A DNA stretch of 64,000 bases from Haliotis rubra. Taxonomy: Eukaryota. The translations under genes and the position numbers were made by a program. Shown here one piece after another: positions 1 to 64,000 of this stretch. The notes under the pieces were generated by a model. It searched no databases. It was not told the origin of the DNA and saw nothing but the letters and a program-made list of their open reading frames with translations. Within the stretch, counting starts at the first letter, position 1, and every line of letters begins with the position of its first letter. Location: contig NW_025765858.1 of NCBI RefSeq assembly GCF_003918875.1, positions 248,001 to 312,000 of the forward strand. The letters run 5' to 3'.

Positions 1-603
1 TTGGGCATTATTTTTTCATGTAGAAATATGTTTTCAGATGAATTATTGCCAATAAAAGAATTAGTCATAGGTATGAAAATATTAATGTAAACACCTCAGC
101 CCAGTCGAATATTTTCGACATCCAAAAAAGAAACGAAATTGAAATCTTTCTCACTGGATTCGGTAAATCTACAAATGGTAAGTAGGTTAACAGCAATCAA
201 TCAATAATATGAGCCGATTCACACGCTTTGAGTGTTTCTCAAATGTTGTGAATACAGGAGCTGCAGGAATATGGCTTGGCATAAGGACTATTTAACTATT
301 CGAAAACCAAAGACCTCAGTTTTGTCATGCAGGCTTGTGGAGAGTTGTTCACACTGAAACCAAAGGTCCATGGGACTAGTGAAAACTATCAGCAGACTCT
401 CCCTGACCTTTCTAATGCTTGCCACCTGAAGATGTGTATATTTAGAACATACATAATGAATGAGAGCATCACATGATCTACCTGGTAGTTGTAACTGATG
501 AGTTTGACAAATATTCTCAAAATGAAGTGTGTTCGAATCATTCTGCAACTGGGACTTCTCGCGCATTTGTTTGGATTTGGATATTCTGAAAAGATTTTCT
601 TAG

Positions 604-2553
604 ATAGAAGTCCACTTTGGTCTAAAGATGTGTGAGGAAGCGTGTCATCACACCGTGGGTTGCACGTCTTACAGGTTCGTAGGTTTGGAACTAAAGTGCT
701 TTCTTAGTACGCGGACAAAAGGAAGAGCACACTGGATGCAGAAATCTAATGGGCGAGTGACAATCTTTGCGAAGCATAGTGTCATAAATAGAGTGAAAAT
801 CTATATGTTTTCCATTGTGCTTGAAATTCTTTTACAAAGCATAGAGTCAATAATTTTACAAAATGTAAATTTCAGAAATGTGGGATCTTGTAATAGATAC
901 TACATGTATTTGAAACATGGAAACCGATGTACATGGTCAAATACCATTCATTGATTACACCAGTTTAGGATATTGCGGTACCCCTGTTTAAACATTCAGT
1001 TTAGTCAAATACCTCACATAAAAGTCGACACATTGTTAGTTGTTGTTCACTTATTGCATCAGCCTATGCTACTGTGGCACTACTACCCAAACCCGTGAAG
1101 GTCCGGGTTAGAATGAGCCTTCAGTAACGTTACCCAATGCTTGTCGTAAGAGGCGACTAACGGGATCGGGTGGTCAGGCTCGTTGGCTTGGTTGACACAT
1201 GTCATCCGTTCCCAATTGCGCAGAGCGATGCTCATGCTGTTGAGACTGCCGCCATATAGCTGAAATATTGCTGAGTATGGTAGACCTATTCTACCCCGGA
1301 TCTTCACGGGTCACCGGTTCAAGAACTACTTCCAGTATGTCAACAACTGGTAAACAAGCTGTATTTTTTGCCACACAGCCTTTAATTCTGTTGTGTGGTC
1401 ACTAATATTTTAATCTGCAACTGACGGCTAATCAGCCTTCTCAACTCAAACTGATTTCAGTGACTTTCCGCTGCACTTGTTTTCTATGTTTCATGTCCAC
1501 GACTTTGATAATAGTATTTGTTTGACAATTTCAACCAATCAAGCTGCAGCTCCAAATTCCATTTGTTTTAAACTTAGGTCTACTGTTTTCCGTTGATAGT
1601 TTTCACAGTATTTCTACTACTGTTTCATCTAGGTTAATTTCTATTCTATTGCCTCAAAAGCATATAGAAAGTGTTGAAAATGTCCACCTGCTATATTCCG
1701 TATGTACAAGTGCGGAAATATTAATGCTATTCTTTTTTTCTATTCAGCAAAGAAGAAAACACTCGAAGACCTTAACATGAGGATAAGGATCCTGATCCTG
1801 TGCCCATGGGATCATAATATCTACTAGTTGCACCTACTTAATAAATCCTTGCATACATATTTAAGGGTTCCAAATTATCCTACAGTTTTTGCATACATGC
1901 CAGAATCAAGACAGATTATCATTGGATTGAAACGTGGTAAGAGAAGTAAGCTTGTGCCTTACCTGACACATGATCTTCAACTTGGTGTTATAAAATCGAA
2001 TTATTTTTACTCAATAGCAGTTGACGAAAATTGTCGTTTGATATTTTTAAGTGTCAGGAGATGAAACATTCTAAAGATATCCCTGAATTGGTATGTTGTC
2101 GACAAAATAATGAAAGCACCTCGAAACCATTTTAATAGAAATCTCGTGATATTTCCAAGATATAAGACATTGTATGTATCCTGTGAGCGAGGGATATTTT
2201 CTGTGTCATACGATGACAAATACGAGTCGGTTTTCAAAGTCAAACAACGTTTTCCCGTTTTAACCATTGACCCAACGCATAGTGTTCTATATTATAGCAT
2301 AAAAAATGTTCTGTACACAATGTGTTTGAAAACATTTCATTCAACTCGGATGTTCAAACTTGTGGATACTCCCATAGGGATTGAGTATCATAGGAAACGT
2401 ATGTATGTAACAAGTATACATGATAAAACGATTCAAATAGGCCTCATGGACAATTGTCCAAGTTTCAGTTTGATCTGGACATATACAATGAAGAGAAAAG
2501 CAGATGACCTCTTCAGGTTTTATTTGTATTCTCCGAAAGCTGAAAGTGTCTAG
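604..2553 (+). pseudogene. Probable pseudogene: PAN/apple-like exon plus a long beta-propeller-like exon with in-frame stops
   Basis: After the acceptor tag|604 the frame reads IEVHFGLKMCEEACHHTVGCTSYRF..KCFL, a C-x3-C-x5-C..C PAN-like spacing. After ttcag|1748 one frame runs to the stop at 2553 (ORFs 1828-2064 and 2110-2553 are in the same frame) with TAG at 1825 and TGA at 2062. Motifs SIAVDE, LTIDP..LYYS and PIGIEY..MYVTS resemble propeller blades. Family assignment is by eye only. Confidence 0.45.
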
Positions 2554-5531
2554 AGGATATGAATTTTTACTCTGAATTATTCCCCATTTATCCAAGGCAT
2601 TCAAGGAATTAAATCTGCAACGTGTTCAAACCTCCTGTTTTATTTTCTAAATGAAAGTGCAATTGTAAAGTGGTGTGTCTGGAAGTAATCAAAACAATAT
2701 CACAGATATGGACTGAGAACGACAGAAATGTGAAAACTTACTTTTCAAAATGACAGGAAGAGCATTTCTCAAATATTTATCAGTTTCGATTTGAATTTTC
2801 GATTCGATTTGATGACGGCATGTTTCAAATGGATAATTTAAAGCTAATATTTCCCTTGTGATGTTGTAATTCGATTCTGTTATTTGTTTACCTCTGGTTG
2901 ACCTAAAATGATATGGTTTCTGTTTCCACGATCTCCCGTTTGTGTCACCGTGTTGAAAGTTCCATATCACCTCATACATAAAAGTAAGGACAGCACAATA
3001 TTACCTGTATAATATTGCAATTCCCTTTTCAAACGACGCGTATTGTAATAATATTCCTGGGAAATAGTGGATAGGGTAAACGAAATTTTGTCCTTATGAG
3101 TATGGTTTACGTTAAAACACTTTCATTCACCTCTAAAGTTTCCCATTGCTCTTAATTGATAAAACGACATAATCTATATGCTATGAATTGCACAAAAAGG
3201 AAAGCATCCTTAACTGTCCAACCAATGTTTTAGACGATTGAATCAATGCTACTTTAACACTTTTAGTGGTATGTACACTTAAACTACCAATGTATCGCAA
3301 TATACTGGTATACAATACATTAGTCAATACTCCCGTGAAGATCCGCGTTAGAATTGATCTTCTGTAACCCATGCTTGTTCTAAGATGCGACTAACGGGAT
3401 CAAGTGGTGACTTGCCATCGTATCCAAATTGCGTAGGTCGATGCTCATGCTGTTGATCACTGGACTGGCGGGTCCAGAGTCGAATATTTACATGCCGTGA
3501 TCAGCTGGAATATTGCTGAGTGCGGCGTTAAACAACAAGTCAACCAGTATTTGCCAATACACAGTCCTAATAAATACACTGATACTGTCCTGATCAGGCT
3601 GATATTTCCGTGTCGTTAAGAGAGTTGTTGAGAATTGTTTCTGCCAATATACGAACAAGTTCCACATTAAACCATAGGGCCTGATGTAAATTCACCAGCC
3701 TACGAGAATAACATGTTTTTGTTGCGACGCACATCGGAAAAGGCCCCAGCCGTGGTCGCGTACGAAACTTATTATGTTCCTACAGGTAAAGTACATTTTA
3801 CCTAAGGTCACTTGTTTCACAAAATTCCAAAAGAAAACTGCCTCTGTAGTGCCCCAGTTTGCCTGTCATGATAACCACCAAAGGCCACAACACATTTACT
3901 CACCACTTCCAGTTACAAAACACAAAACTGTGATGCTTGCCTTGAAACATATTATTTTTGCACTGTGTAGATGCAGCTTCAGATTCATAACCATTCTAAT
4001 GTTTCCACAAACGGCAGCATGGTATATACACATTCATAGCTCTATAAATACAGGAACGATCCCCGACCGCGTCATACCAAAAGACGTTAAAATATGGTAC
4101 TTGTTGGTCCCTGCCTGGTGCTCAGCATTAATGGGTACAACAAGGACTGGTCGGCTCGGAGTCAGTATAATGTGTCTGAGTGGGGTATTCATGCTTCACT
4201 GTGGCATGGTATCTCAGTGGGCTAGCATTATAAAACCACCCTCAGTCTGGGCTAGTACAAGCAGCCACACATACACACGCATGCACGTCGTCATATGGGC
4301 GAAATATTCTCAAGCACGACGTTAAACCCAATTTCACCTACAGCATTTTAAAGATATGACTTGCAGAAAATGGTATTTAATAAGAAATATATACACATAA
4401 AACCCACGGAAAAGGAAATAAAACTCTTTCCTTAATGAAGAATTCTGTGTAAAAGAGATGCTTAGACTCTCAACATCTTTCTAACGTGTGTTCAACTTAT
4501 TTATTGGAACTTTCAGCAAATGTGTTTTTAGAATGCGACAGCTACAAAGTCATTTTGCGTTGTTCAAAATAAACAAACCATGTGTTGGGGTCTCCTGCTC
4601 CCAACAAAGACACACACATTCAAGCTGCAGGCCGTGCATGTAAATGCACGACCTTAGTGTCGGGAAGCTGTCTTTAAGCGAGTGAGTGAGTGAGTTTGGT
4701 TTTATGCCGCTTTTAGCAATATTCCAGCAATATCACGGCAGGGGACACCAGAAATGGGCTTCACTCACTGTATCCATGTGGAAATCGAACCTTCGGCGTG
4801 ACGAGCGAACGCTTTGGCAACTAGGTTACCCCACCGCCCCTGTCTTTAAGCACATATACACAAAACTACATTATTGATAGATTTTATTACTAAACTTTTA
4901 AGGAGAACGGTTTCACAAATGTAGACAGTAAATATCTAATGTCAGTCCTTCTTGAATAAACATTGAGCTAAACATTGCCGATCCGTATCAACCACGCCAT
5001 TATATCATGTTTGACATCCAAAAATACTTCTACACACTAGCATCTATGTTATTGGGGAAAATATACTTTGATCAGTAAACACATTAATTAAAACACTTTG
5101 AAAACATCAGCTGTTGTATGAAACAAATGCTCGTAGCACTACGTCATGCGTAAGCGTATGATAAACTATATAGCTAGGATAGCTCGTAACGCAACCAACT
5201 CTTATTGGATCGAGACCCAGTATTACATTAACATACGTTCCACCATGTCACAAACTCACTTATCCCTGCCGATAATTGGTCAACCACAATTTCATGAATT
5301 ACAGCCGTATACATATGCACAGAACTTGGAGTGAGTGAGTATGGTTTTACGCCGCTTTTAGCAATATTCCAGCAATATCACGGCGGGGGACACCAGAAAT
5401 GGGCTTCACACATTGTACCCATATGGGGAATCGAACCCGGGACTTCAGCGTGACGAGCGAACGCTTTAACCACTAGGCTACCCCATCGCCCCCCACAGAA
5501 CTTGCATAACAAAATATAACCCATGAACGCT

Positions 5532-8500
5532 TCATAGTACAGTTCCTTTGGTCCATGGCTTGATCTTGCGTTTTGTAACCAGTTCCCCTCGTGGCGACAT
5601 CGTTTCCGGCGGAAGTGTTGCAAGATACACAATGGTGTCTGCACCTGCAAAAGAGTCAGTGAGTGAGTAAGGTTTTACGCCGCTTTTAGCAATATTTCAG
5701 CAACATCACGGCGGGGGACACCCGCAAAAGAACTTCACATACTTTACCCATGTGGGGAATCGAACCCGGGTTTTCGATGTGAGGTGCCAACGCTTTAACC
5801 ATTCGGCTACCCACCGCCCCACGTGCAAAAGAACGCAATATAGCTTTCTGTTATACGGTCATACTACTTCGCAAACACTAACGTCAAAACAATATTGAGT
5901 GTTGTTTGTAGTGAAATCTTAGCCTAACACTAGCTCTCTTCATCTCACAAATCAACTCCATTTTTTTTAGGATACCGTTACATCTTCCCATGCACTGAAC
6001 ATCAAACCATTTCTGAACGTCGCTTGGTGGCCTTTCAGACCAGGCAAGCTGATAAAACAAAGCTGGTAGGTTCTTTCTAAAATGCAAACCCGAACGAAAA
6101 CATAAACTCCATAGCTTTGACAGCAATGTATCTGCTCATACTATTACGATTCCATTAGAGGTTCTCAATATAATCAATGTTTCCCACACGACCTTCATCA
6201 AATATTATTTCTCCAGCAGTGTCAGAAACTGTTCAAGGCCATTAAGATGTCAAGAAAGCCCTAATACACGTTTTCATGCTCTATAAATGCCTGTTACAAG
6301 GATGACATATGCATGGTTGTGTCGTATAGTAATTAATGTTGAATATTCATTTTGACTAATCGTTACATACTCAAGAGAAAATTAGTTCTCGGTACTACAA
6401 TAAGCAACAAAATGTATTATCTCCCTTACCGGAAACAAATATGACGCTGTACTACCGCAGAGAAACAACCGATACTGATGTATAACATAGTTTATGCATA
6501 ATTTATTTTCCCTGAGAAATACAAAATCATTTTAGAAGGAAATCATTCTTGGGCATACGCAAATTTAAAGAGTAAATTAATTATTGTTTAATATGCTTAG
6601 CATGCCATACTGGAAACAATACTAGCTATGAAAACAAAGAGTAAAGTGTGGATATTCTGATTGATATTTGACATCAGTTGGTCTCGGCATATATACATTA
6701 TATGATTAAAGCAAAATTGCTTTGAATGAGAATTGAGTGACATTTGGGTACAGTGTAAGAAAGTCAACAGTGAGTGAGGGAGTTTCGTTTTACGCCGTAC
6801 TCTGCAATAGTCCAGCTATATGGCGGCGGTCTGTAAATAATAGAGTCTTGACCCGACAATCTGGACAGTGATCACCATTATGAGCATCGATCGACACAAA
6901 TGGGATACGATGACATGTGTCAACCAGCCTAGTCAAGTCAGTGAGCCTAACCACCCGATCCCGTTAGTCGACTCTTACGACAAGCTTTGGTTACTGAAGA
7001 TCAGTTCTAACCTGGATCTTCAGGTCAGAAAGTCTACAAAAGCACACTAATCAAGAGAAGTGATCTGACTTCGATCGGATCTGCATTGTGGCAATATTTT
7101 GCAAAGGCAACACTGCCAACAAAAACAAAGATTTCAAAGTAGTTTCACTGTGTAAAGTGCAACCTATTGACCGGCAATACGGCCATGTGCAATTGCAGAA
7201 TCTATGGGGCTGTGTCAACGTCCGATGCTGGCCACCGTTCCAATTAAGATTTATGTTTTTTGTTTGTTTGTTGTTTATGCCATACTCGGCAATATTCCGG
7301 CTATTTGGCGGCAGTCTCTAAATACTTCGAGTACCAGACAATCCAGAGAACAACAACATGAGCATCGATCTACGCACTTGGTGCTCATGCTGTTGATCGC
7401 AGGATTTCCATTAAGAGTGAGTGAGTGAGTGGGTATGGTTTTACGCTGCTTTTAGCAATATTCCAGCAATATTCCAGCAATATCATTGCTGGGGACACCA
7501 GAAATGGGCTTCACACATTGTACTCATGTGGGGAATCGAACCCGGGTCTTCGACGTGACGAACGAACGCTTAAACCACTAGGTTCCCCCACCGCCACTCG
7601 ATTCCAGTTAAGAAGGACAAGCAGATTTTGTTTTCGAACAGGGACGTTAAGTTTAAGTTTTAGTCCTAAAAATATTTCACACAGTTTTCGTTTATAATTT
7701 GTTGTAATATATGATAAAATTTACCATCATCCAACAATTACGTACGGTACATATTTACACTACCGTACCAGACTGAACGGGTGATTTGTAAGAAGACAAC
7801 ATCTGAAATATCTGAAAGTACCTTCTTCCGCCGAATTGGTCGCAGTCTGACCACCCATGTCTGTTCTGCACCACCCTGGACAGCACTACAACAGACAACA
7901 GACTTACAGGACATAGTAACATATGCTCTGATATAGCAACATATGCTCTGACATAGCAAGATATGCTCTGACATTGTAAGATATGCTCTGACATAGTAAC
8001 ATATGCTCTGACATAGTAACATATGCTCTGACATAGTAATATGCTCTGACATTGTAACATATGCTCTGACACAGTAACAGATGCTCTGACACAGCAACAG
8101 ATGTTCTGACACAGTAACAGATGCTCTGACATAATAACATATGCTCTGACACAGTAACAGATGCTCTGACATAGTAACATATGCTCTGACATAGTAACAT
8201 ATGCTCTGACATAGTAAGATATGCTCTGACATAGTAAGATATGCTCTGACATAGTTACATATGCTCTGACATAGTAACATATGCTCTGACATAGCAACAT
8301 ATGCTGACATAGTAACAAATGCTCTGACATAGTAACATATGCTCTGACATAGTTACATATGCTCTGACATAGTAACATATGCTCTGACATAGTAACATAT
8401 GCTCTGACATAGTAACATATGCTGACATAGTAACATGATCTGACATAGTAACATATGCTCTGACATAGCAACATGTGCTGATATAGTAACATATGCTCTG

Positions 8501-11500
8501 ACATAGTAACAGATGCTCTGACACAGTAACAGATGCCCTGACACAGTAACAGATTCACTTACATAGTAACAGACGCAGTTTACACATATTTTGACATACT
8601 ATCAGTTTCTCCAGCTACGTAACAAATACAATGGCACTTTAAACAACACACTGAAGTAACACTGACCAACTAAAAGTACACCTTTGACAGAAAAACAACA
8701 TAATGACAGACACTGTGTCAGATATACCGACATTGTTACATGGTCAAGGATCACACCTTCAAAACCAACTCACCGCATTTACAACCACGTCAGTTTTTCC
8801 TTCTCTATCTAACAGCCTCTGTTGGATCAGCGACATCGTCGTCACGCCTATTTTAGACACGCCGTATGCCGTCTCTGGCCACGTCTGACTATAGGTCCCC
8901 GATGAAACGTCACTACAACATAACCAAGGCCAGTTACATTGAACAATTTAACTAATAGATCAGTTTCATTTGCCGCAACGACGATTCAACTGCAAGTCTT
9001 TTTTCAATAAGGGGCCGAGGAACCTACTTCTGGTACAGGCGAGCAAATGACGAGCTGGTCCAGCTATTTGTGTGTCATCGAATCCCGTCATCATATTCAT
9101 CAACTGCAAAGTGGCCCGTCCTGAAAAGTGACTAAAAAGATCGTGTGGTCAGGCTCGCTGACTTTTTTAAGCACGTCATCGTATCCCAATTGTGTAGAGC
9201 CATACACACAATGTCGATCACTGAACTGTCTGGTGTCAAGGTCGATTCCTTTACAGACCGCTGCGATATAGCTGGGATATCGAAAGTAAGGCGTTAAACA
9301 ACTAACAAAACAAACAAAATCAAACATTTCAAAACGACGCACTCAGAAACATATCAAGTCTGGACCCGACAATCCAGTGATCAACCGCATAAGCATCTAT
9401 CTAGGCAATTGCGATACGATGACATGTGTCAACCATGTCAGCGAGCTTGGGCACCTGATCCCGTTAGTCGCTCCTTACGACAGGGTGGGTTACTGAAGAC
9501 CCATTCTAACCCGGATCTTCACGGGGAGACGAGCATGGGTTACTGAAGATCTATTCTAACGCGGATCTTCACGGGTCGTAACTTATTGTGAGTGAGTGAG
9601 TGAGTTAAGATTTAAAGTCACATCGGCAATATTTCACCCGTATCGTGACTAAAACTAGTTCTAAATTCATAAAACATACATATAATATATACAACCCTGT
9701 CAACGAAGGACAGTAAAACCACTAGATTATCACAGATTGAGTTAAAACTAGCTAGCATATATCTTTAAAAGTAGAAAATTATTCCTGGACAATACAATGT
9801 AAAAACTGGCTATAGATCGCCAACAACTGAAGGTAGATCACCATACTAGGGACCATGGGGATTTACAGTACCTTTGCTACCTGCATGGACCCTGGTTGGA
9901 TTTACACCATCCTTTCAGCCGCTGGCGATTGTAGGACAAGTTTAGCCGAAATTTAAAGGAACAAATATACTACGTTTAAAAATCGGGTGAGCAAATATTT
10001 AACTTTGAAAGTTTTGGGACTTACGTACCCTCTCAGCGTAACTTATTGTGACAAGTAAAGGATACATGAATGCCTCCAGGCCACAAGGACCCGTACACGC
10101 TTGAAACTATGGACCTGGCACGGAATCTGCCATATTGTGAACACTGCTAGGGCAAAAGGGCGATACCTTGTCTTATCCCGTCCCGATCGTTGTACTCCAT
10201 CCTGATAAAATGCAGACATTGATCACTGGCGAATATGAATGGTTATTTAACTCAATACATTGGTTGTGGGGGAACTGATACTCATCTGGAACATCTTCAA
10301 TTACATCAAGACAACATACTTTTCAAATGTCTCCATCAAGCTTTCAAGTTCATCCAGTGTAATGTGAGGGGAGGTAAATCTTCCTTTGAGGTCCTTCGCG
10401 CATTTATTCAACGCTGTGCTTCCAAGCATGCTGGACACGTTCACTACCCTGTAACAAACAAAGCAGAACACTGGACTACCGTGGCCGTCTCACTACCGTA
10501 AGAGGTGAGGTGAGGTGAAATTGGGTTTTACGTCGTGGTTGAGAATATTTCGCTCATATGACAAAGTGCATGCGTGTGTATGTGTATGTGCGGCTGCTTG
10601 TACTAGCCCAGACTTATGCTGGTTTTATAGTGCTAGCCCACTGAGATACCATGCCGCAGTGAAACATGAATATCCCACTCAGACACAGTATACTGACTCC
10701 GAGCCGACCAGTCCTTGTTGTACCCATTAATGCCGAGCGCCAGGCAGGGACCAACAAGTACCATATTTTAACGTCTTTTGGTATGACGCGGTCGGGGATC
10801 GAACCCGTGACCTTCAGCACTCCGGGCGGACGCTTTAACCACTACACCACGGAGGAGGTCCACTACTGTAAGAGAGGCGGTGGGATAACCAAGAGGTTAA
10901 AGCGTTCGATCATCACGCATAGAGCCCGGGTTCCATTCCCCACATGGGTATAATGTATGAAGCCCATTTGTGGGGTCCCCCGCCGTGATATTGCTGGAAC
11001 ATTGCCGAAAGCGGCGTAAAACGATACTCACTCACTCACTACCGTAAGAGGAGACCATTGCAATAATACTTCAATTGTTTAAAGAGCAAATACGTTGCAT
11101 CACTTCTTGCGATGCGATATGTCATACTGGTGTAAGTGATTCCAGGAATTCTGGGAACGTGTGATATCCTGGAAGTGCATGATATCCTCAGGGTACTGGA
11201 TAACCCCAAAATGACAGGTAACCTTTCGAGGCTGAACATCATTGGGGTGTGAGACATTTTGAGGATCTGGTAATACTACCGGCTGCGGTTTTACCTGTGG
11301 CATTGAAATATCAAACGTAGGGGATGACCTTAAGGATGGACATGCCAAACATGTGTGAACGGTATCCTTGATGTAGGAGACACTATAAACTCCTCTAACT
11401 GCGCTGCATGACATTCTGAGATGGGATGTCAAACCCCATTTCACCGCACCATCTCTTGAGATGGGACGTCAAACCCCATTTCACCTCACCATCTCTTGAG

Positions 11501-14500
11501 ATGGGACGTCAAACCCCATTTCACCGCACCATCTCTTGAGATGGGACGTCAAACCCCATTTCACCTCACCATCTCTTGAGATGGGACGTCAAACCCCATT
11601 TCACCGCACCATCTCTTGAGATGGGACGTTAAACCCCATTTCACCGCACCATCTCTTGAGATGGGACGTCAAACCCCATTTCACCTCACCATCTCTTGAG
11701 ACGGGACGTCAAACCCCATTTCACCTCACCATCTCTTGAGATGGGACGTCAAACCCCATTTCACCTCACCATCTCTTGAGATGGGACGTCAAACCCCATT
11801 TCACCGCACCATCTCTTGAGATGGGACGTCAAACCCCATTTCACCTCACCATCTCTTGAGACGGGACGTCAAACCCCATTTCACCGCACCATCTCTTGAG
11901 ATGGGACGTCAAACCCCATTTCACCGCACCATCTCTTGAGATAGGACATATGATAAGGGTACAAGGGATTCTCAGGCAGCAGTATTTTCTTTGCGTGGGA
12001 GACATCCTCAGTGTGTCAGGCATACTATAGTCTATAAGTCTGTCTAGATGTGAGATATTCCCTAAAGGGGGGCAATATTCCAGCAATATCACGGCGGGAG
12101 ACACCAGATATGGGCTTCACACATGTGGGGATTCGAACCCGGGTGACGAGCGGACGCTTTAACCACTAGGCTACCCCACCAGCCCCCATATTCTATGAAA
12201 ACTACATGTAAAAAGGGTTCGAGATTTCATAAAGATGGAAGATATCCTAAGAGGCCGAGGTTTTGGGACGTAGTGATACACTTCGATGAGCCATCATGCC
12301 ATCAGAGTATTCAGAGACCATCGAGCTTCGACCCAGGTGAGATAGAGCTGTTTCTTGTGTACTGGGAATGATCTATGTATTTCGGCTCATAATAAACTGC
12401 GTTGGCCATAAAGATCATACCCAAAACCCGATGCTTGTTCCAGCTTACTAAGAAATAGATCAGGGTCCGTTTCACTATGCGATGGTAGTGTTGAGGAAGC
12501 TCCCTTATTTTAAGACAAACTGTTGTGACGCAATAATCGAGAGGTTACCTTGCATCGGAGCGGAGGAGCGGGAAGAATGTTTTGCACACGTTAAGATTGG
12601 CCCAGAAGTTGACCTTCATCGTGGTCTTCACCTGTTCTTCAAAGGGGGACGTGGATGACCTCTGAAAGATATATAAGGTCCAGTGTAGCCGATTTGAACA
12701 TTGAGTGAGTGAGTTGGGTTTAAAGCCACTTTGAACAGTATTCCAGTTTTTTTACGACGTGTCAGTTTGTTGTGGTATTAAACCCCGAAGTGATGACCGA
12801 AATGTTTTCCACTTTTGTGGGAATCATTAGTGCATGAAAGCAGATTAACAACCTGGGATCAGGAATTTGAACCGACGACCCTTCTCATGGTAAACTGACG
12901 GGCTGAAGAAACGTAACCACTTTGAAATTGAAAATACCATGCAAATATTGGTCTGAGACTTTGGTGAAACAACGAGCACGGACCTGGTGTTGACAAACAT
13001 TGAAACATAATAAAGTCGAGTGAGTGAGTTTAATTTTACGCCGCATTCAGCAATATTCCAGCGTTATGGCAGCGGTCTATAAATAATCAAGTCTGGACCA
13101 GACAATCCAGTGATCAACAGCATGAGCATCGATCTGCGAAATACGGAACTGATGACATGTGTCAACCAAGTCAGCGAGCCTGACCACCCAATCCCGTTAG
13201 TCGCCTCTTACGACAGAATGGTTTACTGAAGATCAATATTCTAACCCGGACCTTCACGGGTTAATTAGGTCGAACATGGGATCTTAACGACCATAGTTTC
13301 CTGGCATACCTAAGGGACGTAACCCATATAGCGCCAGTATCCCTTAAATATATTTTGGAAGTCCTACCCCAAACATGATACCGGCGTTGTTGACCAGGAC
13401 ATCCAGTCCGCCATATTTGTTTGACAGATGTGTTGCCAGGGATGCAATGCTTGTCTGGTCAGTGATGTCCAGTTGGAAGAACTTTGGTTTCAGACCAGTC
13501 TGTTCCAGGCTAGCTACCGCTGCTCGACCCAGACTCTCGTTCCTCGCTGCAGGAAAAAGAGAATCATACAAAGCGGTGTGTCAGTCATTAGTATGGTGTC
13601 GGGGCACTGGTGTGCGTGTTTACGGGTGATGAGCACGACTGGGAGTTACCTCGCTTGGCCAAGCTAGTGTGAGTGAGTATGGTTTTACGCCGCTTTTAGC
13701 AATATTCCAGCAATATCAGGGCGGGGACACCACAAATGGGCTTCACACATTGTACCCATGTGGGGAATCTAACCCGGGTTTTCGGCGTGACATATTGTAC
13801 CCATATTCGGCGTGACGAGCGAACGCATTAACCACAACCCCTGTTCATCTTTATCACGTTCAAATACATGTGTCCCTCCGATGCGTGAGTGAGTATATGG
13901 CTTTATGTAGAGCGTAAATGCTCCTAGTGGTCAGACAACAGCATTTATAGCTGATCACCCTGCTCTATTTCTAGAGTACATTATTACTAGGGCTGGCTAA
14001 AATTATCGATTATGGGAAATGTCGTCGATAGGGAAAATTATTAATGATTATTTGTATGAAAATTGTGCGCTTACTCAAACGTAAGTCTTTATTCAGGACG
14101 CTGAATAAACATGTCTACACTGCAGAGGCCCAGATAAGCTGCGTATCGGGGTAAAATACGCATAGAACATTTCCAATTACGCATTGAAAAATAATTATTG
14201 CGTACTAATTACGCATTTAAAATGTAACATACGCAAAAAGTTTAAAACAAATGCTTCGGAATATATTTATAAAAATCGCTTGCGTAATGAAAAAGACATC
14301 GATTGCTATCAAGCTGTACTGTTAGTATAGGACTAGTGTTGTACTGTCAGTATAGGATGAGTGATCTTTTATGAAATCATTTCCATTATATTTAGGTTGG
14401 TTTTGATTAGGTATGACATAACGCAGAACATACCTGCTTAGTAAACTTACTCAATGACGTAATACTTAGGTGAGTAAAATGACTGAAATACGCACATATT

Positions 14501-16694
14501 TGAAAGCAGTGGGTAACAGAAAATGAAATACCCACTCAACATTCATAATACCCACTCCCAAAAAATACAGTGGGTACAGTACCACATGAGCTAAATCTTA
14601 TCTGGAGCTCTGTACTCTAATCAGTGATGTGAAATATATTCACGATTTCTTTCAGAATTTTGGGGGGGCATTTTAGCACAAAGTTACTATTTAGTTTATT
14701 GTCGATCTCTCCACATTTAGTAATAATATAAACGATTATCGATTTCTATGATACATATCGATAGCTAGACTAACAGCTACTCTCTGAAATGAACATATTT
14801 TACTAAAAAAAGTTCATAGTAAAACAATATATATATATAATGAAAAGGAGCTCTGAGACTTTCTTCATTTCTGAAGCTGAGGAAATCTAGACTTGCCACA
14901 TTTTCTAGACTTGCGTGGGCTTTCTTGGATATATTTGCTTCAGGGTCTGTACGACAGACTAATCGATAGCCAGCCCTACATATTAGAGATCAGGCCATCA
15001 TTTGTTACTTTCAACTTCCTGGACAATTGTTTTAGGCGATTATGGCTGCCTGAATGACAACGGTTTAACGCCTCTTTTCGCAATACTCACTCACTCACTC
15101 TTACAACTCTGAATATCGCACAGACAAGGTAGGGAGTGACAGTTTACTTTAACGCCGCTTCTAACAATGTTCCAGCACCATCACGACGGGGGGACACCAG
15201 AAATGGGCTTCACACATTGTACGTCATAGCAATGTTGGGAATCGAACCCGGGTCTTTAGGCAACTAGGCAACACCACTGTCCGACAAAGCAAACATGAAG
15301 TGGAAACACATTTCCACACATATTCAGACTTTGATGACGACCCTAACTTCCTCCTGACGGTTATTGTAAATTAGTCATGCAAAGGCTGTATTAAAATATT
15401 CACCACAGTTAGAGATGGACTAAAGGAATATCTGAACTATAAACACAGGAATATTTTTCATCTCAGGTAGATTATCGTTAACATTTAACAGTTAAAGGTT
15501 GTGTTAATGCGTATGTTGGGCTTAGCGTTGTTCTGAGTGAGTTTGGTTTTACGCTGCTTTTTTGCAATATTCCAGCAATATCACAGTGGGGGACACCAGA
15601 AATGGGCTTCACACATTGTACCCATATGGGGAATCGAACCCGGGTCTTCGGCATGACGAACGAACGTTTTAAGCACTTGGTTACCCCACCGCTGTTGAAA
15701 GAATTCAAATAATATCACAGTGCGTCAATTTCGTCAACTTTTTGGGGGACGATTTTAATCACTTCAGTTAAAACCATGAGTACTGTTTCGGTGCTGTGAA
15801 ATAGTACACACGATCCTGGCACAACTAAACCAGGTACCACTATAGATATTGTTTGACCTCTTAAAAATATTAACTTACACAATTTTGCATTTAAAGCAGG
15901 CCCGGACTGAATAAACAGAGCATATTTAAATACATTGTATACGTTTTTCCTACCTGTCAACACCCGTTAAGGTCCGGGTTAGAATGAACCTTCAGTAACC
16001 CATGCTTGTCGTAAGAGGCGACTAACGGGATTGGGTGGTCAGGCTCGCTGGCTTGGTTGACACATGTGATCTGTTCCCAATTGTCCAGGTCGATGTTCAT
16101 GCTGTTGATCACTGGATTGTCTGATCCAGACTCGATTATTTACAGACCGCCGCCATATAGCGGGAATATTACTGAGTTCGGCGAAAAACTAACTCACTCA
16201 CTCACTCACTCCTACCTGTCAACAAAACATCTCCTTTAAAGAGCCGACAAAGGGATTTGACCACCTCGAATCCTAGACCTTTGTTGCCCCCGGTCACCTG
16301 TAATAATAATGATAGATAGACAGATATGCTAATTACAGGTTAAACGAAACATTCACTTAACTACACAACTACGTCGTGTGATATGAAACAGGAGAGAAAA
16401 TGTGTAGACTGTGATTTGTTGTAGTCGTAAACGCATGCTGGGAAACTCCAGTCACATGATTTGAAAAGAGGTCGGAAAGCGGAACGAAATCAAAGTCCTA
16501 CATTTAGTATCAACCAAGAAATGAGAATACTGCCCGCTCAGTCTTCCACGAAGATTCAAATTCTATATTCAGCCAATAAACTGAACTGTCACGTGTATAC
16601 CCGATCGCGACCAATTCACGTGACAGTAATCCCAACGAAGTCGATGTGTTCCTGCTCTTACCACTGCGACTCGTGTCCCGACAGCCTCAGCCAT
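5532..16694 (-). CDS. CBR1: Carbonyl reductase [NADPH] 1-like short-chain dehydrogenase/reductase, 8 coding exons, about 283 aa
   Basis: Exons 16694-16662, 16297-16216, 13546-13368, 12661-12549, 10448-10320, 8912-8774, 7885-7822 and 5644-5532. All introns are GT-AG with consistent phases. Motifs: VAVVTGGNKGLG (Rossmann TGxxxGxG), FFQLDI, GGLDVLVNNAG, RVVNVSS, AYGVSK (YxxxK), NACCPGWCRTDMGG, EEGADTIVYLA. Confidence 0.93.
7908..8580. repeat. 20-bp minisatellite (GACATAGTAACATATGCTCT)n in CBR intron 6
   Basis: About 33 tandem units are directly visible. Confidence 0.95.
10502..10860 (-). mobile_element. SINE family 1 (about 360 bp, tRNA-like head, (CACCT)n tail), representative copy
   Basis: Head with A/B-box-like GGTGTAGTGG..GGTTCGATCCC. 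Near-identical copies at about 4054-4340(+), 20210-20508(+), 27402-27720(+), 40555-40910(-), 51600-51957(-) and 62571-62903(+). Source of the recurring [13 protein letters not shown] ORFs. Confidence 0.85.
11417..11943. repeat. 40-bp minisatellite (ATGGGACGTCAAACCCCATTTCACCKCACCATCTCTTGAG)n in CBR intron 4
   Basis: About 13 near-identical units. Confidence 0.95.
13988..14978. mobile_element. hAT-like MITE containing a second nested TIR element (14123-14612)
   Basis: TIRs TAGGGCTGGCTA and TAGCCAGCCCTA with ATCGAT subterminal motifs. The inner element ends are CAGAGGCCCAGATAAG and CTTATCTGGAGCTCTG. Confidence 0.65.
15963..16209 (+). mobile_element. SINE family 3 (about 250 bp, GTCGTAAGAGGCGACTAA core, probably V-SINE-like), representative of about 15 copies
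   Basis: 15-bp TSD TCCTACCTGTCAACA. Other copies near 1091, 3332, 6770-7024, 9356-9577, 13019-13261, 16813-16965, 18235-18500, 19946, 22050-22430, 25212-25451, 26349-26581 and 57297-57538. The 3' tail GCTGGAATATTGCT..CGGCGTAAAAC is shared with family 2. Confidence 0.8.
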
Positions 16695-17367
16695 TCTCGT
16701 CAGCGAGGAGTCCAGGCTAAAGGGAGGCAACTCGTGAACTCGTAAGCGGACCAAGGCCGCTTCATCTGAGAATGATTGTGTTGCCGCCACTGAACGTGTG
16801 CGACTTTACACGGTGAGTGAGTGAGTTTAGTTCTGCGCCGCTCTAAGCAATATTCCAGCTACGTGGCGGCGGTCTGCAAATAATCGACCACCCGATCCCA
16901 TTAGTCGCCTCTTCCGACAAGCATGAGTTACTGAAGATCAATTCTAACCCGGATCTTCACGGGTCCGACGTTACACGGAATGAAGAAAATATATATGTGG
17001 ATATATTAAGTTCATAGATCAGTTGATGAATTTAAAACAAATATGTATTCAATTAAGCGAATACATTGATATATCACTGGAACGTTTGTTAAAAAGTTGA
17101 ACTTTTTTGTATGTAACATAAAATGTAATATATTTTTAAAAATACAATTTTTGTATGTTTTACCGTTACCCGCAACGCAATAAACATTTTAATTAATTAA
17201 TAAAGATAAATCAAACACAAAATTATTAATATTATGATAACGCATGGATTGTTGAGCCATAATGAAATTTGCATTAAATATACCTGTTTTTACTGGTGTG
17301 ACAATTGGTTGAAACGTTTTTAACAATTTCAAAACATACTACATGACAAAAACAATATTTATATAAT

Positions 17368-17378
<11 letters not shown>

Positions 17379-17401
<23 letters not shown>

Positions 17402-17459
17402 CACAGAGAGAAAGAGAGAGAGAGAGAGCGCGAGAAAGAAAGAGAAGCAGAGAGAGAGA
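17379..17459. repeat. (GA)n microsatellite
   Basis: Directly visible. Confidence 0.9.
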
Positions 17460-18037
17460 TTTTACAGATACATAGGTATAGTTATATATAGTTCTACTTA
17501 TGTATTATATATACTAGTAATTATGTATTATTATATATACTCCCCACCATAGTGAGTTTACTAAAGTCAACTCTTCTAAACTTGATTTTGCAATATTTTC
17601 CATACTGTTTAAAGGTACTGTTTACACATGAACTGGTGTATTGTAAAACAAATTCGTAACGTTGAAAAGATTATTGTCATGGGTTAAAAAAGATGATTCA
17701 ACTGAGTGAAAATTGGCGATTTTTTAACAACATTTTACACCACAACACAGCTGTTCACATGCACGATATTTGCACATGCTTTTAGCAATTTAATGCATGA
17801 TCCTCGTGCAATTCATCTGCATAAAATGTGCAGTTGGTTTCCCTAAGTTAGTGGAGAAATTCATCTTCGATGTACCCACACATATATGCATAACATATAG
17901 TAAGTGCTTTAAGTGAGTCTAAACCTTTAATGGGTAGTATATTATGTATTAGTTATATTTCCCGACTGCATCATATTAAAAAAACGTGTACGAATTACGC
18001 GGAACCCTTGATGTAAATAATATTACCTAGTATCCCT

Positions 18038-18146
18038 GGGCCTAGATATTCTAAGCTCTATTAGCGCAAAGATAGTCGTAAGTTAATGTTAATGAATGGC
18101 ACTTACGATTATCTTAGCGCTAAGAGAGCTTCGAAAATCTAGGCCC
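18038..18146. mobile_element. Short palindromic MITE
   Basis: GGGCCTAGAT..TTAGCGC..GTCGTAAG versus CTTACGA..GCGCTAA..ATCTAGGCCC forms a near-perfect fold-back. Confidence 0.65.
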
Positions 18147-18585
18147 GGGTTTTTAGGTAGTATTTTTTGTTTCACGTAGTAATATTGTTGCAATCTTGTC
18201 AGCAGGGAGCGTAAATGTAACCAATATCTAATATGTGAGTGAGTGAGTTAAGTTTTACGCCGCACTCAGCAATACTCCAGCTATATGGCGGCGGTCTGTA
18301 AATAATCGAGTCTAGACCAGACAATCCAGTGATCAACAGCACGAGCATCGATCTGCGCAAATGGGAACCGATGACATGTCAACCAAGTCAGCGAGCCTGT
18401 CCACCCGATCCCGTTAGTCGCCTCTTACGACAAGCATAGTCGCCTTTTGTGGCAAGCATGGGTTGCTGAAGACCTATTCTACCCCGGATCTTCACGGGTC
18501 TCTTATATGTGAAACGGCACTATTAACCATTGCGCCCATACGTACTATGCTCTCCCATTCCGTAGGCTGTGTACGATATTATAGT

Positions 18586-18954
18586 TAGGGTTGTCGTAGA
18601 TATATATATAGATACTGGAGATAGTTAACTAAATATCGAACGATTATCGATAAATATATCGGACACGTAACTTTGAGCACAAATGCCTAAATGTCTGAAA
18701 GAAAGATATATATTTCACATCACTGGTGAGTGGTTACATGTTTTTGCATGGATAATTAACAAAACAGCGCCCTGAACATAATTTAAAAGCAGACCATAAA
18801 CAAAATTTGTATATTATGTGAGAAAATTAAAACTTTTTTCTATCACAAACGTTAGCGAATGATATTATCGATAGCACAAATTTCATATCGATAATCATTG
18901 ATGTATTTCCTATCGACGATATTTCCGATAACTGATCATTTTAGCCAGCCGTAT
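18586..18954. mobile_element. Second copy of the hAT-like MITE, inverted relative to 13988-14978 and without the nested insert
   Basis: Ends TAGGGTTGTCG and TAGCCAGCCGTA. Internal ATATTTCACATCACTG is the reverse complement of sequence at 14623-14638. Confidence 0.55.
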
Positions 18955-21067
18955 TTGCAATATAATGAGGTACAGGTATCCATATTCCGATACGCTTTGC
19001 GATATATACGAAGCTAACCTGTGTATAGTGAACGACACTCATTGTACATGCAGAACCTATTTTCTACAAAATGGATGTTGTAGTTCTCATAACAGCATCC
19101 CAAACTTAAACGTAAACAGTGGGCAATGTAGATGATTATAAAATACAAAAGAGCTGTTCTGTCACTTCAGGATGTAAGACACAATACAAATGGAAACATT
19201 TGCCTGTCACTCTTGAAATGAGTTTGTGTTGTTGTTGTTGGGGGTTTTTTTGGGGGGTGGGGGGTGGTTATTAATCTACCCTAAAGATACGGGACTTGGC
19301 ATGAGTGAGTATGGTTTTACGCCGCCTTTAGCAATATCATGACGGGGGACACCAGAAATGGGCTTCACACTTTGTACACGACTCTTTTGCGTGACGAGCG
19401 AACGCTTTAAACACTAGGATACCTCACCACCCCAGGACATGCTATGAAATGATACACTGCTTGATGTTAGGGTGGCACAGGACTTAACATCGGTATCGTT
19501 TTACAATCGTTCTGTTTTACACACTTTTAAATACTAAAAAATAGGGAGAAAGAATTTCAATTAAACCTATGAAACCAAATTTTGAGATGATGTTAAATTT
19601 ACTTGATTTAATTTCGACTGTCACCTGTTATCCATCTCTTTGTATTACGCCCAACAACTCATAATTAAGCCATAGAGGTAATGACGAAATTGTTATTTTT
19701 TACCCAAATAAAACGGTATACAGGTGTTACGGTTAATAAATTGCCATGACAAAAGGTTTAATTATTATCACTTAACCAATGTTATAACAAACTACAAAAC
19801 ACACACTCTCGTAACAACAGGAAACTGAATTACATATGTCATTGTAGCAAGTTGCTGGTTTGGTGACGTGGATGACGTCATCATGACCCGACGGACGGAA
19901 AGTTTGCTCATGTTATCCACCCCTGGTTCTATTGGCCCATGCTTACCCGTGAACATCCGGGATTCAACAACCCATGCTTGTGGTAAGAGGCGACTAACGG
20001 GATCGGGTGGTCAGGCTTGCTGACTTGGTTGACACATGCCATCGTATCCTAACTGCGTAGATCGATGCTCATGCTGTTGATCACTGGATTGAATAATCCA
20101 GACTCGATTATTAACAGGCCGCCGCCACATAGCTCGAATATTGCTGAGTGTGGCGTTAAACAACAAACAAATTGCAATTACTCCATGCTCCATTATTCAC
20201 AGAGCAGCAGTTCGATCCCCGACCGCGTCATACCAAAAGACGTTAAAATATGGTACTTGTTGGTTCTGCCTGGCGCTCGGCATTAATGGGTACAACAAGG
20301 ACTGGTCGGCTTGGAGTCAGTATAATGTGTCTGAGTGGGGTATTCATGCTCCACTGCGGCATGGTATCTCAGTGGGCTAGCACTATAAAACCAGCTTCAG
20401 TCTGGGCTAGTACAAGCAGCCGCACATACACATACACACGCATGCACGTCGTCATATGAGCTAAATATTCTCAAGCACGACGTTAAACCCAATTTCACCT
20501 CACCTCACAGAGCAGCAGCCCTAGATACCATTGCAACCAAACAGGAGGTGGCTGAATACACTTTATTGAATTCATATACAGTAATTGCATGTTAGCACTC
20601 AAATATAAACACAGTTTAAAATGGAAAAAAGAAAAATGTGTTTTGCCAGACACAAGCATTCTAAACACGGAATGAAAGTTCTAAGCTGAGTTTAGGGTAC
20701 TCAAAACGGCAAGAATAGGTTACTGTATATTGTTGTGTTTCAAAGACGTACTTGAGTTTTGCTTGAGTTGCATTAAATCTACAACATATTGATTGGTCAT
20801 TTGATATCAGTCTAGTTGTAATATACGATGGCCAATATCAAGGAGAAGGGCACACGTTGTTCTGTGACCCTCATAAGGCAGAGTCATTTTATTCAACTAT
20901 TTTTTGAAAACTTAACAGCAAAAAATGATTGAGTTAATTTTTTTCGATACGCCATGATGAATTGTGTACTGCTAAAAAGCATGTGCGTGTTTAGTTGTTG
21001 TTGTTTTTTTTCATCATGTGAATGTTTGTGTCTGTGTGCGTGCCTGTGTTGTTTTTCTTGTGTTTAG

Positions 21068-21255
21068 NNNNNNNNNNNNNNNNNNNNNNNNNNNNNNNNN
21101 NNNNNNNNNNNNNNNNNNNNNNNNNNNNNNNNNNNNNNNNNNNNNNNNNNNNNNNNNNNNNNNNNNNNNNNNNNNNNNNNNNNNNNNNNNNNNNNNNNNN
21201 NNNNNNNNNNNNNNNNNNNNNNNNNNNNNNNNNNNNNNNNNNNNNNNNNNNNNNN
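21068..21255. other. Assembly gap (others at 34972-35184, 37939-38074 and 63530-63690)
   Basis: Runs of N. Confidence 0.99.
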
Positions 21256-21267
21256 GGTTTTTTTTTG

Positions 21268-21271
<4 letters not shown>

Positions 21272-21323
<52 letters not shown>
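21272..21323. repeat. (GT)n microsatellite next to an assembly gap
   Basis: Directly visible. Confidence 0.9.
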
Positions 21324-21325
<2 letters not shown>

Positions 21326-22578
21326 GTTTTGGGGTTTTAGCCTGTTGTGATATCAAAAGTGTGACATCAAAACTAGTTATAATAGGATCATGTTTGTTTC
21401 TAATAATGATAATAATAATGTATTTTTAAAGCGCCTAATATCCAGCATAGAGATGCTCAGTGGCGCTGTGACAATATTGGGGAAGGAAATAGTTCATATA
21501 ACTTTACAGAAAGGCAGCAGTGAATAGATGGGTCTTTAGCAGAGATTTAATAGTTTCTTTCGATGGGCTAAACTAGGGATTACTTTTGTCTGAATGTGGT
21601 CACCATGACCTACCTTGGGAAGGTGATTTATTTAACTTATCAGCGATGAGTGAAAATATCTGTTTCAGGCTACAAGCATCACCAGTGACTTTGTTACAAT
21701 AGTATGGTTATCATGAATGCATCGTCATTATATTCATAATCATCATCATTAATGATATGCTCGTCTCTCCGCCTTTTACACCGTCGTCCTTGTCGTCATC
21801 ACTGACGTCATCACTGACGATGGTAGCCGTCTTGTCATCATGGCATTCGTCGTTAATTGGAGTCGGGAAGCCTAGCAGTACACACCTCTACAGAATAACG
21901 TCCCTTAGAAGAACCAGGAACCTGTTCGAAACCCTGATTCTGTTACCATGTTTGGCAACGCCACCCTGATGTTCGTTGGTTTCACAAAATCACTTCGAAA
22001 TCAGTGAGTGAGTTGGTTTTACGCCGCTTTTAGAAATATTCCAGAAACATCAGTTTAGTTTTACGTCGTACTTAGCAATATTTCAGCTATATGTAAATAA
22101 TCGAGTCTGAACCAGACAATCCAGTGATCAGCAGCATGAGCATCGATCTACGCAATTGAGATACGATGACATGTGTCTACCAAGTCAGCTGGCCTGACCA
22201 CCCGTTCGTCGCCTACAACGGCAAGCACGGGTGACTGAAGATCAGTTCTAACCCGGATCTTCACAGGTTGTCGTCAGACTCGCTGACTTAGTTGACACGT
22301 GTCTCCCTATCAAACTACGAAGATCGATGTTGTTAAGTCGCCATAATTTCTGGTCCAGATTCGATCATTCACAGACATCCGCCATGTAGCTGGAACATTG
22401 CCGAATGCAGCGTTAAACAACCAACAAACAAAAAATCTCACATTCTGCTGGCACGCCCAGATGCCTGAAAAACTTCTGCCAATACAGTTTCTACCAACAA
22501 GAGGGGATTAACAGTGCCATTGATTTATAAAATAACATAAAAAGCGAGCCATATCAAAGCTGAAGTTTTAAGATAAGA

Positions 22579-25500
22579 TTATAAACAAGCGTCAGTGTTG
22601 TTGTAGTGCTTCCATTTCTGTATGATGGCGTACAGGCTGTCTCCGGGAGATTCCGACCAGTAACGTAGAGTCACATCTCGGCGACCTAGCAGCCTGAACG
22701 ACGTCCTCAGTTTACCGTTACGCACGCCGCACTCTAGCATCTTCTTCAAGGCGTTAAGTGCTGCCTCGCTGGGCTCCCGGTTGTTAAAATTACCGATGAA
22801 GGCGATTCCTGGTGGAAGAAAACATATCACCTTTAAACACTGAAGTTGTGCCAGGTAAATGATCATGTGTCCTACGTCTAATGGTCTACTCACAGGAAGA
22901 GAATGAACTTGTTTTGTCAAACATGAAACTACGCAGGCCAAGTATATGACTGGGAAGGGCACAACCCTACGGCCACCATTAGGTAACTGTGATTAACATT
23001 GTGCTAAAATATGCAGTGCCACTCTTATCAAATGTCTTACTTTTGCACGAGTGAATGAGTCAGTGAGTATGGTTTTACGTCGGTTTTAGCAATATTCCAG
23101 CAATATCACCAGAAATGGGATACACACAGTGTACGCATGAGGGCAATTAAACCCGCGTCTTCAGCTCGACGTGCGAACGCTTTAACTATACATTTTCACA
23201 GCTGCAAATAACAAGATTGTTTACACTGTCCTCCGCTTACCGATAGATTTACTATTGCAGCCCCCTGTGTGTGCACCAACGGCGTCCCAGCCACGACCCT
23301 CGTACACGTTGCCGTCATCGCCGATGGCGAAGTTGTAGCCGATGTCAGACCAACCTGCAAATGAACAAAAACAAATTATCAATCAAAATTACTGCCTTGT
23401 GAAATATAGAGCAGGAAGTGACTGTGAAAGCACTGAAACCAGTGAGAGAAGTATAGAAACAATAACCTTTTTATATTTGCACGTATTTAACGTTCGGAAA
23501 TTGGTCGACATCGTGTTTTTTAAACGTGCGTTTTCAGTGGGTATCTAGGACGGCAAAATAGAAATATGACATAACACATGAAGTTTTTTGAAAGGGTTCG
23601 TTCGCATGCAACTACAAACAAAGTTGTTTTTCACTGAAATTTGACTCGATATATTGGGCTGTCAATACTATACACCAAATTCCACCTGACACCTAAAAAT
23701 ACAATGTTTAAACAACACGTATTTACATGGTCGCTCGAGCAACGTGAAGGGAAAATGAGTGAGTGAGGGAGTATGGTTTTACGCCGCTTTTAGCAATATT
23801 CCAGCAATATCACAGCGGGGGACATCAAAAATGAACATTGTACCCATGCGGGGAATCGAACCCGGATCTTCGACGTGACGAGCGAACGCTTTAACCACAA
23901 AAATGACACGGAAAACACAACTGGTTTCTTGACGGGACCAACTGGAGAAATTAATTTCTTTTACTACGGAAATTACACTCAATACAACTACAAAAATATT
24001 GATATAAGCCAAAAAAAGCCAGATCAGTTCTTGATTTTGTACACGACATGCAGAAGTTTGTCAGGGGTTGGGGGATGGGGAGTAATTCACATTGTACATG
24101 CTTCTCCATACAATTCATCATCAGCATTCACCCCAAACCGCAGCCATAAACGAACTCTTACCGCGCCCATCCAGATGGAAATTCTGATAGCTCTGCATAA
24201 TTCTGACACAGTCTTCCTTCGTGCTGCAGCCGGCAGAACCTCCATGGTGGATGATGGCGTACTGAGGAACTTCAACCAGAGTCCCCACCCCCCAGGCGAG
24301 CAGGGCGTGCCCCCCACTCCGAACGGGTGATGATGACTGGACATCCGGGCAGCTGGGTGTCGGGAAGACATTCCTTATGGAAAGTTATCTCCCCCTTCCT
24401 GATCCAACCAATCTGGGAAGATAGGTTTAACAAAGGGATATATTGTAATTATTGACGAAAATCCCGTTGGATATAAATGCAACAGTGAAGAGACATATTA
24501 TTTACTAAGATAGCGTGAGTGAGTATGGTTTGACGCCGCTTTTAACAATATTCCAGCAATATCACGGCGAGGGACAACAGAAATAGGCTTCACATATTGC
24601 AACCATGTAGGGAATCGAACCCGGGTCCTCGGCGTGACAAGTGAATGTTTTAATCACTAGGCTACCCCAGCGCCCAAGCTAAGATAGCTAAGAGTTATGT
24701 AGGCTGGATCCAATTCCGACATGGTTGCTGAAGAACTGCCAGAACGCTGTGATACCATTCATAACATCGCTTGTCAATCAGAAAGGTTTCTTGTTTTATC
24801 CCTTTTATCTGCCAATTATGTAGGGAATCTACTCCAATGCCACACATGGAACAGGTGTTTGCGATTAAGAGTGGATTGTGTTATCCACTAGCTTATCCTA
24901 CTTATACAATATACGTTAGGAAGGTAATGGATAACTAAAGACATCCACCAGCTCCCGTACTTAAACATAGGACGGCATGACCATACAGAAAGAAGCTTGT
25001 TTTTAGTGTATTGTATTACAAAGCAGACAGCAGTCTCTTAGCTTCACGCCGCAGACCCGTAAACTATCTTCTATGGACCAGACATTCCCGTGGTTGATAC
25101 CATGTGTTACGACCCATACCTTCACAGTACGATGACATATAACCTTTCAAGGTCGCTGAGGGTCTATTGTCATCCTGAATAAACTACACTTTAAACCTGC
25201 TGGTCGTTACACCCGTGGAGATGCGGGTTAAAATTAATCTTCAGTAACCCACGCTTGTCGTAAGAGGAGACTAACGGGATCGGGTGGTCAGGCTCGCTGA
25301 CTTGGTTGACACATGTCATCGGTTCCCAATTGCACAGATCGATGCTCGTGCTGTTGATCACTGGATTGTCTGGTCCAGGCTCGATTATTTACAGACGCCG
25401 TCGTATAGCTAGAATATTTCTGAGTGCGGCGTAAAACTAAACTCACTCACCTACTGCTGGTCGGTAGCATTAGTAATATGGAGGAATTCAGTTTCATCAA

Positions 25501-28112
25501 AAGGTAATGATATTAACTGACACTCTCCTTATCGTTTAATGGATCTGGGCCACGTACCTTATCACCGTGTTGAACAGGAACGAAAGTTCCGTTACTGCAC
25601 TTGAAAACATCTCCCCGAATTCTTCTGCACTGGCCAGAGGTCAAGGTCGTCAAGGGGACACCATTCGTGTCATGTGTTTCATGCACATCTACGTCCTCTT
25701 TCACACAGACACAATCGAATGTATCTGAATATGACATGAAGAATACCACATAAAGAAACTCTAGCTCTCAAACAATGACACATACTTGCGATAATCGAAC
25801 CTTTAAGATAATCATAACTTCCATACATTGACACATATTTTTGACAATCGCAGAGCTACGATAATGGCAACGACCAGACACTCATACATGCTTGCAGTAA
25901 TCACATACATGTATTTAAGATAATCGTAACGGCCCTATATTTTCACAAACTTACAATAATAGCGGTGCTAAGATATCCGTAAATGTAACACATTAACACA
26001 TATTTACTAATAAATACTCGTTAATAAATAACTCGTTGCTACACGCTTACGATTATCACAACGCAACGCCTAGACTTTAAATGTTACCTTTAAAATAATC
26101 GTACCTCACATAAACCGAGATTTGTTTTATTTATAACCGCAGCGTTAAAGTGGTCGTAACTCAGACACGCTGAACAGACTTGCGACCAACTGCTTAATAC
26201 CTTCAGTGTTGCATAGTACCACACAGTGATAGATAGTACCACACAATATTACAAAAGAGAACAGAGTATTACACTTGAAAGTATTACACAGTATTACACA
26301 GGGTTCGATCCCAGAATAAATGGATCAGTGTGATCCAAATGTAACTACGAGTGAGTGAGTTTAGTTTTACACCGCACTCAGCAATATTCCAGCTATATGG
26401 CGGCGGTAAGTAAATAATCGAGTCTGGACCAGTGATCAACAGCATGAGCATCTATCTGCGCAATTGGGAACCGATGACATTTGTCAACCAAGTCTGCGGG
26501 CCTGACACCCGATCCCGTTAGTCGCCTCTTACGACAAGCATAGGTTGCTGAAGATCAATTCTAACCCGGATCTTCACGGGTGAAACACAACTATGAACAT
26601 ACCGTAACAGTCTTTGATGTAGACGTCCGAAGTTAAAACCCAAGCCCGCTGAAACATGTACCAAACGTTTAAGTAGTCGTCGTGTTAGTTGATGCAAGTG
26701 GCACTTGGTTGGAGGTATTGCAGTGGTAACAAGTTTGACTGAAGTCAGTTAAATCCACTGTCTATCTTGGCAAGAAAAACCAAGTTATTACAAATGGACT
26801 TCCCAATCTCCCGCATTAAGCTAGCTTTACTATCATCTAAACAGTATATAAATTCCAATATTTCTGTCTAGTTGAAATTCTGAGTGAGTTTTACTCACGC
26901 CGCTTTTTAGCAAAATTCAAGCAGAATCACGGCGGGGGACGCCAGAAATGGGTTTCACACATTGTACCCATGTGGGGAGTCGAACCCGGGCCATCGGTTT
27001 GACGAGCGAACGCTTTAATCAGTAGGCTACCCCACCGCCCCAGTTGAAATTGGAGATGAGAAACAATTAAATCGTATGAATGGCCTAAAAGATCTGACTT
27101 TATGAAATTTGCGTTTTCTATTTCCATAATAAAAATGAAGGTGACGAGTCGTTTAGCTGTCACTGGCATACTTGGATAAATCAAGCCATCAACAACGCTT
27201 TGACCATTATCTCAGTTATTTAAACTTGAAGTGGAAGATCCGATGTGATGCAGATTTGATGCCGTTACCATTTTGGGAGAACCGACATACGCGGGTATAT
27301 ACGGTGCTGGCAAGCAGCGAGGCATAATCAGAGTTACACAGGATTCAAACACAGGTTCGCAGGCACTGGAATTATATTTGTCCTTCCGAATCAAAGACAC
27401 GGCCGGAGTGCGGAAGGTCGCGGGTTCGATCCCCGACCGCGTCATACCAAAAGAAGTTAAAATATTGTACTTGTTGGTCCCTGTCTGGCGCTCGGCATTA
27501 ATGGGTACAACAAGGACTGGTCGGCTCGGAGTCAGTATAATGTGTCTGAGTGGGGTATTCATGCTTCACTGCGGCATGGTATCTCAATGGGCTAGCACTA
27601 TAAAACCAGCTTCAGTCGGGGCTAGTACAAGCAGCCGCACATACACATACACACGCATGCACTTTGTCATATGAGCGAAATATTCTCAAGCACAACGTTA
27701 AACCCAATTCCACCACCACCATCAAAGACACGGATTCGTTTAAACCAGGGACCCTATCCAGAAAGCGTTCATAGTACTACGTCTTTCGTAAACCAATGAC
27801 ACGGGATAGGGTTACGATAGGTCGTGACGTTACGAATGCTTTGTGGATCGTCACCCAGGTTTAGTGTAGTTACATTTTACTCACCTCGCCGTAGTAGGAC
27901 ACGTTGGCGTAAATCCTGCCGTCAATGAGGGCTTCCTGCTTGCCATGATAAGGGAGACAATTCGGCGATTGCAGTAAACCAAAGTTGTCTTCCTTTGATC
28001 CGTATTTCACCTCTATTTCAGTGTCGACTGATGCGCATGCGCACCTTTTGCCAGAAGTTTTCGTGCCAAGAGCGAGCGTTGTCACAACGAGTGAAACAAG
28101 CACGCGAAACAT
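22579..28112 (-). CDS. PGRP: PGRP-A: signal peptide + 2 SH3b-like Cys modules + PGRP/Amidase_2 domain; predicted non-catalytic; +1 frameshift in this assembly
   Basis: Exons 28112-27885, 26648-26603, 25724-25558, 24412-24162, 23354-23241 and 22808-22579. Motifs [62 protein letters not shown] and LLGRRDV..SESPG. An extra G in the run at 24288-24293 shifts the frame. About 344 aa if corrected. Confidence 0.9.
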
Positions 28113-28888
28113 CTAAAACAGGTAAGTAACAGTTCTCTAAAAAATACCAAAACATTGTGAGTTGGAGTGAGTATTCTCACCGATATGATCTCAAGTTTTT
28201 CTAGTGTATTATGCGGATTGGACATATGCAATCTGCGCACATTTTTAATTTAAAAATCTACTGAGGTGAAAAAAAAATAATTCATAAATAATTGCAAAAT
28301 ACAATTTGATCTTAATCGTCAAGAAAACAATCCTTTGCATCCTTCCAAGTTTGCTGATATCAATAATATTAGCCATTAGCTGTACTCCTGTACACAAAAA
28401 ATGATTTTAAAGCTGAAACCATCTCGGGATTCCAAACCACATGTACGATCAAAGTATGTCCCATGTCCCATGTGTTCGGATATTGCATATCAAAGAATAT
28501 CAAACATCGTGGAGAAGATGCATGTCATCATGACCCAATTGCGTAGATCGATGATCATTATGTCAGTCACTGGATTGTCTGGTCCAGACCCGATCATTTA
28601 CAGACCGCCGTCAGATAGTTTTAAGAGTGAGTGAGTTTGGTTTTGCGCCGCTTTTAGCAATATTCCAGCAATATCAGGGCGGGGACACCACAAATGGGCT
28701 TCACACATTGTACCCATGTGAGGAATCGAACCCGGGTTTTCGGCGTGAAGAGTGAACGCTTTAACCACTAGGCTAGGCCATAGCCCAATAAGACTGAGTA
28801 TGGTTTTACACCGCTTTTAGCAATCTTCCAGCAATATCACGGCGGCGGACACCAGAAATGGGATTCACCCAATAAAATATAAACATAC

Positions 28889-29027
28889 CTTGATGTCCTA
28901 CACACCAACACAAATCGTCCCGTCCCTGCAGATAGCGTTGTCGCTGTCGCTGTCGTTGTGGACTGTCGCTGTCGTTGTGGACTGAACACAGAATGTCGAG
29001 ACCATGGTGCTTACGGGTCTTTATAAG
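28889..29027 (-). promoter_or_regulatory. Putative TATA box and non-coding first exon of PGRP-A
   Basis: Minus-strand TATAAA at about 29020-29025 and a donor AAG|GTATGT at 28889/28888. The coding exon starts with ATG directly after an acceptor (ttttag|ATG), which implies an upstream UTR exon. Confidence 0.5.
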
Positions 29028-29549
29028 ACCTAAACATCCTCATCCTGACAAGCGGGAACACTACCACTCCAGCCAAAAAACAGCCCTTCGGATCAACCTT
29101 CCCCACGGAACGCATGCAACTGCCCACGAAAACATGATCTCTTCCTACACCGTTCATCACTGACTCCTTACGTCATTTGAAAAGAGAGGGCTACTTCCTG
29201 TTTGTTGTTCTTCATCTAAACTCTCCACGACACTGATCATAAAGTGAAACCCGTTTATCCGGACCCCTATATATCAGAAAAAAACCCGCATGTGACATGA
29301 TATTTACGTGAAACGAAATATACACTTAAAATGTTTCATTTAGCCGGAACTCCGGCTACCGGATCCGGACTGAAAATTAGAATTACCAGTAACGGGAATA
29401 CATTTGTCCCACTTACCGGACAACAACTACGTTTGACGATGTTTGTTTTGCAACTCATCACCCCGCAGGCAACATCAAAATGCGGGCATTGTGTGGGCTG
29501 TGTTAGTCTACTCATTATACATACCGGTTATGAATAAACACACATTTTT

Positions 29550-29945
29550 TATACTGAACGTTATTTATCATGTGTCAGTGTTCAGAAATATAGAATAGCT
29601 TTAGCTTGTTTCCGTTGTTCATCTCATGATTTATTAATTGAAAGAGGTAGGTTTATGAATATCAAAAGAGGGGATAGAATATGTAGATATTGTAATAATA
29701 ATCTTATAGAAGACGAATATCATTTTCTTCTACTATGCCCAGCGTATAATACTATGCGGAAAAAAGATATTAAAGAACTCTATTTTGTCCATCCATCAAT
29801 TGATAAATTTTCGTCTCTATTGAATTCTTCAAATGAAAGTGTAATTAAAAATGTTGCCTTTTTCATTTATCAAGCCATGTCGATAAGAAATGTGTATATA
29901 TGAAATGTACTATAGGCCTGTGGCCTCCTCAGAACTGAAATAAAG
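29550..29945 (+). mobile_element. 3' end of a non-LTR retrotransposon (LINE) ORF2
   Basis: Reads YRIALACFRCSSHDLLIERGRF..RICRYC..IEDEYHFLLLCPAY, a C-terminal CCHC motif typical of LINE ORF2, followed by AATAAA. Confidence 0.75.
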
Positions 29946-30339
29946 ATTGATGGAATAAACGTACATCGTATACCTGGCCCATGGACTTATATTTGGAGTA
30001 CTACTCTATTTTATAAACTTTTTTCAGAAGTTCAAAAAATATTGTTCACATAAATCTTGCGAAATCCAGACTGATCAACTTAATGCACATTAAACACTAG
30101 TCTGTTTCACAGTCCCTGAACCACATTATTTATTATCCCTAATGCCTAGCCCTCCCTGCAATGCTAAAGCCCTAAATGAAGCAAGTCTTAGATTTCTCCA
30201 AATTCAGGCCTGTATCTCCCAACTCACTTGGGCTCCTTTTCAATTTAAATGGGTTTATTTCTTACTTTCAAAATTATAATTATATATTCAGGGACTAAGC
30301 GTTAGTCTAATCAACCACTAGCATATTACCTCTATAAAA

Positions 30340-30960
30340 GCTTGACGTTTCTTATCCTGACAGCCAATGGTGCTCTGCGGGGTTGTGTACTTTCTCCCTT
30401 CTTGTTTATTTCCTTTACAAATGACTATCGGTATATATACAGTATTTACCTTACTATGACATTCGCTGATGTAGATCTAACAGGTTTTAATGAGGAATCG
30501 GAACTTGAATACAGAAACGAGACTAATTCTCGACAGTTGTAGAGATAATTTTCTATTCTCAACTGTCAACAAAACAGAAGTAATGATTATTGATTTCAGG
30601 AAACAGAAACAATCGTTGTTTTCAGTTCGGATTGATAACATAAAAATCGACACTGTTTCACCAGTACAAGTATCTTGGCACAGGCATTAACTCAAAACTC
30701 TGATTTTGTCTTTAAGAAAGGCAGCAGCGAAATTAATATCTTTCCTACGGCGTCTGAGGCATTTTAATGTTGACAGGGCCATCATGTGTCTGTGTGACAT
30801 TGTCATGGTATGCAATCCTACCTGTTCCGATAAAAACCTACTCTGCAAAATGGTAAACACAGCATGAAAAATCATTGACAACCGTTTACTAAATATTGGC
30901 ACGTTATTCGAGTAACAACAATCTAAAACAGCCCCCAAAATATTAAGTGACAGCTCTATA
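30340..30960 (+). mobile_element. Degenerate LINE reverse-transcriptase fragment (Rex1/Babar-like)
   Basis: Remnants of GAPQGCVLSPFLF..TND, FAD, VNKTEVMIIDFRK and YKYLG spread across shifted frames. Confidence 0.7.
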
Positions 30961-31025
30961 CAGGTGTATTTCTGGGCGGTAAGGGGGTTCGTAAGCTGAC
31001 ATACGAGACACGTGGCGCTGAAGTA

Positions 31026-31180
31026 GTCGTAGCTCCCACACTTATAAATACGCCTGCGAGAATGGTGGCGGAGGTGATCGTAACCCCCATACTTGTAAAT
31101 ACGCCTGCGAGAATGGTGGCGGTGGTGATAGTAACCCCCATACTTGTAAATACGCCAGCGAGAATGGTGGCGGGTGATCA
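31026..31180. repeat. About 51-bp tandem repeat, 3 copies
   Basis: GTAACCCCCATACTTGTAAATACGCCTGCGAGAATGGTGGCGG repeated. Confidence 0.85.
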
Positions 31181-32441
31181 ACATTTGCCTGCGATTTTGT
31201 GCAAAGACGGCATTACCAAGCAGTCTCGCGACGTCGACCCCTTAAACTATCTGCTATAGACCCGAAATTCCCGTGGTTGATACTATGAGCTTCCACCCAT
31301 ACCCTCGGAGTCCGATGACATACAAGCAACCATTCACGATCGCTGAGGGTATATTTTCATCCGGAATAAACTTGCTGTAGGTTTTTCAACAAAAACACAT
31401 CAATGTACCTCTTTTTCAGGTTTTTAATTAGTTGGGATTCGTCGCATTTTATAGAACGGACAATATGTGCTTTGCTTTGTCGGTTGCGTTGGGAAGATAA
31501 CAGAGCTACATTTGTGTCAGAAGAGGACATCTACTATTTTGACAATAACATATAAATAAAAGATATTTTTACACTCATATACATGGGGAAATAAGCTAGA
31601 TTGAAAGCTTTATTCGTTGTCCAAAGTTGCGTTGTATATACATGGGGGGATCAGAGTCATTACTGAAATATTCGCTGTTACTCTGTAATTACAATTGTTT
31701 TCATTTTTAAAACCATCACACAAAAAGAATGCAATCAAAATATCATATTTTATTATCCTGTCTTGGCATTTGGTCGAATCATGATGCGACAAGTCGAAAA
31801 CAAGGAAGCTGATGTTAGTGGATCACGTTACTGGCGGAAGCTACCGGCGTCGCGTTAAACTGACAGCAGTGCTGTGAAAGAGGAAGTACAGAGAACCACT
31901 TCCAACGCCATGACAATGGGACACATCCGACCTTAATGTCCGTTCTTCCTGTTTAGTAATACAACACAGCTACTTGACATGCTTTAAACTGTTGTGAGTC
32001 AGCGAAAGCTGTTTAATGCCGTATAAAGCAAATTTCTAACTGTACACCAGCGGTTTATACCTAGTGAGTTTAACACCGCTTTTAGCAACATTCCAGCAAT
32101 ATCAATTATCACGGCGGGGGGCACCAGAAATGGGCTTCACACATAGTACCCATGTGGGGAATCGAACCCCTTGTCTTCCGCGTGACGAGCGAACGCTTTA
32201 ACCACTAGGCTACCCGCTATGGACCACACAATCCATTGATCAACAGCATGAACATCGGTCTGCGCAATTGGGAACTGATGACATGTGTCAACCAAGTCAG
32301 CGAGCCTGACCACCCAATCCCGTTAGTGGCCTCTTACGACAAGCATGGGTTGCTGAAAGCCACTGACTGATGCAATGAGCAACATTACGCATCGTGCGGC
32401 GATGACTCTTATCAAACAAGTCAACGAGCGTGGTCACAGAT

Positions 32442-33823
32442 CCACTGGGTCGCCATGTACAACCAGACCCATGTCCACGCAGCGATCGTAGCGCTAAGGT
32501 CATCGTATCTCCTCCCACTTGGTCGCCATGTACAACCAAGTCCATGTCCACGCAGCGATCGTAGAGCTAAGGTCATCGTAACTCCTCCCACTGGGTCGCC
32601 ATGTACAACCAGGCCCATGTCCACGCAGCGATCGTAGCGCTAAGGTCATCGTAACTCCTCCCACTTGGTCGCCATGTACAAACAGATCCTAGTCCACGTA
32701 GCGATCGTAGCGCTAAGGTCATCGTATCTCCTCCCACTTGGTCGCCATGTACAACCAGGCCCGGGTCCACGTAGCGACCGCAGCGCTAAGGTCATCGTAA
32801 CTCCTCCCACTGGGTCGCCATGTTCAAGCAAACCCTGTCCACGCAGCGATCGTAGCGCTAAGGTCATCGTATCTCCTCCGACTGGGTCGCCATGTTCAAC
32901 CAGGATCATGTCCACGCAGCGAACGTAGCGCTAAGGTCATCGTAACTCCCCCCACTCGGTCGACAGGTTCAACCAGGACCATGTCCACGCAGCAATCGTA
33001 GCGCTAAGGTCATCGTAATTCCCCCAGCTCGGTCGCCATGTTCAACCAGACCCGGGTCCACGCAGCGATCGTAGCGCTAAGGTCGTCGTAACTCCTCCCA
33101 CTGGGTCGCCATGTACAACCAGACCCGGTTCCATGCAGCAATCGTAGCGCTAAGGTCGTCGTAAATCCTCCCACTGGGTCGCCATGTACAACCAGGCCCA
33201 TGTCCACGCAGCGATCGTAGCACTAAGGTCATCGTATCTCCTCCCACTTTGTCGCCATGTACAACCAGGCCCGGGTCCACGCAGCAATCGTAGCGACTAA
33301 GGTCATCGCAACTCCTCCCACTGGGTCGCCATGTTCAACCAAACCCGGGTCCACGCAGCGATCGTATCGCTAAGGTCATCGTTACTCCCCCCACTCGGTC
33401 GCCATGTACAACCAGGTCCATGTCCACGCAGCGATCGTAGTGCTAAGGTCATCGTATCTCCTCCCACTGGGTCGCCATGTTCAACCAGACCCGGGTCCAC
33501 GCAGCGATCGTAGCGCTAAGGTCATCGTATCTCCTCCCACTGGGTAGCCATGTACAACCAGGTCCATGTCCACGCAGCGATCGTAGCGCCAAGGTCATCG
33601 TATCTCCTCCCACTTAGTCGCCATGTACAACCAGGCCCGGGTCCACGTAGCGATCGTAGCGCTAAGGTTATCGTAACTACCCCCACTGGGTCGCCATGTA
33701 CAACAAGGTCCTAGTCGACGCAGCGATCGTAGCGCTAAGGTCATCGTAACTCTTCCCACTTGGTCGCCATGTACAACCAGGCCCGGGTCCACGCAGCGAT
33801 CGTAGCGCTAAGGTCATCGTAAC
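32442..33823. repeat. 73-bp minisatellite, about 19 units
   Basis: Unit CCACTGGGTCGCCATGTACAACCAGGCCCGGGTCCACGCAGCGATCGTAGCGCTAAGGTCATCGTAACTCCTC. Confidence 0.95.
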
Positions 33824-33934
33824 CCCGATACCTTGACATAGACTTACGACTGCCGTAGAGTTATGGAAAAACAGTAAGTGTATCTTGTATATATAAACTG
33901 GCGTACCCCATCATTCCCCAATACGCTTGAAAAC

Positions 33935-34592
33935 TACTATAGCGCCATAAGAAACGTTACCCTCCAACTTTTATGAATTACTTCAAAACTATCAAAGATG
34001 TGCTAGAAGGTATTAGTTTAGAAGAAAGCTTAACAACACAGCTTTTTGCAAGTCACGAAAACAAATTATCAAATGCATTCATATTTAGGTGAAATGCGTC
34101 TTTTTCAGAAGAGTTAAATTGTCCTATTTTCGTCGATGCCGAAATAAACCAATAACAGTGATTTAGATGCGGAAAGGTTGAAATAAAATTCTGCTTTAAG
34201 ACAAAGATAAACCATTTAAAGTCACCATTCTTCAACTATTAAAACAAGAAACAACTGTTGCATCCATTTCACATGTAGAATGATTCTATAGGGTATAAAG
34301 AGAGACTAGAATGCATGATATGATCCACGAGTACGAGAAATATTCCACGATTAACAACTGAAGAGAGAGGAAGAGCCATTGGGATGGTGCAGATGGGGTC
34401 GACAAACAATGCTGTTGCCAACGCCCTCGGATGCCACCGTATCACAGTTATAAGACTTATTCAGGGCTTCAGACAGACTGGGGTCACCGAAACAGACCAA
34501 GAAAAGGACGTCCACGCATCACAACGCCAGCTTTAGATAGGTACCTCCGTCATTAAAGAAGGAGGGTAACGTTTCTTTTGGCGTTTAGTGTA
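33935..34592 (+). mobile_element. Internally deleted Tc1-like element
   Basis: TIRs ..GCGCCATAAGAAACGTTACCCTCC and GGAGGGTAACGTTTCTTTTGGCG... It retains an N-terminal HTH remnant, PRLTTEERGRAIGMVQMG..DRPRKGRPRITT, at about 34345-34550. Confidence 0.8.
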
Positions 34593-36112
34593 TATAAGAA
34601 TCTATACCGAAACGTCGCTATTGTGAAAATAAACAAGTTGATCATCCATAAAGTTGTGTCATCTCTATACCAACTTCTAGAATGCCTCTCAATCAAATCG
34701 TAAATCCCACGACTGTCGTTGCGCTCAGATCACTTTGAGCAACGGGGCCCTCTAGAGGTTGTTCAGGAATGCTTCTAACCTGGAATCCTCCTACTGGGAA
34801 TACGATGAAGTTGTCTTCTCATCTCATCCTGTTGTGCGTAATTATGGATAGGGAACATCGGATGGTTGTGACAGTGTCGTTCGCCTATAAATCTGATGCC
34901 ACTGAACAGCGTTGTAGAGTCGGGAGGCATCTCTTGATTGTGGCCTGTGATAACGGTCTTTGGGTACATTTNNNNNNNNNNNNNNNNNNNNNNNNNNNNN
35001 NNNNNNNNNNNNNNNNNNNNNNNNNNNNNNNNNNNNNNNNNNNNNNNNNNNNNNNNNNNNNNNNNNNNNNNNNNNNNNNNNNNNNNNNNNNNNNNNNNNN
35101 NNNNNNNNNNNNNNNNNNNNNNNNNNNNNNNNNNNNNNNNNNNNNNNNNNNNNNNNNNNNNNNNNNNNNNNNNNNNNNNNNNNNTCACCCACTCACTCCT
35201 GTCGTCGAAACCGTACATTTTACTGCTACATTTTACCAGGTAGGGGTACACGTAGTTACAGTCGCCTGTCTCCCATACCCTTGTGAATGAGTGAGTGAGT
35301 GAGTGAGTGAGTGAGTTTAGTTTTACGTTGTATTCAGCAATATTCCAGCTGTAAATAATCGAGTCTGGACCAGACAATCCAATGATCAACAACATGAGCG
35401 TTGATCTGCGCAGACCCTTGAGAAGAAATTTGATTTAATATTAAATTTTGAATTTTTACCCATCTCCAGTGTTGAAGGATAGGGCTTATGTGAATTGGTT
35501 CAGCTCTTACCTAAATTTTGAGGTAGTTTGGGGATCATTTTATGTATTACATATATGTTTGAATACAATAACTTCAAGTTACATATGGTAATGTGTTTTA
35601 TTCAAACTAGTGACAATGTATCGTGAATTACAGACATATGTGGGTATACACATAAAGGACCGTTTCATTTTTCGTTTCGTATGTTTGTTGTTTAACGCCG
35701 TAATCAACGATAATCCAGCAATATGGCGTCGGTAGACATGTTTGGACCAGCCAATCTCTTCAACTCGATCACGACTCAACTAATACATATGGCTTTACCT
35801 GGTCACAAGTAAAACATGTGCGAAGACTTGCTTTTGGTGGTAGATTGTCAGAACTGGGACATTTATCATAACCAAAGCATAAGTGATACACTTAAAAAAC
35901 CTGTGAGCGCACACGCCAGGAAGTATCCCTCAGTCGCATCCAGTGACAAACATGTGGTTTTTTGGACTTATCTCGGAGCATCAAGCCGCATGACGCAGCA
36001 AAAATGTCAGGTCAAATATGTTTTATCCATCTTATCCATATGAAACGATCTGATCGCAATGTGTCCAGAAATGAGGCCTTCGTGATGTGACAGGTATCTG
36101 AGTGACCATGTC

Positions 36113-36207
36113 AAGGTGTGGTTGACCACCCTGCTTTTCCCACTGCCTTTATCTCTAGCGTTATAAAGAAGCGGCCAGAGTCACACCTGCGCTCATTGGA
36201 TTTACAG
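36113..36207 (+). promoter_or_regulatory. Core promoter and short non-coding exon 1 of PLA2 copy A
   Basis: TATAAA at 36162 and donor CAG|GTAGGT at 36207/36208. The block aligns with 44743-44843 upstream of copy B. Confidence 0.6.
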
Positions 36208-37207
36208 GTAGGTAACGGTACGTGTTTACTGTTTATTTATGCACGATAGTATACTTGACATTTCTTTATCTCTGTCCACCCAGCAGAAAATGGGTACCCG
36301 GTGGGATAACTCATGTGACTATATATAACCTTCTAGCGCCTCTCAGGCAGCTTGGGTTATCTGGGTAATAATTGTCTGCGTTATGAGCACAGTGTCGGTG
36401 TGGATTTAGCGCAACATAAATTGACTAATTATTAATTATCATTATTATCATCGTCACGTACCTGTGGAGATTCGATGGAACGCTAGGCTCCAGTATCCGA
36501 AACCTTTCTCGAATGCTGAACAAAGTTAACAATAATACTTAAGGTACCGCTGTGTTTGAACATAGCAGGATGCGGCATAAAACAGCATATATTCATCCGT
36601 CGATATGTTTACACTGACATCGCTGTGAATTATATAGTAAACAGAGACTGTTACGTCAAAATCTTGAGTATGTATCGAGGTATTTCACCCTCAAAGCAAT
36701 AGTTAAAAAACTATATCTCCGTGAAAATCCAATGTTGGTACAGCGACTGAGTTGATAAAACATTAAGATTGCATTTGTAGCTGAATGTAATTTGTAGCTG
36801 TTTTTAAGATTCTAGATTCAAGGTTCAAAAAGAATTCAAACATCAGGGAGAAGTGAATTACATTGCAAAAATGTAAAGGTCAAATCAAGGTCCATATTGA
36901 AAATATCAAAAGCAATATATTATCGGTATTAAATCATTACATATACACTAAAAGTATATTACATTGATGTAAAATATAGGTAAAATCAGACAATATTATC
37001 TTTCAATATTGCTGACATGGCGGCCATGTTGAAATTCATATTCAGAGCTCTTTAGTTAAAGATTGTGCTAGAAACATCATGGGATATGACCCCATATTAC
37101 TGGACAGCACTCAAAGAAAGGTTAGTGAAACCCAAGACTCTACTTCCATGCTACTACCTTGAATGATTTTCACCAACGTCAGTAATTTTAATCTTCAGAC
37201 TTGTACG

Positions 37208-38646
37208 ATGAAGGCCCTTCTCCCTCTTGTGGCAGTATTTGCTGCGGTACTCACGGAAGTGACGTCACAGAGCTGTGCTTCTCATTCAAACGGATGCAGC
37301 ATTCCATTTAACTTGCCATATTTCTTCAAGAACCGCTTCACGCCCAGCTGTGACAAGCACGATGTTTGTTATGCGTGTGTAAGTACTAATACCACGTGGT
37401 TTATTATCCATTTTTATGACCATAGTGGCGATATTCGTAAAGTATCGGGTAATTGGCTCTTCGTGACGAAAATCAACATAACTACGCACTGCAACTACCA
37501 CATAAATACCTAACGACGCAACCAAGGTGGCAATACCTCATTAACTCCGGCAACCAAGACACCAATACCTCACTAATAACGATATTCGTAAAATATCGGG
37601 TAAATGGCTCTTTGTGACGACAATCAACATAACTACGCACTGCAACTACCACATAAATACCTAACGACGCAACCAAGATGACAATACCTCATTAAATCCG
37701 GCAACCATTTGCAAGACACCAATACCTCACTAATAACTAAACCAACACATCTACACCTTATTACGCACATTAACCAACACATTAATACATCTGGAAAACA
37801 GCAGGAAGCCGGAGACCCACAATGTCCATATCCGACTTATCAAGGCAGTCCACGCGTGCATTTTCTAGATAATCGATACCCAGACACCTGTCTCCGCACA
37901 ACAAAAACAAACCTGTCTTCCTGCAATCGAGATGTGCANNNNNNNNNNNNNNNNNNNNNNNNNNNNNNNNNNNNNNNNNNNNNNNNNNNNNNNNNNNNNN
38001 NNNNNNNNNNNNNNNNNNNNNNNNNNNNNNNNNNNNNNNNNNNNNNNNNNNNNNNNNNNNNNNNNNNNNNNNNNCTGTGTTTTTGCATTGTTATGTACAG
38101 ATAGAAATAGCTGCTATGTTGTTGTTATATTAATCATAACAGTTTTACCTGCATATTTGTAATCTGTGTTCAATTATTAATTTACAGTACTTTTACCTGT
38201 AAGAAACGCTCTTTCATTTATCTTATTTATCCTGTACTCACGTATGTGCTCTGTCATGCTGAACAGCAAATTCCCACTCAGGGTAATAAAAAAAATTATT
38301 CTTAAGCAGTAAACCGACCAAGATACATAGAGCTTCGCGTAGGAACGCAATCTGAAATACATACAAGTTGTATATGAGTTAATCGAATGTAATCCATCTC
38401 CAGGCTGGCCATTACGGAAGAACCCAGAACGACTGTGACAGGATGCTGTACAACGAGGCAAACAGGGTGTGCTCATCAATGAGGAAACGTTTCATCCTCA
38501 GCACTCTGACTGCAGCAGAGAAGGAATTCTGTAAGGCCATATCACTGAGCTACTACGCGGCTGTTCATCAGTTTGGTTCCTCCCACTTTTCAGCAAGCTC
38601 GGCCAGTTGGTGTTCCCAGTCCTGGGTTAGGAGTTGCATGCCCTAA
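37208..38646 (+). CDS. Conodipine-like (group IX-type) secreted phospholipase A2, copy A, 137 aa
   Basis: Exons 37208-37378 and 38404-38646 (phase 0). Signal peptide MKALLPLVAVFAAVLTEVTS, then SNGCSIP, FTPSCDKHDVCYAC (His-Asp active-site motif), DCD, a dibasic RKR site, and a C-terminal YYAAVHQFG..WC..WVRSCMP segment like the conodipine beta chain. Confidence 0.88.
37430..37737. repeat. About 151-bp tandem duplication in the PLA2-A intron
   Basis: GATATTCGTAAA.TATCGGGTAA starts at both 37430 and 37581. Confidence 0.85.
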
Positions 38647-39859
38647 CGTTAATGTGTTTTTTTCAATACATCTTCTGGTTGTGTACTCAAATGCGAATAC
38701 TATGATGATTTGGTGTTGTCATTGGGTATTTTTGTTTGTTTGTTTTTTTTGTTTATTTGTTTGTTCAATTCCGCACTGAGCCATTATCCAGCGATATGAA
38801 TAATCGGGTCTGGTGAAATTATGCTGTGATTGACATCATGAGCAAGAGTTGTGAGTGAGTGAGTGAATTTAGTTTTACGTCGCTTTTAGCAATATTCCAG
38901 TAATATCACGGTGGGGGACACCAGAAATGGGCTTCACACATTGTACCCATGACATGGGTACATGTGAAGCCCATTGTGGGGAATCCAACCCGGGTCATCG
39001 GCGTGACGAGCGAACGCTTTAACCATCAGGCTACCCCACCGCTCCAATGAGCAAGAGTAACGCACTTGGGATACAATGAGTGTGTCAGCCAAGTCAGCGA
39101 ACCTGAGCAGCCGATCCCGTTAGTCGCCTCTCACGGCAAGTATGAGTTGCTGAGGTCCAATCCTTACCCGGATCTTCATGGATTTCCTGACGTGTCATTC
39201 TACCGAGCTTCTTATCTGTCTACTTCAGTATATTACATTGTGACAAAGAAAATAGGATCCATACGTTACCAAGGATTTGTTATTTACAATACGAAGCTGG
39301 AGAAATGTTTGCAGTCATATAATTCTCTCACAACAAAGTGACCTCACTCACTTAAGGGCACCTCTAATCTCTCATTTTCAAAAAAGATTTCATTCGGTAT
39401 GTGTGTCAGCTCTAGTGTACTTTGGTACTGTGACAGATATCTACTGACAGTCTCTCGGGAAAGTAGTTTAACAAGGCGATCTATAATGTGAGCGTTGGCA
39501 TGCTCAGAATGACCTTTGGTAACATCCGTTTCGATTTCGGTGTTAAATGGATTCCATCATGTCGTCATAACGGTAACACGGTACGCAAAACTAGCTTTTA
39601 ACATTACCATGTCACAATTTTCAACATTGCGAAAAGTTAGCTTATGTTAGTCGTAGTCTATTACGATACAATTTCCACACATGTCATATACAATTGGAAT
39701 TCAAAATATTCGATTAAAATATTCAAAACTGGGTCAGTAAGCTGTGTCATACAAACAGGGCTGCAGACAAGGAGATCCTCTTTCACCCTGTTTATTTATA
39801 GCTGAGCTATTACGCCTAGTGCATGGCGCTCAGATCACAATCAGTTGAAATTAAATGCA

Positions 39860-40060
39860 CCTTAGGCAAGTGAGTTTGTTCAAAATTGCCTCTGTTCACC
39901 CAGCAGAAAATGGGTACCCGGTGAAGTAAGCCGTGAGACTATTAACCTCCCAGCGCCTAACAGCTTGTGTTACCCGGGGTAACAATGACCAGATTGTGCG
40001 CTTTGAGCAGGATATCTAGCCTGGAAAAGGCGCGTTATAAGTATTCACCTTTTTATTGTT
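39860..40060 (+). mobile_element. SINE family 4 fragment; second copy at about 36270-36450
   Basis: Both copies share TCTGTYCACCCAGCAGAAAATGGGTACCCGGTG and a GCGCTTTGAGCA..GCGC..ATAA tail. Confidence 0.55.
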
Positions 40061-40554
40061 GAGAAGAAATACCTTTGTCTTTGACGAAGCAATGAATACA
40101 TTATACACCTTTGGCAAACTGACCAGACTGAAAATATATATACAAAAACAAATAAGGCAATATGAATGGGATCAATGGCAACAAGTCCAAGACGCCTAAA
40201 TCCAGACTTAAATTTACGCTGTTATAATGTACATCTGAGGTATCAGGAATCGCACTTAATTTCCATTCAGACCTTTGACTATGAAGCCGAATCGAAACAA
40301 TTAAAAGCAGTCGTTGACATTGGATAAAACGAAACGACACGGCAATGCTTGCAGATGGTGTTCTCTGCTCTAAACGTTGTAATAGGTACCGATGTGCACC
40401 ACCACCGCTAATACAAACCCTCACCCCCACAAACTACACAGGATCTGTGAAATACACGTGGATTTACTAGTCAACCACATAGCCATCATGAATAATTAGC
40501 CTACAATAGAATAAATGCAGTCAGGTTACATGTTTCCAACATGCGTCTAGAAAA

Positions 40555-40910
40555 GTGGTGGTGGTGGAATTGGGTTTTCACGTCGTGCTTGAGAATATTT
40601 CGCTCATATGACGACGTGCATGCGTGTGTATGTGTATGTGCGGCTGCTTGTACTAGCCCAGACTTAAGCTGGTTTTATAGTGCTAGCCCACTGAGATACC
40701 ATGCCGCAGTGAAGCATGCATACTCCACTCAGACACATTATACTGACTCCAAGCCGACCAGTCCTTGTTGTACCCATGAATGCTGAGCGCCAGGCAGGGA
40801 CCAACAAGTACCATATTTTAACGTCTTTTGGTATGACGCGGTCGGGGATCGAACCCGCGACGTTCCGCACTCCGGGCGGACGCTCTAACCACTACACCAC
40901 GGAGGCGGTC
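40555..40910 (-). mobile_element. SINE family 1, full-length copy with target-site duplication
   Basis: Flanked by the direct repeat CGTCTAGAAAAGT. Confidence 0.85.
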
Positions 40911-42538
40911 GTCTAGAAAAGTACATATATAACAGGAACGGCAATAATATAGGTGAATTACACAAATATAACAGTGTGTTACGATACGTATTCCCACGTA
41001 AGAAATAGAGATTATTACACGAGTAAGTGTGTCATACGACTTATACGAAACGAGTGTAAAATTTCGTATTATATTTGCATACATAATTTTGCACGAGTTT
41101 CGTCGTATGGCACACTAGCGAGCGTAATAATTTCTTTATTATCAATTTTATTAATGTACATTTGTGCAGTAAAACACGGAAAGCAAGTGAGACGGCCCTC
41201 TTCATTGACGTTACGTGCAATTGTTTAATGACGTCACAGACGACAAAAAAACAGAAGCAATGGTTGCTAGGCAAGGTGATATGTGAACATGTGCACGTAC
41301 TGAAAATATGACATGACTTATGTTCCACCATATGGATTATAAAACAGTTTAGACATGACTGAATTATATATGTCTGACACACTCTGATGCATCGTCAAAT
41401 TCACGCAAATACAGTATTCACAGTAATAAAATATTCAAAGATAGACAGAGTAATAAGATTAAACAGATTTGAGTGAGTGCGTGGGTATGGTTTTACGCCA
41501 CTTTTTAGCAATATTCCAGCAATATCAAGGCGGGGGACACCAGAAATGGGCTTCACAAATGGTACCCATGTGGGGAATCGAACCCGGGTCTTCGGCGTGA
41601 CGAGCGAACGCTTTAACCACTAGACTACCCCACCGCCCCTAAACAGATTTGAAGCAGTGAGTGTGAGTGAGTATAATTTTACGCGCTTGTTGCAATATTC
41701 CAGCAAAATCGCAGTGGGGGACACCAGAAATGAGCTTTACTCATTGTACCCATGTTGGGAACTGAACCCGGGTCTTTGGCGTGATGAGCGAACACTTTAA
41801 CCACTAGGCTACCAAAGCGCCCCCAGAATTGAAGTAAGTCATTCTGAACAACAGTACATGGAAATATCTGAGAAACAGACCCCAAGGATAACATGTTCCA
41901 CGTAAACTTGAAGATAGTGCGAAGGAGTGTAGTAAATAGTTACGACACATTACATTAAAGTAAAGGCATAATAGCATGTGGTAAAGATTGATCAAAGTAG
42001 AAATATTACCTTCGCAAATATACGATGAGTTTATTAGTCAGCGACAGGGTAAGTTTTGAATGGCTGTCGTCCGTACGTTGTACCTATTTTACCTATCACA
42101 TATAATCGCAAAAATTGATTAAACGGATATTGTGAACTTCAATGTCGCTATCTCAACAGAAATATATTATTTAGTTTGACTGAAGTATTGATGAACAATG
42201 TAATAGCTCACCAGTTGCGACGCATGATTTGGTACGCGCATGATTTTCCCAACGTGGACCATAAACATAGCCGTAAATACAGATAAATGTATAAATATTG
42301 TACCTTGCACCTGTTAGCTTAACGCTGTCTGGTCAGCACAATAAGATAGACTGGTCTCAGATTATATCCGATGCATATTACCATTTGTGATCTTTGCAGG
42401 TTGAAGACAGTAGAACACCGTAGCTCAGTCTGCAATATTTACAGTTTCCAATCGCATATTACGCGAACTTTTCATTTTCCCCATGTTAATAGCTATATGA
42501 ATCGAGACGCGTCAAGGCAACAGTTTCTTGAAGTTTCA

Positions 42539-42573
<35 letters not shown>

Positions 42574-42746
42574 GCGCACACGCAAACACACACACACATC
42601 AAGGCCTCTTTCTCCAATGTGTGTCTTATCTACTTGCTTAGATATGATAGTTTTAAGCTTTAAGCAAACATCGACAGATGTCCTACTTCCAGCAGTGATT
42701 TCAAGAACGGAGCACGAGTCTCCCTCAAGACATTCATATGTGACAA

Positions 42747-42918
42747 GGGGCGGTGGGGTAGTCTAGTGGTTAAAGCGTTGGCTCGTCACACCGAAGACCC
42801 GGGTTCGAATCCCCACATGGGTACAATGAGTGAAGCCCATTTCTGGTGTCCCCCGACGTGATGTTGCTTGAATATTGCTAAAAGCGGCGTAAAACCAAAC
42901 TCAGTCAGTCAGTCAGTC
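42747..42918 (+). mobile_element. SINE family 2 (about 170 bp, tRNA-derived, (ACTC)n-type tail), representative of about 30 copies
   Basis: GGGGCGGTGGGGTAGTCTAGTGGTTAAAGCG..GGGTTCGAATCCC head with TSD CATATGTGACAA. Other copies start near 4679, 5330, 5655, 7416, 10874, 12073, 13667, 15534, 19302, 23757, 24515, 26882, 28626, 32063, 38851, 41471, 41664, 45065, 46054, 51340, 57027 and 63189. Confidence 0.85.
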
Positions 42919-44532
42919 AACCATATGTGACAAATTCTGGGTAACGTGACGAGCGAACCCTTTAACCATTAGGCTACCCCACCGTCCCCTGACAGTAACG
43001 GGTGACTTCGCCTTGATCAACAGACGGTTGTCGTGCATTTCCCAATGAATGTGATGAAATACGACTCGTACATTAGGGGAATTCCACATTTTCTAAAAGT
43101 AATATCCCATCGGGACGGTATCGTCATAGGAGCTGTAACATAGATTACGTGTTTATGCATCATTACCAAACTGAAGCGTATGTTTACAGAGTTTGTTATA
43201 CTACTAATGAGAAACCACACATCATCACATTGTCATGTGTGACATAGTGAAATGCAATGGGGCCCATAAGTTGGTCACGGTATTTCGCGAGACATTCCGG
43301 CACTTCCGGTGACAAACAACGTTTCATATCTATTCCAATGGACTTATGGTTGTAATAAGGAGCCGATAATCCTTGAGGAATAACACATTTCCGATCTAAC
43401 CATCCCCAAATTAGCCAACTATTACGACTGTCAACAGCTGTGGCAGCCAAGCATGGTTGTACACTTGGTTCGGTCTAGCCAGTGAGTATGGTATCGAACC
43501 CGGGTTTTCGGCGTGACGAGCGTAGCTTTAAACCCTGGGCTACCGCCCCGGGCCGGTCTAGTAAAGTCATATATGGCGGTCGCGCTGTCTGGAACCGTGA
43601 CTGGTTCTTGAACATACGGTTGTCACCGGAAATCTGGGCCCCGTCTCGCATATCGCAAGTTGCCGCGCGCAAAGGGAGCCGGGAACCAGCTTAGTACCGG
43701 AAGTAGCGCCTCGCGAGACTTATAGGCCTCATCGCATCGCCTCAAGCGGTAACCCCGTCTTCAACAGCTCATCCACCCCTCGTATGATTCAAACATGCAC
43801 CAGATGTTCACATAACATTCATATTACTACATTTTCAGCAGCAACCTGATTAATTTAATTCCAGTTCTAGTTTTACTGGGTGTAACTTCCATTTCAAGTG
43901 AATGAAACCGCCATTTTGTAAATTTCGATTTGTACATTTTGGAAGGTAGCCCGAATGACGTTTTAGGGACGGAAGACGTCGCAATAAAAGCAACTCCCCG
44001 CGTAAATAAAATTTGCTGTAAATAATGTTCTTTAGTGATTCATGTAACTGTCAGTACAGGGATTGAGGTTGCATTTGTCGCTCATCAGTAAGTTTCTGCG
44101 AGAAAAGAAGCAGGTTATACCAAGAAAGATCAACTCACACAGTATATCACAACTCATTCTTACCAAAAACAGATAATGAAACCAGTTACCACTACAGCTG
44201 ACAGAAGCAGAGACCATCATCAAGTTCCAGTCTGGCCTCACAAGTGCCAGCAAGGAGCTGGTCCAGCCATGATCTCTAATAAACCTGTACATAATTTTAG
44301 CCCAACTGCCTCTTGACTGACTATTTAAACTAGTTTCTAAACATACGATGGACAGTTGCGTTATTGCAAGCGCACTCTCATCGCAGAGCCAATTACGGTC
44401 TATGAAGAATACCGGTTCTTACCATGAAAGAAGAGTGAGTGACTGAGTGAGTGAGTGTGGTTTACGCCGCTTTTAGCAACATTCCAGTAATTTCACGGCG
44501 GGGGAACACCAGAAATTGGCTTCACGCATTGT

Positions 44533-44619
44533 AAGAAGGAGATTCTGAAGAAGAAGAAGAAGAACAAGAAGAAGGAGAAGAAGATTCTGAAGAAGAAGAA
44601 GAAGAACAAGAACAAGAAG
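44533..44619. repeat. (GAA)n-rich microsatellite truncating a SINE
   Basis: Directly visible. Confidence 0.85.
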
Positions 44620-44742
44620 CGTTTCGCTCTTCATGGAATTTGGTCACGTGAGGCACTGTCTTCATTTGCTGATGAATGACAACAAATAGAACGTCAGTCC
44701 ATAATAGTGCACAAGTGCACAATGTCTTCACACGATAATGTT

Positions 44743-44843
44743 AAGGTGTGTTCGCCCACGCTGCATTTCCCACTGCTTTTATCTCAAGCATTATAAGACA
44801 ACTAGCTGAAACCAGCCTCACACCTGCACTTATTTAATCACAG
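44743..44843 (+). promoter_or_regulatory. Core promoter and short non-coding exon 1 of PLA2 copy B
   Basis: TTATAAG at 44791 and donor CAG|GTAAGC at 44843/44844. Shares the AAGGTGTG, TTTCCCACTG, TTTATCTC and CACACCTGC blocks with copy A. Confidence 0.6.
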
Positions 44844-45504
44844 GTAAGCATATATAGAATCATATATGTAGTGTTATTTATGTACAATATGTGTGTGAAT
44901 GTCGGGATATTTTCATCATCAGCTCTGCAGTAGTTAACACAGTGATTGTTTGCAATGATGTGTCGACGGCTAATGTGATACAACTACTGCAGCCGAAACA
45001 GAACGATGGGGTCCAGTCCTTCAGAAGCACATTCTATATAACTGATCATCACTGAGGAACACGAGGTGGTGGGGTAGCCTAGTGGTTAAAGCATTCGCTC
45101 GTCAAGCCTAAGACCCTTTGCTCGATTCCTCACATGGGTACAATGTGTGAAGCTCATATTCTGTCCACCGCAATGATATTGCTGGAATATTGATAAAAGT
45201 GGCGTAAATAGAGAATCTCACTCATTAACTCATGTTACTGTCAGTTGGAAAAACAATGATTTCAGATTATATATTGAAAGTCGATTAAATACAATATATT
45301 TGTAATATGGCCAATGTACCGGTTATGATGAAAATCAATTTCCAAGCTCTTCAGTTACAAATTCTGCCAGATATCAAGTGTTATGAATTCATGTCACGTG
45401 ATAGCACTCAGAGAAAGGTTAGTGAAAACCAAGACTCTACTTCTGCGCGTCTACAGTGAATGACTTCCACCAACGTCAGTGATTTTAATTTTCAGACTTG
45501 TACG

Positions 45505-48500
45505 ATGAAGGCCCTTCTCCCTCTTGTGGCAGTATTTGCTGCGGTACTCACGGAAGTGACGTCACAGAGCTGTGCTTCTCATTCAAATGGATGCAGCGTT
45601 CCGTTGGACCTCCCATACTTCTTCAAGAGCCGCTTCACGCCCAGCTGCGACAAGCATGATGTCTGTTATTCATGTGTGAGTCCGCAATTTAATGTCAGAT
45701 ATTTATCCATTTTAAATCAATGGTTGTTGTTGTGATATTTGCAAACTAAGGTCTTCCAAAGATCAGAATGTTTGGTTTAAAAGTAATGAGAACTGGACAC
45801 CTGTTACTGTATGTATGGTTCCATTGTCATACTGCAAAACAGAAACTGAACATAGAGAATTTCTGGGTTTCATCTTCTTTTTTATTGTTTGGTACAACGT
45901 TAAGGACTTGTTCTGGCCCCGTCATCAGGTAGAACTAAAGCACAAACCCTGAAACAGAAGATGAAACCCAGAAAATTATCATTTTTCATCAAATAGCCTC
46001 TTCTAAAATGCCAATCAAACATCTAAAACAGAAACTGTCTCTATCACACACGAAGTGAGTGAGTGAGTGAATGGGTGTGATATACGCCGCTTTTAGCACT
46101 GTTCCAGCAATATCACGGCGGGGGATACCAGAAATGGGCTTCACACATTGTATCCATGTGCGGAATCGAACCCGAGTCTTCGGCGTGACGAGCGAACGCT
46201 TTAACCACTAGGCTAACCCACCGCCCCTATCACACACGAAAACCAACACATTAAGACCTAACTACAAGCCGCTATCTTCATACCTACCTCTGTAAGACAA
46301 CCAACGCCTTCCATCTATTTCTGTACGTAAAAACGACACTTTCATGCCTACCTCTGTACCTCTGTATCGACCCCATAGCTACTTCTGTACGACATCCAAC
46401 AACTTCACCAATACCTTGGGCGTTGGTGTAGCCTAGTGGTTAAAGGGTTCGCTCGTCACGCCGAAAACAGGGTTCGATTCCCCACATGGGTACACCTACA
46501 CCTAACTCTGCACAACAAACAACACCTTCATACCCACCGTAATACGTGACACATTTATATCTACGTCTGCACAACAAACAACACCTTCATACCCACCACG
46601 ATACCTGACCCCTTTATGTCTATCTCTGCACAACAAACAACACCTTCACACCTTCCACGATACCTGAGACATTTATGTCTATCTCTGCACAACAAACAAC
46701 ACCTTCATACCCACCACGATACCTGACATTTATATCTAGCTCTGCACAACAAACAACACCTTCATATCCACCACGAAACCTGACATATTTATATCTAACT
46801 CTGCACAACAAACAACACCTTCACACCTTCCACGATACCTGACACATTTATATCTAACTCTGCACAACAAACAACACCTTCACACCTTCCACGATACATG
46901 ACACATTTATATCTATATCTGCACAACAAACAAAACCTTCACACATTCCACGATACCTCACATATTTATATCTAACTCTGCACAACAAACAACACCTTCC
47001 ACGATACCTGACGTATTTATATCTAACTCTGCACAACAAACAACACCTTCACACCTTCCACGATACCTGACACATTTATATCTATATCTGCACAACAAAC
47101 AACACCTTCACACCTTCCACGATACCTGATATATTTATATCTAACTCTGCACAACAAACAACACCTTCACACCTTCCACGATACCTGACACATTTATATC
47201 TAACTCTGCACAACAAACAACACCTTCACACCTTCCACGATACCTGACACATTTATATCTATATCTGCACAACAAACAACACCTTCACACCTTCCACGAT
47301 ACCTGATACATTTATATCTAACTCTGCACAACAAACAACACCTTCACACCTTCCACGATACCTGACACATTTATATCTAACTCTGCACAACAAACAACAC
47401 CTTCATACCCACCACGATACCTGACACATTTATATCTAACTCTGCACAACAAACAACACCTTCACACCTTCCACGATACCTGATATATTTATATCTAACT
47501 CTGCACAACAAACAACACCTTCACACCTTCCACGATACCTGACACATTTATATCTAACTCTGCACAACAAACAACACCTTCACACCTTCCACGATACCTG
47601 ACATATTTATATCTAACTCTGCACAACAAACAACACCTTCATACCTTCCACGATACCTGACACATTTATATCTAACTCTGCACAACAAACAACACCTTCA
47701 CACCTTCCACGATACCTGACACATTTATATCTAACTCTGCACAACAAACCTTCACACCTTTCACGATACCTTCACACCTTCTACACCTTCACCTTTCACG
47801 ATGCCTGACACATTTATATCTAACTCTGCACAACAAACAACACCTTCACACACCTTCACGATACCTGACATGATTTATATCTAACCCTGCAGAACAACAC
47901 CTTCATACCCACCACAATACCTGACAACTTGAGTCTATCTCACACAACAAACAACACCTTCATACCCACACGATACGACACATTTATGTCTATCTGACAA
48001 CATTTATATCTACTTATATCACATAAACAACAACCTTCACACCTGCACATACCCTGACACATTTATATCTAACTCTCTGCACAACAAACAACACCTTCAC
48101 TTCCACGATACCTGACATGATTTATATCTATCTCTGCTCTGCACAACAAACAACACCTTCACACCTTCCACGATACCTGACACATTTATATCTAACTCTG
48201 CACAACAAACAACACCTTCCTTCACCCTGACATACTTATACGATACCTGACATATTTCATATCTAACTCTGCAACAAACAACACCTTCACACCTTCCACG
48301 ATACCTGACATATTTATATCTAACTCTGCACAACAAACAACACCTTCACACCTTCCACGATACCTGACACATTTATATCTAACTCTGCACAACAAACAAC
48401 ACCTTCACACCTTCCACGATACCTGACACATCTATATCTAACTCTGCACAACACCTTCATACAACACCTTCTGCATGACAACTGAACCGTCATATCTACC

Positions 48501-49691
48501 TCTGTAACCAATACATATATATCATTCACACGGAAACAGATGTATACGCGCGTTTGCACTACAATCGACGCCATTTGTCTTGTACACGCGCGACATCTGG
48601 AACCAATATACACGTCTGACCAGGCATATATATATATATACCTGGCACGTTTCTATATACAGGTAGGTTACGCGTAAGCAGGTAAACAACCGACGACTGT
48701 CAACACGTATGCGCAACCAACCCTTTCATGTATGCGTACATTCGCACAACAATCGACACTTATCATGATATACACATATCACGACACATATACTACTACC
48801 CGTACAACTCGCACATATAAACCTATTATCGCATGGCGACCAACAAATACAAACATGTATTCGCCGGCAACCAACACATGTATTTCGCATACATTCGCCG
48901 ACAACCAGCACGCATAACACCAAGCTTCGTCCTGGGCATTGTGGTCTTGTTGCATATGTAAATATTACTAATAAATATATTTCTGCAAATTGCACAGTGC
49001 GTAATCAGCTAGATGATGTGGCTCATTATGTACTGCATTGCCAATAATATGTAAATCAACTTAAGGCGATGGTAGAATCTCTGACAGCTTTCCATATTGA
49101 CATCTCATTGACTGGACTGTTGTGCTCAAGGAATATCACTCGCATTCTTGATTATATTAAAGCGTGTGGCAGCTTTACTACTTTATAAAAGTTAAAAAAC
49201 TTAGCAAAACTTATGAAGGTGTAAATAGGCCTAGCTGCCCGAACACCTATTAACTTTTAATTATCTATCTATCCATCCATCCATCCATCCATCCATCCAT
49301 CGACAACCAACACATATATGCTTACATTCGCACACATGTACGACTGTCAATGTATAAATCTACAGTAAACCAATCCATGTTTTCATTCAAATATTATAGA
49401 CATGCAAGGTGTGTACATGAGATCCTAATGTCCTACATCATTCCACAGGCTGTCCTTTTCCACAAAACTAAGGAGGACTGTGACAAGATGCTCTTCAATG
49501 ATGCAAAGAGAGTATGCTCATCAATGAAAAAACGCTTCATCGTAAACACTCTGACTGCAGCACAGACAAGCTTCTGCAAAGCCATATCACTCAGCTACTA
49601 CCAAGCTACCAAATATTTCGGCGCCTCCCACTTTTCAACAACCTCTGAGAGCTGGTGCTCCGAGTCCTGGGTGAAGAGCTGTATGCCTTGA
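45505..49691 (+). CDS. Conodipine-like secreted phospholipase A2, copy B, 137 aa
   Basis: Exons 45505-45675 and 49449-49691. Same signal peptide as copy A, FTPSCDKHDVCYSC, a KKR site, and 10 Cys in identical positions. Confidence 0.88.
46501..48470. repeat. About 54-bp minisatellite in the PLA2-B intron
   Basis: Unit TCTAACTCTGCACAACAAACAACACCTTCACACCTTCCACGATACCTGACACATTTATA-like, more than 30 units, degraded from about 47750 to 48250. Confidence 0.95.
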
Positions 49692-50971
49692 CAACCCTGT
49701 GTAAGTCATTATCAATAAATACTAAGTTGGTACACTGATGTACACTCGGTGTCATGACTCGGTGCTGTCCCTTGTGTGGCCTTGGAATTGCATTTCAGTA
49801 ACCCATGGTTGTAGTAAGAGGCGACTAACGGGATCGGGTGGTCAGGCTCGCCGACTTGGTTGACCCATGTCATCGTATCCCAATTGTGTAGATCGATGCT
49901 CATGATGATCACTGGATTGTGTGGTCACACTCACTTTCTGCCTTGGTTTCCAGGAAGTTGGATCAAGGATCATCCTCGAGGATCCAGGTCATTATTTATC
50001 TATCATATTTTCATGAATAACCAGGGCCTAAATGTTGCCACTGATCTGATACACAATCCGCTTAACACCACTTGAACACAAGGGAAAGGTTTATTCCATC
50101 AGGCGATCACACCCTAGCACATTTAATGATTCACACATTATTGCAAAGCTATGGGTCGAATGTTCACTTGCCGCGTAGGCACCAAAGAACATTGGGGTAT
50201 AATTTTCATTATTTCAGTATGTGAAGCTAATTGGTGAAAACGACGACAATAATAAAAAATAACTTTTCTTAACATGGCAAGACTCAGACATTCCGAATAT
50301 ACACGATGGCAAAAGCGGTGCTTTCCTTAACATTAAGGAGTGGCTACACCAAGTACTGATGTGGTCGCTGGTGGTGCCTCATACCATCACAACAATCATT
50401 ATTGGACAACTGTGTTACATTCCGTTTAGTTGTATTGTCATGGTAACCATATTTTCCGGAATTGATTCACGTTCTATTTAAAAGGTAAATTGTTCCCAAA
50501 ATTGAAATTTCATTTGGGTGAGAACTGGATATGAAAATGTTCCAATTAAATTTATATTAGTAATATCTGTTGATCAATCTGTTTATGATTATATTGAAAA
50601 AAAAGAAACAACAAGATATAATCGGATATTGATGTGACAATTAATATTAATGTTTTAAAACTACCCACATAAGCCTTGCCAGTAAAACAAATCGTATTTT
50701 GGGGCTCAAGCTATAAAAGTACCATTAGTCGATGTGATATGTAGACATGGAGCGGAGGGTGTCTCTCCCTCTTTCTCGCCAATTAAAAGAGCCTAACAAG
50801 TAACCTTCATACTTGCTACTTTTAGAAGATCGTTGTCTTTAATCGTTTAAAATAATTGTGATGCACAAAACGAACGGGATGAACAAGACTAAGTCGTTAA
50901 AAAGCAAGACATTCTTTGAAATGCGTACATATAAATCAGAAGTGTTTCATAAGTAGTATCATAAACCGTTT

Positions 50972-53900
50972 CTATTTTGTGCTTGGGACGACAGTCGCGT
51001 TATAGTTGGGCCAGTTCTGTATAAGGGCATAGAAGGTGTCTCCGGGACACGACGTCCCACCGGACTTAGCACCAACGTCGCGGTGGCCCAACATCGTATA
51101 CGTCGACGTCAGTTTGCCGTTGTGGTCTCCGCAGTGTATGAGCTTCTGGAGGACATCGAGTGCCGCCTGGTCTGGAAGACGCTGCATGAAGTTCCCGATG
51201 ACGCAGAACCCTGTGAAACAAGGGGACTATATGAAACTCCTCACACGGCCATGTTTTGGAGGTGAGTGAGTGAGGTTGACATAGATACGGACAGGGTGTC
51301 AGTTTAACCACGAATTGTCAGCTTTATGTGTGAGGGTGATTGAGTAAGTGAGTGTGGTTTTACGCCAATTTTAGCAATATTTCAGTAATATCACGGCGAG
51401 GGATACCAAAAATGGGCTTCACCTATTGTACCCATGTGGGGAATTGAACCCGGGTCTTCGGCGTGACGAGCGAACGCTTTATCCACTAAGCTACCCCACC
51501 GCCCCTTTGTGTATTGGGGAAACACGGAAAGGTGTAGGTCTTAGACCTTTATCATTTGGGCAAAACTCACGAACATAGGCCTGGCACTGACAAGCCTTGA
51601 GGTGAGGTGAGGTAAAATTGGGTTTAACGTCGTGCTTGAGAATATTTCGCTCATATGACGACGTGCATGCGTGGGTATGTGTATGTGCGGCTGCTTGTAC
51701 TAGCCCAGACTGAAGCTGGTTTTATAGTGCTAGCCCACTGAGATACCATGCCGCAGTGAAGCATGAATACCCCACTCAGACACATCATTCTGACTCCGAG
51801 CCGACCAGTCCTTGTTGTACCCATTAACGCCGAGCACCAGACAGGGACCAACAAGTACCAAAGTTTAACGTATTTTGGTATGACGCGGTCGGGGATCGAA
51901 CCCGCGACCTTCCGCACTCCGGGCGGACGCTCTAACCACTACACCACGGAGGCGGTCGACAAACCTTGAATATGAATAGGCTTGATCTGGGATTCAACCC
52001 TGAGATATCGGTATTCGGTTCTGCAACGCCAAAGTCACACCCTTAGCCAACAACCCACATTCATGTTGTCAAAAACGGCAGTGTGTCTTTAAATTCTGAG
52101 GGTGCTTCAAAGATTTGAAATTTCCTATTTGTTGCCTGACATTTCACAATTGAAAATAGGCATGATATTATATTTATAATAAGGATTATAGTGCATTTCT
52201 ATGGCGCTATTGCCATACATGATGCTCGATGCACAGGACCACCTATCACCATAAAATAATTTGCAACGGAATAACCCCTGGCATATTCTTTTCGGTAGGT
52301 TCAGTTGTCATGAAGATATGCACTGAATGCCCTCAGTGTCGTCATGTAGTTACAGACACATAACGGGTGTGCGGGGGACAATCACCTGTATGTAATTGGC
52401 ACCCAATAATCTACCCACAATTACATGATAAAGCACCACCAATTTACACTGACTATGTTGTTCACTACTGTAGTTTTAGGTGAGTGCCACATCTCTCCGC
52501 CAGTAGTTGAAACAACATCACCTCTAGCTACATGTATTGGCTAGTGTTCTACATCTTTCCACCTGTATATATGATAGAACATCACCTATAGCTATTGGCT
52601 AGTGTTCTACATCTTACCACCTGTATATGTGATAGAACATCACCTATAGCTATTGGCTAGTGTTCTACATCTTTCCACCTGTATATGTGATAGAACATCA
52701 CCCATAGCTACATGTATTGGCTAGTGTTCTACATCTTTCCACCTGTATATGTGATAGAACATCACCTATAGCTATTGGCTAGTGTTCTACATCTTACCAC
52801 CTGTATATGTGATAGAACATCACCTATAGCTATTGGCTAGTGTTCTACATCTTTCCACCTGTATATGTGATAGAACATCACCTATAGCTATTGGCTAGTG
52901 TTCTACATCTTTCCACCTGTATATGTGATAGAACATCACCCATAGCTACATGTATTGGCTAGTGTTCTACAGCTTACCACATGTATATGTGATAGAACAT
53001 CACCCATAGCTACATGTATTGGCTAGTGTTCTACATCTTTCCACCTTACAGGATAGAACATCACCCATAGCTATTGCCTATAGTTCTACATCTTCCCATC
53101 AGTACTTGATGCATCACGTATAGCTATCGACTATTGTTCTACATCTTCCCATCAGTACTTGATGCATCACTTATATCTACTGACTATTGTTCTACATGTG
53201 ACCATCAGTAATTCATACATCACTAATAGCTATTGACTATCGTTCTACATATCCCATCAGTACTTGATGCATCACTTATAGCTATTGACTATTGTTCTAC
53301 ATCTTCCCATCAGTACTTGATGCATCACGTATAGCTATCGACTATTGTTCTACATCTTCCCATCAGTACTTGATGCATCACTTATAGCTATCGACTATTG
53401 TTCTACATCTTCCCATCAGTACTTGATGCATCACTTATAGCTATCGACTATTGTTCTACATCTTCCCATCAGTACTTGATGCATCACTTATAGCTATCGA
53501 CTATCTTCCTACATCTTCCCATCAGTACTTGATGCATCACCTATAGCTATCGACTATCGTTCTACATCTTCCCATCAGTACTTGATGCATCACTTGTATC
53601 TACTACCATCAGTACTTCATACATCACTTATAGCTATTGACTATCGTTCTACATATCCCATCAGTACTTGATGCATCACTTATAGCTAGTGACTATTGTG
53701 CTACATTTTTCCACCTTAAAGGATAGAATATCACCCATAGCTATTGGCTAGTGATCTACATCTTTACTTCGGTATATGTGATAGAACATCACTCATAGCT
53801 ATTGACTATTGTGCTACATCTTTCCACCTTACAGGATAGAACATCACCCATAGCTATTGCCTATAGTTCTACATCTTCCCATCAGTACTTGATGCATCAC

Positions 53901-56900
53901 GTATAGCTATCGACTATTGTTCTACATCTTCCCATCAGTACTTGATGCATCACTTATATCTACTGACTATTGTTCTACATGTGACCATCAGTAATTCATA
54001 CATCACTAATAGCTATTGACTATCGTTCTACATATCCCATCAGTACTTGATGCATCACTTATAGCTATTGACTATTGTTCTACATCTTCCCATCAGTACT
54101 TGATGCATCACGTATAGCTATCGACTATTGTTCTACATCTTCCCATCAGTACTTGATGCATCACTTATAGCTATCGACTATTGTTCTACATCTTCCCATC
54201 AGTACTTGATGCATCACTTATAGCTATCGACTATTGTTCTACATCTTCCCATCAGTACTTGATGCATCACTTATAGCTATCGACTATCTTCCTACATCTT
54301 CCCATCAGTACTTGATGCATCACCTATAGCTATCGACTATCGTTCTACATCTTCCCATCAGTACTTGATGCATCACTTGTATCTACTACCATCAGTACTT
54401 CATACATCACTTATAGCTATTGACTATCGTTCTACATATCCCATCAGTACTTGATGCATCACTTATAGCTAGTGACTATTGTGCTACATTTTTCCACCTT
54501 AAAGGATAGAATATCACCCATAGCTATTGGCTAGTGATCTACATCTTTACTTCGGTATATGTGATAGAACATCACTCATAGCTATTGACTATTGTGCTAC
54601 ATCTTTCCACCTTACAGGATAGAACATCCCCCATAACTATCGACTATAGTTCTACATCTTTCCACCTTACAGGATAGAACATCCCCCATATCTGTTGACT
54701 ATTGTTCTACACGTTCCCACCAGTACAGCGTAGAACAGTATGCATAAATATTTACTATTGTTCTACATTTCTTCACCACTACTTGATACAACATCATCCA
54801 TAGCTATGGACTATTGTTCTACATCTTCATCATAAGATACAGCACAATCCATATGCACTGACCTAGTCCAATACTGTTATAGTTATATTATACTGAACCA
54901 CAAAGAGAAATGTCGCACCGATAGCGGTTTCTTAAAGCACACACTTTAATTCACTCTAATTAACAATCAAAACGGAGGATTGAGTTCAAACTTGACAATT
55001 ATGGTTAACACATTTTCGGGAATCACATTTAGAGTTCACACAAACAAAATCACCAAAAATGGTACCATTAAGATACCCCAAAGTTAGTATTGTGTGTGGC
55101 CTCTATGGGCATCGATGAAAGCGTTGCATCGTCTGTACATGGAATGAATTAGCCGGTTGATGAAGGCCATAGGCACTTGGGTCCATACTCTGTGAAATGC
55201 CTGATCGAGTCCAGCAGCAGTTGTCGGCCTTGGGTGGAGGTCATTCAGTCTTCTTTGAATCTCGTCCCAAAGGTGTTCTATTGGACTCAAATCAAGACTG
55301 AGTGCAGGCTATTGTAGGGTTTGGATGCCATGTTGTCTTAGGAAGTCCAATGTTACTCTGGCAGTGTGGGCACGAGCATTGTCTTGCTGGAAGATGTGAT
55401 TTCTGTAATGTCCAAAATGTGGTACAACGTGGGGTCTTATGACTTGGTCAATATAGCGAGCAGCTGTCACGTCATTTCCTCATCCTGGACCGAGATTCTG
55501 GAACACCACGGTGCTAACTATCTGGTTCAGACCGATTGCACCTCACACCATGATGCTTGGACCACCCCACGAGTCTCTTTCAACAATACACTCATTGGAA
55601 AACAGTTCCCCACGCCTTCACCATACTCTCACTCTGCCATCGACTGTCGAAACACAATATCGGCTTTCATGAGATAAAAGCACAGTTCTCCATTGTCGAT
55701 AACGCTTTCGATGCTGAGTTGCCCATTGCAGTCGGTTTTGGCGATGATGAGCGGTGAGGACAGGACTACGATATGGTCTGTGACAGCAGAGGTTTCTCCC
55801 GCGCAAACGTCGACGCACTGTATCGGCACTGATGGGTCTGTTGTGAGTCCCAATGGTCTGGCGTGCTGTTTCCGTCTCTCTGGGGAAGCGATCCTGCAGA
55901 TGGTGTCGGCCTTGACGTTTTGATGTTACTGAAGGTCGCCCACTGCGTGGACGGTCTTGGATGTTGTTAGTGACCTGATACCACTCCTGCAGTCGGTAGA
56001 TTGTCCTAACATGAACATTAAAATGATTGGCTACCCTCCGTGCAGTCTGGCCAACTTGCAATCGTCCCAAGACTTGGTTCCTCTGATCTCTCGTAAGTCG
56101 TGCCATGGCGATTGTGTCAAAACAAAAATGATTTCAGGCGAGTTTGGGACTCGCTTTCATTGGTAGGGTTGTCACGATATGCACGTGCATTTTCATTTTC
56201 ACGAATGTCATACGGAACCTTTTACCACGTCTGCCATTTTAGGTGCGTTTGGTCGATATGCTTTTTCATCAGAAAACACACTGATGTTGGTAATAACTGT
56301 CAATTTGGATTGAAAAACATGTTAATAAAACGATACAATCATAATAAAAACACCATTTTGTATGAACAAAATCTTGCATTTGGTTTTGAAAAGCGACGTT
56401 TCTTTTGTGGTTCAGTATACAAGCGAACCAAGATGGCGACCATGTTTAAAGTCATTCGTCACCACTCGCCCCTTTCCGTAACCTCCAACAAGAAGACAAG
56501 AAGCTATTCTGCTTGTCCCGGAATAACACGAGTTGGTCACGAACGGTTTAAAAAAATAATGTAACCAAGCGCTCGCGTCCGTTCAGTGCCGATGCGAGCG
56601 CTCACAGGAGGCAATAGCGTGGGCGCTCGCGGTTCTGAACATGCCTCTGGTAAGCTGGGTACCGGGAACAATCTTAGTACCGGGAGTAGGAGGCGAGACC
56701 CTATTAACTATAAGCGCTAAGTCTGCTACGCGAGTAAACAAGGGAACCAGTTCGTGTTTTCGGGGGAAGCTCCTTACCGTGTCCGTCCATGTGGTAGTTC
56801 TGATAGCTCTGTATCATCCTGACACATTCTTCTCGTGTGTGACAACCTGCAGTCGCCCCGTGGTGGATGAAGGCGTAGTACGGAGTATGGGAGAGTTTCA

Positions 56901-59614
56901 CGTGTGGGGTGCTGGGTGCACGTGCCCCCCATTCTGCGCGTGTTATGATTTGAGGACATCCGGGCAGCTGGACTGCAGGAGAACCCGGATTGGCATGTCC
57001 TGAAAAACACATTAGCTCCGAAATAAGTGAGTGAGTGAGTTTGGTTTTACCCCGCTTTTAGCAATATTCCAGCAACATCACGGCGGGGAACACCAGAAAT
57101 AGGCTTCACACATTGTACCCATGTGGGGATTCGAACCCGGGTCTGCGGCGTTACGAGCCAACGTTTTAACCACTAGGCTACCCCACCGCCCACGAAATAT
57201 GTACATATTCCAAATAGCGCAGAATACCATTATGGTATTGAATAGGTCACAGGAGGTAAAGGATAGTTTAGACAATAATGATAGTATTAATTTAATCCGT
57301 GAAGGTCCGGGCTAGAATATTGATCTTCAGTAACCCATGCTTGTCGTAAGAGGCGACTAACGGGATCGAGTGGCCAGACTCGCTGACTTGGTTGACACAT
57401 GTCATCGGTTCCCAATTGCGCAGATCGATGCTCATGCTATTGATCACTGGGTTGTCTGGTCCAGACTCGATTATTTACCGACCGCCGCCATATAGCTGGA
57501 ATATTGCTGAGAGCGGCGTAAAACCCAACTCACTCACTTGCTCTGTCTGCACAAGACACCTACCTTTACGTGAGGGGCGGTGTTTTAAACTCACTTACTC
57601 ACGACCTGAAATGCAAGACTCACCTCCACAGTTTTTATGGAACACCACGTTTCCTTTCATGATCCATCCGATCTGAAATAACAAAAGACAACTACAACTA
57701 CAACTACAATTTCTCTGTATAAGAACAAGGTGAAGACTCTTTTGAAACCTGAAAGCCTTCCCATCAAGGCATGCCTTAGGCGCTGTTGAAGAATTTACGC
57801 TGCTTGCCTATTTAAGAGTGAAGTGAGCCCCAAATACTCAGCCTCGTCTACAGAGAAATCTGTTGTCATAAATCCGTAAAATATCGGAGACCCCATCCAT
57901 AAATATACGATCACAAGCATGTATAAATTGTGTGTCAACACCGTACAATACGTTTACGATGAGCGTCGCTGTGCAGAGGAAAGTAATACGAATAAGTGCA
58001 CAAACCACCAACGACTGTACCAGACTGCTACAGACTAGTACAGAGTTTGCAATGTGTTGCTTCATCATCGAGTAACTTCTACACTGACACACATAAACAA
58101 TATATATTATTTCAAAAGCGCGTTTGAGTAGGTTTCCTGTAATAATTTGGCGTCATTTTCACAGAACGGTGACCATGACGAGTACAAGCGTATAAATCTA
58201 CACATACACATACAAGCGCGCACGCACGCACATACAAACGCGCACACACTCAGACGATGACCTTGACCTTGGCATCGTAATTGTTTGTCTAACAGAGATA
58301 TTGTAAGCAGCCGCTGACCTTGTTGTTAACGCTGACTTGTACCCACGTCCCGCCTGTGGAGTTGTAGGTTTTCCCCTGCAAGGTCACACACTGACCAGAT
58401 GTCAAGGTCGCCATTGTAGTACTTCCGGTTCCATATCCAGTCAAGACATCTACCGTAGCCGTGGCGCAGACACAGTCAAACGATTCTGTGAATGGAAGTT
58501 TTAAGTATACTATATACTGAGGAGACTTCAAGTCGCCATCAATACCATTGCTATTTTGTAAAGGTGAGTGAGTTTAGTTTTACGCTGGACTAAGCAATAT
58601 TCCACCTATATGGCGGCGGCCAGTAAATAATCGAGTCTGGACCAGACAATCCAGCGATAAGATTGCATAACACGAAGGGGTCACGGGACCAAGCCTCCAT
58701 AATACAGAGTTGCGCTGTTCTGGTTCGAATCCCGGATGGTGCGATGATGATTATATGAGTTTCAGCGCCTTGTCGTGCTATTGAGTAGAAGACCACTCCT
58801 GTGTCATTTCGGGCCTTAATGGAATTGTTACATTAAACTAAAATGCTGTGATGTAACTTGAACTTTGTTCAAATCGGCAATAAAACTCTCTCACTAACTC
58901 ACTTACCCTGACAATTTTTAATGTAGATATCAGATGTCAGCAACCAGGCCCCCTGCAACAAAGGTCAAGGTCAACGTCATTGAAATATTATCAAGTAGGA
59001 AAATATATAACTTGCTTTCTGTGTTCACCGTCGAACACATCAATAATATCATCAACTTACAAAAACCTCCAAATCTTCACAGTCACTGGCCCGACTGGCT
59101 AGTAACTTTTCATGGGGTCATTTTGTAAATACATCACTCTCTCCCACCTGTTGAGTTATGATACACTTTTAAATCATGCAAGATTATGGCCAGATTAAAA
59201 CGTTCATCATATGAGCAGCTTAATGACGAAAACCGTGTCATGCTGGTAATCTTTATTCCCATCTATTTTTGTAATCTGTTGCTTAGTTTCTACATTCAAA
59301 TTTCGGGCTAATGAATTATTTTGTGGGATAGTAACTTTCAGGCATAGCAAGCAAAATTTGGAAACTATTTCGTAGACTGGGCCTACCTGTCCCTGGTAAA
59401 GTACATGTGCGTATATGCGACCGTCATTGATGGCCGCCTGGTCTCCTTGATAAGGGAGACAGTTGGGTGACCTCAGTGTTCCAAAAGTGTTGTCCTTGGA
59501 CCCGTATGTCCGCTCAATCACGGTGTCCACCGACGCACATGCGCACTGGGCAGCTGGAGCTGCGTATCCCGAGCTGCTTAGCGCCACAAGGAGGGAGAGA
59601 ACAACCAAGGACAT
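50972..59614 (-). CDS. PGRP: PGRP-B: signal peptide + 2 SH3b-like Cys modules + PGRP/Amidase_2 domain; Zn ligands intact, central exon not found
   Basis: Exons 59614-59387, 58952-58907, 58485-58319, 57672-57624, 56999-56778 and 51210-50972. Motifs CPQIITRAEWGAR, YAFIHH, QNYHMDGH, FCVIGNF and MLGHRDV..TSCPGD. The first three exon sizes (228/46/167) equal those of PGRP-A. Confidence 0.88.
51600..51957 (-). mobile_element. SINE family 1, full-length copy in the PGRP-B last intron
   Basis: Same sequence as 10502-10860; flanks GACAAGCCTTGA and GACAAACCTTGA. Confidence 0.85.
52505..54835. repeat. 53-65 bp minisatellite with a 783-bp higher-order duplication in the PGRP-B last intron
   Basis: Units CATCAC.TATAGCTAT.G.CTA.TGTTCTACATCTT. 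The landmark CCACCTTACAGGATAGAAC recurs at 53041, 53824 and 54607. Confidence 0.95.
54891..56417 (-). mobile_element. Tc1/mariner DNA transposon, full-length but degenerate
   Basis: TIRs TACTGAACCACAAAGAGAAATGTCGC and GCGACGTTTCTTTTGTGGTTCAGTA, flanked by TA. Transposase fragments MARLTRDQRNQVLGRL..DRPRSGRP (56106-55618) and LSPIEHLWDEIQRRL (55290-55084) are broken by frameshifts and stops. Confidence 0.92.
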
Positions 59615-59785
59615 CTGGAAAACACAAACCGCTGATGCAAGTGTCTACTATTCAACCTGACCTTGGTCACATTATCTCAAGTGGGATTCCGAGTAAGGAG
59701 TGAGTGAGTGAGTCAGTTTGGTTTTATGCAGTATTTTAGCAATATCACGGCGGGGGGACACCAGAATCGGGCTTCACTCGTAGTA

Positions 59786-60753
59786 GGGGAGACCGGGGTC
59801 AATTGTAACACGGGTCAACTGTAACAAGGGCGATTACTCTAAAAGTTTTCGCTCAAGTATAGTGTAGGTGAGAAGAGTTATTTCCCTTTACTTTCCTGCG
59901 GTACTCATCCAGGCGTTTTTCATCTGCTCGCTTATGGCGAGATACAGTTGACGAAAAATCGTTTTTCACACAGGTAAGTAAATTTTTCACAAAACGTATT
60001 AAAGCGTTCTTAATGCAGTAAATTGTGTTTGGTATGAAATTGACTTTTCAAGTGTAAAATTTAGATATTACGACATATTTGGAAGTAGAAATATTTGAGA
60101 AGCCCAAGGTTGTTAACGTGTGACGTGGCATGAAATATGGCTACTGCCATTAGGGGCTATTGTAACACTGTGTTACAATTGCCCCCATGCAATTTTCCCT
60201 TGTGTTATGATAATAAAACAGATTATGGTGAAGGTTTTATGTCAGTTCTTTACTAGGTTTATCATAGTAGAACATTTTCAGTTTTATGTTGATAGTTTTA
60301 GCCTCGGGTGAAGGTTTTTGGTGTTAGTCTTTGTATTATAGTTTGGGCTTACCAATACAAGAATTTTAAACGAAAAACATTTTAAATATCGATGGTGATA
60401 AAGGTTTATTGTTAATCCATTTCCACCTCAACTGATCAAGATAACATCTTTCCACATTTTATTTTGATCTTATTTCGAAAATAAACAAATTGTTACATTT
60501 GAACCTTCGTTGTTACAATTGCCCCATCCACCTGTTACAATTGCCCCGTGCTAGGGGTCAATTGTAACACTTGTAGTCATTGCATTTGATACGTAATAAG
60601 TTTGTAAAGACATGATAGTAAACTTGAAACGACACTGAGGTTTAGAGCCAAGAAGCCAATGTACTAGTTAGTACCGATTAATTTTGTGAGCGGTCGTCTG
60701 GGATCGAACTACAAGAAGTTAAGTAAAAAGTGTTACAATTGACCCGGTCTCCC
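59786..60753. mobile_element. Non-autonomous DNA transposon (MITE-like) inserted into a SINE
   Basis: TIRs GGGGAGACCGGGGTCAATTGTAACA and TGTTACAATTGACCCGGTCTCCC, with many internal TTGTAACA/TGTTACAA motifs. It splits a family-2 SINE into 59701-59778 and 60756-60811. Confidence 0.8.
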
Positions 60754-63700
60754 ATACCCACGTGGGGAATCGAACCCGGGCCTTCGGCGTGACAAGCGAA
60801 CGCTATAACCTGTAATAAAAAAATCTCTTTGTGTCTCAGTGAAAGTTTTGGTGTTAGTCAACAACTTGATGGGCTGTGCTTTCCTAAAGAACTCAGGGAT
60901 ATAGAAATAAAATTGTTTTTTGCGGTTATTTGTTTATCACATCACTAGAATAGGTAGTTTAACAAAATATTAAAATAACAAATTCATTGTTTTTCCCAAC
61001 TTGGCCTTTTAATGTGGTCCTCTAATTTTCATCCGAAATACCATTTTACAGGTAAAAATAACACAAATGTGCACATTATCAACAAATCATAACATATCAT
61101 AACTTCGGTCACAATCAACAATGGGTGTTGACAACTACCTGCAACACTGTTTAGACGGGAGATGCATTTGCACTTGCGTTGCCATAGCGACTGTGCAGTT
61201 GTCAATCAAAGGTATTAATCAACTCGTAAAAATAGACTTGTAACCTTTCATCAAGAGTAGAGGCATGATTGCCCTACTGAAAAAAGTACGCGAACCCACG
61301 GAGAGTACATCTCATTTGCATGCTATAGCTTGCATCAGAAACGTACATTTTGACCGATGAAGTTTCAAGGGGTAAAAATGACACGATTTGCTTTCCTATA
61401 AACTCATCTATTTCGCGTGATTTTACAAAATGTGTTTAAAACAAAAGTTGGGAAAAACGATAGTCACAGAATATTTAACAATCAAACTTTAGTTGTGTTC
61501 AAAACTACGAAATTAACGCAAAAAAACTATTGTATTTCTATTTCCGTGAGTACTTTAAACACAAATATTAGTTGTGTTATAAACGGTCTCCCATTCAAAG
61601 AATCCAATATATGATTCAAGTTGGAGATCAGACTGACACGTATTCCCAGAAAAAAAGTATAATTTGAAAATATATATCTGAAAATTTAAAAGGAGCTAAA
61701 AACATTTTTTTTAAATTTCATAGTTGAAGCAGTCTGGACTTGCCTAATTATTCAAAACTTTAGATGCACTTCCATTTCATGTTTTGAGTGAGTGAGTGAG
61801 TGAGTATGCTTTAACGCCACTTTTGGTGGTATTCCCGCAGTATCATAACAGGGGGCTCTAGAAATGGGTATCACACATAGTACCCTCTAGAAATGGGTAT
61901 CACACATAGTACCCTCTAGAAATGGGTATCACACATAGTACCCTCTAGAAATGGGTATCACACATAGTACCCATGTTGGTATTCGATGTAACAGCGAACG
62001 TTTTACCACCAAGGATACCGAGCGCCCCATGTCCACCACAATCGTTGTTGACAAGTATCCACGCTGGGGATCCGCATTGCACTTATAAGAGGAAGTGTTA
62101 CAGGAACGGAGAAGCACAACCACTTTGAAAACAAGCTATTGTGATTGCACCACACTGCGTCACAAGCACACTGTCAACACAACACTTTGCCTTGTCACGA
62201 AAAGTAAATAGGTGATCCATTTATGACACACTTCCTTGTTATTTCACGCCCTTGTACCTTACACCCGTACGTTTCATAAATAGACAGTATTTATTACATT
62301 CGGAAATTTCCAGTTGGTGTCCTATATCCATTAGAAAATAAATTAAAACGCAATCCAGCTCAGGCTAAGAATGATTTGGTAAGTTTGGATTGCTTAAGCT
62401 CGTGGACTTGAACAGCCTTGTTCTGTGTTGTTTTTGGATTCAATCTTCTATGTTTTCCAGATCTGGGTTGGAATTTGTTCTTCAGAAACCCATGCTTGTC
62501 AAAGGCGATTAACAGGATCGGGTGGCCAGACTCGCAGATTTACTTGATGAATGTCATCGGGTCCCAGTCAGGTAGCGTCCGCCCGGAGAGCAGAAGCCTC
62601 GGGTTCTATCCCCGACCGCGTCATACGAAAAGACGTTAAAATATGGTACTTGTTGGTCCCTGCCTGGCGTTCGGCATTAATGGGTACAACAAGGACTGGT
62701 CGGCTTGGAGTCAGTATAATGTGTCTGAGTGGGGTATTCATGCTTCACTGCGGCGTGGTATCTCAGTGGGCTAGCACTATAAAACCAGCTTCAGTCTGGG
62801 CTAGTACAAGCAGTCGCACATACACATACACATGCATGCACGTCGTCATATGAGCGAAATATTCTCAAGCACGACGTTAAATCCAATTTCACCTCACCTC
62901 ACCATCTTTTGTGAATAAGCATATGTACTCAAAATGGGACACGTATTGTTATCTGTTTATTGATAAGCAAGTGGCATAGGTGCTCTGAACCTAGTGAACT
63001 AAAAAAGAATGAGAATACTCCAAAGATTTCGAAACGTACACGCGTCTGAAATGACCATTGTCCGATACTCGTGTAAACTAAAAGAAGACTGGCCTTTATA
63101 CGGAATAAACAAATACGATGTGTGAAGACATAAAAATATAACCTGATGTGTGAAGTTCGTTAGCTTATTATTTCTGTCTGACAGTTCTACGCCGATTTTA
63201 GCAATATTCCAGCAATATCACAGAAATGGGCTTCACACATTGTAGCCATTTGGGGAACGAAGACGGGCCGTCGGCGTGACGAGCGGACGCTTTAACCTCT
63301 GGGCTACCCCACCGCCCCTTGGACGTCAGATCAGGGATCATCTACAGCGTCTTCTATTCTCCCTGGTCAGATATACCTTAGTCATGTGACACGTCTGTTG
63401 ATGATTACATATGACATAAATGTTTGGGGTTTCCGTCTTCCGAACATGATATACACGTATTTCTGCGTGACACATGACAATTAAATTTTGTTATGCGACG
63501 GAACGACAGAACCCATGAATGACAATGCANNNNNNNNNNNNNNNNNNNNNNNNNNNNNNNNNNNNNNNNNNNNNNNNNNNNNNNNNNNNNNNNNNNNNNN
63601 NNNNNNNNNNNNNNNNNNNNNNNNNNNNNNNNNNNNNNNNNNNNNNNNNNNNNNNNNNNNNNNNNNNNNNNNNNNNNNNNNNNNNNNNNNTCAAGTTTGA

Positions 63701-64000
63701 TAAAATCAACGTCAGGTACATACATACCAGGGTAACAGAATCACCTATGTAAACAAACGAAAATTCAAAGTTGTGGAACATATCCACTAAATCAGTATAA
63801 TAAAGAAGTACTCGCTCACACTACACTTTACACAAGCTACACCCACCTTCTGTCAGTCCAGGCAAACTCCAAATTATGAGACCTCTCGAATTACATCCGG
63901 GCAACTTGACGATCTACTGCGCATGTATGTGCCGTCACCCGACAGGGAAAACCCGTTCTAGTTTCCTTATCGCGTGTGCACCGTGTGACTTGAATACGGC

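Follow-up and report, generated by a model that had tools for sequence, protein, structure and literature searches.

Linked SH3b-PGRP and conodipine-like phospholipase A2 genes in abalones: a probable inherited block of neighbouring genes

Introduction

Bactericidal group IIA phospholipases A2 (PLA2s) must cross the bacterial cell wall, and wall-active factors potentiate their action; we know of no genomic linkage of group IIA PLA2 genes to PGLYRP genes. Molluscs have peptidoglycan recognition proteins (PGRPs) that carry SH3b modules, among them MgPGRP5 of Magallana gigas (PMC11810698). A conodipine-like transcript of Mytilus is among the top haemocyte-only transcripts, alongside defensin and mytilins (PMC4581086), and by analogy this makes an immune role for PLA2s of this type plausible.

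Here we describe a locus of Haliotis rubra at which genes of both families lie side by side. The DNA analysed, called the window below, is a stretch of 64,000 nucleotides of one contig (C968). Taken singly, the genes belong to known families and are unremarkable members of them; their linkage is a genus-level curiosity.

Results

Gene order and structure

The window carries, in the order PGRP-A, PLA2-A, PLA2-B and PGRP-B, two conodipine-like PLA2 genes on the plus strand between two paralogous SH3b-PGRP genes on the minus strand (Table 1). This is the arrangement that the original prediction had proposed, and open reading frames, splice sites and orthologue mapping bear it out. The prediction also placed PLA2-B and PGRP-B tail to tail about 1.3 kb apart, which agrees with a stop-to-stop distance of 1,280 bp, and it found no other host gene among the four, as do we: what lies there is confined to SINEs, one satellite and a fragment of Tc1 type, and no gene is called between the four in the annotations of three other abalones either. 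The pairing of PGRP-A with PLA2-A as head-to-head neighbours holds in that the two genes are divergent, but with 9,095 bp from ATG to ATG they do not have a shared promoter. Neither of the two assembly gaps in this region touches an exon.

Table 1. Features of the locus in the Haliotis rubra window on contig C968 (positions are those of the window).
Feature	Position	Strand	Exons	Remarks
PGRP-A	22579..28112	-	28112-27885, 26648-26603, 25724-25558, 24412-24162, 23354-23241, 22808-22579	SH3b-PGRP, putative sensor type
Six-G run shifting the PGRP-A frame	24288..24293	-		Three-frame reading and DNA alignment
Assembly gap	34972..35184			Intergenic, PGRP-A to PLA2-A; flanks collinear with a H. asinina stretch in which no gene is called
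PLA2-A	37208..38646	+	37208-37378, 38404-38646	Conodipine-like predicted secreted PLA2, 137 aa
Assembly gap	37939-38074			Within the PLA2-A intron
PLA2-B	45505..49691	+	45505-45675, 49449-49691	Conodipine-like predicted secreted PLA2, 137 aa; AATAAA at 49714
PGRP-B 3' UTR	49931..50971	-		At least 1 kb; from RNA-like contigs of a close relative; its end is some 200 nt away from the poly(A) signal of PLA2-B
PGRP-B	50972..59614	-	59614-59387, 58952-58907, 58485-58319, 57672-57624, 56999-56778, 51210-50972	SH3b-PGRP, putative amidase type; 114-nt exon before the last absent
Satellite	52514..54888			Unit about 53 bp; within the large PGRP-B intron
Tc1/Tc3-type transposase fragment	55618..56106	-		Same PGRP-B intron; PF01498 HTH_Tnp_Tc3_2, 43.3 bits

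The two PLA2 genes

Both PLA2 genes are complete two-exon open reading frames with GT/AG introns. The spliced translation of PLA2-A is identical to P0002 (XP_046565315.1; GTAAGT donor, CAG acceptor) and that of PLA2-B to P0001 (XP_046565314.1), and both proteins carry the NCBI name 'conodipine-P3-like' (Haliotis rubra). Membership of the PF09056 family is indicated by a score of 33.3 bits for P0001, above the Pfam cut-off of 29.4, and when PLA2-B is aligned to the Streptomyces PLA2 1FAZ the HD motif is conserved. Across seven aligned PLA2 homologues His51, Asp52, Tyr55, Asp69 and all ten Cys are invariant, and the catalytic His-Asp of the CxxHDxCY motif is present. With a signal peptide, ten Cys, the His51/Asp69 pair and Asp52, each protein would be expected to leave the cell and act as a Ca-dependent sn-2 phospholipase. 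Mid-chain there is a dibasic site (KKR/RKR), which coincides in position with an insert that Lottia and Littorina carry between dibasic sites, and cleavage there may divide the PLA2 into two chains. Identity to PDB entries is low (E 0.003), and an AlphaFold2 model of PLA2-B from a seven-sequence alignment reached a pLDDT of 47, too poor for fold comparison; a word search with PLA2 exon 2 alone returned its own gene as the sole match. PLA2-A and PLA2-B are tandem duplicates, found in H. rubra and H. asinina.

The two PGRP genes

Exons of the PGRP genes were placed using splice sites together with orthologues, P0156, P0158 and P0006 for PGRP-A and P0172 and P0173 for PGRP-B. Each gene encodes a hydrophobic N-terminal leader followed by two Cys-bounded SH3b-like modules, but neither is whole in the H. 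rubra assembly: PGRP-A is frameshifted and PGRP-B is 38 codons short. Scores on Amidase_2 (PF01510), whose cut-off is 26 bits, are 68-73 bits for the orthologues and for the NCBI model, and PDB PGRPs match at E ~1e-47; single exons of the window, being fragments, score no higher than about 18 bits. The Haliotis proteins score 23.8 and 18.7 bits on SH3_3 (PF08239), under its cut-off of 27 (E 0.033 on one exon), and a profile of the SH3b-like modules retrieves proteins with SH3_3 scores of up to 155 bits, together with bivalve and Pomacea SH3b-PGRPs.

The two types differ in their amidase residues. Alignment of PGRP-A to 4ZXM places Arg at the second zinc-ligand His and Ser at the ligand Cys (LLGRRD...ESPGD), so the A type falls short of the full catalytic set, which comprises three zinc ligands (His, His and Cys) and a Tyr. 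With two zinc ligands replaced, PGRP-A would bind or sense without cleaving and would not be a wall-opening enzyme; we infer a non-catalytic role for it. All zinc and catalytic amidase residues are present in B-type orthologues, and a protein of this type, with two SH3b modules and a type-2 amidase domain, would be expected to attach to peptidoglycan and to cleave it at the MurNAc-L-Ala bond. As far as these residues can be read, the A and B paralogues are a clean split into a sensor type and an enzyme type, and of the two only PGRP-B could be a wall-opening enzyme.

Lesions and their effect on the annotation

The PGRP-A lesion lies in a G-run of exon 4, which has six G in H. rubra against five in H. 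asinina, H. rufescens and H. cracherodii; the resulting +1 frameshift creates the stop codon at which the 193-aa NCBI model of the gene (P0157) ends. Because the exons 3' of the frameshift keep a dN/dS of 0.10-0.12 against their orthologues, the shift must be either recent or an assembly error. In PGRP-B the absent 114-nt exon encodes the core of the amidase domain; its 38 codons include the Tyr of the DIGY motif, and the catalytic set in the window is incomplete to that extent. Motif, tblastn and blastn searches found no copy of this exon at the locus, and there is none in the whole 1.38-Gb assembly. The coding sequence is still open without it (316 aa), and the last exon retains GHRD and TSCPG. 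The exon and its upstream intron have given way to other DNA, about 1.85 kb long and with the Tc1 fragment in it, and in H. asinina a copy of the satellite of about 0.4 kb abuts the very exon that H. rubra PGRP-B is without.

These two lesions, the 1-nt insertion and the exon loss, led the annotation pipeline to splice both genes into one. The 351-aa NCBI model P0169, which spans exactly 22579-59614, is a 37-kb chimera that runs from exons 1-5 of PGRP-B into the two final exons of PGRP-A and encloses both PLA2 genes in its 'intron'.

Transcripts of a close relative

PLA2-B and the 3' end of PGRP-B were compared with contigs (tissue unspecified) from four RNA-like runs of another, closely related species, the runs having been picked because they contain this stretch. 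Three of the four (X13, X14 and X16) contain a spliced PGRP-B contig, in each case a single contig whose match ends at 51212, where it leaves the genome at the exon acceptor; that of X13 spans 49931-51212. The fourth run, X12, covers the last exon and the 3' UTR. The last matched bases, AG (51212-51211), were considered as a clue to the upstream exon and are uninformative, the H. rufescens exon ending in TG. Over this one stretch in the same four runs, PLA2-B exon 1 has zero cover and no spliced PLA2-B contig occurs; exon 2 and the intron have thin, unspliced cover only.

Conservation of the linkage

The linkage was sought in related Haliotis, and the same order is present in H. asinina, H. 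rufescens and H. cracherodii, which with H. rubra makes four species; the absence from related genomes that would have told against the original prediction is thus not seen within the genus. All four genes, including two PLA2s, occur in H. asinina, where the A-type PLA2 is intact though missing from the gene list and a 380-aa PGRP lies at a distance of 1.1 kb from the B-type PLA2 stop codon. The other two species have one PLA2: in H. rufescens a PGRP of 344 aa is followed after 13 kb by the PLA2 and then by a tail-to-tail PGRP of 369 aa, and in H. cracherodii the spacings are 10.5 kb and 2.3 kb. The divergent ATGs, 9.1 kb apart in H. rubra and 10.5-13 kb in the three other species, are thus well beyond the distance of about 1 kb taken for a shared promoter. 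Between H. rubra and H. asinina a base-for-base alignment runs from about 12.5 to 44.9 kb and takes in the neighbouring SDR gene and intergenic DNA, and dS is 0.25-0.5. Since the whole region still aligns between abalones, intergenic DNA included, the shared order needs no selection and its conservation carries little weight.

Outside the genus the linkage is absent around the homologues examined in three other gastropods: in Lottia and Littorina the genes called within 10 kb of the PLA2 homologues include no PGRP, and in Pomacea the SH3b-PGRP cluster has no PLA2 called beside it. We thus see no linkage without surrounding synteny; it is kept only in Haliotis, where the flanks are still collinear, and the orthology of the Lottia, Littorina and Pomacea homologues is uncertain. 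Within H. rubra, PLA2 paralogues lie on contigs C2152, C1481, C2159, C336 and C102, and PGRP paralogues on C913 (at least ten), C2035, C91, C1469, C2074, C791 and C540, with a third copy 180 kb off on C968. The two families occur together only in this window; the remaining PGRP and PLA2 paralogues found share no contig.

Discussion

One tentative reading blames the assembly for both PGRP lesions, through a homopolymer miscount in PGRP-A and a collapse next to the satellite in PGRP-B, and would give H. rubra four intact genes like those of H. asinina; its chances seem to us slightly less than even. The frameshift consists of one surplus G in a G-run, the third PGRP paralogue on the same contig also needs frame correction and bears the NCBI tag 'LOW QUALITY PROTEIN', and the absent PGRP-B exon would fall exactly at the edge of the 2.4-kb satellite array. 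Exons downstream of both lesions have a dN/dS of 0.10-0.22, but recent real lesions would give low values too, and there is no N gap at either lesion. Nor has the absent exon left a stray copy in the assembly, and the substituted DNA with its Tc1 fragment looks like a real rearrangement. That the locus is instead decaying in H. rubra, with both PGRPs pseudogenes or crippled alleles that are perhaps rescued by read-through from PGRP-B exons 1-5 into the last two exons of PGRP-A, seems to us very unlikely. Such a transcript is physically possible, the two genes sharing a strand with PGRP-B upstream, and P0169 is precisely this join, with matching exon phases; however, automatic models often borrow exons from paralogues, no read support for the join was seen, and the close relative's PGRP-B contigs have about 830-866 nt of upstream sequence spliced to the last exon, which is what a normal mRNA would show. 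The view that the PGRPs are old pseudogenes is rejected by a dN/dS of 0.10-0.31 with no further stops.

As for the linkage, we think it probable that the sampled abalones received these neighbouring genes as one block from their common ancestor, and we see no sign of a regulatory unit; each gene would then most likely have its own promoter and act alone in defence or digestion. Two observations count against this: the order has persisted over a dS of about 0.4-0.5, and the chance of finding both families within 15 kb is about 0.003, a rough value (about 6 PLA2 loci and 10 PGRP loci in 1.38 Gb) that was obtained post hoc, as any two adjacent defence families would have been flagged. The original prediction had proposed a candidate two-pronged module; on this reading the amidase PGRP-B would loosen peptidoglycan and the neighbouring PLA2 hydrolyse the bacterial membrane, and the linkage would be kept by co-regulation or co-adaptation. 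The full amidase residues of the B-type orthologues would fit such a module, as would PLA2s that keep their catalytic His/Asp and have no visible decay, the order common to the four Haliotis species, the haemocyte specificity of the Mytilus transcript, and the need of bactericidal group IIA PLA2s to pass the wall, in which wall-active factors aid them. On the other hand, the divergent pair is 9-13 kb apart without a shared promoter, and the convergent 3' ends come so close to each other that interference is favoured over co-expression; the four RNA-like runs of the relative show PGRP-B mRNA without PLA2-B mRNA. No such neighbour occurs at the homologues examined outside Haliotis, the other H. 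rubra paralogues found are unlinked, PGRP-A is probably non-catalytic, and the amidase partner itself, PGRP-B, is without its core exon as assembled in H. rubra. Taken together these points slightly disfavour the module, which we regard as unlikely. It seems distinctly improbable to us that the locus is a lineage-specific abalone defence cluster, in which a catalytic SH3b-PGRP and one or two PLA2s, with transcripts converging within about 200 nt, would be deployed jointly or mutually tuned by 3'-end overlap, giving synergistic killing with PGRP-A as a sensor.

If the module were nevertheless true, it would be a rare animal case of physically linked wall-opening and membrane-lysing effectors, and it would suggest a defence role for conodipine-type PLA2s beyond venom that would be relevant to abalone disease resistance. 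In any case, the public H. rubra annotation is wrong at this locus, with one chimeric and one truncated model, and the lesions of the two PGRP genes call for read-level checking.

Compared with the systems described to date, the Haliotis PGRPs share with MgPGRP5 and with the tandem SH3b-PGRP cluster of Pomacea a signal peptide, one or more SH3b modules and a C-terminal type-2 amidase (PGRP) domain. What sets the Haliotis types A, B and C apart is a pair of modules, each bounded by conserved Cys (CxC...C), and a greater length (344-480 aa); in addition, the A type is without two zinc ligands, and both copies in the H. rubra window are damaged in the assembly. The abalone PLA2s have PF09056, CxxHDxCY and a second conserved Asp in common with the conodipines of Conus (group IX PLA2) and with the Streptomyces violaceoruber PLA2 (1FAZ), and like conodipines they are small, disulfide-rich and predicted to be secreted, whereas the abalone is a herbivore without a venom gland, in which a KKR/RKR site hints at two-chain processing. 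The likeness to mammalian group IIA secreted PLA2 and wall-active factors is one of analogy, in that membrane lysis would depend on the state of the cell wall; the abalone PLA2s belong to another PLA2 group and fold family. Phage and bacterial endolysins likewise join a wall-binding SH3b to a MurNAc-L-Ala amidase of T7-lysozyme fold, whereas the abalone PGRPs reverse their domain order, with SH3b first, and are intron-bearing animal genes; the comparison implies no membrane-active partner gene.

Gene content of the locus

The H. rubra assembly analysed here comprises 1.378 Gb in 2,855 contigs, with the window at C968:248001-312000, and the protein products of this stretch bear NCBI names from Haliotis rubra. 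The original prediction of two secreted PLA2 genes lying between two SH3b-PGRP paralogues stands in outline, but it overstated both the integrity of the genes and the significance of the "head-to-head" orientation of PGRP-A and PLA2-A.

Features of the PGRP/PLA2 locus (positions within the window)
Feature	Strand	Coordinates	Remarks
SDR (adh_short) gene	minus	12544-16829	short-chain dehydrogenase; downstream of PGRP-A
PGRP-A	minus	28112-27885, 26648-26603, 25724-25558, 24412-24162, 23354-23241, 22808-22579	six coding exons
PLA2-A	plus	37208-37378, 38404-38646	XP_046565315.1 (P0002), 137 aa, GT/AG intron
PLA2-B	plus	45505-45675, 49449-49691	XP_046565314.1 (P0001), 137 aa, GT/AG intron
PGRP-B	minus	59614-59387, 58952-58907, 58485-58319, 57672-57624, 56999-56778, 51210-50972	
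N runs		21068-21255, 34972-35184, 37939-38074, 63530-63690	
SINE-like repeat		46058-46228, 51336-51506, 57026-57191	~165 bp; examples from >25 copies in the window

The PLA2 models were derived from open reading frames and paralogue mapping, together with exact threading of the NCBI proteins, and the two products share 77% identity. The N run at 37939-38074 falls within the PLA2-A intron, and since both exons are complete the protein is unaffected; this intron is ~1 kb in H. rubra versus ~0.14 kb in H. asinina. The PLA2-B product scores 33.3 bits against Pfam PF09056 (cut-off 29.4); aligned to the Streptomyces violaceoruber PLA2 (1FAZ), it matches in register at the HD motif and at the Asp-containing helix after it; and His51, Asp52, Tyr55, Asp69 and ten cysteines are unchanged in all seven gastropod homologues compared, all of which makes "conodipine-like" a fair label. 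The AlphaFold model of PLA2-B was of too low quality for use. Conodipines are group IX PLA2s composed of two disulfide-linked chains (PMC12027567). The abalone proteins carry a KKR/RKR site where those of Lottia and Littorina have an insert flanked by dibasic sites, from which we only infer that the abalone enzymes may likewise be cleaved into two chains.

SH3b-PGRPs were previously known from molluscs (PMC11810698). Orthologues collected by a word search and by an N-terminal module profile were used to map PGRP-A and PGRP-B, both of which open with a hydrophobic leader, after which come two modules of the pattern CxC...G.L..G.C...G......W..V. Among the proteins recovered by the profile are bacterial and molluscan ones with Pfam SH3_3 scores of up to 155 bits, as well as SH3b-PGRPs of bivalves and Pomacea; the Haliotis proteins themselves score slightly below the SH3_3 cut-off. 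In alignment with amphioxus PGRP 4Z8I, B-type proteins retain IHH, DIGY, GHRD and T.CPG. In A-type proteins the second His is replaced by Arg and the Cys by Ser, so that PGRP-A would be a binder or sensor and PGRP-B the sole candidate for a wall-cutting enzyme.

PGRP lesions in the assembly and faulty annotation

As assembled, PGRP-A is frameshifted and PGRP-B is without a 114-nt exon. The frameshift lies at 24288-24293, a stretch of six G that counts five in H. asinina, H. rufescens and H. cracherodii. The exon missing from PGRP-B codes for GWSDIGY...EGRGW...GAH and was not found in 51210-56778 by motif search, tblastn or blastn against the H. rufescens locus, nor did a whole-genome search reveal a stray copy. 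In H. asinina, this exon directly adjoins a ~0.4-kb satellite built of 53-bp units; in H. rubra the same satellite is expanded to ~2.4 kb (52514-54888), and ~1.85 kb including a Tc1/Tc3 transposase fragment stands in place of the exon and its upstream intron. Because the missing exon runs from phase 1 to phase 1, the residual PGRP-B coding sequence is open, at 316 aa.

These lesions explain the annotation at the locus. The NCBI model P0157 (LOC124274027, 193 aa) is PGRP-A stopped at the frameshift, and P0169 (LOC124274026, 351 aa) is a chimera of the first five exons of PGRP-B and the last two of PGRP-A, which extends from 59614 to 22579, exactly the span of the predicted cluster, and encloses both PLA2 genes in a 33-kb "intron".

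Against orthologues, dN/dS is 0.12-0.17 for PGRP-A and 0.17-0.31 for PGRP-B, and it is also low in the exons downstream of the lesions (0.10-0.12 and 0.16-0.22, respectively), so the lesions are either recent or assembly errors. A third SH3b-PGRP resembling A and B lies 180 kb off on the same contig (C968:489450-499805; loci L001 and L004). It codes for 481 aa, with a long insert and the non-catalytic motifs RRD and ESPG, and there is no PLA2 in its vicinity. Its second module exon needs a frame correction, and NCBI tags it "LOW QUALITY PROTEIN"; this correction hints at indel errors in the assembly.

Conservation of the linkage

When the linkage was looked for in related genomes, it was present in all three abalones compared. 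H. rufescens carries a 344-aa A-type PGRP head-to-head with a single PLA2 (P0003) at a distance of 13 kb; on its other side this PLA2 faces, tail-to-tail, a 369-aa B-type PGRP, in which the exon absent in H. rubra is present. The arrangement recurs in H. cracherodii with spacings of 10.5 kb and 2.3 kb. Two PLA2 copies are present in H. asinina, a B-type copy 88% identical to PLA2-B, with a 380-aa B-type PGRP 1.1 kb past it, and an intact A-type copy 4 kb upstream (L011:5757-6307; 137 aa, 137-nt intron) that is missing among the called genes of the locus. In the two species from the North Pacific, H. rufescens and H. cracherodii, the lone PLA2 clusters with the A type; the B type was either lost there or is of later origin. 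The SDR gene is next after PGRP-A in all four species.

Beyond the genus, the linkage was not seen at the homologues examined in Lottia, Littorina and Pomacea. The Lottia PLA2 homologue neighbours a PLP enzyme and a CS-domain gene, that of Littorina a GPCR and a RING/Macro gene, and the SH3b-PGRPs of Pomacea form a tandem cluster without PLA2. The other H. rubra paralogues found lie on five contigs (PLA2) and at least seven (PGRP), with no contig common to both. On C913 (363000-677000), ten or more PGRP genes with the same kind of N-terminal module stand in a large tandem array, and C2035 holds a further group of four amidase exons.

Transcription of PLA2-B and PGRP-B

No run on record as RNA contained this stretch, and the expression data come from RNA-like contigs of a close relative (four sets, ~95% identity) mapped on 45400-51399. 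These runs were chosen for containing this stretch and consist of contigs only, with tissue unstated, and they cover PLA2-B and the 3' end of PGRP-B. Contigs of three of them (X13, X14 and X16) match to 51212, diverge where the final PGRP-B exon has its acceptor and run on for 827-866 nt, the signature of spliced PGRP-B mRNA with upstream sequence sufficient to hold the complete coding sequence. Since the contig of X13 covers 49931-51212, the PGRP-B 3' UTR is at least 1 kb long, ending ~200 nt from the PLA2-B AATAAA (49714). The 3' ends of the two genes thus converge to ~200 nt within 49714-50100. The SINE-like repeat is hugely abundant in the RNA-like contigs, with a summed depth of tens of thousands.

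PLA2-B exon 1 had zero cover in all four of these selected contig sets, and exon 2 and the adjacent intron are met by thin, unspliced pieces only. This thin cover extends from the PGRP-B UTR over exon 2 into the intron, to ~48947, which fits PGRP-B read-through as well as anything and could be antisense read-through. The contig result argues only against obligatory co-expression of PGRP-B and PLA2-B.

Probable inherited synteny and the proposed antibacterial module

We lean towards the reading that the cluster is inherited synteny without functional coupling. From 12.5 to 44.9 kb the window is collinear with H. asinina across genes and intergenic DNA alike, and the shared order thus needs no selection to explain it. 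Taken on their own, these two families would be unlikely to end up adjacent by chance, at ~0.003 by a rough, post hoc estimate. Whether the PGRP lesions are real or assembly errors is a separate question from the choice between readings.

If the cluster were instead a functional antibacterial module, as originally proposed, the PGRPs would open the wall and the PLA2s lyse the membrane under common regulation. This proposal is founded on sound general knowledge, since a bactericidal PLA2 has to get past the wall and amidase PGRPs cut it. It receives no direct support in this analysis, and with several mild counts against it we regard it as unlikely. It gains slightly from Mytilus, in which a conodipine-like transcript is haemocyte-specific (PMC4581086).
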